This document shows positions 1-42,489 of a stretch of 42,489 nt of DNA, piece after piece (positions within the stretch are counted from its first letter, which is position 1; the number at the start of each line of letters is the position of its first letter). The translations under genes and the position numbers were made by a program. Origin of the DNA: a virus; IMG/VR virus record IMGVR_UViG_3300005043_000002; one strand, given 5' to 3'. The notes beneath the pieces are model-generated. The model worked only from the letters and a program-made list of their open reading frames with translations, was not told the origin of the DNA and made no database searches.

Positions 1-99
1 CTTTTGATTTTGTTTCAATCGGCATACGAAGAAATGAGCGAGCGGGGATATGCCCCGTTACACTTCCAAACTCATGCACAAGCCCGATATCCGCGTTCC
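1..99. repeat. 99-bp terminal overlap, identical to 42391..42489 (closure of a circular or terminally redundant genome; unit length 42390 bp)
   Basis: Read directly: the first 99 nt (cttttgattttgtttcaatcgg...ccgcgttcc) recur exactly as the last 99 nt. An ORF reads in frame across the junction. Confidence 0.95.
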
Positions 100-232
100 C
101 CAATGATCCGCCGCTATCTCGTTGGTTTTGACTTCCAAGAACCCCGACTCTCGTAACCCATTCGTCACCCATCGCCTTGGCCATCTTTGAAAGCCCATCA
201 ATATTAATAGTCATTTTTGTCATTTTGGTCAT
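1..232 (-). CDS. N-terminal part of a wrapped CDS: virion morphogenesis / tail-completion-like protein (161 aa in total, continues at 42137..42390)
   Basis: ATG at 232-230 overlaps the TGA of the upstream gene (ATGA). The frame is continuous with ORF 42137..42469 through the 99-bp overlap. The C-terminal pattern GFGKWPALESSTIARKGSSGILIDTAELRKS recalls the Mu G / HK97 gp10-type families. Confidence 0.6.
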   Translation of the reverse strand, partial: MTKMTKMTINIDGLSKMAKAMGDEWVTRVGVLGSQNQRDSGGSLGNADIGLVHEFGSVTGHIPARSFLRMPIETKSK

Positions 233-798
233 GGGTTAACCGCCCCATGTACAGAAACCACATTCCCAACAGTGCGGGTCATGGCAAACGATAGATATTT
301 CAAACCATAAGGAGTCGTAGCGAAGAACGAAAACACCGGATTATCCAAGTATGTTTGCGGTATTCCGTAACTCTCTGAAATACTGCCGACTGATTTAGAC
401 GAAACAGGAAATTGAACTTGCGCAGATATACCGCCTGCGGACGCTCTAAGGTCGTGGACCAGATAATGAGCGGCAAGATACAAATAAACAAGCGTGATTT
501 CTGCATCTGTGCCAAAAACGGACTGATTGAAATTTACTTGAGTTTCTAAAAACGCGCGCTCAATGTCTGAATCTTGGACGTAATTATCAATACTATCTGT
601 GGCTAATGTCCAGTCGGAGGAGGGGGGTTCTGTAGTAACGCCGTTTACATTGGCATCATAGAATAATTTTTGCGGCTCATAATAAACCCGATCACCTATA
701 TTGTAAGGCTGGTTAGCAACCAACCAAACAGGTAAATAAGGGAAATCCCGTGGAAATTGTGCCTTGAAATCATCAACCGTAATTGTGGTTAAGTCCAT
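229..798 (-). CDS. Head-tail connector/adaptor-like protein (DUF4054-like)
   Basis: 189-aa ORF just after the capsid genes. The N-terminal FKAQFPRDFPY pattern resembles DUF4054 connector proteins. Stop/start overlaps the next gene. Confidence 0.55.
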   Translation of the reverse strand: MDLTTITVDDFKAQFPRDFPYLPVWLVANQPYNIGDRVYYEPQKLFYDANVNGVTTEPPSSDWTLATDSIDNYVQDSDIERAFLETQVNFNQSVFGTDAEITLVYLYLAAHYLVHDLRASAGGISAQVQFPVSSKSVGSISESYGIPQTYLDNPVFSFFATTPYGLKYLSFAMTRTVGNVVSVHGAVNP

Positions 799-816
799 AG
801 TAATTCCCCTTATTTT

Positions 817-1194
817 TTATTTAGTAGTGTTCTTCGTTGGCTCTGGTGTCGGCTCCGTGGCTTTTTCAAGATCAGATTCCAGCCCTGTGATTTTACCCTC
901 AAGGTCTGAAACTTGAGATTTATGATTCTCAGCTTCGCCCTCAAGTTTTTTAACCTTCGCTTTAAGCTTTGCAATTTCAGCGGAGTTATCAACCGAATCC
1001 TCGTCTACAGGAGGAGAAACAATCTCGTTCTTATATTTTTTCTTGAGACTATTCGCCCGTTTCACGTCAACCGATACCGTGCGGCCAGCGGCAAGGACTA
1101 CAGCGGGTGTAGTTACCTTGCCATCAACGTTTACAACAGCGTCTTCCAGCGTGAAATCACGTTTACCTTTATTAAAAATATTGACTTTAGACAT
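817..1194 (-). CDS. Hypothetical virion-module protein with C-terminal coiled coil
   Basis: 125-aa ORF directly downstream of the capsid gene, with heptad-like AKLKAKVKKLEGEAENHKSQVSDLEGKI. Confidence 0.6.
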   Translation of the reverse strand: MSKVNIFNKGKRDFTLEDAVVNVDGKVTTPAVVLAAGRTVSVDVKRANSLKKKYKNEIVSPPVDEDSVDNSAEIAKLKAKVKKLEGEAENHKSQVSDLEGKITGLESDLEKATEPTPEPTKNTTK

Positions 1195-1212
1195 GGTGTT
1201 GTTTTCCTTTTC

Positions 1213-2202
1213 TTAGAAGTCGAAATAAAGCATTTCAAGCGGACGGTACGCTTCAACAGATGCGAACTGGCCGTAACCTACGGATGAATAATTAAATCCA
1301 TTAACAGTATCGTATATTGTTGTTGTGTAGTCCACTGGAATTTCAAACGTAAGACTTGACGGATCATTGGAACGATACATCACGTAACGGTTAACGCCGA
1401 GATTGTTGTTTGCAGCACTAGAATAAACAAGTCCTTCAATCGCGAAAGCAGGTACATAAGTTTGGAACACTTCGTACAAACGTTCTAGACGTGACTTGAG
1501 TGGGAAACCCTCGTCAACCGCAGAGGCAAGACCAAGATAATCCGCCATCGGCATAACAAACGTATCCGCTAATACTGTGCTGTTTGAATTCGCAAAGTAC
1601 ACTGGCAACACCGTGGACAAGAAAGTATTGAATTCTGTCGAACTCATTGAACTAATCGTCTTAGTGATCACTGCCGTATTAATGTTGACGTTTGTTTGTG
1701 TCAAAAGCCCTTTTACAGTTGGATTTGAATCCAAACCAAGAAAAGCGGTTCTTTGAATTCCGAGCTGCCAGTTTTTAAACCGTGACTCTTCCTTCTTTTC
1801 CATCAATGACCAATTGCCTGACTTTGTAGCCTGTGCAAGTTCTGCGATGTTATAGTTTGTAGTTTTACCCCAAACTTTACGCGGAACGATGATGCTACCG
1901 ATTTGTGTGTCGGTGCGTTCCATCTTACCATCATTTGTACCCTCTTCGATGATACCTTTTTCAAAGTCGTCACCAGTAGAGAATGATGTATAAGTCAGTT
2001 GCTCAGTCGCCCACGGGTTTTCACCCACTTCAACAGGCATGAAGTCAGAGGGTGTTACCTCGTAGAACTTCTGATCAGTTACGCGGGCCTTGATTGCAGT
2101 CAATGTAGTGATATTGACGTCAAAACCTGTGTTACTGATTTCCGCCATTAAGCGGCCTTCCACTTTTTCAAGCATGTTTTGTTGATAAATATTCATGATC
2201 AT
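1213..2202 (-). CDS. Major capsid protein (DUF2184 / HK97-fold type)
   Basis: 329-aa ORF in the canonical position after the scaffold/protease-like and decoration-like genes. It co-occurs with a DUF1073-type portal and a DUF2213-type gene, which is typical of this capsid family. Confidence 0.75.
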   Translation of the reverse strand: MIMNIYQQNMLEKVEGRLMAEISNTGFDVNITTLTAIKARVTDQKFYEVTPSDFMPVEVGENPWATEQLTYTSFSTGDDFEKGIIEEGTNDGKMERTDTQIGSIIVPRKVWGKTTNYNIAELAQATKSGNWSLMEKKEESRFKNWQLGIQRTAFLGLDSNPTVKGLLTQTNVNINTAVITKTISSMSSTEFNTFLSTVLPVYFANSNSTVLADTFVMPMADYLGLASAVDEGFPLKSRLERLYEVFQTYVPAFAIEGLVYSSAANNNLGVNRYVMYRSNDPSSLTFEIPVDYTTTIYDTVNGFNYSSVGYGQFASVEAYRPLEMLYFDF

Positions 2203-2209
2203 TAGCTCC

Positions 2210-2650
2210 TTAAACTAAAATTTCGACGCGAATTAAATCACCATCAGCGAGGGCAATATCAAGAGCCTTACCAATAGTAGTACCAGAAGTTTTTGTCACC
2301 ACTTTGTTGCCAGCGATTAGAACCTCAAGCAACGCACCACGAGTAATCGCGGCAGATGCTTCCATAATCATAACGTCACCTCTTCGAGCAATTTTAACTT
2401 GCTTGTTAGCAGCGTATGAATCTGTACGAGTATTGTAGGTTACAAACCCGAAAATTGCGTCCGTTACAGCGGTGATACTAATTACAGGAAGTTGTGCGCC
2501 TGTGGTCGTGGCAAGCAATACAGCTTGTGCAGTGACAAGATCAGCAACTTGCCCATTGTCTACCTGACAATTGAGAGTGTCCCAATTTGGATCAAGTGTT
2601 AATTGACCTTTTTCGGCGGTCATTGCGAATTGATTTAGTCCTTGTGTCAT
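2210..2650 (-). CDS. DUF2190-like head decoration/cement protein
   Basis: 146-aa ORF immediately upstream of the capsid gene. The C-terminal pattern GDVMIMEA...IGKALD...DGDLIRVEI resembles DUF2190 proteins. Confidence 0.5.
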   Translation of the reverse strand: MTQGLNQFAMTAEKGQLTLDPNWDTLNCQVDNGQVADLVTAQAVLLATTTGAQLPVISITAVTDAIFGFVTYNTRTDSYAANKQVKIARRGDVMIMEASAAITRGALLEVLIAGNKVVTKTSGTTIGKALDIALADGDLIRVEILV

Positions 2651-2675
2651 GAGATTTGCTCCTTATTTTCTCAAA

Positions 2676-3722
2676 TTAATATTTTGCTTTGCCTTTTTTC
2701 AAACCGTCCATTTTCATCCAAGGGGTGTTAGATGGGGCCTGATCTTTGATGTGCGCGTTTGATAACTCATCAAAGCGTTTCTTCTCAAGAGAATTATCTT
2801 TCTCTTTGACTTTGACCTTCACTTCGTCTTCGTCTTCGTCTTCATCGTCCGCATTGTCTTTAGTTTTATCTCTGTCCGTATAATCATCGACATCCATATC
2901 ATTTTTAGTCGCGGTAATGCTTTCGTATTCATTAATAAGCTCTTTAATGCTCATTGATTTACCGCCAACATCTACCATCGAATCCATGTTCGCCATTTCT
3001 TTTTCGTCTTCTTTTTCCTTGGCGGCGTTTTGCTTTTCAACAAGGGCGGCCATTTCCATGACATTAACGGCAGTTATTGTGCCGTCGTCATTTTGGATTT
3101 CGACCATTGTATCTTTGTCGATCACCTTTACTTCTTCTTTTTTGTTCTTGAAAAACATAATGTTTAATCCTTTTTTCTGTTTGATAGAGTTTTGTAATTC
3201 ACTAAGATCATTTTTCTTTTCATCGCAGTAAATCTTGTATTCTTCCTGAGTCATGATGCACGCGTTTTCATAACGCGGATTATCGACGATCGCCAAGTGC
3301 GAATATTCGCCGTTTGTAATTTCTCTTGTGTATGGGCAACCGTGATACATGCCACCGTTACCCCATTCGGTAGGGGAATAACAATTTGAAACAGACCAGC
3401 CTTTAGCGATAGCATCGAAGGCCTCTTCACCTGTCACAAGTATTTTAGACCAGCACCACCCATCAAGTTCATTGTAAAATGTCTCAGTTACAAAACCCTG
3501 TCCATCTCTCTCTAAATCGACGAGGTGGCATTCTTTGGTCATGTGTTCAACATATATTGGCATGTTATTGAAACTAGGCATCATTTTTTTAATGGTGTCT
3601 GTGGATACTAAGATCGTTTCATTCTCGTAACCTGCAAGACCAGCTTCCATGTGACGTGCATAAAACGTTTGCGGAAATCTCTTCGCATTCTGTTTTTCGT
3701 CTGTGGCTTCGCTCTGTTTCAT
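2676..3722 (-). CDS. DUF2213-like prohead protease/scaffold protein with acidic C-terminal region
   Basis: 348-aa ORF. The motif SHLAIVDNPRYE resembles the DUF2213 NHLALV..GR signature. The C-terminal half is K/E/D-rich (DEDEDEDEVKVKVKEKD), as in scaffolds. Confidence 0.6.
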   Translation of the reverse strand: MKQSEATDEKQNAKRFPQTFYARHMEAGLAGYENETILVSTDTIKKMMPSFNNMPIYVEHMTKECHLVDLERDGQGFVTETFYNELDGWCWSKILVTGEEAFDAIAKGWSVSNCYSPTEWGNGGMYHGCPYTREITNGEYSHLAIVDNPRYENACIMTQEEYKIYCDEKKNDLSELQNSIKQKKGLNIMFFKNKKEEVKVIDKDTMVEIQNDDGTITAVNVMEMAALVEKQNAAKEKEDEKEMANMDSMVDVGGKSMSIKELINEYESITATKNDMDVDDYTDRDKTKDNADDEDEDEDEVKVKVKEKDNSLEKKRFDELSNAHIKDQAPSNTPWMKMDGLKKGKAKY

Positions 3723-3732
3723 ATTAACTCAT

Positions 3733-3779
3733 AAAAAAACCACAAGAGTATACAGCGTAATGTGTAATGCCTCTCATGG
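3733..3779 (-). terminator. Possible intrinsic terminator/attenuator ahead of the scaffold-capsid genes
   Basis: On the minus strand CCAUGAGAG (3779-3771) pairs with CUCUUGUGG (3748-3740, two G-U pairs) and is followed by U7 (3739-3733). The loop is long (22 nt). Confidence 0.3.
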
Positions 3780-3813
3780 TTCGGTTGTTCCAATACCTTG
3801 AATTTTTATAATA

Positions 3814-3972
3814 CTATTTTTTTGCGTTTAAATCAACAGGGGGTTTTTCACTGCGTTCTGTACAGCATCTTACGACCTTACCATCCTGAAAAGTGAACAT
3901 GACCGAGCCGTGCAGCTTATTTTCTGTTTCACGTTCTAAAACTTCTTTAATCCAGACTATATTTTCTATCAT
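3814..3972 (-). CDS. Small YezD/DUF2292-like protein (52 aa from the coupled ATG)
   Basis: ATG at 3972 overlaps the MuF-like TGA (ATGA). The pattern HGSVMFTFQDGKVVRCCTERSEK resembles the YezD core GS..I.VQDGK..Q.E..EK. Confidence 0.45.
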   Translation of the reverse strand: MIENIVWIKEVLERETENKLHGSVMFTFQDGKVVRCCTERSEKPPVDLNAKK

Positions 3973-4910
3973 TCTATCAACGCTATTGCCACGCACCTAC
4001 AACCGAAATCTTCCGAAGGGTGTGCGCGCATCCCTGTTTTACGGTTTACAATTGGTGGAGTATCCCACGTATGAACCGTTCCATCAAGTATTTCATGGTC
4101 TGGACGCACTCTTTCAGCGTCGGCAGTTGACCAACGATATTTAGTTATCCCCAAGCCATCATAACGAGTTTCACGATATTTGGCCAAGAGTAGGGACGTT
4201 TCCTGTCTTGCCAAAAATCTAGCCTTGCGCGTTGATACGCCGTAATTATCTTGAATGAATTTAATCATGTCCCCAGAACGACGGCCCTCGAATACATTAG
4301 TTTGTACGGCCTCACGCAGTTTTATGATATTCTCAGAAGTCCAATCCTTGATATATTTATCGAGATTCATCCCCCATTCTGAGGCAAGGCGGGCAACCAT
4401 ATCCTGCGTAACATTAGGCGCGATTGCAATGCTCTTCATGGTATGAGCGAAATCCGTTCCCATATCATCAATCACACCGACATAAGTATCTGGAATAGTG
4501 GACAGACCATCAATTCTTTTCACGTCCATCGTGTTGATGGTTTGCAACATTCTTCTTTGCATGCCCTCATATGAAGCCTTGACCTGTACTTGAGCGGCGG
4601 CAAGATTGGGAGGCAACCCGCCTACAAGCGTCCATGTCTTGGATGGTCGGTTATAGACCGCGCCCATTCTCTTAAGCTCTTTACTTATTCTAGCGTTGTA
4701 TGTTCCATGGAATTTATCGCCGTCATACCAGATTTTTCCAGAGGTGAGCGCGTCCGCAATGATACCGCCTGCATTGGTCAATTCTTTAGGCTCAAGATTC
4801 AACGCTTCAATAATAGGGCGATACATAATCTCATAGAACAGTTTATTGATTTCTTTTTCTATATCTAAGAAATACGAATCTTTCAAATACATCGGCGGGA
4901 TTTGTCTCAT
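3969..4910 (-). CDS. Head morphogenesis protein, Mu F / SPP1 gp7 family
   Basis: 313-aa ORF with the C-terminal signature WSTADAERVRPDHEILDGTVH...HPSEDFGCRCV, typical of Phage_Mu_F minor head proteins. Confidence 0.85.
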   Translation of the reverse strand: MRQIPPMYLKDSYFLDIEKEINKLFYEIMYRPIIEALNLEPKELTNAGGIIADALTSGKIWYDGDKFHGTYNARISKELKRMGAVYNRPSKTWTLVGGLPPNLAAAQVQVKASYEGMQRRMLQTINTMDVKRIDGLSTIPDTYVGVIDDMGTDFAHTMKSIAIAPNVTQDMVARLASEWGMNLDKYIKDWTSENIIKLREAVQTNVFEGRRSGDMIKFIQDNYGVSTRKARFLARQETSLLLAKYRETRYDGLGITKYRWSTADAERVRPDHEILDGTVHTWDTPPIVNRKTGMRAHPSEDFGCRCVAIALIE

Positions 4911-6082
4911 TACTGAAAAGTCGCTCTTGGTGGTATGGCTTGCCTGATATTGGCGTCACTTGGATCACTTAAGTCAGACGCCGCACCACGCATTGTCACA
5001 GTTGCGAGCGGTGTTGTACCGGATAAAACAGGCAACACGACGAAAGTTTCGCTTATGATACCGAGTATCGCGCCCGCCTCGGAATTGTAAGACTCTGGGC
5101 CTATCTGTACAGCTATTTGATTGCTGTCGACCACCATAAACACACGGTTGTTTACATATTGGTTTGTTGTCAATGAACCTTGTGGAAGCGCATCGGCAAA
5201 AACAGCCGTACCATCGTCAAACACACCCGCAGGTATTGTTGTTTGGGCAATCAATTTACCCTCTACATTATCCGTAACAGTCCATCCGATAAACATTACA
5301 GGCGCCACAAGTGCCGAACTTGCGATCATGTTGGGGTCTTTATTATCATTCCGCGCATTAACACCATGCAGATAAAAATCACCTTCGGCTTTATCGAGGC
5401 TCAACGTACCGGAGTTGCCAGTTATAACGTTTTGACCTTTAGTTGCACAATTAATCGCACCTTGACAGAACGACATGTCGGCAAGTGACATCAAAGCGTT
5501 GGCAATAGATACAGGTGTGAATCCTGATATACCAGTGATGGTCGTATTGTTTGGGTGGGTTAAAATCGCAACACCAACATGATCCCTTAAGAATGCCCCG
5601 CTTTGCAAAGACGTCGCTTGCGTTAGAACACATGAGCTATCGATATAAATAAACGATGCGCTGTCTGTGGTTATATTGGTGACAGAAACATCATCAAACG
5701 CTCCACAAGACACAACAGAGGTTGTTGCGTCGGTTGGGGTTGTATACGCGTTTGTGAACATATGAGCGCCGGAGGTGATATCAAATAAAGAAGCGTCTCC
5801 ACCGTCTATTGTCGGAATAGACGTATTCTGGGGATCGATCATTCCTGTCGGTAGAACCGAAGTATACGAATTCAAATCCTCTGGGAATACGGCACTGTCG
5901 CTCATATTGATGTCGATTTCTCGAACATCTTGGACGCTTACTTGTCCAGAGATATTATCCGGTAGATCAGTATTAATCTGCGTTTGCATATCTGCGCGAG
6001 TTTTTACCTCTGCGAAAGAACTGATAGAGCATACCAACCCTAATCCCATTATTACCACTGCATATAATATATTCTTTTTCAT
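4910..6082 (-). CDS. 390-aa protein with N-terminal signal-peptide-like segment; function unknown (possible fiber-like or envelope protein)
   Basis: N-terminus MKKNILYAVVIMGLGLVCSISSFA-EV (positive-hydrophobic-AxA-like). It is followed by LPDNISGQVSVQDVREI, a motif common at the N-termini of phage fibers. S/T/N/G-rich. Stop shares one nt with the MuF-like ATG (TAATG). Confidence 0.65.
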   Translation of the reverse strand: MKKNILYAVVIMGLGLVCSISSFAEVKTRADMQTQINTDLPDNISGQVSVQDVREIDINMSDSAVFPEDLNSYTSVLPTGMIDPQNTSIPTIDGGDASLFDITSGAHMFTNAYTTPTDATTSVVSCGAFDDVSVTNITTDSASFIYIDSSCVLTQATSLQSGAFLRDHVGVAILTHPNNTTITGISGFTPVSIANALMSLADMSFCQGAINCATKGQNVITGNSGTLSLDKAEGDFYLHGVNARNDNKDPNMIASSALVAPVMFIGWTVTDNVEGKLIAQTTIPAGVFDDGTAVFADALPQGSLTTNQYVNNRVFMVVDSNQIAVQIGPESYNSEAGAILGIISETFVVLPVLSGTTPLATVTMRGAASDLSDPSDANIRQAIPPRATFQ

Positions 6083-6100
6083 AGTCTAAACTCCTTAAAT

Positions 6101-6445
6101 TTATCTAAATCCATCGCCAAACCCAGAACCGAAACCCGATCCAAGTGTCAATTCGTTGGCTTCAATACCGCTCAAAATTACGCTTGTTACTGTTGCGTTT
6201 TCCTCAATATACAGGAAATTATGGACATAATTGAAAAAACCAGACCCCACAAAACCCGCGCCGCCTTCTATTATATTCATTCCTGTAGGTGCAGGCAAGG
6301 GGTCAGATTGAGACATGTATATATTCACATCTCCGCCTATAACCTCAATCGACGGTTTGAGCTGTTCAACACCAAGACCAGTGACCCGCACTTCGTACAG
6401 TGTGTTGACTTGTATTTCAACTTGATACCGGATGCGTAATGTCAT
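6101..6445 (-). CDS. Hypothetical 114-aa protein, paralog of 7500..7814, with GSGFGSGFGDGF tail
   Basis: By eye about 55-60 percent identical to 7500..7814 over about 65 aa (GVEQ..PSIE.IGG.V.IY.SQ..P..APTGMNII.GGA.FVGS). Confidence 0.7.
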   Translation of the reverse strand: MTLRIRYQVEIQVNTLYEVRVTGLGVEQLKPSIEVIGGDVNIYMSQSDPLPAPTGMNIIEGGAGFVGSGFFNYVHNFLYIEENATVTSVILSGIEANELTLGSGFGSGFGDGFR

Positions 6446-6447
6446 TT

Positions 6448-6756
6448 TTATACATAAGTCCTTGCTACATCTATCGCGTCAAGTCGTGCTATCTCAGCAG
6501 CAGTTAATTCTGGCAAGAGGTCGGACACGTGCCAGTTTGTAACATGCCAGAAATCATCTTCCAGAAATGGCGCATTCCACATTTTTAGAGTGGCTTTTTT
6601 TGGTTCATCTTTGCCTGTAAGTCTGTTTTTTCCAATGATACCACCGTCTTTGGCAATAGAATAACCCGCAGCAATTGCACGCTCTTTGAAAATTTCGAAC
6701 AGTACAACAGCAATACGAACCGCCTTATCTTTGCTTGAGCATTTTATTTTTTCCAT
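6448..6756 (-). CDS. Hypothetical 102-aa protein
   Basis: ORF tightly packed between neighbours (stop at 6448, next start at 6445). No recognisable motif. Confidence 0.6.
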   Translation of the reverse strand: MEKIKCSSKDKAVRIAVVLFEIFKERAIAAGYSIAKDGGIIGKNRLTGKDEPKKATLKMWNAPFLEDDFWHVTNWHVSDLLPELTAAEIARLDAIDVARTYV

Positions 6757-7500
6757 TTACACACCATATCTTCCATAATAACCGTTAACATCACTAATGA
6801 CAGTCGGTGTCTTAATATCTGAGTAAACCACCAATTCGCCCATTCTGTCATGGAACGGTCTACTACCGCCAGCACTTGATGAGCCGAATGTAGTTATTCC
6901 GGCTGTATAATTAGCGTCAACTGCGTTCGATGTATCAGATACGCCGTTTATAAATATTTCACTGCCAACGGTTCCACTTGTTACAGTTATGACATAACTT
7001 GTACCTGTGCTTAAATTGACCGATCCATTTAATTTCACAGATTGGTTTGAATTGACAACTTGAACAATATTTGAAGGTGTGTCATTTATTCTTATCAGAA
7101 GCGACCCCGTTAACCCTCCGACTATCGCACTTTCATTTGAACTGAAATCATCGCTATTGATAACATTAAATACTGTGTAGTTAAGACTCACAAGCGCAGG
7201 TATCTCAAGAACATCAGTGTCGTATACCAATACGTCAATCGGCCCAATTTGCGCACCAGTTAGGACAGGTCTTAAACCTACAACAACTTGAGATGCGTCA
7301 TTGCCCGAACCTGATTTATCCGCAATATTTGATACAACACCAAGAACCTCTGTCACGGTTGCGGGATCTGATTGGTCTATCCAACAAATCAAATTTGGGT
7401 AGTCAGTCGGCAGTACAACAGGTGCAGCCGCGCCACTACCTAGAAGCGCACCCAAGGATAACCCTAAAATTCCACCTAATACAGCGCCGAGTTTTGCCAT
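6757..7500 (-). CDS. 247-aa protein with N-terminal Gly-zipper hydrophobic segment and a possible LamG/concanavalin-like C-terminal domain
   Basis: N-terminus MAKLGAVLGGILGLSLGALLGSGAAAP. The C-terminal FHDRMGELVVYSDIKTPTVISDV resembles the LamG end motif (F.G.I.E..VY...L). The ATG shares one nt with the upstream stop. Confidence 0.6.
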   Translation of the reverse strand: MAKLGAVLGGILGLSLGALLGSGAAAPVVLPTDYPNLICWIDQSDPATVTEVLGVVSNIADKSGSGNDASQVVVGLRPVLTGAQIGPIDVLVYDTDVLEIPALVSLNYTVFNVINSDDFSSNESAIVGGLTGSLLIRINDTPSNIVQVVNSNQSVKLNGSVNLSTGTSYVITVTSGTVGSEIFINGVSDTSNAVDANYTAGITTFGSSSAGGSRPFHDRMGELVVYSDIKTPTVISDVNGYYGRYGV

Positions 7501-7814
7501 TACACGACCTCAACAGGATCAAGACCAGCGACAATAATACTTGTGGTCGTTCCGCCAGCTTGCGTGACCCATAGATAGTTATGAATATACTCAAATTTAG
7601 CCGACCCAACAAACGCCGCGCCTCCGTCAATTATATTCATTCCAGTAGGGGCGGAGACGGGCGTATCTTGTGACACATATATGTCAACCGTTCCGCCGAT
7701 CGTTTCAATGGATGGTGCGATTTGCTCCACTCCTGCGGGCATAGACCTGACAACATATAGCGTATCAAGTGCAAGCACCTTTTGGTATCGTTGTCTGTCG
7801 ACTGGTATTGTCAT
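7500..7814 (-). CDS. Hypothetical 104-aa protein, paralog of 6101..6445
   Basis: See 6101..6445. DNA-level similarity is also visible (7615-7655 versus 6250-6300). Confidence 0.7.
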   Translation of the reverse strand: MTIPVDRQRYQKVLALDTLYVVRSMPAGVEQIAPSIETIGGTVDIYVSQDTPVSAPTGMNIIDGGAAFVGSAKFEYIHNYLWVTQAGGTTTSIIVAGLDPVEVV

Positions 7815-7834
7815 GATATATTCTCCTCATGGAT

Positions 7835-9193
7835 TTATTGCGTCGGAGTTCCGACAGTGAATTGACCCGTTAGGGGTTCTAATGCTTCGCGTTTTGTGTC
7901 GACCTCTGTGGCCAATAAATGATCATGATTTACATTTTCCGCCCATTCCGTGCGGTCTATTGCGCCTGATTGATAAGACGACATATTACGATTAAATTTA
8001 GAATTCTTAACCTCTTCCTCTTCGACAGCGTTCAACTGCTTGAGAGGATTCCACGAGATCGAGAGATCATCAGGCACAAACCCGAAAAGATGCTGGCAAC
8101 ATATGGCCAATAGGTCAATGACTTGAAACTTGCTCTTTGCGCGTATTTCACCCTCAACCATTGAATTATAATTCTGCAAATCATCTTCGCCAGATGAAAA
8201 ACCAGTGGAGGGAATGCCGAACAGCTTGGACATGGGCATTTTAAGATCAGATGCAACCTGCATGCGTATCTCACTCATGACCTCACCTAAACCAGTAAAT
8301 GACATTTTCTTTTGGTCGTAATCATCGTCGGCGTCCATAGTTATGGCGTTGATATAATTTTTGACTTGGTTCGCCTGTTGTACACGTTGGACAACTTGGG
8401 CCGTCCCATTAGCGGACAACATAGCAGTATTGAAGCCTTTGATCTTGAATACGTCAACTTTGGCCTCGTCGATCAACTCAAACAAGACATTCTGATTTTT
8501 CATGTACTGATTAATAGAACGCACCAAACGCTCAAGTTCTGACATGCCCCAACCGCGCAAACGCTGGCGAATGAAAGCAGGGGCTTCTTTGCCCTTAATT
8601 TTATACACTCGAGTCTTATTGACAATCGTTCCATAATAATTATAGAAATCGCCTTGCTGGTCGTAAGGGTCTGCAACCGCATTCATCGAAGGATTACCGA
8701 CCGCGCCAGAGCCGACCATCTCCCACATATCCAAACCACGAAACGCGAGTTTTCCGCCTTCTTTGATTGACTCGATTTTGAATTCTGTTTGTGGGTTTTG
8801 CCCTGTGATTATGAGAATACCACCGCCGCCATACAGTCTGGCCCACTTGAGCGCATCACGTAGAGCACCAATAACGTTATTGCGCTCAATGTACATTTCG
8901 AGCTTGTCCAGTTCGGCAGGTTCTAATTGATCGGTAACAATCTCAAAGCCCGTACTGAAAGCATCATCGACAGGTTGGTCCACCAAAGTTTGCACAATAC
9001 CATGCTCGACATACATCTGTGAGAGTAGGTTGCGATCATTAGAAACAAGATTATAGCGCAGATTATAATACAGCGAGTCGGTACGGCCAACAAATGCGCC
9101 TGTACCAAAAGGGTTAGTGAATGCACTTGTAAAACTGTTGAGTGAATTAACAACTGGTTCCGACAAGCTCGATGTAGTTTTTAAATTGTTCAT
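7835..9193 (-). CDS. Portal protein (DUF1073 type)
   Basis: 452-aa ORF. The size, position and patterns such as ALKWARLYGGGGILIITG match DUF1073 portals, which pair with DUF2213/DUF2184 capsid modules. Confidence 0.8.
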   Translation of the reverse strand: MNNLKTTSSLSEPVVNSLNSFTSAFTNPFGTGAFVGRTDSLYYNLRYNLVSNDRNLLSQMYVEHGIVQTLVDQPVDDAFSTGFEIVTDQLEPAELDKLEMYIERNNVIGALRDALKWARLYGGGGILIITGQNPQTEFKIESIKEGGKLAFRGLDMWEMVGSGAVGNPSMNAVADPYDQQGDFYNYYGTIVNKTRVYKIKGKEAPAFIRQRLRGWGMSELERLVRSINQYMKNQNVLFELIDEAKVDVFKIKGFNTAMLSANGTAQVVQRVQQANQVKNYINAITMDADDDYDQKKMSFTGLGEVMSEIRMQVASDLKMPMSKLFGIPSTGFSSGEDDLQNYNSMVEGEIRAKSKFQVIDLLAICCQHLFGFVPDDLSISWNPLKQLNAVEEEEVKNSKFNRNMSSYQSGAIDRTEWAENVNHDHLLATEVDTKREALEPLTGQFTVGTPTQ

Positions 9194-9236
9194 TGATCAC
9201 CTAAAACACATAACAATGACAACACTACCACATGAA

Positions 9237-9449
9237 TTACTTAGTATCAAGAATAGAGGGCTGTTTGATTTCTCGAAGAATATCCCGAAGCTCTGCATAT
9301 GCCAAAAGCAACGTACACCATATGAAGGAAAGAAATAGTCTACCTAAATTCATTTCATCCAAAGCGTATGATTGGTAAAAGACTATGAACAGGGCAAACC
9401 CTGCAAATCTTATAAGTTTGGTTTTGGTTATTATTGGGTTGAGGGTCAT
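9237..9449 (-). CDS. Small membrane protein (70 aa, two hydrophobic helices)
   Basis: Hydrophobic segments FAGFALFIVFYQSYAL and LFLSFIWCTLLLAYA. ATGA overlap with the upstream gene. Confidence 0.6.
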   Translation of the reverse strand: MTLNPIITKTKLIRFAGFALFIVFYQSYALDEMNLGRLFLSFIWCTLLLAYAELRDILREIKQPSILDTK

Positions 9450-9805
9450 GATTGGTTTTCTCCTGTTGTTATTTTGTAGATTTCATATGCAGCCTCATGA
9501 AGATAATCATCATGGTAATCACAAGATTCATTAAGGTAATCTTTTATAGCTGTAACATGTTCTAGTTTAGGTTCTTTAGGCACAAGCACGTGTGTGTCTA
9601 GTAGTGCTAGAGCTTCTCTCAATGCAATAATATCAGGGCAAAGGCTTCTGTCATAGAAATGTGTTTCAATCCCCAGAGTTAAAGCTGCCTTTAATTTATC
9701 ATTAGGTGTCATCGGTTTACTCTCATGATTGCGCGCTAATTTAGACTCCTCATTCTTGGATTTATTATAACGGGCTATGCCGCCATCTCTATCGTAGTGA
9801 CTCAT
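9446..9805 (-). CDS. Hypothetical 119-aa protein
   Basis: ORF coupled by ATGA overlaps at both ends. Confidence 0.6.
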   Translation of the reverse strand: MSHYDRDGGIARYNKSKNEESKLARNHESKPMTPNDKLKAALTLGIETHFYDRSLCPDIIALREALALLDTHVLVPKEPKLEHVTAIKDYLNESCDYHDDYLHEAAYEIYKITTGENQS

Positions 9806-9942
9806 GTATCCACCTCAAGCACATATCCCGCCATATCACAGAACAGTTGATCCTCGGTGGGCGACAGGAGTTCATTACGTTCGAGTTTGGTTTTCGCGGT
9901 CAAGTATGCGAATAGTTTCCGTTTGTCTATGATGTTGGTCAT
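9802..9942 (-). CDS. Hypothetical 46-aa protein (below the ORF-track cutoff)
   Basis: Hand translation: MTNIIDKRKLFAYLTAKTKLERNELLSPTEDQLFCDMAGYVLEVDT. The ATG at 9942 shares one nt with the upstream TAA, and the TGA overlaps the next ATG. Confidence 0.5.
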   Translation of the reverse strand: MTNIIDKRKLFAYLTAKTKLERNELLSPTEDQLFCDMAGYVLEVDT

Positions 9943-10106
9943 TATAGTTTTCCTCTGTATGTTAACCTGTCCCAAGATTTGGGGTTCATATATCTATGTC
10001 TACCTGTAATTCCCCACCATAATCTTTCCCAACGGTTCATGCGCATTATTGCCCAACCTATGCGCCAATATCTTTCGTCGCGTATTTTTTCTTCGATGCT
10101 GGTCAT
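9942..10106 (-). CDS. Hypothetical 54-aa W/R-rich protein (below the ORF-track cutoff)
   Basis: Hand translation: MTSIEEKIRDERYWRIGWAIMRMNRWERLWWGITGRHRYMNPKSWDRLTYRGKL. The ATG at 10106 overlaps the upstream TGA. Confidence 0.5.
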   Translation of the reverse strand: MTSIEEKIRDERYWRIGWAIMRMNRWERLWWGITGRHRYMNPKSWDRLTYRGKL

Positions 10107-10291
10107 TTTTTCACCTTCACAATATGATAGCCGTTGGTGGTTAGGTGGCTCAAAAAATGGGCGATAACCACGGCCTCTCTTTTATTAATTTGGCGATAGC
10201 CCAATGCGAATTGTGCCTTGTCGAAATCACCAATAATATTGGGACATTCTTTATCAATGTCTACAATTTCCATTTCTATTATGTTGGTCAT
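10103..10291 (-). CDS. Hypothetical 62-aa protein, C-terminal paralog of 10288..10596
   Basis: Start moved to MTNII (ATGA overlap with the upstream stop). The C-terminus LSHLTTNGYHIVKVKK matches LDYLTANGYQLIKVKK of the neighbour. Confidence 0.6.
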   Translation of the reverse strand: MTNIIEMEIVDIDKECPNIIGDFDKAQFALGYRQINKREAVVIAHFLSHLTTNGYHIVKVKK

Positions 10292-10596
10292 TTTTTCACC
10301 TTTATGAGTTGGTAGCCGTTGGCGGTTAGGTAGTCTAAGGTGGCATTGCACCCACCATCAAAACCAAATTTCATTCCAATATTCCTGCCGACCATCGTGG
10401 TTCTGAGTTCTTCAATATCCACAAGTTCCATGGCCACCATAGGCGATTTAACATCAGGCATAGGGGTATCTGAGCTTACAGGTGGCAACGAGGATTTAAA
10501 CAGTTTAGTATCTATGCATTTTTCACATTTTCCGCAAGCTGTTCCAAGTGCCCAACAGCCACGACATATAACGCCATTGTATTTATTCTGTGTCAT
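10288..10596 (-). CDS. Hypothetical 102-aa protein with N-terminal Cys cluster (CxxC...CxxCxxC)
   Basis: Start moved to MTQNKYNGVICRGCWALGTACGKCEKC. Overlaps the 3' end of the Lar-like gene by 14 nt. Confidence 0.6.
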   Translation of the reverse strand: MTQNKYNGVICRGCWALGTACGKCEKCIDTKLFKSSLPPVSSDTPMPDVKSPMVAMELVDIEELRTTMVGRNIGMKFGFDGGCNATLDYLTANGYQLIKVKK

Positions 10597-10969
10597 TTTT
10601 AAGCCCTTCAAGTTTGAACATACCGCCAATAAATTTTTTCGCGTCTTCAATTTCAGAATCAGCAAGTCTCACGAAACCAAAGAATGAATACGAATCGTGG
10701 CAACCAAGTTCACCCGTTTCAAATGATCGCTTCAATATTTTATATAGATTTTCATCTTCTTTTGATGGTTTACACTCTGGCCGTGTGTTCCAGTCGCCCT
10801 CTGTTGTAGCACCGCAGTTATTACATGCTGGCTTGTGTTGTATATAATCTGCGATATCATCGTCCGCCCAGCTCATCTCTCGCGCTCTAAACTCTGGCTT
10901 AAAACTGGCTACGCCTTCGGGGTCGATATCCGTTGATCCGCAAAACGGACAGGGTTTTAAATTAGTCAT
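10583..10969 (-). CDS. lar: Lar-family restriction-alleviation-like zinc-ribbon protein with C-terminal extension
   Basis: MTNLKPCPFCGS...ACNNCGATTEGDWNTRP matches the Lar-family pattern (CPFCG...C..CG......WNTR). Start moved to the Met preceding this motif. Confidence 0.65.
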   Translation of the reverse strand: MTNLKPCPFCGSTDIDPEGVASFKPEFRAREMSWADDDIADYIQHKPACNNCGATTEGDWNTRPECKPSKEDENLYKILKRSFETGELGCHDSYSFFGFVRLADSEIEDAKKFIGGMFKLEGLKNDTE

Positions 10970-11062
10970 GCTAAATGCCTTATCGTTAAAATTGGTATGA
11001 ACAAGAACCACCAGCGCACCTGTAGAACGGGGCGACCATCTTGCTGTATTTGTTTGGACGTT

Positions 11063-11266
11063 CTAGTTATTATCATTTTTCATATCCTCCGCTTTCTTGA
11101 TTGCTGAGTCTCGCAATAAGTTTAAATTGCCCCACTCGTCAATATGCGCATCACTTTTTTCAGATAAATACTTTGAGTATTCCAAAGCCACAAGCAACTC
11201 ACCCGCTAAGTTCTCAAACCGCAACGCACGAGCGGCGCAGTCTTCAATGTCTTTTTCGGTTGTCAT
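11063..11266 (-). CDS. Hypothetical 67-aa protein
   Basis: Start moved to MTTEKDIEDC, whose ATG overlaps the TGA of the upstream micro-ORF. Confidence 0.55.
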   Translation of the reverse strand: MTTEKDIEDCAARALRFENLAGELLVALEYSKYLSEKSDAHIDEWGNLNLLRDSAIKKAEDMKNDNN

Positions 11267-11367
11267 GATGTGCCCCCTAATATGTAAACATACATGTAAA
11301 TTGTAATGATCACGAAGACCACACATGCTAGAGATGCGAAGACTAAGTTGAATATAAAATTTCTCAT
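11263..11367 (-). CDS. 34-aa single-pass membrane micro-protein (untracked)
   Basis: Hand translation: MRNFIFNLVFASLACVVFVIITIYMYVYILGGTS. GGGAG lies 8 nt upstream. ATGA overlaps at both ends. Confidence 0.5.
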   Translation of the reverse strand: MRNFIFNLVFASLACVVFVIITIYMYVYILGGTS

Positions 11368-11528
11368 TTGGTTTGCTCCCATGTAAAAAATTGTCTTTCG
11401 GCGCAATAACTACCTTTCGCGCCTATTGTCTGATCCATAGTATCGAAGTGGACAGTTTTAACGCACCTGCCCATGACGAACACTGTAGATAATCCCATGA
11501 TTAAACCGAGGGCCATTGCTATTTTCAT
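11364..11528 (-). CDS. 54-aa protein with N-terminal hydrophobic anchor (untracked)
   Basis: Hand translation: MKIAMALGLIMGLSTVFVMGRCVKTVHFDTMDQTIGAKGSYCAERQFFTWEQTK. The ATG overlaps the upstream TGA. Confidence 0.5.
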   Translation of the reverse strand: MKIAMALGLIMGLSTVFVMGRCVKTVHFDTMDQTIGAKGSYCAERQFFTWEQTK

Positions 11529-11851
11529 ATTCCACCCTCCGCATAAGCCTGTTCCATTTCGTAGGATTCACCGTAAACCTTATCGCTTGGCTCGAAACCT
11601 TCGTCATCATAAAACGTTTCACCGTTTTCGTTATGTTGAAGAGACAGGAAACCAGCGCAAATCTTTGAACCTTCATCGACGCGGTTGTCTTCGTCCTCTG
11701 TTTCGCTGTCCAGTGTCTTATGACAATAGAATGTGTTGTACGGGTTCTGAGCTGCATAAGCTAATTCTTCGCCACGCTCTGGACGTAGGAACGGTTTAAC
11801 GTCTGACCGATACGGGCATTGAGCGCAGGGTTTTTTTATGAAATCGCTCAT
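11525..11851 (-). CDS. Cys-rich hypothetical protein (DUF6283-like)
   Basis: N-terminal PCAQCPYRSD...YCHKT...CAGF pattern. 108 aa. Confidence 0.55.
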   Translation of the reverse strand: MSDFIKKPCAQCPYRSDVKPFLRPERGEELAYAAQNPYNTFYCHKTLDSETEDEDNRVDEGSKICAGFLSLQHNENGETFYDDEGFEPSDKVYGESYEMEQAYAEGGI

Positions 11852-12129
11852 GATGCGCCCGTCGCTTTCTTGATTGCGTCACGAATAGGCGTTAAATGAG
11901 CGTCGCCAATATCAGGATTGGCCGCGATTATCTTTAGAGCATATTCCAACGCCTCCAACATATCAGGGGCGGCCGATATCAGGCGCAAAATTCCGTTGTG
12001 TTTATCCATAGATACTTCATCCTGTGATATCACAGTGACCGATAGTTCGAATTCATCGGTATTTAAACTGGTGATTCTCTGGTCTGAGTTCGTTTGCTCA
12101 ATACTGAAAGATATTGGTTTGTTAGTCAT
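11848..12129 (-). CDS. Hypothetical 93-aa protein with the common phage motif AAPDMLEALE
   Basis: LISAAPDMLEALEYAL resembles the widespread A-A-P-E-L-L-E-A-L phage family of unknown function. Confidence 0.6.
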   Translation of the reverse strand: MTNKPISFSIEQTNSDQRITSLNTDEFELSVTVISQDEVSMDKHNGILRLISAAPDMLEALEYALKIIAANPDIGDAHLTPIRDAIKKATGAS

Positions 12130-12275
12130 GATTCTACGCCCTGTTCTTTAAGTTGTCTAACAACTCTTTCGACACTAATGGCTAGATCGTCCATTTGTTC
12201 ATAATGGTGTTTGACAAACAATAAAAATTCGTAAGCCTCAATTTCGGTTAATGTTAATACTATTTTTTTGGGCAT
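12126..12275 (-). CDS. Hypothetical 49-aa protein, first gene of the terL-portal island
   Basis: Start moved to MPKKIVLTL with AGGA 7 nt upstream. The longer tracked form would begin inside the promoter/box. Confidence 0.5.
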   Translation of the reverse strand: MPKKIVLTLTEIEAYEFLLFVKHHYEQMDDLAISVERVVRQLKEQGVES

Positions 12276-12302
12276 TGATTTATCCTTTAAGTTTCTATCA
12301 AC

Positions 12303-12333
12303 ATGAAAACACACCGCTAACAGTCTGTCAACA
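12303..12333 (-). promoter_or_regulatory. Early-type sigma70-like promoter with the bipartite box, inside the late arm just after terL
   Basis: The minus strand reads TGTTGACA-gac-TGTTAGCG (12333-12315), then a -10-like TTTCAT (12308-12303) 17 nt after TTGACA. Confidence 0.5.
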
Positions 12334-12339
12334 ACTTAA

Positions 12340-13629
12340 TTATAAAACATCGAAAATAGATACGTCTGCGGTGATGTAATCGGCCAGCGCATAACGAGTT
12401 GCGTCAATATAATGATTCCAGTTATCAATAATCACAGGCAGAATTTCTTGTGTGTTTTTATCGACCTTATACGAGTACTTGGTTAATTCTTCAATCGTCT
12501 TAACACATCTCGGATGCACAAATATGTTATTAAACGACCTTAAATATTCAACTCCGTCTTCAACGCTGCCTTTCCACTTTGGCGCGCCCTCTACATTAAA
12601 TCCTTGCTTGCTCACATGGGATATCGTTTCGGGCCTTGAACAGTCACCGTATATTTTCCAACGCTTGGACTCTGGCACTGATCGGAACATCGTACCTATA
12701 TCATCCAACTCAACACCAACGCCGCCCGCCTCATAATCTATATATAAATTCTTCTGTCCATTTTCGAGCATGATGTACATGCGTACCAGAGTCGTAGGAT
12801 CGTTCGCGAATCCCCAATCTGCACCGAAGAAAAAACGGGTTTGGTATAATTCAGTGAGGGCAGGCGTCTCGAAATCCAGTTCCTTCCATTTTCCATGGAA
12901 AACAATTTGCTCTGCACGACCGACGGCCTCACCCATGTATTCATGATCGTATTTCATGCGGTCGGATTTCTTCAACGCCTCCGCATCTGCTATAAATTTC
13001 TGTCCTAACCATTCGGGCGGAACGTCTAAATATGTGGAGTGGTGGACGATCCTGTCGCCGTATGCTTTGTTCTCGCATTCTTTGTTGACCCATGCGGCCG
13101 GATCATTCGGCGGGTTGTATGTGATAAACTCCACAAACTTATCACCACCACGCAAAACGGATTGTTGGACGTTTCTTATTTCGTCCATACCATAGAATTC
13201 GGCGGCCTCTTCAAACCACAGGAATTTGAAATAACCTTGCTTAACATTTATCGACTTGAGCTTGAGTGGATTATCTAGCCCCTTCATTATGATTTTTTGG
13301 CCAGTGGGTAGGTATGTGATTTCAGGCGGTGATTTCGTATGAGAGAAAAACGCATCTACCTTAAGCATACTAATCGCCCATAAAAGCGTTTCAAGAACCG
13401 ATGTCCTGATCGTCTCCCCAACCTTACGAACCACAAGCGCGTTTGCGTCGGGATCTTCTATCATCCCTAATATTATCTGTATGGCGGCGAAAGACGATTT
13501 AGTCGATCCACGTCCGCCCTTGAGCCAGATTGAAACCGTGGCCTTTAATCTTATTCTGCGATGGATAGGATAGAAGACGGGGGCGATAACTGTTTTAAGA
13601 GATACCTCAGTCATCGTCTGGAATATCAT
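12340..13629 (-). CDS. terL: Terminase large subunit
   Basis: 429-aa ORF with Walker A-like KGGRGSTKS, a nuclease-half pattern, and a position after terS. An alternative coupled start lies at 13614 (ATGA with the terS stop). Confidence 0.85.
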   Translation of the reverse strand: MIFQTMTEVSLKTVIAPVFYPIHRRIRLKATVSIWLKGGRGSTKSSFAAIQIILGMIEDPDANALVVRKVGETIRTSVLETLLWAISMLKVDAFFSHTKSPPEITYLPTGQKIIMKGLDNPLKLKSINVKQGYFKFLWFEEAAEFYGMDEIRNVQQSVLRGGDKFVEFITYNPPNDPAAWVNKECENKAYGDRIVHHSTYLDVPPEWLGQKFIADAEALKKSDRMKYDHEYMGEAVGRAEQIVFHGKWKELDFETPALTELYQTRFFFGADWGFANDPTTLVRMYIMLENGQKNLYIDYEAGGVGVELDDIGTMFRSVPESKRWKIYGDCSRPETISHVSKQGFNVEGAPKWKGSVEDGVEYLRSFNNIFVHPRCVKTIEELTKYSYKVDKNTQEILPVIIDNWNHYIDATRYALADYITADVSIFDVL

Positions 13630-14155
13630 CCTTGAGAACTGTTGGGGTTATATCCTTAAACTCTAATTTATCGACGAACATACCACGATCTTTACCAAGC
13701 ATATCAAGCGCGGCCTTTTTATCCGATACCTTGATTTTCATTACTTCGGCGAAACCTACGTTTTCATTTCCCACCATACATATATCAACGCCAGATATTG
13801 CGCCGGCGGTATCATCATCAAGTTTGGAAATATGGATAGGCTTGCCATCATCATCGAATAATTTACGCGCATCATAGAAGGCAATCTTTGCAAGTTCCGC
13901 AGTGATACGCTCGGCGGTAATGTTAAGTTTGTTCTGTACTTTAAGCCTCTCATTGCGCAAATAAGCCGCTATATGTGGTTTGTTGCGGTTTTCATAACCA
14001 ATAGACGAGGCCGCGTTTTCAGAGTATCCCGCGTCGATTGCAGCCTGTGTAGCGTTATCATCTACAAGCACATTGTCTGCCCATAATCTAGATTTGGCCG
14101 TCCACCCTTCGGATGCTGGTCTATCTTTATCATCGCTTGGTTTGGGTTCCGTCAT
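13607..14155 (-). CDS. terS: Terminase small subunit (Terminase_2 / P27 type)
   Basis: ATQAAIDAGYSENAASSIGYENRNKPHIAAYL matches the helix-turn-helix core of Terminase_2 small subunits. It is the first gene of the late arm. Confidence 0.8.
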   Translation of the reverse strand: MTEPKPSDDKDRPASEGWTAKSRLWADNVLVDDNATQAAIDAGYSENAASSIGYENRNKPHIAAYLRNERLKVQNKLNITAERITAELAKIAFYDARKLFDDDGKPIHISKLDDDTAGAISGVDICMVGNENVGFAEVMKIKVSDKKAALDMLGKDRGMFVDKLEFKDITPTVLKDDIPDDD

Positions 14156-14171
14156 TTGAATAACCTCCGTG

Positions 14172-14190
14172 TTGTTATCACAATGTTAGC
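14172..14190 (-). promoter_or_regulatory. Bipartite box in the late-operon leader (no TTGACA -35)
   Basis: The plus strand reads TGTTATCA-caa-TGTTAGCA and the minus strand reads TGCTAACA-ttg-TGATAACA. It lies 17-35 nt upstream of the terS ATG. Confidence 0.5.
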
Positions 14191-14270
14191 ACACTTCTAT
14201 ATGCGTTGGGAATATCAAAAACACCTAAAATACCCCCTATTATGTAAATGGGTTTGGGTAATAAAATTAC

Positions 14271-14320
14271 GGGCCATTTGGTGTCCAGTGTTCCTGTTGT
14301 TATATCAATGACTTAGCCTA
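14271..14320. repeat. Direct repeat copy 1 (core GGCCATTTGGTGTCCAGTGTT)
   Basis: About 50 bp, roughly 80 percent identical by eye to 14337..14386 (66-bp period). The core TTTGGTGTCCA recurs at 14571..14581. Confidence 0.8.
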
Positions 14321-14336
14321 AATATATTATGTTAAA

Positions 14337-14386
14337 TGGCCAGATGGTGTCCAGTGTTTATTTAATTAGATCAACGACTTAACCCT
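14337..14386. repeat. Direct repeat copy 2 (core GGCCAGATGGTGTCCAGTGTT)
   Basis: See 14271..14320. Confidence 0.8.
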
Positions 14387-14436
14387 ATTTCCCCCTCTTC
14401 TCTCTATATTTTCTCTACTTAAAAGAGTATATAGAG

Positions 14437-14469
14437 TTAAGGGGGGTCGATGCTATAATTGACCCCCTT
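14437..14469. other. G/C-run hairpin (TAAGGGGGGTC - 12-nt loop - GACCCCCTTA)
   Basis: Inverted repeat read directly. It is preceded by a second dyad, CTCTATAT...ATATAGAG (about 14399-14437). Confidence 0.7.
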
Positions 14470-14720
14470 AGTAAAATATAGAAATTAGTACAGCGTTTTT
14501 TTCAAACCCGAAAACAGGGGGTAAAAACCGCAGAGTTGAGCCGAATGAGTGGGTTTGGGTTTTTGGGGTAATTTGGTGTCCATTTACATAAGTAGGGTCA
14601 AATGTGTGATATGTAAAACAAAAACAGGTAAAAACAGGGTGTGAAAAGTGCTGTTTTAGGGTAAAAAGGGTCAAAAAGGGGTGAGCAAAACGCTGTTTCA
14701 GGTATGCTACGCAAGATTGT

Positions 14721-14751
14721 TGCTTGACACAGTGCTTACAGTGTGCAAGAG
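14721..14751 (+). promoter_or_regulatory. Early promoter P1 with bipartite box
   Basis: gcTTGACA-cag-TGCTTACA. The -10 region is weak (AAGAGT at 17 nt). A-tracts phased at about 10-11 bp lie upstream (14618-14690). It is 36 nt upstream of the first early ATG. Confidence 0.5.
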
Positions 14752-14786
14752 TACAGATATTGAAACGCTAACAGAGAGCAAACAGA

Positions 14787-15164
14787 ATGACCAAAAAGTT
14801 AATTTTAGAAAATACAAGTTTCCTTAAAGAGTGCGGGCAAGGTTTCGAATTTCCCGTCGATGAAAATAATATTCTCACGATTAATAAGTGTGCGACGATT
14901 GGTATAGGTGATTATAACAGGGGTCATTTTGATTTATGGTCATTTGATATGACAAATGAAGGCGACCGTATTAACATCGGTATCGCACAGATTAAAATCG
15001 ACATGTCTACGCTAAAAACAAACATCGATATTCATGGCGAATTAATCAAAAATCTTGAGCGTGAATTAAAAGACGAAATGGCCGACCATGAGGTTAAGAT
15101 CAACCACCTAAAATCTCAGATTAGTAAATTGATGGCGATTGAATATCAGGGGGATGAGGGATAA
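14787..15164 (+). CDS. Hypothetical early protein (125 aa, C-terminal coiled coil)
   Basis: First ORF after P1. Confidence 0.65.
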   Translation: MTKKLILENTSFLKECGQGFEFPVDENNILTINKCATIGIGDYNRGHFDLWSFDMTNEGDRINIGIAQIKIDMSTLKTNIDIHGELIKNLERELKDEMADHEVKINHLKSQISKLMAIEYQGDEG

Positions 15165-15298
15165 TGAGCACAGAATTATTAACCACGATTATGTGTGTAT
15201 TATTTGTTTTGTTGGTCGGATATTTCGGTATTAAAATGAAAGCACAAGAATACCAAGCGGCTCAAATTATCATTAACGGATGTAAGGAATTAAAATAA
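15164..15298 (+). CDS. 44-aa single-pass membrane micro-protein (untracked)
   Basis: Hand translation: MSTELLTTIMCVLFVLLVGYFGIKMKAQEYQAAQIIINGCKELK. TAATG overlaps at both ends. Confidence 0.5.
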   Translation: MSTELLTTIMCVLFVLLVGYFGIKMKAQEYQAAQIIINGCKELK

Positions 15299-15963
15299 TG
15301 CACATGCACTTAGAAATTATCATGCCACCGACTGACGATGTTGAGTCGTCAATTAAACAAATACTTGCGCCGTTCGATGAGAATGGAAAAGACGACTGTT
15401 GTGATCCGGACCCCCATGCTTTTTGGGATTTTTATGTTATCGGCGGTAGATATGCTGGTGAGAAAAAGAGCCAGAGTTTTGATAAAGAAAGTCTTACTGC
15501 TTTTTATAAAGACCTTAACAAAAATAAAATTACTGTAAGTAGCTTGCAGTGTGGCAAACAAAAACTTGAGCCGTCCAGCCAGATACCTACCGTGGATAAA
15601 TTATGGGTTAAGCATTTCCCAGATGGTGGCAAAGTCTGCCCGATATTTGACCACTATAACGACCAATACGAACATAGCGAGGGTTATCCTGATATTATGA
15701 CGCTGAAAGATACACCTGAAAATCTTGAGGTGCATCACGTGATTATCGCCACGCCTGATTGGGAAGATAAAATCGCGGCTCATTATATGGTTGAGAACAG
15801 CGTTTATAACGGCGTTAATTATCTTGACACTAAATGGGATGGTACAATTAAGGGCGCGTTAGAAATGAGCGCAGAGAAAAATAAACGTTACACAGAAGAG
15901 GCGAAAGAAAAATACACGCCTAAAGATGATTGGCTCGTAGTAACGGTTGATTATCATTCTTAA
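15298..15963 (+). CDS. Hypothetical early protein (221 aa) with FWDFYVIGGRY motif
   Basis: ORF with AAGGA 10 nt upstream. No function recognised. Confidence 0.7.
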   Translation: MHMHLEIIMPPTDDVESSIKQILAPFDENGKDDCCDPDPHAFWDFYVIGGRYAGEKKSQSFDKESLTAFYKDLNKNKITVSSLQCGKQKLEPSSQIPTVDKLWVKHFPDGGKVCPIFDHYNDQYEHSEGYPDIMTLKDTPENLEVHHVIIATPDWEDKIAAHYMVENSVYNGVNYLDTKWDGTIKGALEMSAEKNKRYTEEAKEKYTPKDDWLVVTVDYHS

Positions 15964-15992
15964 GTTATCTGGAAATATAAGGAATTAAAATA

Positions 15993-16439
15993 ATGGAAAA
16001 TGAACTCAGAATTGAACGGTTAACGATGCTCGCCGATATGTTGGATAGACATGACGAGCTGTTTAAAGTGGTGTTTGATATAAGGCAGTGGGGCAGTGAA
16101 GCTATCCACTATGAAACTAAACAACACGAGCCAGAGTTATGCGGTAGTGCCGCCTGTGCGTTAGGTAGCGCAGCCATGTACCCACCATTTATGAAGCAGG
16201 GTTTGCGGTTGAGATATGATAGCACAGGATTTATGGTCAGGAAGGATTCTAACGTATTAAAAGAAGACGTCACGCCGTTTTATGATGGGCATGCTGATTT
16301 TATGGCAGGTTCTTGGTTTTTCGGCATAACTGGTGGTGAATCATGTGAGTTATTCGATGGCGATGAATACGGATATACTAAAGTAACCGCAGCCATGGTG
16401 GCCGAGCGGGTAAGAAAATTAATTAAGGTGTATGTATAA
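15993..16439 (+). CDS. Hypothetical early protein (148 aa) with CGSAACALGSAA motif
   Basis: ORF preceded by the same TAAGGAATTAAAATAATG initiation region as 15298. Confidence 0.7.
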   Translation: MENELRIERLTMLADMLDRHDELFKVVFDIRQWGSEAIHYETKQHEPELCGSAACALGSAAMYPPFMKQGLRLRYDSTGFMVRKDSNVLKEDVTPFYDGHADFMAGSWFFGITGGESCELFDGDEYGYTKVTAAMVAERVRKLIKVYV

Positions 16440-16750
16440 TGGAATTTAACGAAAACGAGCTAGACGATCTAGCGTTTCAAGGCGCGATAAATGCGGCGAT
16501 GAAAGTCCTTGATAGGGTTGCTCTCTGTTCGGATGATAACAGAATGGAAGCGCATTATACACGTAAAGGTGTTGAAATGATTATAACCGTAGAGGAGAAG
16601 AAACCGGAAGAGACGGAGAAGCCCGATCACTTAAATTTGATTAGATATCAAGGTATCGAAGAGAGTTTGGTTGAGGCGTATGGGACAGGTGACCCCGACG
16701 CGGTTTGGGATATTGTGGAACGTTGTTTTATAGATAGGGAGTCTAAGTAA
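16439..16750 (+). CDS. Hypothetical acidic early protein (103 aa)
   Basis: TAATG coupling at both ends. D/E-rich. Confidence 0.65.
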   Translation: MEFNENELDDLAFQGAINAAMKVLDRVALCSDDNRMEAHYTRKGVEMIITVEEKKPEETEKPDHLNLIRYQGIEESLVEAYGTGDPDAVWDIVERCFIDRESK

Positions 16751-17319
16751 TGACACAGAATAAAATAAACGTTGGCGATAAGGTTTTGATCGAGGTCGAG
16801 GTCACAGGTGTTTCTGATAATGAAATTCAATTAAAATCTAGGGGTTGGGAGGATTGGACATGTAAGTCAAAGATCAAAAAGGTAATTACTGCGCCGTTTG
16901 ATTGGGATATAGTAGAGCCTAGAATGGCGTTTAAAGATATCGAAGGTAATGTGTTCTGGTATGTTTCCAAGGGGTGGGGCGACGATAGATGCGCCGTTTT
17001 CTCCACTAATTATAGAGAGCCTATGGAAAGGCATTTAAGGTTTATGATCAAAGAGAACCTAACGCGCGCTGTAAATAAAGACCCAGAAACACCGGATAAA
17101 ACCCACACCGCCGACGAGGTACATAAAATTCTGTATAAGGAGTTTTTATACCAGTTCAAAGGTAAAAAATTAACAGAAGTAACATATGCAGAAATGAAAG
17201 CATGGTGGTTAAATAAACTGCTAGATTATTTTCCGTATGAGAAAACCACACCGAGTATATCTATCGCTATAAGCGACGAGGGCGGTATTATTGTTAATTT
17301 TGAAGGTGAGGGCGCGTAA
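16750..17319 (+). CDS. Hypothetical early protein (189 aa)
   Basis: Coupled ORF. Confidence 0.65.
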   Translation: MTQNKINVGDKVLIEVEVTGVSDNEIQLKSRGWEDWTCKSKIKKVITAPFDWDIVEPRMAFKDIEGNVFWYVSKGWGDDRCAVFSTNYREPMERHLRFMIKENLTRAVNKDPETPDKTHTADEVHKILYKEFLYQFKGKKLTEVTYAEMKAWWLNKLLDYFPYEKTTPSISIAISDEGGIIVNFEGEGA

Positions 17320-17660
17320 TGGGTAATGTTGATATTGAAGAATTATGCGATGTTATACGCCAAATTCTTATTGGCCACAACTTGCACAATATGATTAATG
17401 AGGGTGATGAGTGCGGATATTCTCTGGCCGATGCTTTAACCATGGATGGTCAGACAGTCGATAAGGGGTATGAAGAAATACACCTGATTGTTGACGCCTT
17501 ATTTCACCCAATAAAAGACTACCTAAACCAATGCGGATTAATTGGTCAGTCGATGCCAATAGAAAGGATAGAGGATAAAGAGTTAATGTATCTGCATAAA
17601 GACAATAAAATATACGAATGTAGAGTGATCGGCGAAGTTAAACCAGAGTTTAGGAGATGA
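17319..17660 (+). CDS. Hypothetical acidic early protein (113 aa)
   Basis: Coupled ORF. D/E-rich. Confidence 0.65.
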   Translation: MGNVDIEELCDVIRQILIGHNLHNMINEGDECGYSLADALTMDGQTVDKGYEEIHLIVDALFHPIKDYLNQCGLIGQSMPIERIEDKELMYLHKDNKIYECRVIGEVKPEFRR

Positions 17661-17666
17661 AAATAA

Positions 17667-18209
17667 ATGACAATACTTGAGCAAATGCAAAAAATAAAAT
17701 TCGGCAAACAGTCAAACGAGACAATTCTCGGTATATTTCTATCTAAGAATTGGGATAATTTCGTATCATTAATACACCGGAATAAAACCCTTGAGCGTCA
17801 GAACACTGATTTGCAGGCGGCGAATACTAAGCATCGTTTGGAGAACAGGGGATTAAAAAAAGGCCTGAAAGATTGCCTCGAATGTATTCTAATGCCGGAT
17901 AATGGCGTCAGTGACGTGATTTGGTATGGTGATTTTGAGAGTTTAGCCGAACATATTGCGGGCGTGCTTGATGAGGATATTGATTTCGAAGAGGTGGCCG
18001 CGTCTGTCCAGAATAGAAAAATTCAGTATCGTTGCCCTAAAACCGATGATTTTGAGGTGTTGGCGCTGAAAGAAGAAAATCATCGTTTGCGCGATGCTTT
18101 GGAATTGATGTTAAAATCACCAGAAAACGAAGACGGAACACCTTGGATTAATGGTGGCATGTCTACGGTTCAAGAGATTTGCGAAAACGCCCTAAAAGGT
18201 GACACGTGA
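17667..18209 (+). CDS. Hypothetical early protein (180 aa)
   Basis: AGGAG lies upstream of the ATG. Confidence 0.65.
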   Translation: MTILEQMQKIKFGKQSNETILGIFLSKNWDNFVSLIHRNKTLERQNTDLQAANTKHRLENRGLKKGLKDCLECILMPDNGVSDVIWYGDFESLAEHIAGVLDEDIDFEEVAASVQNRKIQYRCPKTDDFEVLALKEENHRLRDALELMLKSPENEDGTPWINGGMSTVQEICENALKGDT

Positions 18210-18337
18210 TGTTTGAAGTTGCGATGGTTATTTGTATTATTATTTTAGGTCTTGGATATTCTCTCGGATATATCCACGGTTATTTTAAAGCATATGGTAT
18301 TTTTACGGCAGAAGATGAAACGGAGAACGAATTATGA
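18209..18337 (+). CDS. 42-aa single-pass membrane micro-protein (untracked)
   Basis: Hand translation: MFEVAMVICIIILGLGYSLGYIHGYFKAYGIFTAEDETENEL. The ATG overlaps the upstream TGA. Confidence 0.5.
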   Translation: MFEVAMVICIIILGLGYSLGYIHGYFKAYGIFTAEDETENEL

Positions 18338-18462
18338 TCAGATGGTTAAATCTTATCCCCCTCCTAATGCTGGCGAGCTGTACTATAGTAATGTGCGGAG
18401 AGGATAACACTCGCGCACAGTCTTATGAAAAATGTAATGGTGTGCATGAAGAAATCAAATAA
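18334..18462 (+). CDS. 42-aa putative lipoprotein (untracked)
   Basis: Hand translation: MIRWLNLIPLLMLASCTIVMCGEDNTRAQSYEKCNGVHEEIK. Lipobox L-A-S-C. ATGA overlap with the upstream gene. Confidence 0.5.
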   Translation: MIRWLNLIPLLMLASCTIVMCGEDNTRAQSYEKCNGVHEEIK

Positions 18463-18464
18463 CC

Positions 18465-18495
18465 TGTTGACACTGTGTTATCAACCTGCTATCAC
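18465..18495 (+). promoter_or_regulatory. Early promoter P2 with bipartite box
   Basis: TGTTGACA-ctg-TGTTATCA, with -10-like TATCAC 17 nt after TTGACA. Confidence 0.5.
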
Positions 18496-18523
18496 TTATA
18501 TTAACAAACAGGGAGTTACCAAT

Positions 18524-18655
18524 ATGACAAAAATTCAACAAAATCTTATCCGTTGCCAAATTAAGCAAACTAAAGCCTATGAAGAATTTACAGTGGGTAT
18601 CACGTTTGTAGCAGCGATGCTTTCAGCTCTGGCTGTATTCGTAGTGGTTATGTAA
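18524..18655 (+). CDS. 43-aa tail-anchored membrane micro-protein
   Basis: Start moved to MTKIQQNL (GGGAG upstream), because P2 lies inside the longer tracked ORF. C-terminal segment ITFVAAMLSALAVFVVVM. Confidence 0.5.
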   Translation: MTKIQQNLIRCQIKQTKAYEEFTVGITFVAAMLSALAVFVVVM

Positions 18656-19065
18656 TGAGCGGTTTTCGTCAAATAGGTGATATCACCGAAGAACTTTTAA
18701 CAGGAATAAATCCAATGAAACAAATTAAAATACCAGATCACGTATATGCTCGTATGGAGTCTCTATCCACTTTTCACGGCATGGGAATCCCCAATATTTC
18801 CGAGGCTCTTTTAGTTTACGCATGTAAGAAATTCGAGAAAGACGGTATTACATTGCCGCCCATGGGAAACACTGATTTTAACCGCGAAGATTTAGTCAAC
18901 GAGTCTATTGAGATTTCAAAACTCGGCACTCTAAAATATGTGGAATGGCTGGCAAAGTTATCACCTGCCGAAGAAAACGCGCTCAAATATTGTATAAAAG
19001 CGCATAAAAAAGTCGCAGAAGCAGCCACCAAAAAAACGGCTCTGGAAAACATGGGGATCGCATGA
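18655..19065 (+). CDS. Hypothetical protein (136 aa)
   Basis: Coupled ORF. Confidence 0.65.
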   Translation: MSGFRQIGDITEELLTGINPMKQIKIPDHVYARMESLSTFHGMGIPNISEALLVYACKKFEKDGITLPPMGNTDFNREDLVNESIEISKLGTLKYVEWLAKLSPAEENALKYCIKAHKKVAEAATKKTALENMGIA

Positions 19066-19274
19066 CCAAAAAACTCCGTGATCTTAAAGACAAAGAATGT
19101 CGTTGGCCTCTAGGTGATCCGAATGATAAGGATTTCGGATTTTGTGGCAAGAAAATATCTCACCGAAGTTATTGCGCCGAGCATACAATACAGAGCCAGC
19201 GTAGGGTTATTAAAACACCCGAAGAGATTGACGATGCGAATCGCTCAGAAAATACCACCGGAAACAGATGGTAA
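19062..19274 (+). CDS. GcrA C-terminal-domain-like protein (70 aa)
   Basis: KECRWPLGDPNDKDFGFCGKKISHRSYCAEH matches the conserved C.WP.GDP....F.FCG......YC..H block at the C-terminus of GcrA cell-cycle regulators. No N-terminal DNA-binding half is present. Confidence 0.6.
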   Translation: MTKKLRDLKDKECRWPLGDPNDKDFGFCGKKISHRSYCAEHTIQSQRRVIKTPEEIDDANRSENTTGNRW

Positions 19275-19421
19275 TTAAAGATAGGAATGCGTCCTGTATT
19301 CTAGGGCTACGGGGGGATGCCCAGTAAACCAAGATCAATGATTTGTGAGATGAGGGCGTAGTCCTACTATTTGGCATCCTTAATTGATCAACCCCCACCA
19401 TTTTTAACGAAAGAAAATCCA
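19275..19421 (+). promoter_or_regulatory. Structured leader A (conserved 3' block shared with 26274..26322)
   Basis: GGATGCC (19315-21) pairs with GGCATCC (19373-79), and the G-run 19311-16 pairs with the C-run 19392-96. The last 41 nt resemble leader B up to the ATG. Confidence 0.45.
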
Positions 19422-19850
19422 ATGACACACAATAAAATCTTAGAATTACTAGAAGACCCTGCCAGCGATGATAAAGAAATTGATTTAGCATTTTTCAGGT
19501 TCAGGACTAAAGCAGACGTGCAAAACATAGAAGTTGATTACGATGGTAGTTTATATTGTACGGACGCAAAAGGCGAGGAGGTTGATGTTGGTGGATGTTT
19601 CTACGTCAAAGATTTAATTGTCACCACAAGCCTAGACGCTATCAAAGCTGTACAGGATGAGCATTTGGAGGGGTGGTATCAGAGCGGGTTTGTTTATGAA
19701 GATATAACCGAATGCACTTTAAGGAAAATACCCAAGGGCAAAAAGTCAGAAATAGATTTTTTCTATTCAACAGCCCCAACAGAACCAAGAGCAAGATTAC
19801 ACGCTGTAATTCAGGCTCTAGCGCATATGAGGGGGGTAACCGATGAATAA
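19422..19850 (+). CDS. Hypothetical protein, phage ABA-sandwich-like C-terminus
   Basis: Start moved to MTHNKILELL, directly after the conserved leader. STAPTEPRARLHAVIQALAHM resembles the end of Phage_ABA_S domain proteins. Confidence 0.55.
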   Translation: MTHNKILELLEDPASDDKEIDLAFFRFRTKADVQNIEVDYDGSLYCTDAKGEEVDVGGCFYVKDLIVTTSLDAIKAVQDEHLEGWYQSGFVYEDITECTLRKIPKGKKSEIDFFYSTAPTEPRARLHAVIQALAHMRGVTDE

Positions 19851-20403
19851 AGCGTATTTAAACTCCGGCGGCACAAAAGAATCAGACGAGGTTTTAACTC
19901 CCAGATATGGTGTATGGCCGATAATCAAACATCTAAAAAAACGAGGTTATAAAAATATATGGTGTCCGTTTGATAAAGAGGATTCGGCGTTTGTTAGGGT
20001 TTTAAAAGAATATGGTTTTATCGTGATTGATACCCATATAGAAAATGGAAATGATTTTTTCGATCTCGATATGAATTTATTACGTGCTTCATGTGATTGC
20101 ATAGTCAGTAATCCGCCGTTTTCAATCAAAGATAAAATCTTAAAACGCCTCTACGAAATAGGCTTGCCCTTCGCCATCATCCTACCCCAAAACTCTTTAC
20201 AATCAATCAAGCGTGTTGATATGTTTAAGAAACATGGTCTTGAGTATCTAGGATTCGACCGTAGAATAAATTATTACACGCGTGGCGATTTAACAGCGTG
20301 GAAACCTGCGAATCATTTCGCCAGTGGGTATTTCTGCCGTAATGTCTTGCCGTCTCCGTTTGTCCTTGAAAAACTAATGCCTTTTCAAGAACCCTATAAA
20401 TAA
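19843..20403 (+). CDS. Putative N6-adenine (NPPF) DNA methyltransferase-like protein, EcoRI-methylase-like small family
   Basis: Catalytic-type motif IVSNPPFS. The position of motif I reads IWCPFDKEDSAF, without the usual G-x-G. Confidence 0.5.
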   Translation: MNKAYLNSGGTKESDEVLTPRYGVWPIIKHLKKRGYKNIWCPFDKEDSAFVRVLKEYGFIVIDTHIENGNDFFDLDMNLLRASCDCIVSNPPFSIKDKILKRLYEIGLPFAIILPQNSLQSIKRVDMFKKHGLEYLGFDRRINYYTRGDLTAWKPANHFASGYFCRNVLPSPFVLEKLMPFQEPYK

Positions 20404-20404
20404 T

Positions 20405-20434
20405 TGTTGACACTAAGCTAACACTGTGTAAAAT
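20405..20434 (+). promoter_or_regulatory. Early promoter P3 with bipartite box
   Basis: TGTTGACA-cta-AGCTAACA, with -10 TAAAAT at 16-nt spacing. Confidence 0.55.
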
Positions 20435-20473
20435 ATCCATAGCTCATTATCACCAATAGGAAACCCACTCACC

Positions 20474-22936
20474 GTGCAAGATTTCTCTACTGAATTTTTA
20501 GACCACCTATCGTCACTCGGTATGGAAGTTACTGGAAAAGTAACGGGTGATGATACGTGGAGACGATTAAAAGTAAATGGTGAGAAAAACTCAAATCTTA
20601 GATATCAATTAAAAATAACACCTGATTACGGCATAGCCCGATTTGTGTATTCCAGAGACGGCGAATCAAGGTCGTGGCACTCGAAAAACTCTAAGCAAAT
20701 GACCGCCGAAGAAAAAGCCATGCATTACGCAAGGATTAAGGCCGACAAGATAGCTTGCGAGGCGCGGGTCGAAAAAGAATACATGCAAGCGGCGGATAAG
20801 GCTCGACGTTTATGGGCGTCATACTCGCCAGCCAGCAATGAACTTGATTATATTATACGTAAAGAAATAGAACCGCTGGCCGCTCGGCAAACAAGAGATA
20901 TATTAGTTCTCCCCGTTTATAATGATAATAAATTGTGGAGTTTGCAATTCATCAATAAGGACGGAAATAAACGTTTCTTAAGTGGTGGTAAAATTAAAGG
21001 CGGATTTGGTAGTCTAGTATTCAAGAACGATTCAAAAGAGAAAGTCGTTATTACAGAGGGATACGCCACCGCCGTTTCGATTCGCATGGCCACAGGTTTG
21101 CCCGTATTTTTTGCATACATGGCGGATAATTTAATGTCCGTCGCTAAAACTGTTCGCAAGAATTTCCCCGACTCGGAAATCATAATCGCGTCAGATAATG
21201 ACCAGTTTACAATGAAATTAATTCACCAGCGCGAGAATAAAGATTACAAAGAAATACCCCCCGACGATCCCTTATGGAAAGAGTGGCGCAATGGTGGTAT
21301 GCTGGTGAATGCTGGTGTCGAGAAATCAACAGAGGCGGCATTAAAATACGATTGTTTGATTGCTGTACCAGAGTTTAAGGATATAGATACCAAACCAACA
21401 GATTATAACGACCTCCATACTCAAGAGGGTTTAGAGGCAGTAAGCGAATCTATTTTATCGGCAACCGCTCCACACATTAGCGAGTCGATGGGCGAGGGGG
21501 TCGGAACTGATAACCGCGAGAGCGGCGATAATGAGCACGGTTCCGACCTACCAGCGCACTTAATGGATGTCCCCCTATCTGTGTATGAAGATGATTACTC
21601 CGAAGAAACCCAGCGCGTCCGCGAGTTATTTGTCGATCATAGAGATCAAACAGAAAAACCACCCGAAACAGAAGATGATAAGAATTGGCAAGAACGATTG
21701 ATACAAAAATCAAACGGCCAACTTGTGCCGACCAGCTTGAGTAACGTCGATTTAATTATTAGATTTCATAGATTTTATAAGGATTTATTTTGTTATGATG
21801 AATTCTCCCATGAAAAAACACTTATAGCATGCCCGCCATGGGAATCGCCTAGCACGTTTAAAGTAAGGCCATACACAGATGAAGATAATACGAGATTGGG
21901 TCTTGATTTAGAGGAGAGACTAGGGCTTAAACCAAGTTTGTCAAATCTTAAGAAAGTCCTTGATAGTATTATCGTGGGAAAACCAAGACATCCGGCAAGG
22001 GAGTATTTCGGTTCTCTTGTATGGGATGGCGTGCCACGGCTTGACACTTGGCTTGAGTTTTACTGTGGCGCAACCGAAGACGATCCAGAATATCTCGCCG
22101 CCGTTGGTAGAAAATGGTTGGTTGCCTCCGTCGCTCGTATATTTAAAGCAGGCACAAAATTCGATCATATGTTAATTTTTGAGGGCACACAAAACTCTGG
22201 AAAATCTTCCATGTTGCGCGAACTTGCCACCATATGCGGGCGCGAGTATTTCGATGATACGATCAAAGTGTCAGACATGGGAAATGATAAAACAGTTCCT
22301 AAAATGCAGGGAATGTTAATTATAGAAATCGCCGAGTTATCTGGATTTAAGAAGAAAGACGCCGACGAGCTCAAGCAAGCCATAACCACGCAGGTCGATA
22401 AGATTATCAGAAAATACGCGAACGAGCCCACCACATACCCGCGTCAATTTGTTCTTGCTGGCACGATAAATCCGAATAATGGGTATTTGCATGATCCAAC
22501 AGGTAATAGACGTTTTTGGCCAGTTAAGACGGCGGATAAATTAGACGTTCAAGGAATCGCCAGAGATAAAGAACAGTTGTGGGCCGAGGCGGTTCACCTG
22601 TTTAAACAGGGTGAGAAATTATATCTTGAAGATGAATTGTACACAAAAGCCACAGAAGCGCAAGAGGACAGACGCACGCAAGACCCATGGTTAAACTGTG
22701 TTGAGAAATTCACAAAAAATCTAGATATGCTCACACCTGATTTACTAGATAATTTATGGTCAGAGCTTGGTTTAAAAATGTACCAACGTGATAAATATAA
22801 TAATGACAGACTTGGTAAGATCATGACTCAGGTTGGTTTTATGTGGGGAAGAAAAAGGATTAATAATATCAGGACGACTGTTTGGTCACGCGATGATAGA
22901 TCACCAGAATTGGAATATGAAGAGGTAGATTTTTGA
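20474..22936 (+). CDS. DNA primase-helicase (Toprim domain + VirE/P4-type P-loop NTPase)
   Basis: Toprim-like ITEGYATAVS...IIASDNDQ. VirE-type block PRLDTWLEFYCGA...MLIFEGTQNSGKSS. The tracked start is a GTG, and an internal ATG (MEVTGK) is an alternative. Confidence 0.8.
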   Translation: MQDFSTEFLDHLSSLGMEVTGKVTGDDTWRRLKVNGEKNSNLRYQLKITPDYGIARFVYSRDGESRSWHSKNSKQMTAEEKAMHYARIKADKIACEARVEKEYMQAADKARRLWASYSPASNELDYIIRKEIEPLAARQTRDILVLPVYNDNKLWSLQFINKDGNKRFLSGGKIKGGFGSLVFKNDSKEKVVITEGYATAVSIRMATGLPVFFAYMADNLMSVAKTVRKNFPDSEIIIASDNDQFTMKLIHQRENKDYKEIPPDDPLWKEWRNGGMLVNAGVEKSTEAALKYDCLIAVPEFKDIDTKPTDYNDLHTQEGLEAVSESILSATAPHISESMGEGVGTDNRESGDNEHGSDLPAHLMDVPLSVYEDDYSEETQRVRELFVDHRDQTEKPPETEDDKNWQERLIQKSNGQLVPTSLSNVDLIIRFHRFYKDLFCYDEFSHEKTLIACPPWESPSTFKVRPYTDEDNTRLGLDLEERLGLKPSLSNLKKVLDSIIVGKPRHPAREYFGSLVWDGVPRLDTWLEFYCGATEDDPEYLAAVGRKWLVASVARIFKAGTKFDHMLIFEGTQNSGKSSMLRELATICGREYFDDTIKVSDMGNDKTVPKMQGMLIIEIAELSGFKKKDADELKQAITTQVDKIIRKYANEPTTYPRQFVLAGTINPNNGYLHDPTGNRRFWPVKTADKLDVQGIARDKEQLWAEAVHLFKQGEKLYLEDELYTKATEAQEDRRTQDPWLNCVEKFTKNLDMLTPDLLDNLWSELGLKMYQRDKYNNDRLGKIMTQVGFMWGRKRINNIRTTVWSRDDRSPELEYEEVDF

Positions 22937-23307
22937 TGAAAGTTAAAGTAGGACAAGTTTTTCATAGTTTATACATAGACAGTGAAACCCTAGAACATGA
23001 TTGGTCGCAACATGTCGTAAGAACAATAAGGGGTGGTTACGTTCATTTAATACTTAAATCAGCCTCCACATATGGCAAGAGAAGCAAAAAGAACGGCGAT
23101 TACGGTTGGTACGATAATATACCGTCTTATTGCAGGACTAAATTTCCTATTGGAGAAAAGTCCTTTAGTGTTTTTTCAACAAAATTACAAGCGTGGTCGA
23201 GTTCTAAAAAATTCCATGATTCGTCCATTAAACGAGGTGCATTTGAGGGTTATAGCCCCGAACATATGAAGAAAATAGAAAAGAAATTCAAAAGAATAAG
23301 ACCGTAA
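22933..23307 (+). CDS. Hypothetical protein (124 aa)
   Basis: Coupled ORF between the primase and the helicase. Confidence 0.6.
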   Translation: MMKVKVGQVFHSLYIDSETLEHDWSQHVVRTIRGGYVHLILKSASTYGKRSKKNGDYGWYDNIPSYCRTKFPIGEKSFSVFSTKLQAWSSSKKFHDSSIKRGAFEGYSPEHMKKIEKKFKRIRP

Positions 23308-23310
23308 AAA

Positions 23311-24804
23311 ATGACCGAAATAAACCTATTCTCAGACCAACAAAAATTGGTAAACAAGGCCCGCGCATCCATAGGGCGTGGCTGTAAATCCCTGTTGATC
23401 CAAGCCACCACAGGCGCAGGTAAGACCGTCATGGCGAGTTCTATGATTAAGGGATCAAACGCCAAAGGATTTAAAACTGCGTTCTGCGTGCCGAGAAAAC
23501 AGCTACTTGAACAGATGGGAAAGACATTCAGGAAATACGACATAGATTATTCTTATGTTGCCTCTGGAGAATTTTTCGATGAATCAAGTATGAATCACGT
23601 TTGCTCAATGCAAACACTGGTTAATCGGCTTGACGTTATAGACCCAAGGGTCATTTATTTCGATGAAACACATTGGGGTGAGGGCCAGTTAAACAAGATA
23701 ATAAAACATTTTAAGGAAACACCGTGGATTGATCCTGTTACAAAAAAATCACATCAGAGGATTATTATCGGTCTTTCCGCCACACCTTGGAAAATGAACG
23801 GCAGGGGGCTTGGCTGTTATTATGACGATATGGTCGAGGGCGAATCTGTCCGCTGGTTAATGGATAATAAAAGACTCTCAGATTACCGTTTGTTTGGTGT
23901 TTCTAATCCTGATTTATCAATGATAAAAATGGTCAATGGTGAATACAGTCAAACTCAATTACGTGAGAAAATGGAAGGTGATAAGGTTCTCATTGGTGAC
24001 GCCGTTTCTCATTATAAAAAACATGCATACGGTAAACTTAATGTGACGTTTTGCGCGTCGATTAAACACAGTAAAATGACAGCCGAGGCGTTTAACAACG
24101 CAGGAATTCCGGCGGCACACATGGACGCAGAAACCCCCATGCATGAGCGCATGAGAATTATTAAGGATTTCGCCCTAAGAAAATTATGGGTGATTTGTTC
24201 TGTTGATTTGTTGTGTTTTGGGTTTGATTTAGCCTCTCAAGTTAACATGGACGTAACTGTCGAATGCTTGAGCGATTTACGACCCACCATGTCGCTTGCT
24301 CTTCAAATGCAGAAATGGGGCCGCGTTCTCAGAATGAAGGACGAACCAGCGTTAATATTCGATCATGCTGGTAATTCCATGAAATTCGACGGTACGGAAA
24401 ATCATGGTTTGCCTTGCATGGATAGATTGTGGACATTGCTGGACCGCCAGAAGAAATCAAAAAAAGATGAAGAGGAGAAAGCAGAAACAACACGGCGTTG
24501 CCCAGACTGTTTTAATCTTCATAAACCCCAGCCCAAGTGCCCATGTTGTGGCCATATATATAAAATAAAACCCATGAAGAAATTGGAAACCATCGACGCA
24601 GAATTAAGAGAAATCGAGATCGTCAAGAAAAAACGCGCGGCCAGAATTCAAGAGGGCATGTGCGAAACTCTGGAAGATTGGAAAGAAGTAGCCAAGGATC
24701 GCGGAAACTCCGAAGCATGGGCGAACATCAGATATAAAAAACGCGAAGAAATCAACGCAAAGAAAAAACTTGAAAAACTCAACGGACAGATTGAATTGAT
24801 ATGA
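23311..24804 (+). CDS. SF2 DEAD/DEAH-box helicase with C-terminal zinc ribbon
   Basis: Walker A ATTGAGKT, DETH box, SAT-like LSATP, and CPDCF...CPCCGH. Confidence 0.8.
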   Translation: MTEINLFSDQQKLVNKARASIGRGCKSLLIQATTGAGKTVMASSMIKGSNAKGFKTAFCVPRKQLLEQMGKTFRKYDIDYSYVASGEFFDESSMNHVCSMQTLVNRLDVIDPRVIYFDETHWGEGQLNKIIKHFKETPWIDPVTKKSHQRIIIGLSATPWKMNGRGLGCYYDDMVEGESVRWLMDNKRLSDYRLFGVSNPDLSMIKMVNGEYSQTQLREKMEGDKVLIGDAVSHYKKHAYGKLNVTFCASIKHSKMTAEAFNNAGIPAAHMDAETPMHERMRIIKDFALRKLWVICSVDLLCFGFDLASQVNMDVTVECLSDLRPTMSLALQMQKWGRVLRMKDEPALIFDHAGNSMKFDGTENHGLPCMDRLWTLLDRQKKSKKDEEEKAETTRRCPDCFNLHKPQPKCPCCGHIYKIKPMKKLETIDAELREIEIVKKKRAARIQEGMCETLEDWKEVAKDRGNSEAWANIRYKKREEINAKKKLEKLNGQIELI

Positions 24805-24980
24805 TCTTGAGAATTGGAACGATTATTTATTCTGCCGATGGTACGGACGAAGAACCCGTAAACGTTGAAGATGCCAGAAAATGGGCGAAATCAGAAGGAT
24901 ACACGGCGAATGATGTATCTATAAGAAAAGGCGAAAATTCAGTTATTATTAAACTTAAAAGGAATGTTGAATATGAATGA
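24801..24980 (+). CDS. Hypothetical 59-aa protein (untracked)
   Basis: Hand translation begins MILRIGTIIYSADGTDEEPVNVEDARKWAKSEGY. The ATG overlaps the helicase TGA. Confidence 0.5.
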   Translation: MILRIGTIIYSADGTDEEPVNVEDARKWAKSEGYTANDVSIRKGENSVIIKLKRNVEYE

Positions 24981-25083
24981 AGATAAAAAAGGAATATTAG
25001 ATTTAAGCACGTTAGCAAAGGTAGTATATGCCAGTAATTGGATGATGATACCAAAAACATAGCTTACATTTCATCGCCCATGG

Positions 25084-25290
25084 GTGATATCCGAAGAAAT
25101 GAACCAAGGATTAGATGAACTTGTTGAAGCTGGATTCCTAAAAGCTGAAAAATCAGATAACCCGCATTCTGATGCTATTACATGGAAACCCACCGAAAGA
25201 ATGTTATGCGAAAGGACATGGCTTGAAAAAGATTTTGTCATGAAAAACGCAAATTTTAAAATTATAGATGAAAGCAGAGTTAAAACATGA
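25084..25290 (+). CDS. Hypothetical 68-aa protein (GTG start as tracked); possibly the 3' part of a longer frame, 24973..25290, interrupted by one TAG
   Basis: No SD lies before GTG 25084 or ATG 25099. The same frame is open from ATG 24973 except for TAG at 25060-25062. Confidence 0.5.
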   Translation: MISEEMNQGLDELVEAGFLKAEKSDNPHSDAITWKPTERMLCERTWLEKDFVMKNANFKIIDESRVKT

Positions 25291-25748
25291 GTGAATCAAA
25301 CGTAGTTAAACGAATCATGATGGATTTATCTGCCATGGGTTGCCGCCTGTTTAGGAATAATGTCGGCGAAGTGTGGACGGGGAAATATAGACGCATAAAC
25401 AAAGATCAGGCCGTCATGTGTGAGGAGGGCGATGTAATCATAAAACACGCCCGCAGATTTCACGGGGGTCTTGTGGTTGGTTCTGGTGATATTATAGGCT
25501 GGACTCCGACATTAATCACGCCTGATATGGTGGGTCTAACGCTGGCAATATTCACAGATATAGAAGGAAAAAAAGACGAGAAAACCGCGATTTCTTCTGC
25601 AAAATCACGTTCAGCGCATGAACAAAGTCAACAACGATTCGCGGAGGCTGTTATAAAGGGCGGGGGATTTGCAGGATTTGCAGGCTCGACAGAGCAAGCG
25701 CAGGAAATTATAAACCCCTCTAGACTGACCGAGCCGCGTTGTCCTTAA
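25287..25748 (+). CDS. VRR-NUC domain nuclease
   Basis: The GSGDIIGW...IFTDIEGKK pattern (D...E.K) and the trailing Q..F......GG...F are typical of VRR-NUC proteins. Confidence 0.65.
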   Translation: MSESNVVKRIMMDLSAMGCRLFRNNVGEVWTGKYRRINKDQAVMCEEGDVIIKHARRFHGGLVVGSGDIIGWTPTLITPDMVGLTLAIFTDIEGKKDEKTAISSAKSRSAHEQSQQRFAEAVIKGGGFAGFAGSTEQAQEIINPSRLTEPRCP

Positions 25749-25896
25749 TAATTAGCATTTCAACAGCGTTAGACAAACTTGTCGTTGACGCGATTTCTCC
25801 GTCTTCAATTCTTTGTTTGTGAATCTTAACGAAACTTTCATAAGCTGCCGTCTTAACTCTAAAACCAACGGCTTTTAATTTAGTTTTTGTTTTCAT
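25720..25896 (-). CDS. 58-aa ribbon-helix-helix-like DNA-binding protein (untracked); candidate regulator
   Basis: Hand translation: MKTKTKLKAVGFRVKTAAYESFVKIHKQRIEDGEIASTTSLSNAVEMLIIKDNAARSV. AAGGAG lies 8 nt upstream. It has a basic N-terminus, a short beta-like AVGFRV and two helices, as in Arc/CopG. It is the only leftward gene in the early arm. Confidence 0.55.
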   Translation of the reverse strand: MKTKTKLKAVGFRVKTAAYESFVKIHKQRIEDGEIASTTSLSNAVEMLIIKDNAARSV

Positions 25897-25909
25897 TTAG
25901 TAAACTCCT

Positions 25910-25940
25910 TGTTGACATTGTGCTAACAGTAGTATATCAC
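25910..25940 (+). promoter_or_regulatory. Early promoter P4 with bipartite box
   Basis: TGTTGACA-ttg-TGCTAACA, with -10-like TATCAC at 17 nt. Confidence 0.55.
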
Positions 25941-25959
25941 ATTGATAACGATGTCAACA
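25931..25959 (-). promoter_or_regulatory. Leftward promoter for the RHH-like gene, overlapping P4 face to face
   Basis: The minus strand carries TTGACA (25957-25952) and an extended -10 TGaTATACT (25939-25931). Two more 8-mers, TGATAACG (25943-50) and TGTCAACA (25952-59), lie here. Confidence 0.45.
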
Positions 25960-26184
25960 AACAAAAAGGTATTTATTATGTTTAAGCGTATGATTTTTAG
26001 GATTAAACTTGCTTATGGGATGTTAATCGCAACAGACGAATCATTGCGTGATGTGGATCAGATTATTGATTTAATGTTTTTCGCGCAAAGAGGGCAAACG
26101 TTATATGTATGCACTTTAAAAAAATTCGGCAAGAACAATAATTTCGAACGTTTCAAGCCATTAATAACAATTAATAGAATATAA
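25951..26184 (+). CDS. Hypothetical 77-aa protein
   Basis: Start moved to the ATG (MSTNKKVF). The tracked TTG start lies inside the promoter region. Confidence 0.5.
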   Translation: MSTNKKVFIMFKRMIFRIKLAYGMLIATDESLRDVDQIIDLMFFAQRGQTLYVCTLKKFGKNNNFERFKPLITINRI

Positions 26185-26322
26185 TTTTTTATGGGGGTGC
26201 GGTGTTGACGCTTCAACAAGTGCGAGGGGCTTCTAAGGGCCAAATATTAATCCGCATCTCTACATAAGGCAGGTAATCAATCCTGTCACCCCCAGCCAAT
26301 TTATACAACGAAAGAAAAACCC
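26185..26322 (+). promoter_or_regulatory. Structured leader B (conserved 3' block shared with 19381..19421)
   Basis: TGCGG (26198-202) pairs with CCGCA (26252-56), and the G-run 26193-97 pairs with the C-run 26289-93. There is a local hairpin GTTGA-cgct-TCAAC. The last 49 nt resemble leader A up to the ATG. Confidence 0.45.
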
Positions 26323-27210
26323 ATGACTGCCCAATTAATCAAAGACCTATCAAATAAAGACTATCACGCGCACAAGGCTACGAGCCGATCCGCGTTAATG
26401 GAATTAAACAAATCCCCTAAAAAATATCATCACAAGTTTATTTCAGAAGATTACGAGCATAAAGAAACGGATGCCCTCCGCCTTGGTTCTGCGTTCCATA
26501 CTCTAGTTTTAGAGCCAGAGGATTTTGCGGAACATTGCGCAATTCATCCAGAGGGTAAAAAACGCCCAACGAAACCACAATTAAACGCCAAAGAAAAAAC
26601 GGACTCTACGGCTTTATTGATTAAGTTTTGGGAAAAATTCGACGATGAAAACGACGGTAAAACCATCATCAAACAGGACGAAGTTGATAAACTTACAGCC
26701 ATGGCGAAATCCCTGCGATCAGAACCAGCGGCGCAGAAAATCCTTGGCCAAAAGGGCTTGATTGAGCCGTCTATCTTCTGGACGGACAAGGAAACAGGTA
26801 TTGATATGAAGTGCAAACTTGATTTTGTGCCGTTGAATTACTCTATTCTCGTCGATCTTAAAACCACCGCAAGCGTAGACCGTAACAAATTCGAGAAATC
26901 TATCGCGGACTTCGGTTATGATTTGCAGGCGTTCATAGCAACAGAGGCGATATTTCAACTCACCGGAACACGCCCCGAAATGTTTGTTTTCGCCGCCGTT
27001 GAGAAAGAACCTCCTTACGATACAGGGTTTTTCATGGCCGATAGTATCGTCTTAAAGCGCGGTGAATTGCTCTACAGACATCTACTTAATAAGCTGGCCG
27101 GATGTCGTGTGAAAGACGAGTGGCCATCACAGGGCGGTGGAAAAGTGCAAGCCGTGTCATTGTCGCCGTGGGTCATTAATAAAATGGATGAATTGAAGGG
27201 TGAGGAATAA
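26323..27210 (+). CDS. PD-(D/E)XK exonuclease (RecE-like / DUF3799 type)
   Basis: ILVDLKTTASVD...FGYDLQAF is the D-x-K core typical of PDDEXK recombination exonucleases. Confidence 0.7.
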   Translation: MTAQLIKDLSNKDYHAHKATSRSALMELNKSPKKYHHKFISEDYEHKETDALRLGSAFHTLVLEPEDFAEHCAIHPEGKKRPTKPQLNAKEKTDSTALLIKFWEKFDDENDGKTIIKQDEVDKLTAMAKSLRSEPAAQKILGQKGLIEPSIFWTDKETGIDMKCKLDFVPLNYSILVDLKTTASVDRNKFEKSIADFGYDLQAFIATEAIFQLTGTRPEMFVFAAVEKEPPYDTGFFMADSIVLKRGELLYRHLLNKLAGCRVKDEWPSQGGGKVQAVSLSPWVINKMDELKGEE

Positions 27211-27869
27211 TGGATATACAGTATAAAGTAGGCGGTAATTCAGGAAGTAACACCAGACGGTATACGCAAATTATAGGGCGTGTCTCAAGAGATAATGTAT
27301 ATCGCGGAGAATCATATAAACGATGCCCAATAACAGGAACTATTTTACCAATTAAAATCGAAAACGAAGAAAGCAATAAAATGAACAGCATTAAAAAAAT
27401 ACGCGAAAATTTGAATAAAGCACTTGAGGGAATCGATGCACTTGAGAAACAGGAAACGCCTGCGCCTAAAAAATGGGATGCGTCTAAATTGGTCGATGGC
27501 GATAGATATTCCTACAATGATTCTTTTGGTGGCTCATACTCTAAAACATGGCGTGATACTAAGTACGATACTCACCGTTTAAAAACAGGCAACGTATTTG
27601 AAACCAAAGAAGCAGCAGAATACCATACATTTACGATCGACGTGGCATGGTCAATCAAGCAACGAGCGTTCGAGCCGGACTGGGACAACTCACACCAAGA
27701 TAAATGGTATGTTTCTCACCATCATATCCTACACCATACAAGATTTAATAGTATACACACCAGTGAACGTTCAGGATTATACTTCGAAACTCGTGCAATA
27801 GCCGAAACAGCATTCGAGGGTATATCAGATAAAGATTTCCTATATATGATGCGCAACAGGTTGATATAA
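27210..27869 (+). CDS. Hypothetical protein (219 aa)
   Basis: TAATG-coupled ORF between the exonuclease and recT. Confidence 0.6.
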   Translation: MDIQYKVGGNSGSNTRRYTQIIGRVSRDNVYRGESYKRCPITGTILPIKIENEESNKMNSIKKIRENLNKALEGIDALEKQETPAPKKWDASKLVDGDRYSYNDSFGGSYSKTWRDTKYDTHRLKTGNVFETKEAAEYHTFTIDVAWSIKQRAFEPDWDNSHQDKWYVSHHHILHHTRFNSIHTSERSGLYFETRAIAETAFEGISDKDFLYMMRNRLI

Positions 27870-27870
27870 A

Positions 27871-27901
27871 CATTGACACCCTGCTAACTAACCGTTAACA
27901 T
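27871..27901 (+). promoter_or_regulatory. Early promoter P5 with bipartite box
   Basis: caTTGACA-ccc-TGCTAACT, with -10-like TAACAT at 17 nt. Confidence 0.5.
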
Positions 27902-27927
27902 GCACAAACAAACAACAGGATAAAATC

Positions 27928-28821
27928 ATGAGCAACAGTTTACAATTAATCGAAACCGAACTAAAACAACCCGCTACAATGGGGCGCATGTCTCTTGCTC
28001 TTGGTTTTACCGACGTGGACGATCCGGCCGCAAAAAACGAGGCTCGGAAATATATATCTTCTGTTCTTGCCGAAATTGAGAAAACAGCGGGCGACCCTAA
28101 GAAGGATTTAACCATGTGTAGCGCGCCGAGTATTATACGCTGTATGGTTGACGCTGCAAAGATGAAAATGCAAATAGACGGCAGGCAACACGCGCACCTT
28201 ATAAAATATGGGAATAACGCCACCCTTCAAATCGGTTATAGGGGTTATCTTGCGAAAATAAAACAAGCATATCCCGACGCTGTTTTTACGGTCCAGCCAG
28301 TTTATCAAGGTGATGAAATCACCGTATGGCATGAAGATGGCAACCAATTTTATAAATATGTGAATAATAACCTGTTCTCCTCTGGTGAGAATAATTTCCT
28401 TGGTATCCTGTTCGCCGTCACGTACACCGACGGAGGCCGTCAAGTCAGTAAGGTGTCGGATGTGTCCAAAGAACGAGTTGACCGCGCCAAGAGTGCCGCA
28501 AAACAAAAATACGTGTGGGGTTCTGATTATATAGAGAAAGCAAAAGCGGCGGCGATTAAGAACGCATGCAAACACCTGTTCGCCAGTATAACCGATCTGC
28601 AAACCGTCATGAGATATGATAATGATAAAAATCATAAGGTAGATAATAACGCTACGGACCCGCAGACCCGCAGTATTCTGGATAATCTCAACGCAGATAT
28701 TGACTCGATCCTTCCCAAGAAACAGATAAGCGAAGACGAGGGCGGTGTTTTAGTTGATGAAGACGAGGGCGAATCCGGTGAAATAATAACAGTGAATGAA
28801 GACGAAGTGCAGATAATGTAA
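27928..28821 (+). CDS. recT: RecT-family single-strand annealing protein
   Basis: CSAPSIIRCMVDAAKMKMQIDG..HAHLIKYG..ATLQIGYRGY matches the RecT core pattern. Acidic C-terminal tail. Confidence 0.7.
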   Translation: MSNSLQLIETELKQPATMGRMSLALGFTDVDDPAAKNEARKYISSVLAEIEKTAGDPKKDLTMCSAPSIIRCMVDAAKMKMQIDGRQHAHLIKYGNNATLQIGYRGYLAKIKQAYPDAVFTVQPVYQGDEITVWHEDGNQFYKYVNNNLFSSGENNFLGILFAVTYTDGGRQVSKVSDVSKERVDRAKSAAKQKYVWGSDYIEKAKAAAIKNACKHLFASITDLQTVMRYDNDKNHKVDNNATDPQTRSILDNLNADIDSILPKKQISEDEGGVLVDEDEGESGEIITVNEDEVQIM

Positions 28822-28839
28822 AGAAGGAGTATTGATATT

Positions 28840-28959
28840 ATGGGAGAGTATGCGGAAATGGAAATCGATAAACATATCGGTGACTGGAACGGGGAAATAT
28901 TCAGCGAATATCCATACGAAGACGACGACGATGAGGAATTACCTTTATTTAGTTGTTGA
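28840..28959 (+). CDS. 39-aa acidic micro-protein (untracked)
   Basis: Hand translation: MGEYAEMEIDKHIGDWNGEIFSEYPYEDDDDEELPLFSC. AAGGAG lies 10 nt upstream. Confidence 0.5.
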   Translation: MGEYAEMEIDKHIGDWNGEIFSEYPYEDDDDEELPLFSC

Positions 28960-28984
28960 CAGTGTGCTAACAGTCCGCTATCTT
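28954..28984 (+). promoter_or_regulatory. Early promoter P6 with bipartite box
   Basis: TGTTGACA-gtg-TGCTAACA, with -10-like TATCTT at 17 nt. Confidence 0.55.
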
Positions 28985-29011
28985 AGTACTATAAACAAAC
29001 GAGGTAAAACC

Positions 29012-29167
29012 ATGCAAACTCAGACATTAAAATATCCAGAGGTCACGCACATGCCTTATCATGATCTTGTCAGAGATTTCGAGGCGATAAATCAGCAAGT
29101 AAAAAAAGAAATCGCGCTTGCACAATCAAAATTAGAAAATCCAACATTCCAAGAGGTCGGCACATGA
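29012..29167 (+). CDS. Hypothetical 51-aa protein
   Basis: Start moved to MQTQTLKY (GAGG upstream), because P6 lies inside the tracked TTG-start ORF. Confidence 0.5.
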   Translation: MQTQTLKYPEVTHMPYHDLVRDFEAINQQVKKEIALAQSKLENPTFQEVGT

Positions 29168-29325
29168 CAAGTTTACACGCTAGTAAATTCTACGCAAATT
29201 TAGAAGTCTCTATGCAAGAAACTCGCACCACAGTAAAAAAAGAAGATTGCAAAAACTGTGGTGAACCACACAACAATCTATACAAATTTTGTGGACCTAC
29301 ATGTGAGAGTGAATTTTATGAATAA
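29164..29325 (+). CDS. 53-aa zinc-ribbon micro-protein (untracked)
   Basis: Hand translation: MTSLHASKFYANLEVSMQETRTTVKKEDCKNCGEPHNNLYKFCGPTCESEFYE. ATGA overlap with the upstream gene. Confidence 0.5.
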   Translation: MTSLHASKFYANLEVSMQETRTTVKKEDCKNCGEPHNNLYKFCGPTCESEFYE

Positions 29326-29509
29326 TCAGCCCGTCACAGAATATGAGGCGATAGAAGCGATAAAATCTCTTGAGTCAAATATTTCATTTTATAAAACCAT
29401 GATAGGTAGAGGCGTGAAAAACCCTCATTCGTATAAAGATAAAATAAAAAATACAGAAATCGCCATCAAAGTTTTACGCCTATATAGGGCTCTAACAACA
29501 AACAATTAA
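29318..29509 (+). CDS. Hypothetical 63-aa protein
   Basis: Start moved to MNNQPVTEY, which overlaps the preceding stop. Confidence 0.5.
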   Translation: MNNQPVTEYEAIEAIKSLESNISFYKTMIGRGVKNPHSYKDKIKNTEIAIKVLRLYRALTTNN

Positions 29510-29745
29510 ACAGACATATATCTATCAAGTTTATCCTGTAAATCCAAGATCGCTTGCGTGCGCTCTGCGTCTGATTTCTCCGGTGAACTATGCGCATCAA
29601 TCACAAGACTAATACCAGAGGCCAAAACACTGCCGATTTCTATAGTCAATTTAATGCTGTTTAATATTTTATCAACATCGGCCTTTTTATCATCGTCAAG
29701 GTCAAGTGCAACATCAATTAGTTTCAATACTTGTTCTGTAAACAT
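29506..29745 (-). CDS. Hypothetical 79-aa protein, last gene of the late arm
   Basis: Coupled to the lipoprotein gene, with one weakly hydrophobic segment. Confidence 0.55.
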   Translation of the reverse strand: MFTEQVLKLIDVALDLDDDKKADVDKILNSIKLTIEIGSVLASGISLVIDAHSSPEKSDAERTQAILDLQDKLDRYMSV

Positions 29746-30051
29746 TTATTTGATCTCCAATTCTTCGGCGCGTAATTGAGCGGTTTCCGTGGTTGTTTTG
29801 CATAAGTTATTTAATACCAGTAATTCGTCGGTTGAGTTTTTAAACTCAGAGATTACCTTGTTCTTATTCTCTTTTGAAACAATCCCAGCCTTATAAGATT
29901 CAATCAACGAATCGGCCGCGACCTCTATAGATGCCGTGGAAATCTCGACTTGTTTCGTGCATGAAACGCCCGTGATCTTCTCTGTGATCATGGATAATGT
30001 AGAGCAACCGGATAACAATAAAACGCTAAGTATTAAGATTTTCATAAGCAT
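29746..30051 (-). CDS. Lipoprotein (101 aa); possible o-spanin-like or exclusion lipoprotein
   Basis: Signal sequence plus lipobox: MLMKILILSVLLLSGC. Confidence 0.6.
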   Translation of the reverse strand: MLMKILILSVLLLSGCSTLSMITEKITGVSCTKQVEISTASIEVAADSLIESYKAGIVSKENKNKVISEFKNSTDELLVLNNLCKTTTETAQLRAEELEIK

Positions 30052-30283
30052 TAACTTTCTTTTCTAAGATTTTAATTTTGCCAGCTTTTTTGTGATGGTT
30101 AACCAGTGACCACCCTTGGACGGTTATCAAACCAAGAACCGCAATAATATATTCTATTGTGTTCAACATGCTTTCTAACAACTCATATGTTAATCCATAA
30201 TCTTGTAATGCCTTGCTAAGAACGATACCAGCCGCAAACGCGCCCGCTGTTCTTGTAACACTACCTAGCTCTTTTTTCGGCAT
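30026..30283 (-). CDS. Putative holin (85 aa, two hydrophobic helices, basic C-terminus)
   Basis: Hydrophobic segments AGAFAAGIVLSKAL and YIIAVLGLITVQGWSL. Adjacent to the endolysin gene. Confidence 0.5.
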   Translation of the reverse strand: MPKKELGSVTRTAGAFAAGIVLSKALQDYGLTYELLESMLNTIEYIIAVLGLITVQGWSLVNHHKKAGKIKILEKKVNAYENLNT

Positions 30284-30295
30284 AATAAGCTCCTT

Positions 30296-30679
30296 TTAAT
30301 AAGACCAAATCGTAGGGGATATAAAACCGTCTTCTTCTGTAGCAGTCCCTATATGTATAAATCTACCGTGTCCTTTTTGCTTAAACCCTATGCGAGTAAA
30401 ACCAAATAATGGTGCGGCTTTCATAATATTATACGCTGTTTCACCTCTGCATGCAATATCGACAGCTTTACCTAGAGTATGCTCACCGGATTTAGATTTT
30501 TTAGCTTCTATAGGGTGAGTGGGGTGTCTGTAACCGGACGAAATAAATAAAGCTATTCCCAGACTTGTTCGCAGAGTTTGCAATTTGTCCATAAAATTCT
30601 TATTCATGAAACATTCGCCCGTGTGTGAACAGGTAAATTCATATTCTGAAAAATTATAGTACTCGTCCCAATTTATCAT
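30296..30679 (-). CDS. Endolysin, peptidase M15 (zinc D-Ala-D-Ala / L-Ala-D-Glu peptidase-like)
   Basis: SGYRHPTHPIEAKKSKSGEHTLGKAVDI...FIHI fits the M15 H-x(n)-D...H zinc motif. Start moved to MINWDEY, where the ATG overlaps the upstream TGA. Confidence 0.7.
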   Translation of the reverse strand: MINWDEYYNFSEYEFTCSHTGECFMNKNFMDKLQTLRTSLGIALFISSGYRHPTHPIEAKKSKSGEHTLGKAVDIACRGETAYNIMKAAPLFGFTRIGFKQKGHGRFIHIGTATEEDGFISPTIWSY

Positions 30680-31008
30680 GTCGCCGCACTCACTATAGCC
30701 CACGCCCATTTTGCACACCAAGCGAGAAAACCCATTATAATCGCACCACATGCGCCAGCACCCATCATCGCACCTTTTGAAATTTTATGGTTATCGTTTA
30801 AAGTTTCAACAACTGGCTCTATTTTTGTGACACGGTTTATAACGTCTTTTAATTCATACGCTTGATCGCGTTGGTTGTCCCGAACTTCATAAACCGTGGT
30901 TTTAACATCTTTAATGTCTGTTTTTACATCTCTTACAACATCGATTAAATCATTTATTTTTTCAGTCATTACACCAACCTGCACTTTTGTCGCTAAGAAG
31001 TCTGTCAT
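30676..31008 (-). CDS. XhlA-like protein (N-terminal coiled coil, C-terminal transmembrane segment)
   Basis: Architecture only: heptad-rich INDLIDVVRDVKTDIKDVKTTVYEV followed by GAMMGAGACGAIIMGFLAWCAKWAWAIV. Confidence 0.4.
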   Translation of the reverse strand: MTDFLATKVQVGVMTEKINDLIDVVRDVKTDIKDVKTTVYEVRDNQRDQAYELKDVINRVTKIEPVVETLNDNHKISKGAMMGAGACGAIIMGFLAWCAKWAWAIVSAAT

Positions 31009-31062
31009 GTTAGTCCTTAATATATCATAATAGTTTAATATAATCTATAACTGTAAAATTCG

Positions 31063-31350
31063 TTATTTGTTTTCGTTGTACCAACCTATGGTTGATTGAG
31101 ATAACTCTGAAATATCACCAGACATCACGCCGATAATTTCCAGAAGAATGCTTTGTGTATTGATTCCTTTTACAGGCACATACTCAGACCATTGACCGTC
31201 CTTATATGTCTGTCTCGCATCTTCGGGCGGTGTGTCAACCTCAATAGAATCTTTAGGCGGCTCTACACCACAAAAACCCCCGATATATGCGCCTTTTTTA
31301 TTTACGAAATGTTTTGTTTCAATCTTCTTTTTTTCAATTTTCTTTTTCAC
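31063..31350 (-). CDS. Possible tail fiber assembly protein (95 aa)
   Basis: Positioned after the fiber gene. PPEDARQTYKDGQWSEY resembles Tfa-type motifs. Confidence 0.35.
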   Translation of the reverse strand: MKKKIEKKKIETKHFVNKKGAYIGGFCGVEPPKDSIEVDTPPEDARQTYKDGQWSEYVPVKGINTQSILLEIIGVMSGDISELSQSTIGWYNENK

Positions 31351-31361
31351 TGTTCAAGCCT

Positions 31362-32123
31362 TTATGCGTTTATAATTAATGAGGTGAAAACCATGCGCCA
31401 ACTGGCAAGAGTGATATTTACTGTTGTTCCAATGACGGAATCCTGTTTATTGATAGCGACACCACTACTTGATTGTTGGACAAATATATCTGTTGCATCG
31501 CTCAACAATGTTAAACCTTGATTGTTATCATTGGATTGTGCCATTACAGCCGTGTAATTAATCCTATCGCCTATTGAATATCCATGTTCAGCAGTTTGAC
31601 AAACCAATTCAATAACCACAATATCAGGTTTTGCACTCAAAGTATGGGCAACTGTTAACGTCCCAGCATTAACAATTGTTTGTTCAGACGAAACATTCCT
31701 TTGACCCTTAGAGGATATATCACCAAGATATTCCCAGCTTGCATTATCCGCTTGTGACGGCAGCGCGTTCCCTTGGTTCGTGTTTATCTTTGATCCGTAT
31801 AATTCATATGTTGCCGTTTTCTTGACGATAGAATTCGCGTGGTATTCTGTACCTGTGTCGTACTCTGGAATACCCTCTTGTAAAACGTAACCAATTTGGT
31901 TAGTCATAACAAAATGAATTGCATTAAAATCTTGAAACGTTGGGATTTCTGTACCAGCAAGAGCCGCCGCCGCCCAACCTGTGGCCCAATCGGCAGTTTG
32001 AATATTCGATAAATCTGTGGAATACACAGGTGTACCGCTCGCAGGTGATCCATATTCCGTGATACCTGTCGCGCCTGCGGTCAATCCAAATATTTCTTGG
32101 GTTTTTCTTGGGATTTTAGTCAT
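31362..32123 (-). CDS. Tail fiber protein
   Basis: The N-terminal block IFGLTAGATGITEYGSPASGTPVYSTDLSNIQTADWATGW...FQDFNAIHF...YVLQEGIPEYDTGTEY is a widely conserved fiber N-terminus. It follows the baseplate genes. Confidence 0.65.
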   Translation of the reverse strand: MTKIPRKTQEIFGLTAGATGITEYGSPASGTPVYSTDLSNIQTADWATGWAAAALAGTEIPTFQDFNAIHFVMTNQIGYVLQEGIPEYDTGTEYHANSIVKKTATYELYGSKINTNQGNALPSQADNASWEYLGDISSKGQRNVSSEQTIVNAGTLTVAHTLSAKPDIVVIELVCQTAEHGYSIGDRINYTAVMAQSNDNNQGLTLLSDATDIFVQQSSSGVAINKQDSVIGTTVNITLASWRMVFTSLIINA

Positions 32124-32140
32124 GGTTTAAAGTCTCCGTT

Positions 32141-32881
32141 TTATAATATATCACTATTTGCGTTCAAAAATCTACCATCTTTTGTCAAACCGACAGTTGC
32201 GTCATTAAATCCGACAATGTAAGTGGGAATATTTGCGAGGTTGGTGGCGTCTGCCATGCCGAAAAACTCAGCGCCCGCCAAAACCTGTGAACCCACACCA
32301 GCAGGGCGGGGGAGTACATTCTTTTGCACCACTGCACTAATCAATTCGTTGCTAACATCGGCGATAAAATACGTCATGGTCATGTCGTAATTATCTTTCA
32401 TTAAAACCGTTGTACCAAAAAATTCAAACAACGAATCATTGATAGGCTTCACACCATGAGTAGAATTATTTTGGATGATACGCAATTTTATCAACGTCCG
32501 ATATGAATCGTCATTGAGGCGCAGATTGTTAGATATGACGGCATCAGAGGATAAAAACAAACCCTCTTTATCAGGCGCGGCGGCATCATCGAAACCTATA
32601 ATATTGGCCGAAACACTTCCCACATCTACGGCGTCCGCAAATCCGAAATAATTATCCGTAAGCTCAAAATTATAATAGAAACGATCTATATCCGCATACT
32701 TGCCCAATACATCAAGCTGCACACCGACGGCGGTATCAATGTTGTAAGCGTTCTGCACGTCCAGATATATATTATTTGCCAGAAATTCAGTGGCCAGAAG
32801 CTCAATCGTACCCATGGCATTGGGTTTATTATGATACTGGATTATCAGTAGATTGATATAATATGCAATTACTTCATTCAT
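32141..32881 (-). CDS. DUF2612-like baseplate/fiber-attachment protein
   Basis: The N-terminus YYINLLIIQYHNKPNA and the position after the Baseplate_J gene are typical of DUF2612. Confidence 0.55.
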   Translation of the reverse strand: MNEVIAYYINLLIIQYHNKPNAMGTIELLATEFLANNIYLDVQNAYNIDTAVGVQLDVLGKYADIDRFYYNFELTDNYFGFADAVDVGSVSANIIGFDDAAAPDKEGLFLSSDAVISNNLRLNDDSYRTLIKLRIIQNNSTHGVKPINDSLFEFFGTTVLMKDNYDMTMTYFIADVSNELISAVVQKNVLPRPAGVGSQVLAGAEFFGMADATNLANIPTYIVGFNDATVGLTKDGRFLNANSDIL

Positions 32882-34077
32882 TACAGCACCGTTATCGTGA
32901 TTCGAGTTGTATCTACAACAAATTGTTTATCTTTTGTGGACGTCTCAAGATAATCTATCCATACGACACCATCGTCAGAAACTTCCATGTTCACCGGAAC
33001 ACCACCACCGCCGTTCTCTGTAATGGCCGTTGATGCCGTTGCGGTTAAACTAGACGTTTCCGCAAACTCCCCAATTTCGTAAGATGTAGCAACAACAATA
33101 CTTGTTTTAATCGCGGCCTGATCGAATGTGGCCGCAGGATCGGTTTTTTGTATGTCGAAGCGCATATACAAATCTTCGGAGGTTGGACGGTCAAATTTTG
33201 CAGTGAAAATTGTACCTGATATTGTGGTAAAATCAACTGTAACGGCACCCTTCATATTTGCACCTGCGGTTTTCTTGGTGAATATCACGGTCCCGATATC
33301 TGTATTCGCACCGCCCCCGACGATACACCATATGGCATGAGCCGGAATACCATCGGCGTCCACCACATTTGTGATGTTCTCGTAAACTTTTGCGTTTGAA
33401 ACACCCTCCACATTCAACAGCGCGCCTTCTATGCCGTTTAAATATCCATTCGATGCAATCGCAACAGATCGTTGACGGCGTACTCTCAGCTCTGCGTCTG
33501 TCTCTTCGTCTGTACCTGTTGATAATACACCTACGCTGTTTATGACGCTGGTGACACCTAGGACCACGGTAACGAATTTTGTGATAGTCCCGATCACCGT
33601 TTCAACTTGGCCCACCTTGCGCGCTCTAAAATTACGAGAATACGCGCCAGCTATAAATGTCTCTGTATCGATCAATATCCATTCGTTTCCGGCATCGTCT
33701 GCTATCGTATAACCCACACCGTCGGCGTTATTGAAATCCGCGTCCAGACCCGCAAGAGTCACCGTCTCAGTAATTACAAGATCAATGGACTGTATTGTAT
33801 ATGTTCCGCCCTTGCGTGTGATGTTGTTTATTGTGACGCGCTGGTCTAAAACCACACCGACAGCTTGATCGGGGTCAAATCCTGCGTTGATCATTGTCAA
33901 AATCTCGCGCAAGTCCACATTCATTTGCGTGATTATGCCAATATTTTGGCCATCTGGTGAGTTTTGCTCGACGTTGATATCGTTGCCGTAAATATTCTTA
34001 TAAGCAGCGGTTAAATCTGCGAGAATTTCTGTGGCCGTCTTAACCTGTAATCCATCGGCGTTAATTAGATCGGGCAT
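32881..34077 (-). CDS. Baseplate J-like wedge protein
   Basis: 398 aa, positioned between the gp25/W-like and DUF2612-like genes, with a Baseplate_J-like central region. Confidence 0.7.
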   Translation of the reverse strand: MPDLINADGLQVKTATEILADLTAAYKNIYGNDINVEQNSPDGQNIGIITQMNVDLREILTMINAGFDPDQAVGVVLDQRVTINNITRKGGTYTIQSIDLVITETVTLAGLDADFNNADGVGYTIADDAGNEWILIDTETFIAGAYSRNFRARKVGQVETVIGTITKFVTVVLGVTSVINSVGVLSTGTDEETDAELRVRRQRSVAIASNGYLNGIEGALLNVEGVSNAKVYENITNVVDADGIPAHAIWCIVGGGANTDIGTVIFTKKTAGANMKGAVTVDFTTISGTIFTAKFDRPTSEDLYMRFDIQKTDPAATFDQAAIKTSIVVATSYEIGEFAETSSLTATASTAITENGGGGVPVNMEVSDDGVVWIDYLETSTKDKQFVVDTTRITITVL

Positions 34078-34079
34078 AA

Positions 34080-34433
34080 TTATATCCTTAACGTCAAGGT
34101 ATCAATGTATTCTTGACTAAAAATGGTGTTAATGCTGTAACTTGCCGTAAAATTACGGTCATTCAGTATAGTATCAAAACTAAGCAACTCTGTCACACCT
34201 TGAGTTTTTAAGATGATCCGGCGTATATCATTTTCTAATAAATTCCGTTGGTTTTTACTTCCTATTCTGTTCTTCCAATCGATTCCTTCGTTCTCTGCAA
34301 AGAAGCAATCCCCGATCCAACTGAGTAGGCGCGTCTTGATATCTATACCAATCGCTTGATTTCCACTTGTATAATTTTGTAAACCAGAACCGAATGTCCA
34401 ATCATGATTTTCTGTAAGATTTCTAAATGTCAT
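34080..34433 (-). CDS. Small baseplate wedge protein (gp25/W / XkdS-like)
   Basis: 117 aa, immediately upstream of the J-like gene. Confidence 0.5.
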   Translation of the reverse strand: MTFRNLTENHDWTFGSGLQNYTSGNQAIGIDIKTRLLSWIGDCFFAENEGIDWKNRIGSKNQRNLLENDIRRIILKTQGVTELLSFDTILNDRNFTASYSINTIFSQEYIDTLTLRI

Positions 34434-35077
34434 GTTCCACTTATCACAATCCCGTCGACCACTGTGACGACGTCAAAAGTTCCGGTTGCGCCATTGTCGG
34501 CATGTACGTCTTGAGCTTCTAATTTTCCCTCGACTCGCGTATCAGAATTAATAATAACGGTCGTTGCATTTACCGTCACACCCGCAGAGGTCAAATCAAT
34601 ACTGTTATTTTCATCCATAAAAATCCTGATACCGTTTCCAAGAAAATTTGGTATTGAGTTTGTTTTAGGTCTTATGCCGACGAGTGCGATACCATCCGAC
34701 AGATCATGCACGCGCCCGATTGTGGGGGCTTGGCCTGCGCCTGCGCTCAACCAATTATCGATTTGTCTATCCGAGAAAAACACAAGACAAGAATCCCCGA
34801 CAGTAATCGGCATATTAATGAATGAATCGCCGCCAAAAATTGTGACAACCGGACACTCTAATAATAAGGGGTATTGCCTGATTTGCTTAACGCCGTTCGT
34901 ATCTACAGATTCAACCTGATCAATTGAAATCTGAATACTTGCCAGTTGGGTAGCACTATCAAAACTTTCAATAGTTCCGATCTTCACACAGTTTAATGAT
35001 ACGGCCACTTCTCTTTTAACCGCGTCTAATAACGTTGTTAAATCGGGGTTTGCTATTGTGGAGTCTGTATTTGTCAT
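34430..35077 (-). CDS. Baseplate spike/assembly protein (Mu gp45 / P2 V-like)
   Basis: N-terminal OB-like region plus C-terminal beta-helix-like SIDLTSAGVTVNATTVIINSDTRVEGKLEAQDV. Confidence 0.6.
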   Translation of the reverse strand: MTNTDSTIANPDLTTLLDAVKREVAVSLNCVKIGTIESFDSATQLASIQISIDQVESVDTNGVKQIRQYPLLLECPVVTIFGGDSFINMPITVGDSCLVFFSDRQIDNWLSAGAGQAPTIGRVHDLSDGIALVGIRPKTNSIPNFLGNGIRIFMDENNSIDLTSAGVTVNATTVIINSDTRVEGKLEAQDVHADNGATGTFDVVTVVDGIVISGT

Positions 35078-35934
35078 TGCGATTCCTGTATAACTTCGAA
35101 CGTATTATTACCAACCCACAAGTTAAATATAGAGCGACAATCTCCCCCTACAGCGTCGGAAATTACACCTTGATGGTTGACGCCCACAACTTTATATTGT
35201 GAATTATATATGGGAAGTATCTCACTTTCAAGTGCTACAATTTGCCCAACCGTTACACGAGGTTCAAACAACGTAGTCACAGTTAAAAAACCATCATCGC
35301 GCCGTGGTGTTTCCAATAATCCAGATTCTATATTCAGGGCCGGAATATTACCCTCGATCACTTCATTATCTTTTAAAACGTATACGCGGTTGTTATCAAC
35401 AAACACCCCATTACCACCGTATTTTTTTAATTCGTTGAATGTCGCGCCATTAAAAACAACCGGACGTGTTAAAACATCTGTATATTTACCGATCGCGCCG
35501 ACTTTCAAACTTGGGAATTGTTGGATTAAAAAATTAACCACATCGCCGATAGTTTGGCCCGCATCGATTGTCGTATAAATCTTAGAGGTGGACACATCGA
35601 AACTACCGGATTTCGCTTCGATACGTGTTATAATGTCCGATCCCTCACGCGAGCTGTTTGCTTCAAATATGAATCCGTCGAACATTAAGGACAGGCTATC
35701 ATATCCGCCCTCGATTCTTACCGTTCTATCACGCACAGTAAATCTATCTTGGAATATACGGTCACGGTTAACATCGCCGAGATTATAAATATCTAAACTC
35801 ATATTATTAAGGGATGCAAGAGTATCGCGGCGTATCGAAAATCGAATGGTCAGAGGCAACGTCACAACTATTTCTGGTTGCCCGTCCTTTGGATCAATGA
35901 TTATTCTGTACGATCGACCGAATTTTTCACTCAT
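35074..35934 (-). CDS. Baseplate hub protein (gp27 / XkdQ-like)
   Basis: YRIIIDP...LTIRFSIRRDTLASLNNMSLDIYNL...VRIEGGY...FDGFIFEA is the hub signature seen in many myoviruses. Confidence 0.6.
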   Translation of the reverse strand: MSEKFGRSYRIIIDPKDGQPEIVVTLPLTIRFSIRRDTLASLNNMSLDIYNLGDVNRDRIFQDRFTVRDRTVRIEGGYDSLSLMFDGFIFEANSSREGSDIITRIEAKSGSFDVSTSKIYTTIDAGQTIGDVVNFLIQQFPSLKVGAIGKYTDVLTRPVVFNGATFNELKKYGGNGVFVDNNRVYVLKDNEVIEGNIPALNIESGLLETPRRDDGFLTVTTLFEPRVTVGQIVALESEILPIYNSQYKVVGVNHQGVISDAVGGDCRSIFNLWVGNNTFEVIQESQ

Positions 35935-36269
35935 GCAAACACCAGTTCTTCTATGCCTATAACGTCCGCCTCATCCAATAGATACAATGATGAATCTTGT
36001 GTTAGAAAAGCATCAATGAATTTAGGGTCTAATCCATCTATGGAATTACAGGAAATACCAAACGGTATAATATTACGCCACTTACGCAAGAGGTTAGGGG
36101 AGTTAACCACGCACAATCCAAACAGTTCAAACGTGTTCCACTGGATATCCATAAACCATTTTTCTTGGGTCGGCATGTAACGCAAAACCATATTTATTCG
36201 TTCGCCGCTTATACCAGTTAGAAAAAAATTCTGGTGAGCCGAGGTATCAATCTTGTTTAAGTATCTCAT
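35931..36269 (-). CDS. Small baseplate-module protein (112 aa)
   Basis: Coupled ORF between the tail-module genes. Confidence 0.5.
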   Translation of the reverse strand: MRYLNKIDTSAHQNFFLTGISGERINMVLRYMPTQEKWFMDIQWNTFELFGLCVVNSPNLLRKWRNIIPFGISCNSIDGLDPKFIDAFLTQDSSLYLLDEADVIGIEELVFA

Positions 36270-37066
36270 AGAAATTTTTCCAATTCTTCGGCGGTGTAGA
36301 TTTCAGTTAACTGCTCTTCTAGGCCCGCCATGTTTCCAACCTGTGTGAGTTCTTCGCGCTGTTCAAGCGAGCGGCCTTGGAATAATTCACTTGGTATATT
36401 TTCCTGTACGGTATATCTAGACGTCACCTGACTCGCAGTGAGTAAAGAAACTGTGCGGATTTCCTTCAATGTGATAGAGAAATCACTTATAAATCTAGAA
36501 TCTGCACCTTGGCGCGCTGTAACTGTTTCGATGGCCATGCGAGTCATAAACTCAAACGGCGTTTGAACTGATACTAGAATTTTCTGTTCCATTAGAGCCT
36601 TGAAATATCTATATGCTTGCTCTTGTTTTGATATTGGTGGGGTTATATTTTTTATAAACGCCCAATAATCGGCTATATTATTGACTGTATTTTCCCCCGA
36701 TTCGGTTGAATTAACTTCACGATCGCGAACTACTAATTGCTCCGCAGCGGCGGAAAGGGTAGGGAGAAACGCACTCAGGATTGTTAGTTTTCTGGTGACT
36801 GTCTGGACTATTCCGTCGTCTTCTTCGCCGCCATCAAATGTAAGTTCTCCAACAAATCCTTTAAGTGTAATTTTCTTAGGACGTATCGCGATATGATCTT
36901 GCACCGAGCTGTTATCTTCAAGAAAATGATCGGTGATCTCAGTCGATAAATTGACCGTTGTTTCGCCCTCGATGTCAAACACAAACCCACCAAGGCCAAA
37001 TGCGTTCAATGGTCTTACAACATAATTTAGAACCGAGTCTCTTAATATATCAAATTCGTTAGGCAT
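36266..37066 (-). CDS. Tail/baseplate protein (Mu gp43 DNA-circulation N-terminal-like)
   Basis: EITDHFLEDNSSVQDHIAIRPKKITLKGFV resembles the conserved IT.HP.E.G..I.DH....P..I.L.G block. It follows the tape measure gene. Confidence 0.45.
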   Translation of the reverse strand: MPNEFDILRDSVLNYVVRPLNAFGLGGFVFDIEGETTVNLSTEITDHFLEDNSSVQDHIAIRPKKITLKGFVGELTFDGGEEDDGIVQTVTRKLTILSAFLPTLSAAAEQLVVRDREVNSTESGENTVNNIADYWAFIKNITPPISKQEQAYRYFKALMEQKILVSVQTPFEFMTRMAIETVTARQGADSRFISDFSITLKEIRTVSLLTASQVTSRYTVQENIPSELFQGRSLEQREELTQVGNMAGLEEQLTEIYTAEELEKFL

Positions 37067-38259
37067 TAGTAATCGACTCCGATTTTTTGCTCTTGTAACG
37101 CACGTGGAATTTCTCTTGCCACTCCCTGTGGGTCAGTTGCGGCCGTGTTTACTGTAATGTGATTTGTCATTATCCTAGCATGATTATCATTGATCGCGTC
37201 CGCGCCCTGCATGATCGCCTTGCCGACCCCTTTATCTTCAAGATATGTCTTCATACCTCCGAACAAAGAAGCGGGGTCGCTGTTCATCATGTTTAGTGTT
37301 CCTAGAATAGCTTTATCCGTCATTTTATCCAGAAAACCAAGAGCCGACCCACTGAGAGAGGGTAATCCGCGTATGGCTTTCCCCATATCATTGACCGCCG
37401 CTGCAACTAGTAAAATGGTACTGGCGAGCGGTGCGAAGATCAGAGCAAGAGATGCACCCCACACGAGTAGAAGTTCCATCCAACCATCACCCATGACTTT
37501 TTTAGCTAATTTATCTATTGCGTCTACAACTGCGAATATATTTTTACCAAATTCCTTGATTTGTGGAACCGCTTGATTCATCCATTCAATCAATTTAGGA
37601 GATAAGTCGGCAGATATTTGATCCTTGAATAGTTTTAAATCAAATTTAATACGTGAAAACGCATCACCGAGTTTTACAAGATTATCACGGCTTTCAGGGC
37701 TTAAGAATTTACTATCGGAAATTTTATCAAACTCTTCACGTGTGAGTTTTAGGGCGTTGATCATGCTTGCGTCAACACCGACATCTTTCATTAACTTAAC
37801 AGTCGTTGCATATCCCCAACGCTCTGTATTTTTATCGAAGTTTGCCCGCAGTTCGTCCAGTACATCAACAACCCCACGACCTTGAACATTATCAATCCCA
37901 AGTCTAGCGAACACACCACCGCCGCCGCCTTCGGTCACTGCTACGATAGCATCAGACATAGCTTTAAATGAAGCGGTTACTTGATCGGCAGAGGCCGCAG
38001 AGTTGGTCAATATCGTAGCCGCTTGCCATTTCTGCAATCCTTGGATAGATCGGCCAGTCTCTAAATTGAAATTACGCAAGGCAGTTGCGGCCCGCGCGGA
38101 ACCTTCTGTGAATTTATAAATTGCTGCAAGCGTTCCGGTGGCAATCGCGGACATTTTAAGAAGGGAATCACGGCCTGCTTTTAATTTAGAATTAAAATCT
38201 TTGAGTTTCTTATCGTCGACGTCGAAGCCGAGCGCAATAAATAATTCTCCTATTTTCAT
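37066..38259 (-). CDS. Tape measure protein (397 aa)
   Basis: Positioned after the frameshifted chaperone. Helical and Ala/Gly-rich, with internal hydrophobic segments. Confidence 0.7.
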   Translation of the reverse strand: MKIGELFIALGFDVDDKKLKDFNSKLKAGRDSLLKMSAIATGTLAAIYKFTEGSARAATALRNFNLETGRSIQGLQKWQAATILTNSAASADQVTASFKAMSDAIVAVTEGGGGGVFARLGIDNVQGRGVVDVLDELRANFDKNTERWGYATTVKLMKDVGVDASMINALKLTREEFDKISDSKFLSPESRDNLVKLGDAFSRIKFDLKLFKDQISADLSPKLIEWMNQAVPQIKEFGKNIFAVVDAIDKLAKKVMGDGWMELLLVWGASLALIFAPLASTILLVAAAVNDMGKAIRGLPSLSGSALGFLDKMTDKAILGTLNMMNSDPASLFGGMKTYLEDKGVGKAIMQGADAINDNHARIMTNHITVNTAATDPQGVAREIPRALQEQKIGVDY

Positions 38260-38866
38260 TCCTCGGCCTCCACTGCGTTTATTCTAGCGTGTTCACTTGC
38301 ATAATCATCCTCGAACTTCTCAAAGTTTAGCATATTTAAAACAATATCAACAGGCGCGGAGCAAATACTTTGCGGATTGCCTCCATAGTATCCCTCTTTT
38401 GCTAAACGAATCGCATAGAACATGCACTCATTATTGATGGTTATTCGGGGCTGTTTTCTGTTTTCCCCATGTTTACTTTGTCCATTATCGGTTTTAACAG
38501 AGAAAGCAGGGGTTTGAAAAAAGGGGAGAGATTTACCTTTACACATTCTGTAGAGATTTGATACCAGTCGCCGCGAGCTTCTATCTCTTCAAATGTGCAT
38601 TTCATAATCTTGTCACCGCCGCGTGTACTACGTACCAAGCATTTAAAGATTAAATCCCGTATCTCTTTTGAGCTGTCAATGGACAACATTATTTTAGGTA
38701 TGACGGACAAATCAAAATCCGCTGTATCAAAATCAAGGCTATCAATTTTTATATCATGTTTTGCAATTTCTCGTTCTATAGCATCTTTCAAATCCATAAC
38801 ATCTTCAAAATCACCATGTTCAATAATGATCTTTTCTCCGGATTGCGCTTTAAATTCATAGGCCAT
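38256..38866 (-). CDS. Tail assembly chaperone with -1 programmed frameshift (short form 38441..38866; the fusion continues to 38256)
   Basis: Two overlapping ORFs lie between the tube and tape measure genes, and the downstream frame is -1 relative to the upstream one. The slippery heptamer T_TTT_TTC sits in the zero frame within the overlap. Confidence 0.7.
38516..38522 (-). promoter_or_regulatory. Slippery heptamer U UUU UUC for -1 ribosomal frameshifting
   Basis: The minus strand reads CCT TTT TTC AAA in the zero frame. After the slip the reading is CAA ACC CCT (QTP), matching the overlapping ORF. Confidence 0.65.
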
Positions 38867-38877
38867 TGTTTGGTTCC

Positions 38878-39117
38878 TTAATAATTTATATTTTTCTTTG
38901 CTCTGCGCTTGGCTTTAGCTCCGACCGGACTTGTTTCCGCACGCTCTGCTTTAGTCATTTCAGCGCGTCGAGTGCCTTTTTTAGTAGTCTCATAAGTTCC
39001 CTTATGCAGATCACCAGCCTTTTGCAATGTGCTTATAGCAATGGCATATGCGCTGCTTCTGTCAACGTCACCTTCTTTCATTATGGCGTCAACAGCCTCT
39101 TCCAGAATTTTAGGCAT
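38878..39117 (-). CDS. Small basic protein (79 aa) between tube and chaperone
   Basis: Coupled ORF with a K/R-rich C-terminus. Confidence 0.55.
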   Translation of the reverse strand: MPKILEEAVDAIMKEGDVDRSSAYAIAISTLQKAGDLHKGTYETTKKGTRRAEMTKAERAETSPVGAKAKRRAKKNINY

Positions 39118-39572
39118 TATTGAATGCTCCGTCTTGCAAGTGCGAATGTGAACGTATAAACAGCGACGCCTTGCTCTGTATCGCCGGATACGTTTTCTTT
39201 ACCTTCAACGCGGCGTGTGATCATACCGCCTTGCAATGTGTAGACATCGGCAATAACGCCACCGTCACCGTCACCCAGACGTTTTCTAAACTCGCCATTC
39301 GCGAGAACAGTCGAAACGAAATCTTTATCCGTAATCGCTTGTTTCCCTACTAGGAATTGGTCATCAGAAGAACCGCGCATCACACGAAGAACAAGGACTC
39401 CGTTGTTCCCTTTTTCATTCAACGCGAAAATCGTGTTCTGATTTTTACCAGTAGAAACAGATACCAAATCCTCTGGAAAAGTGATCGTACTTGTATCATC
39501 ATCGGCAAGGTTTGCAAAAACCCTGTCATACAATGTTAACGTATCTTTGCCTGTAATTGTGAATTGTGTCAT
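39117..39572 (-). CDS. Tail tube protein (DUF3277-like)
   Basis: 151 aa, immediately after the sheath gene. Confidence 0.65.
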   Translation of the reverse strand: MTQFTITGKDTLTLYDRVFANLADDDTSTITFPEDLVSVSTGKNQNTIFALNEKGNNGVLVLRVMRGSSDDQFLVGKQAITDKDFVSTVLANGEFRKRLGDGDGGVIADVYTLQGGMITRRVEGKENVSGDTEQGVAVYTFTFALARRSIQ

Positions 39573-39587
39573 GGGTAGTTTCTCCTA

Positions 39588-41060
39588 TTAATCATTAACC
39601 AATACAATAACGTCACTGTGATGTATTGCGCCTGCGCGTTTCAAAGCGATTTGAACAAGTGGGGCTTCGCGTGCTTCTCTCTCCGGTGCAGGTTGCAACA
39701 GAATAGAAATACTGAAAATATAATAACCCTTATCAAGAACGTTTGCTCTAAAGATATCAGGATCGCCGAATGTCTCGCTTGACGTCCATGCGCCCGCAGC
39801 TAGTACGCCATTGCGGATAAACCGCTCGCACACATTACCGTATGCCGCTTTCAAACCGTCCATACCTGACTCAGTCTGTGGTATTTTCGTATTCGTCTGC
39901 CTCAGATAATTAAATCCGGCAACCTCAAGCGCAAACTTAACGGCTAGATCATTGTATGGATTATCGAAATAATCATTACCGCCCGTGGATTCCACAGAGG
40001 GAACACCATCGAACGATACATACATGTCACAACCCGCTATTTTTGCTAGATCGTATATGGTTTGATTTATGCCTGTATCAGGCGTAATCGTTGCCAGCTC
40101 TTTAAGCTGCATAGTTTGGCTTGTATCTGTACCGCTAAAGTTAACAGAATAACCACGTCCAGCGTAGGCAGATTTAAAGAGATTTCCAAGGGAGGGGCTT
40201 TCCGTGTAAAGTAAAAGACGTGTCTTAGTGTTTCCGGCCTGTGAAATTGTTGTGACAATTCCTGCAATATCCTCAGTGCTTGAAACTTGATGTAAGAACA
40301 TATTATCGCGTGCTTGGATCGTGTTGGCAAGCGTTACGATCACGGCGTCTTCCATTTCTAGATTTGTGATAATCGGAACATAACCGACCGCGCCCTCTGT
40401 TCTTGTGATCGCCGCTGCAATCGTTTCGCCAGAAGCATCCACACCACTTACCGCAGCTCCGCCAGCCGTATCGAATAAACCAACGACGGACATATCAGTC
40501 CCAAGTCCGGCGGGCAATTGAACCAGTACAACGTCACTCGCAGCACCGACCTTTTTAGATGTTACTGTAAACCCTGTTGTATCATCTGTGACGATACCAT
40601 TCACAAGAGCGTTTTGCAGAATTGTAACAATATCGGCAATAGTGGACGCACCTGTAAAATTCAAATTAGTCAGGTCATAATCAACCGTGTCGATCGTGAC
40701 GCGGATATCACCGTCGGCCACCGCGATAATACTTGCGAGATTTGCAGAAATATTGGTTGTTGCCCAAGTGCCTTGGGTAGCACTAACCGAAGCCACCAAA
40801 GGAAGGATAACCAAACGGCCTCTACCTGTTCTAATGTTCGGGGCTTGTGAAAATATGGCATTCGCCATCGCCGCTGTTTCGCTGTTCGTCCCATAATCCA
40901 AGGCAACTTGCGCGGCCCCCACATATGTTCTAAATGCATCAAGATTACTTGGTGTTTCAGTTGTGAATAAAGCCAGAGAATTGATATTTTTTTCTGTTAA
41001 ACCAGAAGGCGTGTTCAATATTGAAACATTAATGATATTATTAACTGGAAGGATTGTCAT
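39588..41060 (-). CDS. Tail sheath protein (DUF3383-like)
   Basis: 490 aa, upstream of the tube gene, in the canonical sheath-tube-chaperone-TMP order. Confidence 0.7.
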   Translation of the reverse strand: MTILPVNNIINVSILNTPSGLTEKNINSLALFTTETPSNLDAFRTYVGAAQVALDYGTNSETAAMANAIFSQAPNIRTGRGRLVILPLVASVSATQGTWATTNISANLASIIAVADGDIRVTIDTVDYDLTNLNFTGASTIADIVTILQNALVNGIVTDDTTGFTVTSKKVGAASDVVLVQLPAGLGTDMSVVGLFDTAGGAAVSGVDASGETIAAAITRTEGAVGYVPIITNLEMEDAVIVTLANTIQARDNMFLHQVSSTEDIAGIVTTISQAGNTKTRLLLYTESPSLGNLFKSAYAGRGYSVNFSGTDTSQTMQLKELATITPDTGINQTIYDLAKIAGCDMYVSFDGVPSVESTGGNDYFDNPYNDLAVKFALEVAGFNYLRQTNTKIPQTESGMDGLKAAYGNVCERFIRNGVLAAGAWTSSETFGDPDIFRANVLDKGYYIFSISILLQPAPEREAREAPLVQIALKRAGAIHHSDVIVLVND

Positions 41061-41062
41061 TT

Positions 41063-41638
41063 CTAAAGCTCCGTATTTTCGTCAATTGTAAATTCTATAA
41101 GTCCGGTCGGTGTACCTATTGTTTTCTCATCATCAACGCGAGTTTTAAAGGTATCATAATATTGTTTACCGCCTGTGGTTAGAAGACGTTCTTTACGATA
41201 CCACACGAAGCATGCAAAAGAAAGTGTGAAGCGTGCGAGCTGTGACCCACCTTCGGCAACAGATGTATTAATAAATGAGTTGGGAATACTGAATATTTTA
41301 AAGCCGTAAAACTCTTGTTGTTGCTCAGAATAGATAGAATTTAACGCGGCCACAACTTCCCAACGTCTAAGTAACGCCGACGCACTTCGGGCAAATATTT
41401 CAATCTGGATATTCTCGCGCATCTGCACTTGTTGTATTTCATACGTGTCGGGGTCACGAAATTCAAGCTCAGAATCGCCGGACGACATAACCGTCGCGTC
41501 GCTCATTCCAACGGATACTTTGATATCTTCGCCAGTGGGAATTATATAATTCAATTCATCGACCCAAACATCTGTCGCAGGTAGCGCCATTTGATTTTGA
41601 ATTATATCCACAATTATTTGTGAAGCCAGCTTATCCAT
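41063..41638 (-). CDS. Neck / tail terminator-like protein (191 aa)
   Basis: Assigned from its position between the head-closure and sheath genes. Confidence 0.4.
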   Translation of the reverse strand: MDKLASQIIVDIIQNQMALPATDVWVDELNYIIPTGEDIKVSVGMSDATVMSSGDSELEFRDPDTYEIQQVQMRENIQIEIFARSASALLRRWEVVAALNSIYSEQQQEFYGFKIFSIPNSFINTSVAEGGSQLARFTLSFACFVWYRKERLLTTGGKQYYDTFKTRVDDEKTIGTPTGLIEFTIDENTEL

Positions 41639-42003
41639 TATGTATAATCTTTCACAATTTCATATTCTATAAAACCGTTTAGGCTATAATCCTTGTTTGC
41701 CATAACTTTATATTTTATGTCTCTATATATGATCCGATCATCATTTTTCAAATTCAAATCACCAGCAACGGCATGTATTTGCAACCACTGCCAAGACCTT
41801 TGACCTTCTGGCTTGAGCTGTACATGCTCTGCTTTTAGAGGTTGGATTGTCCCTCTGAACGATGTATCGACGAAAGAATTTACAGTCAGACCATCCACAA
41901 GAGTTTGAGTGATAACACTAATCGTAATAACGTTTTGCCAGCCGTTCAAAGTGGCGGACATTTGGGGCATTCCAGAAATTTGATTTAATGGAGTCGCTAC
42001 CAT
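41638..42003 (-). CDS. Head-tail adaptor / head closure protein (SPP1 gp16-like)
   Basis: GTIQPLKAEHVQLKPEGQRSW...DDRIIYRDIKYKV fits the Phage_H_T_join pattern. Confidence 0.55.
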   Translation of the reverse strand: MVATPLNQISGMPQMSATLNGWQNVITISVITQTLVDGLTVNSFVDTSFRGTIQPLKAEHVQLKPEGQRSWQWLQIHAVAGDLNLKNDDRIIYRDIKYKVMANKDYSLNGFIEYEIVKDYT

Positions 42004-42136
42004 TACAGAGAAAACCTCGTGATATAAAATAAACTAAATGGTATTTTCATTTTCAAACCTAACCAAATTAAGAGTATGGGCATTCTCTTAAATCTTTTTT
42101 GTATGTCGATATTCACTATTAATTTTTGTGTTACCA

Positions 42137-42489
42137 TTACAAAGAACTCTTTCTAACTACGTCCGAGGTGACGGATTTCCGAAGTTCCGCAGTATCAATC
42201 AATATACCAGAAGAACCCTTGCGCGCAATAGTGCTTGACTCGAGGGCGGGCCACTTGCCGAAACCGCCAGTAGCAAAACCATCTTGGACAATCTCTTCGG
42301 CCTTGACACCTAAGAGCGCATAAACCTTTTCGTAATTACCATTCACGAACGCTGCTTGAACCATTTTTGAAGACATGGCTTTCATTAATTCTTTTGATTT
42401 TGTTTCAATCGGCATACGAAGAAATGAGCGAGCGGGGATATGCCCCGTTACACTTCCAAACTCATGCACAAGCCCGATATCCGCGTTCC
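42137..42489 (-). CDS. C-terminal part of the wrapped virion morphogenesis / tail-completion-like CDS (continues from 232..100)
   Basis: See feature 1..232. The tracked Met at 42469 is internal once the circle is closed. Confidence 0.6.
   Translation of the reverse strand, partial: NADIGLVHEFGSVTGHIPARSFLRMPIETKSKELMKAMSSKMVQAAFVNGNYEKVYALLGVKAEEIVQDGFATGGFGKWPALESSTIARKGSSGILIDTAELRKSVTSDVVRKSSL
42391..42489. repeat. 99-bp terminal overlap, identical to 1..99
   Basis: Read directly. Confidence 0.95.

What the first reader, a model, noticed from the sequence alone, without database searches (positions are those of the whole stretch)
4910..7814. Five-gene cassette inserted between portal and MuF-like genes: two paralogs flanking a membrane-anchored LamG-like protein, plus a signal-peptide protein
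Portal and Mu F/SPP1 gp7-type genes are normally adjacent. Here 2.9 kb intervenes, with every gene coupled to the next:
- A 104-aa and a 114-aa protein, roughly 55-60 percent identical over about 65 residues by eye (GVEQ..PSIE.IGG.V.IY.SQ..P..APTGMNII.GGA.FVGS), bracket the next two genes.
- A 247-aa protein with a Gly-zipper hydrophobic N-terminus and a possible LamG-like C-terminal domain.
- A 102-aa protein of unknown function.
- A 390-aa S/T/N-rich protein with a cleavable-looking signal peptide (MKKNILYAVVIMGLGLVCSISSFA), followed by a fiber-like LPDNISGQVSVQDVREI motif.

Secreted or membrane-anchored proteins in the middle of a head-assembly operon are unexpected. Possible roles include capsid-attached fibers using cryptic anchors, an envelope-targeted exclusion or receptor-masking module, or a new assembly factor set.
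Basis: partly seen in the sequence, partly recalled or inferred. Interest (0 to 1): 0.65.

Follow-up and report, generated by a model that had tools for sequence, protein, structure and literature searches.

The report
Swappable adhesin-like cassette in phage head operon
The five genes are real and are this phage's own version of a swappable gene cassette that some related phages carry between their portal and head-assembly genes; it pairs a previously undescribed small "anchor" protein with sugar-binding or tail-fibre-tip proteins, one of which here unusually carries an export signal.

Summary
Five tightly coupled minus-strand genes (4910-7814) lie between the portal (PF06381) and MuF genes. 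pA and pB are paralogs (54% identity over 97 aa, E=3e-37).

The segment is an insertion. Among 76 related loci, 37 have portal and MuF adjacent, 7 have a single pA gene, and 8 carry multigene cassettes that all differ.

pA/pB define an unannotated ~100-aa all-beta family: 108 clusters, AF2 pLDDT 92.7, no Pfam, PHROG or PDB match. In other phages the domain is fused N-terminally to LamG, the same protein type encoded just downstream of pA here.

Cargo genes at this junction are of tail-fibre or tailspike type: LamG, an SGNH esterase, pectate-lyase-like proteins, and p390. The p390 core is an exchangeable fibre tip in a Mu-like phage.

The best reading is a hypervariable, late-expressed anchor-plus-adhesin cassette.

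The LamG "membrane anchor" is doubtful, because it aligns with an arginine-rich LGxx repeat in a relative. The p390 signal peptide is better supported: it is a canonical 24-aa extension absent from all 16 homologs, ending where seven free-standing homologs begin. No trained predictor could be run.

Whether the proteins sit on virions or act in the envelope remains unresolved.

The parts
7835..9193 (-). Portal gene (upstream flank of the cassette)
   Evidence: PF06381 Phage_portal_3 E=3e-63; phrog_146 E=2e-78
7500..7814 (-). pA: 104-aa member of a new all-beta ~100-aa family; proposed anchor/adaptor for LamG247
   Evidence: Paralog of pB. 108 clusters in the 1.84-billion-protein library. AF2 pLDDT 92.7, pTM 0.83. 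No Pfam, PHROG, NCBIfam, PADLOC or PDB match. Fused to LamG in P0089, P0124 and the L028 559-aa protein.
6757..7500 (-). LamG247: ConA-like/LamG domain protein, first cargo; its start codon overlaps the pA stop
   Evidence: PF13385 27.8 bits (GA 27.6); phrog_10356 virion structural protein 3e-6. Homologs L018 LamG254 (31%, E=3e-12) and L009 257 aa.
7423..7500 (-). LamG247 residues 1-26: (LGxx)5 Gly-zipper, hydrophobic N-terminal segment
   Evidence: KD15 = 2.18. Aligns with the Arg-rich LGRSLGRSLGRTLGEK of L018.
6448..6756 (-). p102: orphan 102-aa soluble protein, role unknown
   Evidence: No hit in Pfam, PHROGs, NCBIfam, PADLOC, or tblastn of the phage collection.
6101..6445 (-). pB: 114-aa paralog of pA with a Gly/Phe-rich C-terminal tail (TLGSGFGSGFGDGFR, encoded at 6104-6148); proposed anchor/adaptor for p390
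   Evidence: 54% identity to pA. HMM A4 match over residues 1-99.
4910..6082 (-). p390: signal-like peptide, conserved 45-aa N-terminal motif, then a fibre-tip-type core domain; second cargo
   Evidence: 16 homologs at 28-63% identity. phrog_5668 tail fiber 3e-5. Match inside the DLP_6 1775-aa tail fibre. 30 BFVD hits to large phage proteins. Tail-fibre loci in L002 and L003.
6011..6082 (-). p390 residues 1-24, MKKNILYAVVIMGLGLVCSISSFA: Sec/SPase-I-type signal-like extension
   Evidence: Absent from all 16 homologs; the seven free-standing ones start at residue 24/25. The profile match begins at residue 26. KD15 = 2.42. Net charge +2, 21-residue uncharged run, Ser at -3, Ala at -1, Glu at +1. 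AAGGAG lies upstream of the ATG.
3969..4910 (-). MuF-like head morphogenesis gene (downstream flank); its start overlaps the p390 stop
   Evidence: PF04233 E=2e-17; phrog_324 E=3e-31

Best explanation
The segment is this phage's version of a hypervariable accessory cassette at the portal|MuF junction, found in a minority of a broad clade of phiPLPE/phi1422-like 'dwarf' myoviruses. In the pA-containing versions the recurring element is a previously unannotated ~100-aa all-beta domain (pA/pB family). The variable elements are glycan-binding or glycan-degrading proteins, or fibre-tip proteins, of the kind used in tail fibres and tailspikes. I infer that pA-type proteins act as anchors or adaptors, with one copy per cargo: pA with LamG247 and pB with p390. 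I also infer that the genes are co-transcribed and translationally coupled with the head genes, so they are made late and in step with structural proteins. By default the products are most likely accessory adhesins or enzymes attached near the head or neck. In this phage one cargo, p390, has gained a canonical Sec-type signal peptide placed at the start of an otherwise complete fibre-tip protein. It is therefore probably diverted to the cell envelope late in infection, where a receptor-binding domain could bind or mask envelope glycans or receptors. Shown: the insertion, the paralogy, the family, the fusions, the cargo types, the gene coupling and the uniqueness of the signal. Inferred: anchoring, virion location, export and masking.
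For: Insertion and variability. Of 76 de-duplicated related loci, 37 have adjacent genes, 7 have a single pA gene, and 8 have multigene cassettes that all differ.

pA as a partner of cargo. pA-LamG fusion proteins P0089 and P0124 carry Laminin_G_3 above the gathering score. L028 has four pA domains, two of them fused to LamG. pA stop codons overlap the next gene's start. The window and L017/L018 both have two pA copies, each upstream of a cargo gene.

Cargo type. p390 core: phrog_5668 tail fiber; part of the DLP_6 tail fibre; 30 BFVD hits to large phage proteins including Mtd-N, S74 and RBP annotations; an alternative tip on a shared tail-fibre N-terminus in L003. Relatives' cargo: SGNH esterase above GA, phrog 'tail protein' 2e-19, pectate-lyase-like.

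Late coupling. There is no internal terminator and promoter-like sites are not meaningfully above chance.

Signal peptide. It is an extension absent from 16 of 16 homologs, with its boundary at the Met1 of the seven free-standing ones. The n/h/c layout is canonical. A strong Shine-Dalgarno sequence precedes it. None of the 26 proteins scored (relatives' cassettes plus the L009 module) has a hydrophobic N-terminus.
Against: There is no direct evidence that any of these proteins is in a virion or is exported.

pA has no structural neighbour that would place it on a capsid or neck.

Three cassettes in relatives lack pA (L037, L090, L058), and seven relatives have pA with no cargo. pA is therefore neither required for cargo nor dedicated to it.

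An exported p390 could not bind a cytoplasmic pB, which sits awkwardly with the one-adaptor-per-cargo idea.

The p390 model is only moderate (pLDDT 62), and no trained signal-peptide predictor was available.

p102 is unexplained.
Confidence: 0.5

Rival explanations
1. All cargo proteins, including p390, are virion components. The hydrophobic or Gly-rich N-termini are not export signals. They are docking or oligomerisation peptides that bind the pA/pB anchors, possibly captured co-translationally through the coupled genes.
For: Gly-plus-hydrophobic short repeats recur at the N-termini of cargo directly downstream of pA genes. Examples are window LamG247 (LGxx)5, L017 LamG254 LGRSLGRSLGRTLG, L121 596 aa GLFGKVGLFCQKGLFWQKGLFGNK, and L015 113 aa LFGGASFGDGS. 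A similar repeat forms the C-terminal tail of pB. The charged L018 version cannot be a membrane helix. p390 gained its extension in the one lineage where it sits behind a pA-family gene.
Against: The p390 N-terminus has no repeat and shows no significant similarity to the LamG247 N-terminus (p about 0.14-0.2). It fits the Sec signal layout in every respect. Two cargo proteins directly after pA genes (L018 201 aa, L028 198 aa) lack any such peptide.
Confidence: 0.25
2. One reading: the cassette as a whole is an envelope-targeted module for superinfection exclusion or receptor masking. LamG247 is anchored in the inner membrane and p390 is secreted to the periplasm. pA, pB and p102 are cytoplasmic helpers.
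For: Two of only four strongly hydrophobic N-termini in the genome lie in this cassette. LamG247 residues 4-26 are uncharged with KD19 of at least 1.6. The p390 signal is canonical. The host may be Gram-negative, given the lipobox lipoprotein next to the endolysin. Known exclusion proteins such as T5 Llp, phi80 Cor and T4 Sp are exported (general knowledge).
Against: Homologous cassettes in relatives encode no hydrophobic N-termini on cargo (0 of 26 proteins scored). The LamG247 segment aligns with a charged repeat. No PADLOC hit was found. No integrase or lysogeny module was seen, and the genes are embedded in the late operon without their own promoter or terminator. That is atypical for exclusion morons, although late-acting masking is conceivable.
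Confidence: 0.15
3. The five genes are head-assembly factors (chaperones, scaffolding accessories or portal-associated proteins) needed for capsid morphogenesis.
For: They lie between portal and MuF and are translationally coupled to both. A single pA gene sits at this position in 7 relatives.
Against: About half of the relatives, which have the same portal, MuF, protease, cement and capsid genes, have nothing at the junction. The cargo domains are carbohydrate-binding or fibre-type, not assembly-type.
Confidence: 0.05

Closest known systems
Modular receptor-binding proteins with a conserved N-terminal anchor and exchangeable distal domains (T7 gp17, P2 gpH and Mu gpS types; anchor-branch tailspike systems of Klebsiella and N4-like/G7C phages)
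   Same: Conserved anchoring modules are combined with swappable glycan-binding or glycan-degrading tips. The p390 core is seen here on at least five different N-termini, including a bona fide tail-fibre anchor. Cargo types include SGNH esterase, beta-helix and LamG.
   Different: The locus is in the head/packaging operon, not the baseplate or fibre locus. The anchor candidate (pA) is a separate ~100-aa protein of a family absent from Pfam and PHROGs. Attachment to any virion site is not shown.
Capsid or neck accessory adhesins (T4 Hoc, T5 pb10, phi29 gp8.5 head fibres, T4 whiskers, lactococcal neck passage structure)
   Same: These are dispensable, variable, surface-exposed binding domains encoded in or near head genes, with a small capsid-binding module plus a distal binding domain. 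The pA-LamG fusions have that architecture.
   Different: There is no sequence or fold match to any of these proteins. The window already has a separate cement/decoration gene at 2210-2650. Location on the capsid is inferred from gene position only.
Metaviromic islands: hypervariable host-recognition islands of environmental phages (Mizuno et al. 2014, PMC3909814)
   Same: A few-kb segment differs among otherwise syntenic relatives and is enriched in carbohydrate-binding, lectin-like and fibre genes.
   Different: The variability is defined here by comparative synteny, not by read recruitment. The position between portal and MuF, with a recurring pA element, was not described there.
Exported phage proteins encoded within late operons (lambda Lom and Bor, T5 Llp, phi80/N15 Cor, T4 Spackle)
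   Same: A signal peptide on a protein encoded among structural genes, with possible action at the receptor or envelope.
   Different: Those proteins are unrelated to RBPs in sequence, and most are expressed early or from prophages. p390 is a full-length homolog of fibre-tip proteins with a grafted signal. My literature searches found no report of an exported RBP homolog. No PADLOC match was found.

Membership tests
Laminin_G_3 / ConA-like lectin-glucanase (PF13385), for LamG247 | Profile score at or above the Pfam gathering score | tested here: met
   27.8 bits against GA 27.6, residues 107-235. The margin is small, but related proteins back it: P0089 30.3 bits, P0124 29.9 bits, L009 257 aa 21.5 bits, and the four-protein alignment.
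Sec/SPase I signal peptide, for p390 residues 1-24 | Positively charged n-region, hydrophobic h-region of roughly 10-20 residues, and small neutral residues at -3 and -1 | tested here: met
   MKK (+2); 21-residue uncharged run; KD15 = 2.42; Ser at -3, Ala at -1, Glu at +1.
Sec/SPase I signal peptide, for p390 residues 1-24 | Positive call by a trained predictor (SignalP, DeepTMHMM) or experimental export and cleavage | not testable with these tools
   No predictor or experiment was available. Indirect support: the extension ends where the seven free-standing homologs begin.
Bacterial lipoprotein signal (SPase II), for p390 | Lipobox [LVI][ASTVI][GAS]C | tested here: not met
   The sequence is G-L-V-C with Val at -1. 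By contrast, the window gene 29746-30051 has a proper LLSGC lipobox.
N-terminal transmembrane anchor, for LamG247 | An uncharged hydrophobic stretch of about 20 residues that stays hydrophobic in homologs | tested here: inconclusive
   The window segment passes hydropathy (KD15 2.18, KD19 at least 1.6). The aligned segment in the L018 homolog carries 3 Arg plus Glu/Lys. L009 and L028 homologs lack it.
Phage tail fibre / receptor-binding protein, for p390 | A distal domain homologous to domains of established tail fibres | tested here: met
   phrog_5668 3e-5. Residues 91-379 match inside the DLP_6 tail fibre protein. 30 BFVD hits. P0014 carries the domain on a tail-fibre N-terminus in the baseplate locus.
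Phage tail fibre / receptor-binding protein, for p390 | An N-terminal domain that anchors the fibre to the baseplate or tail, and a gene located in the tail module | tested here: not met
   The p390 N-terminus is a signal-like peptide plus a 45-aa motif shared with free-standing homologs encoded between TerS and TerL. The gene lies in the head operon.
Known head decoration / cement families (Pfam and PHROG head-and-packaging models), for pA/pB | A sequence or fold match to a known decoration protein | tested here: not met
   No Pfam or PHROG hit. No PDB sequence hit. Best Foldseek E=0.03; a Carin1 capsid chain matches at probability 0.44 only.
Known anti-phage defence / exclusion systems (PADLOC) | A match to any PADLOC model | tested here: not met
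   0 hits for all five proteins at E<=0.05.

The most novel reading that the evidence does not exclude
p390 is a Sec-exported, full-length copy of a phage receptor-binding (fibre-tip) domain, made late in infection. In the envelope it would bind the receptor glycan or its periplasmic biosynthetic intermediates. That would mask or deplete the receptor, protecting the infected cell from superinfection or sparing progeny from futile adsorption to debris. This would be a new class of exclusion factor derived directly from an RBP. LamG247 would act as a membrane-tethered partner.
Probability: 0.2. Interest if true: 0.8.

Novelty: new variant of a known kind. Interest (0 to 1): 0.55.

Why it matters
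Host-recognition genes are usually sought in the tail module. This result shows a recurrent second hot spot for adhesin- or depolymerase-type genes inside the head/packaging operon of a widespread phage clade. It also defines a sizeable, confidently folded domain family (pA) with no annotation, which is the obvious candidate docking module.

If pA anchors exchangeable binding proteins to the capsid or neck, it would be a natural display scaffold. It would also be a new determinant of host range and of adhesion to surfaces.

If p390 is truly exported, it would be the first case I am aware of in which a receptor-binding domain has been re-targeted to the envelope. That would suggest a simple evolutionary route from an RBP to an exclusion factor.

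The finding also offers a possible explanation for why packaging regions appear in hypervariable islands of marine phages.

Tried and rejected
- **Nucleotide search of the phage collection:** no match.
- **tblastn of pA and p102 against phages:** nothing.
- **Word-index protein search for LamG247:** returned only itself. For pA it returned only two relatives. The exhaustive profile search was needed to reveal the family.
- **phi1422 gp46 at the same junction:** unrelated to any cassette protein.
- **Foldseek against PDB:** nothing significant for p390 (best E=0.011, HFTV1 tail fibre) or pA (best E=0.03). PDB profile searches were empty.
- **PADLOC and NCBIfam:** no hits.
- **Is the L009 92-aa protein, or any small post-portal gene in relatives, a divergent pA?** No HMM support.
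- **Does the p390 signal derive from the LamG247 N-terminus?** Not significant at the DNA or protein level.
- **Conserved mature N-terminal motif of p390 against phages:** only E of 0.2 or worse, to a neck-module gene of Klebsiella phage VLCpiS11a. I kept this as a weak lead only.
- **Locus scans:** those with the broad pA alignments failed for lack of a conserved stretch, and the scan with P0089 found nothing in viral contigs.
- **Lipoprotein reading of p390:** rejected, because there is no lipobox.
- **Alternative internal start codons for p390 (Met12, Met32):** rejected, because they lack a Shine-Dalgarno sequence while the annotated ATG has AAGGAG.

Full report
**1. The observation.**
The window is a complete-looking myovirus-type phage genome of about 42.5 kb. 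On the minus strand it encodes TerS, TerL, portal, MuF, a DUF2213 protease/scaffold, a cement protein and the major capsid protein. Tail sheath, baseplate and lysis genes also lie on the minus strand, at the other end of the window.

- pA, 7500-7814
- LamG247, 6757-7500
- p102, 6448-6756
- pB, 6101-6445
- p390, 4910-6082

They are packed as tightly as possible. There are two 1-nt TAATG overlaps, one direct abutment, and spacers of 2, 18 and 20 nt with Shine-Dalgarno sequences. No minus-strand terminator-like site lies inside the segment.

pA and pB are paralogs: 54% identity over 97 residues, E=3e-37. LamG247 reaches the Pfam Laminin_G_3 gathering score by a small margin (27.8 against 27.6 bits).

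In a hydropathy scan of 62 window genes, only four have a strongly hydrophobic N-terminus. Two are p390 and LamG247. The others are a lipobox lipoprotein next to the endolysin and a 54-aa peptide.

**2. It is an insertion at a variable junction.**
The closest deposited phage is Bdellovibrio phage phi1422 (portal 43.5% identical). It belongs to the phiPLPE-like dwarf myoviruses, whose terminase-portal-head order is conserved (PMC3391216). phi1422 has one unrelated HTH gene at this junction.

I gathered relatives from viral contigs, metagenomes and genomes using the portal and measured the portal-to-MuF interval. The 76 de-duplicated loci break down as follows:

| Content of the junction | Loci |
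|---|---|
| Portal and MuF adjacent | 37 |
| One small unrelated gene | 18 |
| A single pA-family gene | 7 |
| A few small genes | 6 |
| Multigene cassette (1.4-5.4 kb) | 8 |

The median gap is 191 bp.

The eight cassettes all differ:
- window: pA, LamG, p102, pB, p390
- L015: pA, 113 aa, 400 aa, 123 aa
- L017/L018: pA, 201 aa, pA, LamG254, 515 aa
- L028: pA-LamG fusion, pA, 198 aa, pA-LamG-LamG fusion, pA
- L121, a prophage-like region in the isolate Dyadobacter psychrotolerans AR-3-6: pA, 596 aa, 91 aa, 71 aa
- three cassettes without pA: L037, L090, L058

The cassette is therefore neither universal nor ancestral. This junction is a hot spot for cargo.

**3. The pA/pB family.**
The word-index search found only two relatives. 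A profile search over 1.84 billion representative proteins found 108 clusters, 44 of them at E<=1e-10. Nearly all are stand-alone proteins of 91-127 aa.

The family has no Pfam, PHROG, NCBIfam, PADLOC or PDB sequence match.

With a 79-sequence alignment, AlphaFold gives a confident compact all-beta domain (pLDDT 92.7, pTM 0.83). It has no significant PDB neighbour. The best hits are CBM, cupin and jelly-roll type sandwiches at E>=0.03.

Three longer members are informative. P0089 (549 aa), P0124 (308 aa) and the L028 559-aa protein each carry the pA domain at the N-terminus, followed by LamG. Laminin_G_3 scores 30.3 bits in P0089 and 29.9 bits in P0124, both above the gathering score. In the window and in L018, the gene that follows pA with an overlapping start codon is a LamG protein. 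This gene-fusion link argues that pA and LamG work together, with pA as the proximal module.

pA genes typically end in EV or EVV and overlap the start of whatever follows, whether MuF or a cargo gene. In L020 a pA gene lies elsewhere. It sits just after a 978-aa protein with a LamG-like stretch and just before the sheath module.

Among all loci in hand, pA occurs only in this myovirus clade.

**4. The cargo.**
p390 has 16 metagenomic homologs. Their alignment shows one conserved core, from about residue 78 to the C-terminal IRQAIPPRATFQ, attached to at least five kinds of N-terminus.

Genomic contexts:
- In L003, a Mu-like contig, the core is the tip of a 505-aa protein. That protein shares its first ~190 residues with the neighbouring tail-fibre gene, after the baseplate genes and before the endolysin.
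- In L002 it follows the tape measure.
- In Stenotrophomonas phage DLP_6 it lies within a 1775-aa annotated tail fibre.

It matches phrog_5668, 'tail fiber protein'.

The AF2 model is only moderate (pLDDT 62). It still finds 30 BFVD proteins at E<=1e-3, all large phage proteins. The few with names include Mtd N-terminal domain, Peptidase S74 and receptor-binding protein. Nothing in the PDB is significant.

Free-standing forms of 355-368 aa, with the same 45-aa N-terminal motif as mature p390, lie between TerS and TerL in several podovirus contigs. A shorter 338-aa form lies just upstream of TerL in another (L022). One of these contigs, L009, also has a LamG-like 257-aa gene two genes upstream.

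Cargo in the relatives' cassettes is of the same functional kind:
- an SGNH/GDSL esterase with an endosialidase-barrel-like domain (L037, above GA)
- a PHROG 'tail protein' match at 2e-19 (L121)
- a pectate-lyase-like protein (L018, below GA)
- weak tail-protein and baseplate-protein matches (L015, L028)

The junction therefore collects host-surface-interaction genes. This matches the content of the hypervariable 'metaviromic islands' described for marine phages (PMC3909814).

**5. The two hydrophobic N-termini.**

*p390.* The seven free-standing homologs of 355-368 aa start with Met at the position of p390 residue 24/25 (M-T-x-x-TRADLK against SSFA|EVKTRADMQ). The family profile starts matching at residue 26. 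So MKKNILYAVVIMGLGLVCSISSFA is an extension found in none of the 16 homologs.
- It is preceded by AAGGAG at the right distance.
- The identical protein is carried on at least four contigs, so it is not an assembly artefact.
- Its layout is canonical for a Sec/SPase I signal: +2 n-region, a 21-residue uncharged run, Ser at -3, Ala at -1, Glu at +1.
- It has no lipobox.
- It shows no significant similarity to the LamG247 N-terminus.

I could not run SignalP. On the sequence and comparative evidence, I put export at about 60%.

*LamG247.* Residues 4-26 form a perfect (LGxx)5 glycine zipper and pass a hydropathy threshold. They align position for position with LGRSLGRSLGRTLGEK in the L018 homolog, which has three arginines and cannot span a membrane. 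Other LamG relatives lack the segment.

Similar Gly-plus-hydrophobic short repeats occur at the start of the L121 596-aa cargo (GLFGKVGLFCQKGLFWQKGLFGNK) and the L015 113-aa cargo, and at the C-terminus of pB. This suggests a docking or oligomerisation peptide rather than an anchor. I rate the membrane-anchor reading at about 35%.

None of the 26 proteins scored (the relatives' cassettes plus the L009 module) has a hydrophobic N-terminus. Whatever these two segments do, they are specific to this phage.

**6. Best explanation and rivals.**
I conclude with fair confidence that the segment is a lineage-specific version of a hypervariable, late-expressed cassette pairing pA-type modules with adhesin, enzyme or fibre-tip cargo.

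Its site of action is inferred. The default is virion attachment near the head or neck, based on three points:
- gene position next to portal or neck genes
- coupling to structural genes
- the fusion architecture

p390 was probably re-targeted to the envelope by its grafted signal.

The main rival is that nothing is exported and the N-termini are docking peptides (0.25). An assembly-factor role is unlikely (0.05), because about half the relatives lack these genes.

**7. Novelty.**
Modular anchor-plus-tip host-recognition proteins and hypervariable recognition islands are both known. Four things are new here:
- the location inside the portal-MuF junction
- the unannotated pA family as a recurring partner, with fusion evidence
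- the recurrence of fibre-tip genes inside packaging modules of unrelated phages
- a fibre-tip protein with a signal peptide, for which my literature searches found no precedent

I classify it as a new variant of a known kind, of moderate interest (0.55). It has a lower-probability but high-interest reading, that p390 is an exported RBP acting as an exclusion factor.

Noticed in passing
window 9237-12129 (minus strand): A second lineage-specific insertion. About ten small ORFs lie between TerL (12340-13629) and portal. The TerL-to-portal gap is 3146 bp here, against at most 1247 bp (mostly 80 bp or less) in 25 relatives. Only DUF6283 (11525-11851) is recognised. The segment includes a 54-aa hydrophobic peptide at 11364-11528.
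   Followed up: partly
window 29746-30051 (minus strand): A 101-aa protein with a textbook lipoprotein signal (MLMKILILSVLLLSGC). It lies about 250 bp downstream of the M15 endolysin (30296-30751) and near a 110-aa protein with a C-terminal hydrophobic segment (30676-31008). It may be an o-spanin, which would imply a Gram-negative host.
   Followed up: partly
window 31362-32123 (minus strand): The only candidate tail fibre after the baseplate J and DUF2612 genes is just 253 aa and matches no family. A short fibre could mean that host recognition relies partly on proteins encoded elsewhere, such as this cassette.
   Followed up: no
L005, L006, L007, L009/L010, L022: Homologs of p390 sit between TerS and TerL, or directly upstream of TerL, in at least five podovirus-type contigs (PF12236 portal). 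Mizuno et al. 2014 reported unexplained under-recruitment of terminase genes in marine phage variable islands. Fibre-tip genes embedded in the packaging module might contribute to that.
   Followed up: partly
L003 8411-11518: Two consecutive tail-fibre genes share a near-identical ~190-aa N-terminal anchor and have unrelated C-terminal tips, one of them of the p390 type. A 96-aa gene lies between them. This looks like a dual-fibre or alternative-tip arrangement in a Mu-like contig.
   Followed up: partly
L121 (Dyadobacter psychrotolerans AR-3-6, NZ_SMFL01000002), L116/L153 (Elusimicrobium simillimum), and MAG contigs binned as Bdellovibrio, Micavibrio, Vampirovibrio and others: The portal clade occurs in prophage-like regions of cultured isolates from very different phyla, and in many MAG bins of predatory or epibiotic bacteria. 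L121 offers a cultivable system carrying pA plus a 596-aa cargo.
   Followed up: partly
window 7423-7500 and 6104-6148; L018 6297-6350; L121 8616-8700; L015 9614-9670: Short Gly-plus-hydrophobic repeats recur at the N-termini of cargo genes that directly follow pA genes, and at the C-terminus of pB. Examples are LGxx, GLFxxK and GSGF/GDGF. Some versions are uncharged and others are Arg/Lys-rich. Their function is unknown.
   Followed up: partly
L001 10377-10706 (phi1422 gp46): The gene annotated 'putative sigma-54-dependent transcriptional regulator' is a 109-aa protein with only a Fis-type HTH-like segment. It sits at the same portal|MuF junction. The annotation is probably over-specific.
   Followed up: no
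L026 3998-4612 (Klebsiella phage VLCpiS11a gp49): The conserved mature N-terminal motif of p390 (also phrog_3614, E=1.4e-3) weakly resembles (E=0.2) the start of a 204-aa hypothetical protein encoded between the head-tail adaptor and Neck1 genes. This is a weak hint that the motif is used by neck-associated proteins.
   Followed up: partly

What the first reader, a model, noticed from the sequence alone, without database searches (positions are those of the whole stretch)
9237..12333. A 3-kb island of 13 tiny coupled genes splits terL from the portal gene and has its own early-type box promoter
In most tailed phages the portal gene follows terL directly. Here the terL stop (12340) and the portal start (9193) are separated by 13 ORFs of 34-128 aa. 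Five of them are below the 60-aa track cutoff and were found by hand. Nearly all are chained by ATGA/TAATG stop-start overlaps.

Immediately after terL sits a copy of the early promoter/box (12333-12303, minus strand). The island may therefore be expressed with, or regulated like, the early genes despite lying in the late arm.

The contents look like host-takeover or anti-defence cargo:
- a Lar-type restriction-alleviation zinc ribbon (10583-10969)
- two further Cys-cluster proteins
- three small membrane proteins
- tandem paralogs
Basis: partly seen in the sequence, partly recalled or inferred. Interest (0 to 1): 0.65.

Follow-up and report, generated by a model that had tools for sequence, protein, structure and literature searches.

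The report
Accessory small-gene island between terL and portal
An uncultured marine phage carries a 3-kb block of 13-14 tiny genes of unknown function between its DNA-packaging gene and its portal gene, preceded by a copy of the phage's own repeated promoter box; this is a large but otherwise ordinary example of the variable accessory-gene regions known in phages.

Summary
terL (12340-13629, -) and portal (7835-9193, -) are separated by 3.1 kb of small minus-strand ORFs. I count 14 (34-128 aa), joined by 10 ATGA, 1 TAATG and 2 14-nt overlaps.

Twelve have codon usage like the phage's core genes. The 34-aa and 36-aa ORFs rest mainly on their exact coupling.

The sequence after terL is a real extra copy of the box TGTTGACA-N3-TGYTARCR. 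That box marks five promoters of the replication arm. It is the best non-training hit of a matrix built from those five. It lies 59 nt before the first island ATG; the other sites lie 59-70 nt before theirs. Its -10 (TGtTTTCAT) is poor.

No terminator separates the island from terL or from portal, so late read-through is expected either way.

Relatives (terL 53-72% identical) have terL and portal adjacent, or carry unrelated small cargo there. None has any island gene.

Island composition equals the genome's. Only three genes match families:
- DUF6283
- a P22-Y8K6/phrog_1273 family
- a sub-threshold Lar-like zinc ribbon

Two are ORFans. Homologues of two island genes sit in early small-gene strings of other phages.

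Verdict: a lineage-specific accessory island, probably regulated like the early genes. Anti-defence function is unproven. It is a new member of a known kind.

The parts
12340..13629 (-). terL, upstream boundary of the island
   Evidence: Terminase_3 130 bits and Terminase_3C 66 bits. Relatives are 53-72% identical.
12315..12333 (-). Copy of the repeated promoter/operator box, TGTTGACAGACTGTTAGCG. The -35 TTGACA is at 12331-12326. The candidate -10 is TGtTTTCAT, with the hexamer at 12308-12303. The inferred transcription start is near 12296.
   Evidence: Exact TTGTTGACA. Best non-training matrix hit, 17.9 bits. Lies 59 nt before the ATG at 12275, against 59-70 nt at the other box sites. The -10 is poor and was not listed by the promoter scan.
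12126..12275 (-). Island gene 1, 49 aa, helical, ORFan
   Evidence: AAGGA ribosome-binding site; 0.31 bits/codon. Only itself found among 1.84 billion representatives. AlphaFold2 gives a single long helix.
11848..12129 (-). Island gene 2, 93 aa, phrog_1273 / PF27050 Phage_P22_Y8K6 family, function unknown
   Evidence: phrog_1273 E = 6.6e-11. Precomputed PF27050 on the identical contig.
11525..11851 (-). Island gene 3, 108 aa, DUF6283, four Cys, acidic
   Evidence: PF19800 33.9 bits, above the cut-off of 27. phrog_5443. 60% identical homologue in Paraglaciecola Antarctic GD virus 1.
11364..11528 (-). Island gene 4, 54 aa, N-terminal hydrophobic segment (signal or membrane anchor)
   Evidence: Kyte-Doolittle 19-residue maximum 1.93 at residue 1; 0.30 bits/codon.
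11263..11367 (-). Island gene 5, 34 aa, single transmembrane segment
   Evidence: Kyte-Doolittle maximum 2.73. ATGA junctions at both ends. Codon score 0.07. Not called by the public gene caller.
11063..11266 (-). Island gene 6, 67 aa, acidic, no family
   Evidence: 0.36 bits/codon. No Pfam or PHROG hit.
10966..11076 (-).
   Evidence: GGAGG ribosome-binding site and an ATGA junction to gene 8. Codon score is -0.03 and it was not called publicly.
10583..10969 (-). Island gene 8, 128 aa. N-terminal four-Cys zinc ribbon of a Lar-like subfamily (residues 1-63) plus a helical C-terminal part.
   Evidence: Lar_restr_allev 16.8 bits, below 28.6. TIGR03655 22.1 bits, below 39.6. 14 of 16 subfamily members hit Lar at E <= 0.1. 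Invariant C7, C10, C49, C52, W60, R63. AlphaFold2 pLDDT about 90 over residues 1-60.
10288..10596 (-). Island gene 9, 102 aa. N-terminal CxxC-x7-CxxCxxC cluster plus a C-terminal domain paralogous to gene 10.
10103..10291 (-). Island gene 10, 62 aa, paralogue of the C-terminal half of gene 9
   Evidence: z = 9.9, 0 of 2000 shuffles. 59-nt repeat at 81% identity.
9942..10106 (-). Island gene 11, 54 aa, basic, rich in Trp and Arg, no family
9802..9942 (-). Island gene 12, 46 aa, no family
9446..9805 (-). Island gene 13, 119 aa, ORFan
   Evidence: Only itself found in the 5.8-billion-cluster search. No phage tblastn hit. 0.32 bits/codon.
9237..9449 (-). Island gene 14, 70 aa, two hydrophobic segments
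   Evidence: Kyte-Doolittle maximum 1.61. Called by the public gene caller.
7835..9193 (-). Portal gene, downstream boundary. It follows a 43-nt gap with no terminator.
   Evidence: Phage_portal_3 214 bits. Fold z-score 0.13 and no terminator-like site.

Best explanation
The segment is a lineage-specific accessory-gene island of 13-14 small, translationally coupled genes. It sits at the terL-portal junction of a roughly 42.4-kb phage with no integrase-sized ORF in its replication arm. The phage comes from subseafloor marine fluid.

**Shown**
- The genes are real, with phage-typical codon usage.
- The island is absent from all relatives found.
- It is preceded by one more copy of the phage's repeated box. 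The box is a consensus -35 TTGACA embedded in two 8-bp half-sites, and it otherwise marks the promoters of the replication arm.
- There is no terminator on either side of the island.

**Inferred mechanism**
- Host sigma-70 RNA polymerase starts near 12296 at this box.
- That start is under the same phage regulator as the replication-arm operons, so the island proteins would be made early.
- The island is transcribed again late, by read-through from terS-terL.
- The weak -10 keeps this internal promoter modest, which limits premature transcription of portal and head genes.

**Inferred function**
The products are zinc-ribbon or Cys-rich proteins, small helical proteins and small membrane proteins. 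These types sit in the early small-gene strings of other phages. They most likely act on the host or its defences. No individual function is established.
For: - **ORFs, junctions and coding signal:**
- **Flanking genes:**
- **Insertion relative to kin:**
  - Bdellovibrio phage phi1422 has terL and portal overlapping.
  - L003 and L007-L012 (terL 59-72% identical, portal about 53%) have gaps of 60-80 nt.
  - No island protein hits any of 43 related loci.
- **The junction is a recurrent cargo site:**
  - L013 has a reverse-strand 148-aa ORF.
  - L018 has a 64-aa ORF that looks like a helix-turn-helix protein by eye.
  - L020 has 80-aa and 198-aa ORFs.
  - SPP1 has genes 3, 4 and 5 between terL and portal.
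- **Box:**. The box-to-ATG distance is 59 nt, against 59-70 nt elsewhere.
- **The + arm is a replication/recombination arm:** Toprim-VapE primase, helicase, PD-(D/E)XK nuclease and RecT.
- **Contexts of homologues:** relatives of the Lar-like gene lie next to YqaJ, Rad52, Prim-Pol and DNA polymerase A genes. The DUF6283 homologue lies in a small-gene string between ribonucleotide reductase and dCMP deaminase.
- **Lysis genes lie elsewhere:** endolysin at 30296-30751. The island's membrane proteins are therefore not the lysis cassette.
Against: - The -10 element TTTCAT lacks the -11 A, and the consensus promoter scan did not report the site.
- The second half-site of the box is in the opposite orientation to the early boxes.
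- With no terminator at 9193-9237, an early transcript would run into portal and head genes.
- A box-like site also sits in the terS leader, so the box is not strictly an 'early' mark.
- Island composition equals the genome's: GC 0.413 against 0.417, and the tetranucleotide distance is at the median. There is no sign of recent foreign origin.
- No gene matches a known anti-defence or defence family.
- The only other copies found are 100% identical to the window, so close relatives give no information.
Confidence: 0.5

Rival explanations
1. The island is expressed late only. It is an accessory insertion, but it is transcribed solely as part of the terS-terL-portal late message. The box after terL is then a non-functional remnant, or only a protein-binding site such as a roadblock or operator.
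For: - Poor -10, not listed by the promoter scan.
- No terminator or stable structure between terL and gene 1.
- A box-like site without a -35 also lies in the terS leader, showing the motif can occur as a pure operator.
- The second half-site is inverted relative to the early boxes.
Against: - The -35 is a perfect TTGACA, followed by a 17-nt spacer and a TGn motif.
- The site lies 59 nt before the first ATG, like the other box promoters.
- The first replication-arm box (14721) also has a weak -10, AAGAGT with TGc.
Confidence: 0.3
2. The box is an internal promoter or operator whose main role is to drive or gate portal and head-gene expression. The small genes were simply inserted downstream of it.
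For: There is no terminator between the island and portal, so anything starting at the box transcribes portal and the head genes.
Against: - Relatives without the island show no repeated promoter-like motif in their terL-portal gap.
- No other box lies in the 27-kb late arm.
Confidence: 0.1
3. The small ORFs serve morphogenesis or packaging, for example as packaging accessory factors, head-completion proteins or injected proteins. They would then be late genes in their natural place.
For: They lie inside the packaging/head module and are co-oriented and coupled with it. SPP1 also keeps genes 3-5 at this position.
Against: - The genes are absent from all relatives that share terL and portal.
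- There are no PHROG structural hits.
- Homologues of two of the genes sit in early regions elsewhere.
Confidence: 0.07
4. Most of the small ORFs are chance open frames in a non-coding spacer.
For: The 36-aa ORF has a codon score of -0.03. The 34- and 70-aa ORFs score low.
Against: - Twelve ORFs score like core genes, and the named frame is the best of six in 13 of the 14 ORFs.
- The ORFs tile the 3 kb with no gaps.
- Three match protein families.
- There are no Rfam or tRNA hits.
Confidence: 0.02

Closest known systems
Morons and regions of genomic plasticity in phage late operons (lambdoid phages; Pseudomonas Mu-like phages; PMC4378225)
   Same: Extra genes sit between two structural genes that are adjacent in related phages. 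They are variable between relatives and presumably non-essential. A candidate own promoter is present.
   Different: - A classical moron is usually a single gene with its own promoter and terminator and a deviating composition (PMC4378225).
- Here there are 13-14 coupled genes.
- No terminator was found.
- Composition is identical to the genome's.
Anti-CRISPR (acr-aca) operons of Pseudomonas Mu-like phages. They lie in the head-gene region and have a strong early sigma-70 promoter carrying inverted-repeat operators for the Aca repressor (PMC9410906, PMC4378225).
   Same: A small-gene cassette lies inside the morphogenesis region. It has a sigma-70-like promoter with repeat half-sites overlapping the -35 and spacer. 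There is no insulation from the downstream structural genes, so repression would be needed.
   Different: - No helix-turn-helix aca-like gene is in the island, and there is no Pfam DNA-binding hit.
- The operator is the phage's genome-wide box rather than a private one.
- No known Acr homologue was found.
- The -10 is weak rather than strong.
Bacillus phage SPP1 genes 3, 4 and 5, between terL (gene 2) and portal (gene 6)
   Same: SPP1 has the same junction in a phage whose terL is 35.7% identical to this one. Three small genes of unknown function lie between terL and portal.
   Different: SPP1 has about 0.76 kb and three genes; here there are 3.1 kb and 13-14 genes. There is no sequence similarity.
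Lar / RalR of the E. coli Rac prophage (Pfam PF14354, TIGR03655, NF007260)
   Same: The N-terminal roughly 63 residues of the 128-aa protein carry CPFCG...CxxCGA...WNTR, the motif pattern I recall for Lar-like zinc ribbons. The weak hits are consistently to Lar models.
   Different: - Scores are below both curated cut-offs.
- A roughly 30-residue insertion lies between the two zinc knuckles.
- An extra helical C-terminal part is present.
- Restriction alleviation is untested. From memory, Rac Lar has also been described as the DNase toxin RalR; NCBIfam NF007260 names it so.

Membership tests
Moron (classical definition, PMC4378225) | Inserted between two genes that are adjacent in related phages | tested here: met
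   terL and portal are adjacent in phi1422, L003 and L007-L012.
Moron (classical definition, PMC4378225) | Own promoter | tested here: inconclusive
   A box with a perfect -35 lies at the right distance from the ATG. The -10, TTTCAT, is poor and was not listed by the scan.
Moron (classical definition, PMC4378225) | Own terminator | tested here: not met
   No terminator-like site on the - strand at 9193-9237, and fold z-score 0.13.
Moron (classical definition, PMC4378225) | Nucleotide composition different from the neighbouring genes | tested here: not met
   GC 0.413 against 0.417; tetranucleotide distance at the median of all 3.1-kb windows; codon usage like core genes.
acr-aca anti-CRISPR operon | DNA-binding aca gene (usually helix-turn-helix) within the operon | tested here: not met
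   No DNA-binding family hit for any island protein in Pfam, PHROGs or NCBIfam. Gene 1 looked ribbon-helix-helix-like by eye, but AlphaFold2 gave one long helix and it has no homologues.
acr-aca anti-CRISPR operon | Sigma-70-type promoter with repeat operators overlapping the core elements | tested here: inconclusive
   Half-sites TGTTGACA and TGTTAGCG overlap the -35 and the spacer. Promoter activity is unknown.
acr-aca anti-CRISPR operon | At least one protein that inhibits CRISPR-Cas | not testable with these tools
   No Acr library was available. No Pfam or PHROG Acr hit.
Lar family (PF14354 / TIGR03655) | Score at or above the curated family cut-off | tested here: not met
   PF14354 16.8 bits against 28.6. 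TIGR03655 22.1 bits against 39.6.
Lar family (PF14354 / TIGR03655) | Four-Cys zinc ribbon with CPFCG ... CxxCGA ... WNxR motifs (the family motif pattern is recalled from memory) | tested here: met
   C7, C10, C49, C52, W60 and R63 are invariant in 16 subfamily members. 14 of 16 members hit the Lar model at E <= 0.1, best 1.9e-4.
Lar family (PF14354 / TIGR03655) | Alleviates type I restriction | not testable with these tools
   Needs a plating assay on hosts carrying restriction-modification systems.
DUF6283 (PF19800) | Score at or above the curated cut-off | tested here: met
   33.9 bits against 27 for the 108-aa protein.

The most novel reading that the evidence does not exclude
The island is an early-expressed counter-defence or host-takeover cassette embedded in the late packaging/head operon. 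It would be switched by the phage's genome-wide operator box rather than by a private Aca-type repressor. It would also hold several new inhibitor families, including the ORFans of 49 and 119 aa and the insertion-bearing Lar-like zinc ribbon.
Probability: 0.2. Interest if true: 0.6.

Novelty: new member of a known kind. Interest (0 to 1): 0.3.

Why it matters
If the box is an active, regulated promoter, this phage is a natural example of early-type accessory genes nested in a late operon without insulation. The same design problem is solved by Aca repressors at anti-CRISPR loci. Here it would be solved by the phage's general regulator.

The island would also be a compact source of about a dozen uncharacterised small proteins from a deep-subseafloor phage to screen for anti-defence activity.

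As it stands, it mainly adds a large example to the known class of variable accessory regions. It also shows that the terL-portal junction is a recurrent cargo site in this phage group.

Tried and rejected
- **Concatenated queries.** I joined the 14 proteins (1022 aa) into one query.
  - The word-indexed protein search returned nothing, not even the query's own proteins.
  - The IMG/VR scan chose peptides that spanned ORF junctions.
  - tblastn against phages gave only two hits.
- **Megablast** of 9000-13700 against INPHARED found no match.
- **terL look-up.** An exact look-up of the 429-aa terL failed, because the public call starts 5 codons later.
- **Wider scans.**
  - The metagenome scan with portal gave only two short contigs at 47-53% identity.
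  - The genome scan with terL gave only relatives of about 40% identity in Clostridia MAGs, so it gave no host clue.
- **Other copies.** The public contigs L044 and L045 are 100% identical to the window, so there is no variation to analyse.
- **Flanking repeats.** The two island boundaries share no significant similarity (177 of 1000 shuffles score as well). I rejected the idea of flanking repeats.
- **Ancestral promoter.** Relatives show no repeated motif in the terL-portal gap.
- **Gene 1 as a ribbon-helix-helix regulator.**
  - It has no similarity to the 58-aa candidate regulator.
  - It has no PDB sequence hit.
  - AlphaFold2 gave one long helix.
  - It has no homologues.
- **Fold search** of the Lar-like model found nothing at E <= 0.001 in BFVD or PDB.
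- **Other libraries.**
  - PADLOC gave no hits.
  - Rfam and tRNA scans gave none.
  - PDB sequence searches of the 93-, 108- and 119-aa proteins gave nothing.

Full report
**What the window is**

The first and last 99 nt of the window are identical. It is therefore a circularly closed assembly of a phage genome of about 42.4 kb.

- The same sequence is on record as IMG 3300029950 contig Ga0315562_100098, and in a Logan assembly of SRR2297239.
- Both are 100% identical to the window over 20.4 kb and 8.2 kb.
- IMG 3300029950 is a reassembled metagenome of cold subseafloor crustal fluid from North Pond.
- INPHARED holds no close relative.

**Genome layout**

The + strand arm (14787-29167) encodes replication and recombination functions:
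- a Toprim/VapE primase-helicase
- a ResIII/DEAD helicase
- a PD-(D/E)XK nuclease
- RecT
- a GcrA-like protein

The - strand arm runs in this order:
- terS (13607-14155)
- terL (12340-13629)
- the island
- portal (7835-9193)
- head genes
- across the assembly junction, neck, tail and tail-fibre genes
- an endolysin at 30296-30751

**The observation**

The 3146 nt between the terL stop and the portal start are tiled by minus-strand ORFs. I find 14. Their sizes are 49, 93, 108, 54, 34, 67, 36, 128, 102, 62, 54, 46, 119 and 70 aa.

- The public gene caller called 12 and missed the 34- and 36-aa ORFs.
- The junctions are 10 ATGA, 1 TAATG and 2 overlaps of 14 nt.

I built a codon log-odds model from 27 long genes of this phage.
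- Twelve ORFs score 0.13-0.36 bits/codon. Core genes score 0.17-0.45, and the off-frame median is -0.72.
- In 13 of the 14 ORFs the named frame is the best of six; the 36-aa ORF is the exception.
- The 34- and 70-aa hydrophobic ORFs score 0.07 and 0.04.
- The 36-aa ORF scores -0.03. It rests only on its GGAGG ribosome-binding site and exact ATGA coupling.

Rfam and tRNA scans found nothing. The ORF chain is therefore real.

**The box**

The motif TGTTGACA-N3-TGYTARCR, which contains a consensus -35 TTGACA, occurs on the + strand at:
- 14722 (a looser copy)
- 18465
- 20405
- 25910
- 28954

A related TTGTTGACA promoter lies on the - strand at 25960.

- The four + strand sites from 18465 to 28954 have a -10-like hexamer 16-17 nt downstream: TATCAC, TAAAAT, TATCAC and TATCTT.
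- The 14722 site has the weaker AAGAGT, preceded by TGc.
- All of these sites, including 25960(-), have a start codon 59-70 nt downstream.

The sequence just after the terL stop, TTGTTGACAGACTGTTAGCGG (12334-12314, -), is a further copy.
- A matrix built only from the five + strand sites ranks it as the best other hit in the genome, at 17.9 bits.
- Its first ATG (12275) is 59 nt away.

Three cautions apply:
- Its -10 is TTTCAT. It is preceded by TGt but lacks the -11 A, and the consensus scan did not list the site.
- Its second half-site is in the opposite orientation. CTGTTAGC is the reverse complement of the GCTAACAG found in the early boxes.
- A box-like site without a -35 lies 18 nt upstream of the terS start (14191-14173). 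The motif is therefore an operator that is not confined to early promoters.

**Insulation**

No terminator-like hairpin or unusually stable structure lies between terL and gene 1. None lies between gene 14 and portal.

Late transcripts from terS should therefore read through the island. Anything starting at the box should read on into portal and the head genes.

**Comparative evidence**

In the closest isolate by portal (43% identity), Bdellovibrio phage phi1422, terL and portal overlap.

IMG/VR relatives fall into two groups.

Tight junctions:
- L003 (terL 59% identical) and L007-L009, L011 and L012 (terL 70-72%, portal about 53%) have terL-portal gaps of 60-80 nt.

Other arrangements at the same junction:
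- L013 has 442 nt holding a reverse-strand 148-aa ORF.
- L018 has 282 nt holding a 64-aa ORF that looks like a helix-turn-helix protein by eye.
- L020 has 1.1 kb holding 80-aa and 198-aa ORFs.
- L015 and L019 have gaps of 300-425 nt.
- L010 has more than 4.5 kb of opposite-strand small genes after terL.

SPP1, whose terL is 35.7% identical, has genes 3, 4 and 5 between terL and portal.

No island protein matches anything in the 43 related loci. The junction is thus a recurrent site for unrelated cargo, and this island is the largest example seen.

The island's base composition equals the genome's. GC is 0.413 against 0.417, and the tetranucleotide distance is at the median. The two island boundaries share no significant repeat.

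**Contents**

Only three genes match families.
- The 108-aa protein is DUF6283 (33.9 bits, above the cut-off of 27) and phrog_5443. A 60% identical homologue lies in Paraglaciecola Antarctic GD virus 1. It sits in a string of small genes between ribonucleotide reductase and dCMP deaminase.
- The 93-aa protein matches phrog_1273. On the identical contig it carries a precomputed PF27050 Phage_P22_Y8K6. Both are of unknown function.
- The 128-aa protein has an N-terminal four-Cys zinc ribbon.

Details for the 128-aa protein:
- Its subfamily of 16 proteins keeps C7, C10, C49, C52, W60 and R63 invariant.
- 14 of the 16 hit Pfam Lar_restr_allev at E <= 0.1, best 1.9e-4.
- The window protein scores 16.8 bits against a cut-off of 28.6. 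For TIGR03655 it scores 22.1 against 39.6.
- An AlphaFold2 model is confident over residues 1-60. It found only generic zinc ribbons, with nothing at E <= 0.001 in BFVD or PDB.
- Three homologues in long contigs lie in early or replication small-gene strings. Their neighbours are YqaJ; Rad52, Prim-Pol and DNA polymerase A; and a small-gene cluster beside the lysis module.

Other contents:
- The 102-aa protein has a CxxC-x7-CxxCxxC cluster. Its C-terminal half is paralogous to the 62-aa protein (z = 9.9).
- The 54-, 34- and 70-aa proteins have hydrophobic segments.
- The 49- and 119-aa proteins are ORFans in searches of 1.84 billion representatives and 5.8 billion clusters.
- There are no PADLOC hits.

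**Interpretation**

The best reading is a lineage-specific accessory island whose genes resemble, in type and in the context of their homologues, the early small-gene sets of other phages. It has been placed under a copy of the phage's general promoter/operator box inside the late arm.

Early expression from that box is plausible, but it is an inference. Late read-through is nearly certain given the lack of terminators. The main rival is therefore late-only expression with a non-functional or purely operator-type box.

The anti-defence reading has no direct support. The Lar call is a sub-threshold fold-level resemblance. NCBIfam also names the Rac Lar protein as the DNase toxin RalR.

**Comparison with known systems**

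The island works like a moron or a region of genomic plasticity in a late operon. It also resembles the acr-aca cassettes of Mu-like Pseudomonas phages, which have an early sigma-70 promoter with repeat operators in the head-gene region (PMC4378225, PMC9410906).

It fails two tests of the classical moron definition. It has no terminator and no deviating composition.

It also lacks the aca-type regulator gene that accompanies acr genes in acr-aca operons.

It is best filed as a large multi-gene accessory island. That makes it a new member of a known kind rather than a new kind of element.

Noticed in passing
window 14156-14786: This 630-nt divergent intergenic region lies between terS and the first + strand gene. 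It holds two 47-nt direct repeats (14272-14318 and 14338-14384, 79% identical), each containing TGGTGTCCAGTGTT. A third TTGGTGTCCA lies near 14573, and there are GGG/TTT-rich repeats. Relative L007 has similar TTTTGGGTTATTTTGGG repeats upstream of its terS. These could be a late promoter or activator sites, a pac site, or an origin.
   Followed up: partly
window 14173-14191: A box-like site, TGCTAACATTGTGATAACA on the - strand, lies 18 nt upstream of the terS start codon. It has no -35 TTGACA and scores 13.8 bits with the early-box matrix. This suggests the same regulator also touches the late leader.
   Followed up: partly
window 25720-25960: Two box promoters face away from each other, at 25909(+) and 25960(-). 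The minus-strand one precedes a 58-aa ORF (25720-25896). By eye the ORF has a strand-helix-helix (ribbon-helix-helix-like) pattern, but it has no Pfam or PHROG hit. It is a candidate box-binding regulator.
   Followed up: partly
window 19062-19274: A 70-aa protein carries a precomputed GcrA (PF07750) hit. To my knowledge GcrA is a cell-cycle transcription regulator of Alphaproteobacteria, so this is a possible hint to host or regulation.
   Followed up: no
window 1-99 and 42391-42489: The 99-nt ends are identical. This is an assembly overlap indicating a circular or terminally redundant genome of about 42,390 bp.
   Followed up: yes
L010 9275-13801: In this relative (terL 67% identical), terL is followed by more than 4.5 kb of opposite-strand small genes, with no portal downstream. 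A portal fragment lies upstream at 824-1114. This is either a rearranged genome or a mis-assembly.
   Followed up: no
window 9926-10331: Three island genes start with nearly the same 18 nt, AATGACCAACATCATAGA and variants. A 59-nt junction module is repeated at 10088-10146 and 10273-10331. It comprises the last codons of one gene, a GTGAAAAA ribosome-binding site and the first codons of the next. It could be a substrate for gene duplication or shuffling within the island.
   Followed up: partly
window 9237-12275 compared with the rest of the genome: ATGA (4-nt) stop-start overlaps make up 10 of the 13 island junctions. Only about 3 of roughly 29 junctions in the flanking 17 kb of called genes are ATGA; there, 1-nt overlaps dominate. 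I counted the flanking junctions by hand from the gene table.
   Followed up: partly

What the first reader, a model, noticed from the sequence alone, without database searches (positions are those of the whole stretch)
12315..28972. A 19-bp bipartite box (TGTTGACA-N3-TGCTAACA) sits on the -35 of every rightward early promoter and recurs at two places in the late arm
Copies read directly from the sequence:
- 14721-14739: gcTTGACA cag TGCTTACA
- 18465-18483: TGTTGACA ctg TGTTATCA
- 20405-20423: TGTTGACA cta AGCTAACA
- 25910-25928: TGTTGACA ttg TGCTAACA
- 27871-27889: caTTGACA ccc TGCTAACT
- 28954-28972: TGTTGACA gtg TGCTAACA
- 12333-12315 on the minus strand: TGTTGACA gac TGTTAGCG
- 14172-14190 in the terS leader: TGTTATCA caa TGTTAGCA

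Each rightward copy lies in a gap that opens a block of translationally coupled genes. A -10-like hexamer follows 16-17 nt after TTGACA. Sigma70 does not need a conserved spacer, so the second 8-mer is extra information.

Both 8-mers are variants of the quasi-palindrome TGYTAACA, spaced 11 bp centre to centre. That is the geometry used by dimer-of-dimers repressors such as ribbon-helix-helix proteins. The copy in the late leader lacks a good -35. This suggests one factor coordinates early shut-off and late control.
Basis: partly seen in the sequence, partly recalled or inferred. Interest (0 to 1): 0.7.

Follow-up and report, generated by a model that had tools for sequence, protein, structure and literature searches.

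The report
Phage early-promoter operator box array
Every predicted early promoter of this uncultured 42-kb phage carries an extra conserved 8-base near-palindrome one DNA turn after its -35 element, most likely the landing site of a small phage-encoded repressor; this is a tidy new example of a known kind of viral gene control.

Summary
All seven non-coding, gene-oriented TTGACA sites in the window carry TG.T.ACA exactly 3 nt downstream. A matrix for that second 8-mer, built only from two related phages, ranks these seven first among all 27 TTGACA (Fisher p about 1e-10). The generic pattern TG.T.ACA-N3-TG.T.ACA occurs 3 times perfectly, against 0.01 in shuffles and 0 in 4.2 Mb of other loci.

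Three related metagenomic phage lineages keep the same architecture with their own variant of unit 2: TGTTTACA, TGTTAACA, and TGCTAACA here. N3 and the flanks are free. The units continue in 11-bp phase into the extended -10. They form 4-5-unit arrays next to the only leftward gene of the early arm (25720-25896, 58 aa).

That gene is syntenic in all relatives and is tandemly duplicated in one. It has no Pfam family. Its best PDB match is the ribbon-helix-helix domain of TraM (E = 0.12).

A promoter-less copy lies in the terS leader here and in one relative.

Best reading: operator arrays for a phage-encoded RHH-like repressor laid over sigma70-type early promoters. Binding and its sign are untested. 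I rate it a new member of a known kind, of moderate interest.

The parts
14722..14740 (+). Box at the first early promoter: GCTTGACA-cag-TGCTTACA. TGc + AAGAGT (-10-like) lies at 14744-14752, and further phased units follow at 14766 and 14777. It opens the gene block that starts at 14787.
18465..18494 (+). Three phased units: TGTTGACA-ctg-TGTTATCA-acc-TGCTATCA. The -10 TATCAC is at 18490-18495. It opens the block that starts at 18521.
20405..20423 (+). Box TGTTGACA-cta-AGCTAACA. The -10 TAAAAT is at 20429-20434 (16-nt spacer). It lies upstream of the primase/VapE gene at 20474. Boxes sit at the orthologous gap in L025 (7675), L189 (9927) and L351 (7063).
25899..25959 (.). Switch region. The rightward promoter box TGTTGACA-ttg-TGCTAACA lies at 25910-25928, with -10 TATCAC at 25935-25940. 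It sits inside a phased array: AGTAAACT, TGTTGACA, TGCTAACA, GTATATCA, TGATAACG. A facing leftward promoter has -35 TGTTGACA at 25959..25952 on the minus strand, with -10 TACTAC at 25934..25929 or TATACT at 25936..25931. That promoter would drive the 58-aa gene.
   Evidence: This region is 89% identical to L268, against 63-68% in the flanking genes.
25720..25896 (-). 58-aa candidate regulator (P0121). It is the only leftward gene in the early arm and is the probable ribbon-helix-helix protein.
   Evidence: Homologues are syntenic in L024, L025 (tandem-duplicated, 121 aa), L026, L350 and L268. AF2 predicts helices 16-32 and 41-57 with a free N-terminus. The best PDB hit is the TraM RHH domain 4qpo_A at E = 0.12. 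There is no Pfam or PHROG hit.
27871..27900 (+). Three phased units: CATTGACA-ccc-TGCTAACT-aac-CGTTAACA. The -10 TAACAT is at 27896-27901. It lies upstream of the RecT gene at 27928.
28954..28972 (+). Box TGTTGACA-gtg-TGCTAACA. The -10 TATCTT is at 28979-28984. It opens the last early block, at 29012. The counterpart in L025 is at 14706.
12293..12333 (-). Four phased units on the minus strand: TGTTGACA-gac-TGTTAGCG-gtg-TGTTTTCA-tgt-TGATAGAA. The -10 TTTCAT is at 12308..12303. This promoter-type box lies between terL and a block of about 12 small genes (12275..9237). Counterparts are in L025 (2116-) and L351 (1534-).
14173..14191 (-). Promoter-less double unit in the terS leader: on the minus strand TGCTAACA-ttg-TGATAACA, ending 17 nt before the terS ATG (14155). 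It is a perfect match to the generic pattern. L351 has a positional counterpart (TTATTACA-caa-TGTTAACA); L025 has a degenerate one.

Best explanation
The box is an operator laid over sigma70-type early promoters.

Anatomy. The basic unit is an 8-bp near-palindrome, ideally TGTTAACA. Here it appears as TGTTGACA where it must also serve as the -35, and as TGCTAACA in the spacer. Units repeat every 11 bp, so successive units face the same side of the helix. Unit 1 contains the -35. Unit 2 fills positions about -26 to -19. Unit 3 coincides with TGn plus the -10. Some arrays run to 4-5 units.

Proposed binder (inferred). The 58-aa product of the leftward gene 25720-25896 is a probable ribbon-helix-helix protein. 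It would bind one dimer per unit, with neighbouring dimers cooperating. This would occlude RNA polymerase at all seven early-type promoters. It would also cover the start region of its own face-to-face promoter, giving autoregulation.

Late leader (inferred). The promoter-less double unit 17 nt upstream of terS would let the same protein act on the late operon, most simply as a roadblock.

Shown here: the units exist, exceed chance, are non-coding and phased, and are conserved with lineage-specific variants. The small gene is syntenic and sits beside the longest array.

Inferred, not shown: binding, the identity of the binder, repression rather than activation, and timing.
For: 1. Independent statistics. 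A unit-2 matrix built from relatives ranks the 7 promoter sites top of 27 TTGACA (Fisher 1.5e-10). The generic pattern gives 3 perfect hits against 0.01 in shuffles and none in 4.17 Mb of other loci.

2. Conservation with concerted variation. Unit 2 is TGCTAACA in the window and L268, TG(T/A)TTACA in L025 and L189, and TGTTAACA in L351. It always sits 3 nt after TGTTGACA, and N3 and the flanks are uninformative.

3. Footprint. The switch region is 89% identical between the window and L268, against 63-68% in the flanking genes. Two of its four differences fall in N3.

4. A copy with no room for a promoter. It ends 17 nt from the terS ATG and is a perfect match. It recurs at the same place in L351. 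This argues for a binding site rather than a promoter element.

5. The units are palindromic, which fits a two-fold symmetric binder.

6. The 58-aa gene. It is the only leftward early gene and lies next to the 5-unit array. It is syntenic in every relative in which this region was recovered. It is fused as two tandem domains in L025, as expected of an obligate dimer. Its helix pattern and its 8-residue G...S loop align with the TraM RHH domain. The strand motif GFR is shared by the four homologues whose phages have TG.T.ACA-type units. It is changed in L024 and L026, whose promoters lack them.

7. No other DNA-binding domain was detected among the early proteins scanned.
Against: - No binding or transcription data exist.
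- The RHH assignment is weak. There is no Pfam hit. The PDB hit has E = 0.12. The AF2 monomer shows only two helices at pLDDT 71. Foldseek found nothing.
- The correlation between the strand motif and the box rests on 6 loci, and L350 (NFRV strand) fits it poorly.
- Unit 3 is also what an extended -10 promoter would look like anyway, so part of the phasing follows from promoter geometry.
- A repressor that blocks both the early promoters and the late leader is awkward for a phage with no detected lysogeny genes.
- The perfect -35 paired with a weak -10 could instead suggest a need for an activator.
Confidence: 0.5

Rival explanations
1. The box is an operator for a trans-acting protein, but the binder is another phage protein and not the 58-aa one. 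Candidates are the small unannotated products that directly follow a box: 18521-18655, 25978-26184 and 29012-29167.
For: Most early proteins have no detectable family, so a hidden DNA-binding protein is possible. L025 encodes a GerE/LuxR-type HTH protein directly after its box at 14706. The RHH assignment of the 58-aa protein is weak.
Against: None of these products shows an HTH or RHH signal in the window. The GerE protein was seen only in L025. Only the 58-aa gene has the conserved position, the divergent orientation and the adjacency to the longest array in all relatives.
Confidence: 0.15
2. Unit 2 is a promoter-intrinsic or activator element. On this reading, RNA polymerase needs it to fire from promoters that pair a perfect -35 with a weak -10. 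The polymerase might be modified by a phage sigma70-binding cofactor, such as the GcrA C-terminal-like 70-aa protein (19062-19274) together with the phage methyltransferase.
For: The GcrA-like domain is significant (Pfam E = 4.9e-13) and is present in the window, L025, L026 and L351. GcrA is a sigma70 cofactor that acts at promoters methylated near the core elements (PMC4647560, PMC5887438). The -10 hexamers are weak: TATCAC, AAGAGT, TTTCAT.
Against: The window protein covers only the C-terminal part of the Pfam GcrA model (positions 102-147 of 155). From the published GcrA structure this is the sigma-binding part, so it would lack the DNA-binding domain. L026 has a GcrA-like gene but no box. 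The boxes contain no GANTC. The leader copy has no promoter to activate. Every early-type promoter carries the box, including the first one, so an activator made from these same promoters could not start the cycle.
Confidence: 0.13
3. The box is the site of a host transcription factor that binds 11-bp-spaced repeats. An example would be an OmpR/PhoB/CtrA-type response regulator. The phage would then read the state of the host.
For: TTGA-N7-(C/T)TAA resembles the CtrA box TTAA-N7-TTAA. Host CtrA is known to control phage promoters in Alphaproteobacteria (PMC9437464). GcrA-like genes hint at an alphaproteobacterial host.
Against: The best-conserved positions are TG and ACA, which lie outside the TTAA core. 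The variable positions (3 and 5 of the unit) lie inside it. No window site has TTAA in both halves. Each unit is itself palindromic, which tandem response-regulator sites need not be. Unit 2 changes in concert between related phages, and close relatives lack it altogether. The host is unknown.
Confidence: 0.1
4. There is no function beyond the promoter. On this reading the seven promoters are copies of one ancestral promoter, and the shared spacer is inherited.
For: Phage promoters do spread by duplication, and the sites share TG before the -35.
Against: Information content is near zero in N3 and in both flanks, but high in unit 2. The same offset and palindrome type persist across lineages whose primases are only 52-59% identical. 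Between the window and L268, differences fall in N3 and not in the units. The leader copy is not a promoter.
Confidence: 0.05

Closest known systems
P22 Arc and Mnt (ribbon-helix-helix repressors of Pant in the immI region)
   Same: These are small (53-82 aa) RHH proteins. Two dimers bind adjacent sub-sites about one helical turn apart, on an operator that overlaps a strong phage promoter, and they autoregulate. This comparison rests on my own knowledge of the Arc-operator structure.
   Different: Arc and Mnt act at one locus, whereas here there are seven promoters plus a leader site. No sequence similarity was detected. Here the operator unit doubles as the -35 and the extended -10, and arrays reach 4-5 units.
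Omega repressor of inc18 plasmids (pSM19035), MetJ, and CopG: RHH proteins that coat arrays of short repeats
   Same: One small RHH protein cooperatively binds variable numbers of short repeated units. The units overlap the -35 or -10 of several promoters, and the protein acts as a global regulator. This comparison rests on my own knowledge.
   Different: Omega uses contiguous 7-bp heptads and MetJ uses contiguous 8-bp met boxes. Here the units are 8 bp long with a 3-bp gap, giving an 11-bp period. Those systems are plasmid or cellular, not phage early genes.
TraM N-terminal RHH domain (F-like plasmids; PDB 4qpo; PMC3159463)
   Same: This is the best sequence match to the 58-aa family. Helix A, an 8-residue G...S loop and helix B align. 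TraM binds repeated motifs cooperatively.
   Different: E = 0.12 is not significant. TraM has a C-terminal tetramerisation domain and works in conjugation, not in transcription of phage genes.
Multi-operator phage repressors (P1 C1 operators, cluster A mycobacteriophage stoperators) and Aca-type repressors of strong early promoters
   Same: One phage-encoded protein has many dispersed sites that overlap or follow the promoters of separate operons. Aca proteins and archaeal-virus early-gene regulators shut down strong early promoters through a conserved motif (PMC11065993 and its reference to Stanley et al. 2019).
   Different: P1 and cluster A phages are temperate, and their sites are asymmetric. 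No integrase or partition gene was found here. Aca systems usually control a single operon.
P2/186-type face-to-face promoter switch
   Same: A small leftward regulator gene and the rightward early operon start from convergent promoters whose polymerase footprints overlap.
   Different: In P2 and 186 the leftward operon carries the immunity repressor and the integrase of a temperate phage. Here it carries only the 58-aa gene.

Membership tests
Sigma70-type promoter | -35 TTGACA, a 16-18 nt spacer, and a -10 of the form TAnnnT | tested here: inconclusive
   The -35 is perfect in 7 of 7 sites and the spacer is 16-17 nt. The -10 varies: TATCTT, TAACAT and TAAAAT fit, TATCAC (twice) lacks the final T, and AAGAGT and TTTCAT are poor but are preceded by TG. 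The generic promoter scan does not discriminate (62 found against 51.5 expected).
Sigma70-type promoter | A transcription start about 7 nt downstream of the -10 | not testable with these tools
   No transcriptome data are available for this metagenomic phage.
Ribbon-helix-helix (Arc/MetJ/CopG) superfamily, for the 58-aa protein | Significant sequence or profile match to an RHH family | tested here: not met
   No RHH Pfam family was hit by any of the 7 homologues, even at E up to 10. The best PDB profile hit is the TraM RHH domain at E = 0.12, below significance. There is no PHROG hit.
Ribbon-helix-helix (Arc/MetJ/CopG) superfamily, for the 58-aa protein | Strand-helix-helix topology in about 45-60 residues | tested here: inconclusive
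   The AF2 monomer gives helices 16-32 and 41-57. The N-terminal 15 residues are unstructured; they include the conserved hydrophobic/basic stretch AVGFRV. Mean pLDDT is 71.5. The strand forms only in a dimer, which could not be modelled. Foldseek gave no significant match.
Ribbon-helix-helix (Arc/MetJ/CopG) superfamily, for the 58-aa protein | Obligate dimer as the DNA-binding unit | tested here: inconclusive
   The L025 homologue is a head-to-tail fusion of two copies of the domain (121 aa). This is what a covalently linked dimer would look like.
Arc-type dimer-of-dimers operator | Two (pseudo)symmetric sub-sites centred about 11 bp apart and overlapping a promoter | tested here: met
   The 8-bp near-palindromes are spaced 11 bp start to start at all sites, and the first contains the -35. 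This tests the geometry only; binding was not tested.
CtrA box (Alphaproteobacteria) | TTAA-N7-TTAA, with the TTAA cores as the conserved positions | tested here: not met
   The first half is TTGA in all promoter sites. The second half is CTAA, TTAT, TTAG or TTAC. Conservation peaks at TG and ACA outside the core. The motif definition is from PMC9437464.
T4 MotA-box middle promoter | TGCTTtA centred near -30 and replacing the -35, together with MotA and AsiA genes | tested here: not met
   Unit 2 (TGCTAACA or TGCTTACA) spans about -26 to -19, next to an intact -35. No MotA or AsiA-like hit was found among the early proteins. The geometry of MotA promoters is from my own knowledge.
Temperate multi-operator immunity system (P1 C1 or stoperator type) | Lysogeny functions (integrase, partition or an equivalent) alongside the repressor | tested here: not met
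   About 50 of about 76 ORFs were scanned. They gave only replication, recombination, methylase, packaging, head, tail and lysis hits. Several small ORFs remain unannotated, so absence is not proven.

The most novel reading that the evidence does not exclude
One 8-bp palindrome may serve three roles at once. It is close enough to TTGACA to act as the -35 and close enough to TGnTAnnnT to act as the extended -10. It is also the recognition unit of a previously unclassified family of about 55-aa RHH-like regulators. Because the 'TG' registers of the -35 and the -10 lie 22 bp apart (2 x 11), a single protein could coat the whole promoter face in three steps. The same unit in the terS leader would couple early and late expression.

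Related phages carry different palindromes (TGCTAACA, TGTTAACA, TGTTTACA, possibly GTTTAAAC and TTATATAA). Their regulators also differ in the DNA-reading strand. If real, this would be a natural set of mutually orthogonal repressor/operator pairs in an otherwise virulent-looking phage group.
Probability: 0.3. Interest if true: 0.55.

Novelty: new member of a known kind. Interest (0 to 1): 0.45.

Why it matters
If the model holds, this uncultured phage clade has no close relative in GenBank phages (the best primase match is 39% identical). It would run its whole early programme, and touch its late operon, through one tiny regulator and one 8-bp word built into the promoter elements themselves.

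That would give three things:
- A compact, experimentally easy model of how operator and promoter codes are superimposed.
- A protein family absent from Pfam and PHROGs with a concrete predicted DNA target.
- Several natural operator/regulator variants that could be tested for orthogonality.

It does not overturn anything. Small repressors that sit on strong early phage promoters are well known.

Tried and rejected
- megablast of the early arm against GenBank phages found nothing.
- An exact-pattern scan of IMG/VR with TGTTGACANNNTGCTAACA returned 20 single, unrelated hits, about what chance predicts. One locus (L020) has its copies inside segmental duplications.
- The search for related loci with the single primase sequence found nothing. 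The alignment-based metagenome and genome scans returned only distant relatives, 40% identity or less. The alignment-based IMG/VR scans did add L189/L190 and L270/L271. The other useful relatives came from protein look-ups.
- The word-indexed homologue search for the 58-aa protein found only itself. The full HMMER scan added two homologues.
- Pfam, PHROGs and PDB sequence searches, and Foldseek, gave no significant fold assignment for the 58-aa protein. The armadillo hits are repeat artefacts.
- Rfam and tRNA scans of the window were empty.
- The generic sigma70 scan does not separate these promoters from background.
- I considered and rejected these identities for the box on sequence grounds: CtrA box, MotA box, LexA/CRP/FNR/DnaA-type boxes, and a second overlapping promoter with unit 2 as its -35. 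For the last, a -10 17 nt downstream is present in only 1-2 sites.
- Post-hoc searches for lineage-specific units in L024, L026 and L350 gave only 1-4 sites each. I treat those as suggestive only.

Full report
**What the window is.** The 42,489-base window is a complete, circularly assembled phage genome; its ends overlap (50-99 = 42440-42489). It is identical to JGI metagenome contigs. It has no close relative among GenBank phages; the best primase match is 39% identical at the protein level.

Late genes lie on the minus strand. They run from terS and terL (14155 down to 12340) through the head genes to 229, and continue from 42469 down to the lysis genes at 29506. The early arm is on the plus strand, 14787-29509. 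It encodes:
- a methyltransferase;
- a primase/VapE protein;
- a helicase;
- an endonuclease-like protein;
- a RecE-like exonuclease;
- RecT;
- a 70-aa protein matching the C-terminal part of GcrA.

No integrase or partition gene was found among about 50 ORFs scanned.

**Checking the observation.** All eight copies exist. Two are one base off: the correct coordinates are 14722-14740 and 14173-14191.

TTGACA occurs 27 times on both strands, and 8 of these lie in the roughly 7% of non-coding DNA (p = 4e-4). Seven of the eight point at the downstream genes, and each has the second 8-mer exactly 3 nt after TTGACA.

To avoid circularity I built a weight matrix for the second 8-mer from sites in two related phages only. 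It ranks the seven window sites first among the 27 TTGACA, with per-site p of 0.0008-0.03 and a Fisher combined p of 1.5e-10.

The generic pattern TG.T.ACA-N3-TG.T.ACA behaves as follows:

| Sequence searched | Perfect hits | Hits with at most 1 mismatch |
|---|---|---|
| Window | 3 | 8 |
| 200 dinucleotide shuffles of the window (mean) | 0.01 | 0.31 |
| 4.17 Mb of other fetched loci | 0 | 0.09 per 42.5 kb |

Single units TG.T.ACA are also concentrated outside genes: 12 of 34 lie in the 5.6% non-coding DNA (p = 1.6e-7).

'Every rightward early promoter' cannot be verified without mapped transcription starts. Three early-arm gaps have no box.

**Anatomy.** I aligned 16 sites, 7 from the window and 9 from relatives. 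The consensus is TGTTGACA-N3-TG.T.ACA-N3-TG.TA.C.T, and information content is near zero in both N3 stretches and in the flanks.

- The third unit is an extended -10 (TGn plus TAnnnT-like). The 'TG' of unit 1 and the 'TG' of the extended -10 are 22 bp apart, so three units sit in 11-bp phase.
- The arrays can be longer. There are three units at 18465-18494 and at 27871-27900, and four at 12333..12293 on the minus strand.
- There are five in-phase units in 25899-25950 (AGTAAACT, TGTTGACA, TGCTAACA, GTATATCA, TGATAACG). These are followed by TGTCAACA at 25952-25959.
- That last 8-mer is the -35 of a leftward promoter facing the rightward one. The two -10 elements abut at 25929-25940. The two polymerase footprints must therefore overlap.
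- The leftward promoter would drive the 58-aa gene at 25896..25720, whose AAGGAG ribosome-binding site directly follows the box on the minus strand.
- This leftward promoter is the only non-coding TTGACA without a proper unit 2.

**Relatives.** Protein searches with the primase recovered a small clade of metagenomic phages with the same gene order.

| Locus | Primase identity | Unit 2 after TGTTGACA-N3 | Sites |
|---|---|---|---|
| L025 | 59% | TG(T/A)TTACA | five promoters |
| L189 | 54% | TGTTTA(C/T)(A/T) | three or four sites |
| L351 | 52% | TGTTAACA (perfect palindrome) | 4 of 6 TTGACA |
| L024, L026, L350 (47-58%) and L108 (40%) | as stated | different spacers | zero generic hits |

Boxes occupy orthologous gaps in several lineages:
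- upstream of the primase (window 20405, L025 7675, L189 9927, L351 7063);
- after RecT (window 28954, L025 14706);
- at the start of the small-gene block on the late strand, after terL in the window (12333-) and L025 (2116-) and after terS in L351 (1534-).

Unit 2 is therefore conserved in position and type, but it changes in concert within each genome. This is the signature of a co-evolving trans factor. It is not the signature of a requirement of the host polymerase, nor of simple paralogy.

**The small leftward gene.** Homologues of the 58-aa protein occupy the same position and orientation in L024 (58 aa), L026 (51 aa), L350 (50 aa) and L025. In L025 the gene encodes two tandem copies of the domain (121 aa).

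A full HMMER scan of 1.8 billion representatives found only two further homologues, P0124 and P0125. The short contig carrying P0124 (L268) is informative. Its protein is only 54% identical to the window's. Yet the 81-bp intergenic region is 89% identical, against 63-68% in the flanking genes. Both 8-mers are unchanged, and two of the four differences fall in N3.

The family has no Pfam or PHROG match. The AF2 monomer has two helices (16-32 and 41-57) after a free N-terminal segment. That segment carries the conserved AVGFRV stretch; mean pLDDT is 71.5. Foldseek found nothing significant.

The best PDB profile hit is the ribbon-helix-helix N-terminal domain of TraM (4qpo_A, E = 0.12). The alignment covers helix A, an 8-residue G...S loop and helix B (the TraM RHH fold is described in PMC3159463).

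Size, pattern, the tandem fusion and this weak hit make an RHH fold likely but not demonstrated. The strand motif GFR is shared by the window, L268, L269 and both halves of the L025 protein. All of these accompany TG.T.ACA-type units. The motif differs in L024 (FGGR) and L026 (HMQI), whose promoters lack those units. L350 (NFRV) fits less well.

**The late-arm copies.**
- The minus-strand copy at 12333 is a promoter-type box with four phased units. It lies in front of about 12 small genes between terL and the portal gene. L025 has a counterpart after terL, and L351 has one after terS.
- The terS-leader copy reads TGCTAACA-ttg-TGATAACA on the late strand and ends 17 nt before the terS ATG. It is a perfect match to the generic pattern and leaves no room for a promoter.
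- L351 has TTATTACA-caa-TGTTAACA at the same place, and L025 has a degenerate version.
- This leader site lies downstream of a motif, CCATTTACATAAT, conserved about 78 nt upstream of terS in four lineages. That motif may be part of the late promoter. If so, the double unit lies within the transcribed leader.

A promoter-less, positionally conserved copy is the strongest single argument that the unit is a protein-binding site and not a promoter element.

**Mechanism proposed.** The boxes are operator arrays for a phage-encoded, probably RHH, regulator. One dimer would bind each 8-bp near-palindrome, and neighbouring dimers would cooperate across 11 bp on one face of the helix.

Because the ideal unit TGTTAACA is one base from TG+TTGACA and is compatible with TGnTAnnnT, the -35 and the extended -10 can themselves be operator units. 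The protein could then cover the whole promoter.

The array next to its own gene overlaps the start region of the leftward promoter, which predicts autoregulation. The leader site predicts an effect on the late operon, most simply a roadblock.

I put about 0.75 on 'a specific trans factor other than RNA polymerase binds unit 2'. I put 0.5 on the full statement that the factor is the 58-aa protein acting as a repressor. The anatomy, statistics and conservation are shown. Binding, sign and timing are inferred.

**Rivals.**
- Another phage protein is the binder (0.15). This is possible because most early proteins are unannotated, and L025 has a GerE-type protein after one box. However, only the 58-aa gene has the conserved context.
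- Unit 2 is an activator or polymerase-cofactor element linked to the GcrA-like protein (0.13; PMC4647560, PMC5887438). Against this: the window protein matches only the C-terminal part of the GcrA model, L026 has the gene but no box, and the leader copy has no promoter.
- A host factor of the CtrA/OmpR type binds the box (0.10; PMC9437464). Against this: the conserved positions lie outside the TTAA core, and the units are individually palindromic and vary between related phages.
- Pure paralogy (0.05) is contradicted by the information profile and by the L268 comparison.

**Comparison with known systems.**
- It works like Arc and Mnt of P22, and like array-binding RHH regulators such as omega, MetJ and CopG. 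These comparisons rest on my own knowledge.
- It has the genome-wide reach of multi-operator phage repressors such as P1 C1 and the stoperators. It shares the logic of Aca-type shut-off of strong early promoters (PMC11065993).
- It has the face-to-face promoter layout of P2 and 186.
- Membership in the RHH superfamily is not established: the sequence criteria were tested and not met, and the fold criteria were inconclusive.
- The CtrA-box and MotA-box criteria were tested and not met.

**Verdict.** I rate it a new member of a known kind of phage regulation, in an undescribed phage clade, involving a protein family absent from the domain databases. Interest is 0.45.

Noticed in passing
window 14240-14251 (minus strand) and 14580-14591 (plus strand); L025, L026 and L350 upstream of terS: The motif (GT)CCATTTACATAAT is conserved about 78 nt upstream of the terS start codon in four lineages. 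An inverted second copy in the window points toward the early arm. It could be part of a late or activator-dependent promoter. No sigma70-type -35 lies at the right distance.
   Followed up: partly
window 14280-14292 and 14346-14358: There are two exact copies of GGTGTCCAGTGTT, 66 bp apart, in the 631-bp terS/early intergenic region, plus a partial third (GGTGTCCATTTAC) at 14575. They could be pac/terS-binding sites or regulator sites.
   Followed up: no
window 14505-14690: A purine-rich, iteron-like stretch (AAAACAGGG, GGTAAAAAC x2, GGTAAAAAG, GGTCAAAAAGG) lies just upstream of the first early promoter. It may be an origin or a protein-loading site.
   Followed up: no
window 19062-19274: A 70-aa protein matches only the C-terminal part of the GcrA cell-cycle regulator (Pfam E = 4.9e-13). 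Longer GcrA-like genes occur in L025, L026 and L351. A 186-aa DNA methyltransferase lies nearby (19843-20403; PHROG 799). This may be a phage sigma70 cofactor, and it hints at an alphaproteobacterial host.
   Followed up: partly
L025 12277-12642 (minus strand): The homologue of the 58-aa protein is a head-to-tail fusion of two copies of the domain, 121 aa long.
   Followed up: yes
window 1-99 and 42391-42489: The ends of the window repeat each other; I checked 50-99 = 42440-42489. The sequence is therefore a circular assembly of a complete genome of about 42.4 kb.
   Followed up: yes
window 26185-26322: This 138-nt gap inside the early arm has no box. It contains GGGGGTG ... CACCCCC arms about 100 nt apart and a TGTTGACG one mismatch from unit 1. 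It may be a structured RNA or a terminator. It has no Rfam match.
   Followed up: no
window 6101-6445 and 7500-7814 (minus strand): Two small genes in the head module (114 and 104 aa) are clear paralogues. They share ...LY.VR....GVEQ..PSIE.IGG.V.IY.SQ..P..APTGMN.
   Followed up: no
window 4910-6082 (minus strand): A 390-aa protein with a signal-peptide-like N-terminus (MKKNILYAVVIMGLGLVCSISSFA) sits inside the head-gene block. It has only a weak tail-fibre PHROG hit.
   Followed up: no
L020 (IMGVR_UViG_638275726_000006) 938, 1523, 4940 and 8050, minus strand: There are four copies of tggtttgTTGACAaagTGCTAGCAatgatgtacttacagg in an unrelated contig. They lie inside segmental duplications, so they are not an independent instance of the box.
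   Followed up: partly
L026 3267, 15458 (minus strand) and 18882; L350 11594; L024 14660 and 16507-16562: Relatives that lack the TG.T.ACA unit have other AT-rich 8-bp palindromes at the same offset after the -35, phased by 11 bp. L026 and L350 have TTATATAA-like units; L024 has GTTTAAA(C)-like units. These may be lineage-specific operators, but the sites are few and the patterns were chosen post hoc.
   Followed up: partly

What the first reader, a model, noticed from the sequence alone, without database searches (positions are those of the whole stretch)
25720..25960. Untracked 58-aa RHH-like gene in a four-box, face-to-face promoter switch: the only leftward gene in the early arm
A 58-aa ORF on the minus strand falls just under the track cutoff. 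It has a strong AAGGAG 8 nt before its ATG, and its 3' end overlaps the VRR-NUC gene convergently by 29 nt. Its sequence (basic N-terminus, AVGFRV strand, two helices) fits Arc/CopG-type ribbon-helix-helix repressors.

Its inferred promoter has a -35 at 25957-25952 and an extended -10 TGATATACT at 25939-25931. This shares its -10 region with the rightward promoter P4 (-35 at 25912-17, -10 at 25935-40). The two polymerases should therefore exclude each other and the transcripts would overlap, as in the P2/186-type Pe/Pc switches.

Four box 8-mers lie in 50 bp (25910, 25921, 25943, 25952), more than at any other site. The genome has no integrase or classical CI. This may therefore be a new type of temporal switch, or a switch for a non-integrating carrier state.
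Basis: partly seen in the sequence, partly recalled or inferred. Interest (0 to 1): 0.7.

Follow-up and report, generated by a model that had tools for sequence, protein, structure and literature searches.

The report
Small repressor-like gene in promoter switch
A real, conserved 58-amino-acid phage gene, probably a small DNA-binding repressor, sits next to two overlapping back-to-back promoters that carry four copies of a short DNA box also found at the phage's other promoters; this is a new protein family in a familiar kind of phage control circuit, not a new kind of switch.

Summary
The sequence features are all there. The 58-aa ORF (25720-25896, minus strand) has AAGGAG 8 nt before its ATG and a 29-nt convergent overlap with the VRR-NUC gene. 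The four 8-mer boxes and both promoters are at the stated coordinates.

The gene is real. It has two distant homologues (53-54% identity) with an excess of third-codon-position changes. The 61-bp box region is 95% identical to one of them, against 60% in the adjacent coding sequence.

The protein has no significant Pfam, PHROG or PDB hit. A profile comparison links it to the N-terminal ribbon-helix-helix domain of conjugation protein TraM (hhalign 79%; score 27.9 against a shuffle null of 9.1±2.1). DNA-contact positions line up. The structure prediction was inconclusive.

The box is a pseudo-palindrome, TGYTANCA. Box pairs mark nine sigma-70-type promoters (about one expected by chance), sitting on the -35 and in the spacer.

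By its own coordinates the start sites are about 25924 (leftward) and 25947 (rightward). The promoters are therefore overlapping and divergent, and the transcripts do not overlap. This resembles P22 Pant/Pmnt with Arc, not P2/186.

Most likely this is an autoregulated repressor of the phage's early promoters. It is a new member of a known kind, and DNA binding is untested.

The parts
25720..25896 (-). 58-aa gene for a small RHH-like (TraM-N-domain-like) putative repressor
   Evidence: ORF. Homologues P0002 and P0003. Alignment A1. Third-position excess. hhalign to TraM RHH.
25905..25910 (-). Shine-Dalgarno AAGGAG, 8 nt before the ATG; shares one base with box 1R
   Evidence: Conserved in L004.
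25910..25917 (+). Box 1R TGTTGACA. It contains the -35 (25912-25917) of the rightward promoter and lies at about +8 to +15 of the leftward promoter.
   Evidence: Invariant in L004 and L005.
25921..25928 (+). Box 2R TGCTAACA in the spacer of the rightward promoter, 11 bp start-to-start from box 1R
   Evidence: Position kept in L004 and L005.
25931..25940 (.). Overlapping -10 elements: leftward extended -10 TGATATACT (25939->25931) and rightward -10 TATCAC (25935-25940)
   Evidence: GTGnTATACTA is invariant in all three loci.
25943..25950 (-). Box 2L CGTTATCA in the spacer of the leftward promoter, 9 bp from box 1L and 11-bp phased with the boxes to its left
   Evidence: L005 has TGTTGTCA at the same position.
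25952..25959 (-). Box 1L TGTTGACA. It contains the -35 (25957->25952) of the leftward promoter, with only a 15-bp spacer to the -10.
   Evidence: Invariant in all three loci apart from one base in L004.
25978..26184 (+). First gene of the rightward promoter (68 aa, no known family). It is followed by the exonuclease (26323-27210) and RecT (27928-28821) recombination genes.
25287..25748 (+). VRR-NUC endonuclease gene, convergent with the small gene and overlapping it by 29 nt
   Evidence: The same convergent overlap (44 nt) is seen in L004.
25586..25609 (-). Candidate intrinsic terminator for the leftward transcript (hairpin plus T-run), inside the VRR-NUC coding region
   Evidence: A related hairpin and T-run are present in L004, but the conservation may come from the protein coded on the other strand.
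12315..12333 (-). Two-box promoter TGTTGACAgacTGTTAGCG (leftward, between terL and the next gene)
14173..14191 (+). Two-box site TGTTATCAcaaTGTTAGCA, next to the terS ribosome-binding site at the left edge of the control region
14722..14740 (+). Two-box promoter GCTTGACAcagTGCTTACA before the first early gene (14787)
18465..18494 (+). Three-box promoter TGTTGACA/TGTTATCA/TGCTATCA with 11-bp phasing
20405..20423 (+). Two-box promoter before the primase gene
27871..27889 (+). Two-box promoter CATTGACAcccTGCTAACT before RecT
28954..28972 (+). Two-box promoter TGTTGACAgtgTGCTAACA near the end of the early arm

Best explanation
The 58-aa protein is most likely a small ribbon-helix-helix-type DNA-binding protein that acts as a dimer. 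Each dimer would read one 8-bp pseudo-palindromic box (consensus TGYTANCA). Neighbouring dimers, one helical turn apart, would bind side by side.

At its own locus four boxes (phased 11-11-11-9 bp if the -10 region is counted as a fifth position) cover two overlapping, divergent sigma-70-type promoters. For each promoter the boxes lie at about -35, in the spacer, at +1 and at +10. The two -10 elements overlap, so only one RNA polymerase can occupy the region at a time. Bound protein would shut off the rightward promoter, which drives the recombination genes. At higher occupancy it would also shut off its own leftward promoter, giving negative autoregulation. This is how Arc acts at P22 Pant/Pmnt.

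The same box pair sits on the -35 and spacer of the phage's other promoters. The protein would therefore act as a general shut-off factor for early and middle transcription as it accumulates.

Shown: the gene is real and conserved; the box architecture is non-random and conserved; the promoters overlap and diverge. Inferred: the fold, DNA binding, which protein binds the boxes, and the direction of regulation.
For: Gene reality:
- The family has only three members among 1.8 billion representative proteins, at 53-54% identity and similar length.
- There are 19 invariant residues.
- Differences fall mostly on third codon positions (30-35 against 17-20 at positions 1 and 2), and 12-18 codons differ only synonymously.
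- A gene caller had already called it.

Fold:
- The AlphaFold monomer has an unstructured N-terminus followed by two helices (16-32 and 41-56). This is the RHH order if the strand forms only in the dimer.
- The best PDB profile hit is the TraM N-terminal RHH domain 4qpo (E 0.29).
- hhalign against three TraM N-domains taken from the PDB gives probability 79%, E 1.6e-5, over 39 ungapped columns.
- The score is 27.9 against 9.1±2.1 (maximum 14.6) for 150 column shuffles.
- Eleven other small proteins scored below 1%.
- In that alignment, invariant A9/G11/R13 fall on the TraM base-contacting Lys3/Gln5/Tyr7. S40-L41-S42 fall on Ser32-Leu33-Ser34, which clamp the phosphate backbone (PMC3159463).

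Boxes:
- There are nine box-pair sites against about one expected.
- Box 2 lies in the promoter spacer, which sigma-70 does not read. It is nevertheless conserved as TGYTANCA at a fixed 6 nt from the -10.
- Box 1L has a 15-bp spacer to its -10, poorly placed for a -35, yet is conserved.

Linkage of gene and boxes:
- The 61-bp core is 95% identical to L004, against 60% for the small CDS and 71% for VRR-NUC.
- L005 has different flanking genes and an HNH insertion, but keeps all four boxes in place.

Precedent:
- Arc represses the divergent, overlapping Pant and Pmnt.
- TraM represses its own promoter through its RHH domain.
Against: - No RHH family of Pfam matches any of the three proteins, and there is no PHROG hit.
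- The only database-wide statistic for TraM is E 0.29. The hhalign comparison was made after TraM had surfaced as the top hit, so its E-value overstates the support.
- The AlphaFold models have low confidence (pLDDT 66) and show no strand. Foldseek found nothing in the PDB or BFVD.
- Box 1 is identical to a consensus extended -35 (TGTTGACA), so part of the 'box' signal is simply promoter consensus.
- Two of the three predicted base-facing residues are Ala and Gly, which is unusual for sequence-specific reading.
- The isolated TraM RHH domain binds DNA about 500-fold more weakly than the tetramer. A 58-aa protein would need its own cooperativity.
- The 9-bp spacing of boxes 1L and 2L may be too short for two adjacent RHH dimers; TraM loses binding at 10 bp.
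- Another early protein (136 aa, 18655-19065) also looks RHH-like by eye and could be the box binder.
Confidence: 0.58

Rival explanations
1. The boxes are read by something other than the 58-aa protein, or are only a shared promoter design. Candidates are another phage protein, such as the 136-aa early protein or the GcrA-like 70-aa protein, or a host factor. In that case the 58-aa protein is a small early protein with some other role, and it sits beside a strong promoter pair only because that is where leftward transcription can start.
For: Box 1 equals the consensus extended -35, and every box site is a promoter. There is no significant family hit for the 58-aa protein. The 136-aa protein has an RHH-like sequence pattern by eye and lies directly downstream of the three-box promoter. 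A GcrA C-terminal-like protein is encoded at 19062-19274 (Pfam E 5e-13).
Against: The gene and the four-box module stay together in three loci even where the flanks differ. The specific match to the TraM RHH domain puts conserved residues at the DNA-contact positions. The 136-aa protein has no Pfam or PDB support either. The densest box cluster is at this gene's own promoter, which is typical of autoregulated repressors.
Confidence: 0.2
2. The main function is at the RNA and polymerase level. Leftward transcription from the switch runs head-on into read-through transcription from the upstream primase-helicase-VRR-NUC operon and is antisense to the 3' end of VRR-NUC. It would set timing by transcriptional interference or antisense pairing, and the peptide would be secondary.
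For: No rightward terminator was found between VRR-NUC and the switch. The convergent overlap with VRR-NUC is kept in L004 at 44 nt. Terminator-like hairpins for the leftward transcript lie 110-270 nt inside VRR-NUC.
Against: The protein sequence is under purifying selection. In L005 an HNH gene separates the small gene from VRR-NUC, so the overlap is dispensable. A strong SD and invariant residues point to a working protein.
Confidence: 0.1
3. The protein is the immunity repressor of a non-integrating carrier or pseudolysogenic state. It would hold all early promoters off while the genome persists as an episome.
For: All recognisable sigma-70-type promoters carry the boxes. No integrase was found among the ORFs scanned. 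The gene is read opposite to the lytic genes, as classical repressor genes are.
Against: No partition, plasmid-replication, anti-repressor or immunity-related functions were detected. The gene lies in the middle of the replication and recombination arm rather than at a boundary. No related prophage or plasmid copy was found in 185,579 genomes. The family is known only from metagenomic phage-like contigs.
Confidence: 0.07

Closest known systems
P22 immI region: Arc (RHH) at the overlapping divergent promoters Pant and Pmnt
   Same: A very small protein (53 aa in P22, 58 aa here) of RHH type. The operator lies within or over the promoters. The two promoters are divergent and overlapping, and one bound repressor turns both down (PMC2724298). 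The repressor gene is read from one of the two promoters, so it is autoregulated.
   Different: There is no detectable sequence relationship to Arc or Mnt (hhalign below 1%). Arc uses one 21-bp operator with two subsites; here there are four 8-bp boxes, and the same boxes occur at seven further promoters. No Mnt or Ant partners are present. P22 immI is an accessory immunity region of a temperate phage, whereas this phage shows no lysogeny genes.
TraM of F-like plasmids, N-terminal RHH domain (PDB 4qpo, 1dp3, 3omy, 3on0)
   Same: It is the only detectable sequence relative (hhalign 79%, 39 ungapped columns). The base-contact and phosphate-clamp positions correspond. TraM reads short pseudo-palindromes repeated about one helical turn apart and represses its own promoter (PMC3159463).
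   Different: TraM is 127 aa, with a C-terminal tetramerisation and TraD-binding domain that is absent here. Its motifs (GANTC, A(G/C)CG(G/C)T) differ from TGYTANCA. Its setting is a plasmid oriT and relaxosome, not a phage promoter regulon.
CopG (pMV158) and MetJ: minimal RHH repressors on repeated boxes
   Same: CopG is essentially a bare RHH domain of 45 aa that occludes the -35 and spacer of its own promoter. By my own knowledge, MetJ dimers bind tandem 8-bp palindromic met boxes, which is the closest analogue for one dimer per 8-bp box.
   Different: No sequence similarity was detected. CopG controls a single promoter. MetJ needs a co-repressor and its boxes abut each other at 8-bp spacing.
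   Same: Two opposed promoters lie within one short control region. In 186 there is an array of direct-repeat sites with 10-11 bp spacing (the Apl sites) (PMC7498355).
   Different: Those promoters are convergent and 40-60 bp apart, with overlapping transcripts and transcriptional interference. Here the start sites are about 23 bp apart and point away from each other. No CI, Cox/Apl or integrase is present.

Membership tests
Ribbon-helix-helix (RHH/MetJ-Arc) superfamily | Strand-helix-helix order in about 45-60 residues, with the N-terminal strand pairing in a dimer | tested here: inconclusive
   The AlphaFold monomer (alone and with the 3-sequence alignment) gives coil 1-15 and helices 16-32 and 41-56 at pLDDT 66. 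This fits the order, but no strand forms. Foldseek found no match.
Ribbon-helix-helix (RHH/MetJ-Arc) superfamily | Significant sequence or profile match to an established RHH family | tested here: inconclusive
   Pfam shows no RHH family for any of the three members. The PDB profile search puts the TraM RHH domain top at E 0.29. hhalign to the TraM N-domains gives 79% and a score of 27.9 against a shuffle maximum of 14.6. Arc, Mnt, CopG, MetJ, ParG and omega all score below 1%.
Ribbon-helix-helix (RHH/MetJ-Arc) superfamily | Conserved Gly at the end of helix 1 and a Ser/Thr N-cap of helix 2 that contacts the phosphate backbone | tested here: met
   G33 and T39-S40 are invariant. S40-L41-S42 align with TraM Ser32-Leu33-Ser34, the phosphate-contacting residues.
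Ribbon-helix-helix (RHH/MetJ-Arc) superfamily | Binds repeated or palindromic DNA sites as a dimer of dimers or higher order | not testable with these tools
   Only the candidate sites are seen: pseudo-palindromic boxes about 11 bp apart, next to the gene.
TraM family (Pfam Tra_M, F-like plasmids) | C-terminal tetramerisation and TraD-binding domain (residues about 58-127) | tested here: not met
   The protein is 58 aa and ends where the TraM linker begins. Pfam gave no Tra_M hit.
TraM family (Pfam Tra_M, F-like plasmids) | Encoded beside a plasmid oriT and relaxosome genes | tested here: not met
   The neighbours are phage replication and recombination genes: helicase, VRR-NUC, exonuclease and RecT.
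P2/186-type face-to-face lysis-lysogeny switch | Convergent promoters 40-60 bp apart with overlapping transcripts | tested here: not met
   From the hexamer positions the start sites are about 25924 (leftward) and 25947 (rightward), so the transcripts diverge. The definition comes from PMC7498355.
P2/186-type face-to-face lysis-lysogeny switch | CI-type repressor, Cox/Apl and integrase | tested here: not met
   None was found in Pfam or PHROG scans of the ORFs or in the precomputed Pfam hits on the contig.
P22 Arc/Mnt family (Pfam Arc) | Sequence membership | tested here: not met
   There was no Pfam hit, and hhalign gave 0.6% for Arc and 0.1% for Mnt. Only the local strand motif (V-G-F-R-V against Arc F-N-L-R-W) looks similar by eye.
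P22 Arc/Mnt family (Pfam Arc) | Operator within overlapping divergent promoters (functional architecture) | tested here: met
   The promoter geometry was read from the sequence and is conserved in L004 and L005. The comparison is with PMC2724298.

The most novel reading that the evidence does not exclude
The small gene and its four-box promoter pair form a self-contained, portable regulatory cassette. It would encode the master regulator of every sigma-70-type promoter of a phage without lysogeny genes. It appears in different gene contexts, and in one case lies next to an HNH endonuclease. If it sets a reversible all-off state (a non-integrating carrier state) rather than only a one-way early shut-off, it would be a minimal single-protein immunity system built from a TraM-like RHH domain.
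Probability: 0.1. Interest if true: 0.65.

Novelty: new member of a known kind. Interest (0 to 1): 0.4.

Why it matters
If the protein does bind the boxes, a single 58-aa protein and an 8-bp box would account for the control of all recognisable promoters of an uncultivated 42.5-kb myovirus. That would make a compact and easily testable model of early shut-off. It would also provide a new orthogonal repressor/operator pair for synthetic circuits.

It would extend the known reach of the TraM-type RHH domain from plasmid conjugation to phage transcription. It is also a reminder that ORFs under 60 aa that sit between annotated genes can be key regulators.

It does not open a new class of mechanism. 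Overlapping divergent promoters controlled by a tiny RHH repressor have been known since P22 Arc.

Tried and rejected
- DNA searches of annotated phages, near and distant, and a tblastn of the 58-aa protein against them found no relatives.
- A word-indexed protein search with the single sequence and with the 3-sequence profile found only the same three proteins.
- Protein-pattern scans of IMG/VR, JGI metagenomes and GTDB genomes with the exonuclease, VRR-NUC and the family alignment found no relatives.
- An exact degenerate pattern of the whole switch found nothing in the three collections.
- The two-box motif in IMG/VR gave 20 single-match contigs, roughly my own estimate for chance, and none is a relative.
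- One contig (L027) has five copies of a similar motif inside a longer repeat. Another (L009) has a similar box run between two RHH-looking genes. Both are unrelated in sequence.
- Single-sequence PDB searches gave only spurious hits, namely designed repeat proteins.
- Foldseek with the low-confidence model found nothing.
- Distant VRR-NUC-bearing phages (Bordetella PBb001, Serratia MQ-4) have no leftward gene after VRR-NUC.
- Considered and rejected: the switch conservation reflects a small plus-strand ORF (25887-25985, TTG start). That frame has stops in L005 and has no ribosome-binding site.
- Considered and rejected by eye: LexA, CRP, PhoB and sigma-54 sites. The spacing or the half-sites do not fit.
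- Considered and rejected by eye: a T4 MotA-box-like element. Its position relative to the -10 is wrong, and a consensus -35 is present.
- The 26185-26322 region as a structured RNA: fold z-score -1.2 and no Rfam hit.
Full report
**What is in the sequence.**

The window is a complete-looking 42.5-kb phage genome. One long leftward arm carries terminase, portal, capsid, tail and lysis genes (1-14155, continuing at 29746-42469). A rightward arm (14787 to about 29500) carries replication and recombination genes.

Inside the rightward arm, the minus-strand ORF 25720..25896 encodes 58 aa. AAGGAG lies 8 nt before its ATG. Its last 29 nt overlap the end of the plus-strand gene 25287..25748. That gene is a VRR-NUC endonuclease by PHROG and by annotated phage homologues.

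Gene calls on identical public contigs show this as the only gene on that strand within the arm.

**Is the gene real?**

Yes. An exhaustive HMMER scan of 1.8 billion representative proteins found only two relatives: P0002 (62 aa, 54% identity) and P0003 (63 aa, 53%). The three share 19 invariant residues: K8 A9 G11 F12 R13 Y19 F22 H26 G33 I35 T39 S40 E46 M47 L48 K51 D52 N53, plus the initiator Met.

Pairwise codon comparison shows 30-35 differences at third positions against 17-20 at first and second positions. Between 12 and 18 codons differ only synonymously. This is the signature of selection on a protein.

No further relatives exist in annotated phages, IMG/VR, the JGI metagenome set or one genome per GTDB species. 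The family is very rare.

**The control region is conserved more strongly than the genes.**

- P0002 lies on a 637-bp contig (L004) with the same layout: a convergent VRR-NUC (70% protein identity) overlapping it by 44 nt, and a divergent ORF that starts MFK as in the window.
- P0003 lies on a 1071-bp contig (L005). There an HNH endonuclease gene sits between the small gene and the VRR-NUC end. The upstream flank is an unrelated same-strand membrane-protein ORF.
- Between the window and L004, the 61-bp core 25905-25965 is 95% identical. The small CDS is 60% identical and VRR-NUC 71%.
- L005 keeps both TGTTGACA copies, both inner boxes and GTGnTATACTA at the same relative positions.

**What the boxes are.**

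All six exact TGTTGACA copies in the genome are intergenic and point the same way as the next gene. Each is followed, after 3 nt (1 nt at the leftward promoter), by a second box, then 6 nt, then a -10-like hexamer. An SD and ATG follow 25-45 nt downstream.

The two-box pattern, allowing up to 3 mismatches, occurs at eight distinct sites against 1.07±1.03 expected by chance. The leftward variant is the ninth.

Box 1 contains the -35 hexamer TTGACA. Box 2 (consensus TGYTANCA across 13 examples, read) lies in the spacer, which sigma-70 does not read base-specifically. Its conservation therefore points to a separate DNA-binding factor.

All boxes are one- or two-mismatch versions of the perfect palindrome TGTTAACA. 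Other promoters have two boxes, and 18465 has three.

**Promoter geometry.**

The rightward promoter has its -35 at 25912-17, a 17-bp spacer and its -10 at 25935-40. Its start is therefore near 25947. The leftward promoter has its -35 at 25957->52, a 15-bp spacer and an extended -10 TGATATACT at 25939->31. Its start is therefore near 25924.

The leftward start lies to the left of the rightward start. The transcripts diverge and do not overlap. Each promoter's -35 box lies at about +6 to +15 of the other, and the two -10 elements share bases. However, the arrangement is 'overlapping divergent'.

P2-like switches are convergent, 40-60 bp apart, with overlapping transcripts (PMC7498355). The published precedent for the present layout is P22 Pant/Pmnt: 'two divergent and overlapping promoters', both repressed when Arc binds its operator (PMC2724298).

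The generic promoter scan missed both promoters. The leftward spacer is 15 bp and the rightward -10 ends in C.

**What the protein is.**

- Pfam, PHROGs and single-sequence PDB searches give nothing significant.
- AlphaFold (monomer only, pLDDT 66) gives a disordered N-terminus followed by two helices. Foldseek finds nothing.
- A profile of the three sequences ranks the TraM N-terminal domain (4qpo) first in the PDB, but only at E 0.29.
- I recovered three TraM N-domain sequences from the PDB, aligned them and ran hhalign. The result was probability 79%, E 1.6e-5, over 39 ungapped columns.
- Column-shuffled versions of the family score 9.1±2.1 (maximum 14.6) against 27.9 for the real alignment.
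- Arc, Mnt, CopG, MetJ, ParG, omega and five non-RHH controls all score below 1%.
- The TraM N-domain is an established RHH. Its Lys3, Gln5 and Tyr7 read the bases, and Ser32-Leu33-Ser34 at the start of helix 2 hold the phosphate backbone (PMC3159463).
- In the alignment these positions correspond to the family's invariant A9, G11, R13 and S40-L41-S42.

I judge the RHH assignment likely, at roughly 70-75%, but not proven. The hhalign test was run after TraM had surfaced, so it is not an independent database-wide statistic.

**Most likely mechanism (inferred).**

Dimers of the protein each bind one pseudo-palindromic box. The symmetric R13 side chains would be the probable readers of the invariant G2 and of the G opposite C7. 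Adjacent dimers one helical turn apart would bind cooperatively.

At the seven other promoters this would cover the -35 and the spacer and block RNA polymerase, as CopG and Arc do. At its own locus the four boxes cover both promoters, giving repression of the recombination-gene promoter and autoregulation.

Because the polymerases compete for the shared -10, weak occupancy of the rightward boxes could at first favour the leftward promoter. This is speculation.

The net effect would be a timed shut-off of early and middle transcription. Confidence in this overall picture is about 0.58.

**Rivals.**

- (a) The boxes are read by another factor, or are only a shared promoter design, and the small protein does something else (0.2). 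The 136-aa early protein looks RHH-like by eye and there is a GcrA-like protein. Neither has more support.
- (b) The leftward transcript acts mainly by collision or antisense against read-through from the upstream operon (0.1). The protein-level conservation and the HNH insertion in L005 argue against this.
- (c) It is a carrier-state immunity repressor (0.07). No partition or integration genes were found, and there are no genomic copies in 185,579 genomes.

**Comparison, novelty and score.**

It works like P22 Arc at Pant/Pmnt, but it is not a sequence member of the Arc family. It is distantly similar to the TraM RHH domain but lacks TraM's defining C-terminal domain and its plasmid context. 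It fails every defining feature of the P2/186 switch.

It is therefore a new, very rare protein family that fills a known role in a known architecture: a new member of a known kind.

Interest is moderate, at 0.4. This is a clean, testable minimal regulon in an uncultivated phage and a possible new link between the TraM-type RHH domain and phage transcription, but not a new mechanism.

Noticed in passing
window 14212-14786: The 630-bp non-coding region between the divergent arms (terS to the left, first early gene to the right) holds three copies of GGCCAnnTGGTGTCCA(GTGTT), at 14271, 14337 and 14566. It also has two copies of AAAACAGGGnGTnAAAA and two long-range inverted repeats. This could be an origin, a pac site or the late-promoter control region. 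One copy overlaps a leftward promoter-like site (TGGACA-16-CATAAT, 14353->14326).
   Followed up: partly
window 14173-14191: A box pair TGTTATCAcaaTGTTAGCA lies directly next to the terS ribosome-binding site. Any box-binding protein would therefore also sit on the leader of the late (packaging) operon.
   Followed up: no
window 18655-19065: A 136-aa early protein just downstream of the three-box promoter has an RHH-like sequence pattern by eye (KQIKIPDHVYARMESLSTFHGMGIPNISEALLVY). It has no Pfam or PDB hit. It is a possible second small DNA-binding protein and a rival box binder.
   Followed up: partly
window 19062-19274: A 70-aa protein matches only the C-terminal part (positions 102-147) of the GcrA cell-cycle regulator (Pfam E 5e-13). 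By my own knowledge that part of GcrA contacts sigma-70. It is a possible phage modulator of host RNA polymerase.
   Followed up: no
window 26185-26322: A 138-bp gap after the 68-aa gene contains the palindrome TGTTGAcgcTTCAACA (box-like half-sites) and a GGGGGTG...CACCCCC pairing. The RNA fold is not better than shuffles (z -1.2) and there is no Rfam hit.
   Followed up: yes
L005 1-486 and 734-1017: In the most divergent relative, an HNH endonuclease gene is inserted between the small gene and VRR-NUC. An RDD-like membrane-protein ORF on the same strand ends inside the box region. The rightward promoter there has no obvious gene to serve, yet all four boxes are kept.
   Followed up: partly
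L009 1-2140 (IMGVR_UViG_3300048599_000916): This is an unrelated temperate-looking contig. An integrase is followed by a leftward 96-aa gene and a rightward 56-aa gene, both RHH-looking by eye. Between them lies TGTTGACAaccTGCTAACAaaTGCTAAACtaTGCTAAAT. It has no sequence similarity to the family studied here.
   Followed up: partly
L027 (IMGVR_UViG_638275726_000006): There are five copies of TGTTGACAAAGTGCTAGCA-like sequence, embedded in a repeat of about 60 nt, within 12 kb. Their nature was not determined.
   Followed up: no
window 25450-25466 and 25586-25609 (minus strand): Two terminator-like hairpins with T-runs lie antisense inside the VRR-NUC gene (4 such sites in 1.7 kb against 1.1 expected). 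They could end the leftward transcript. The T-run coincides with the conserved KKDEKT coding segment.
   Followed up: partly
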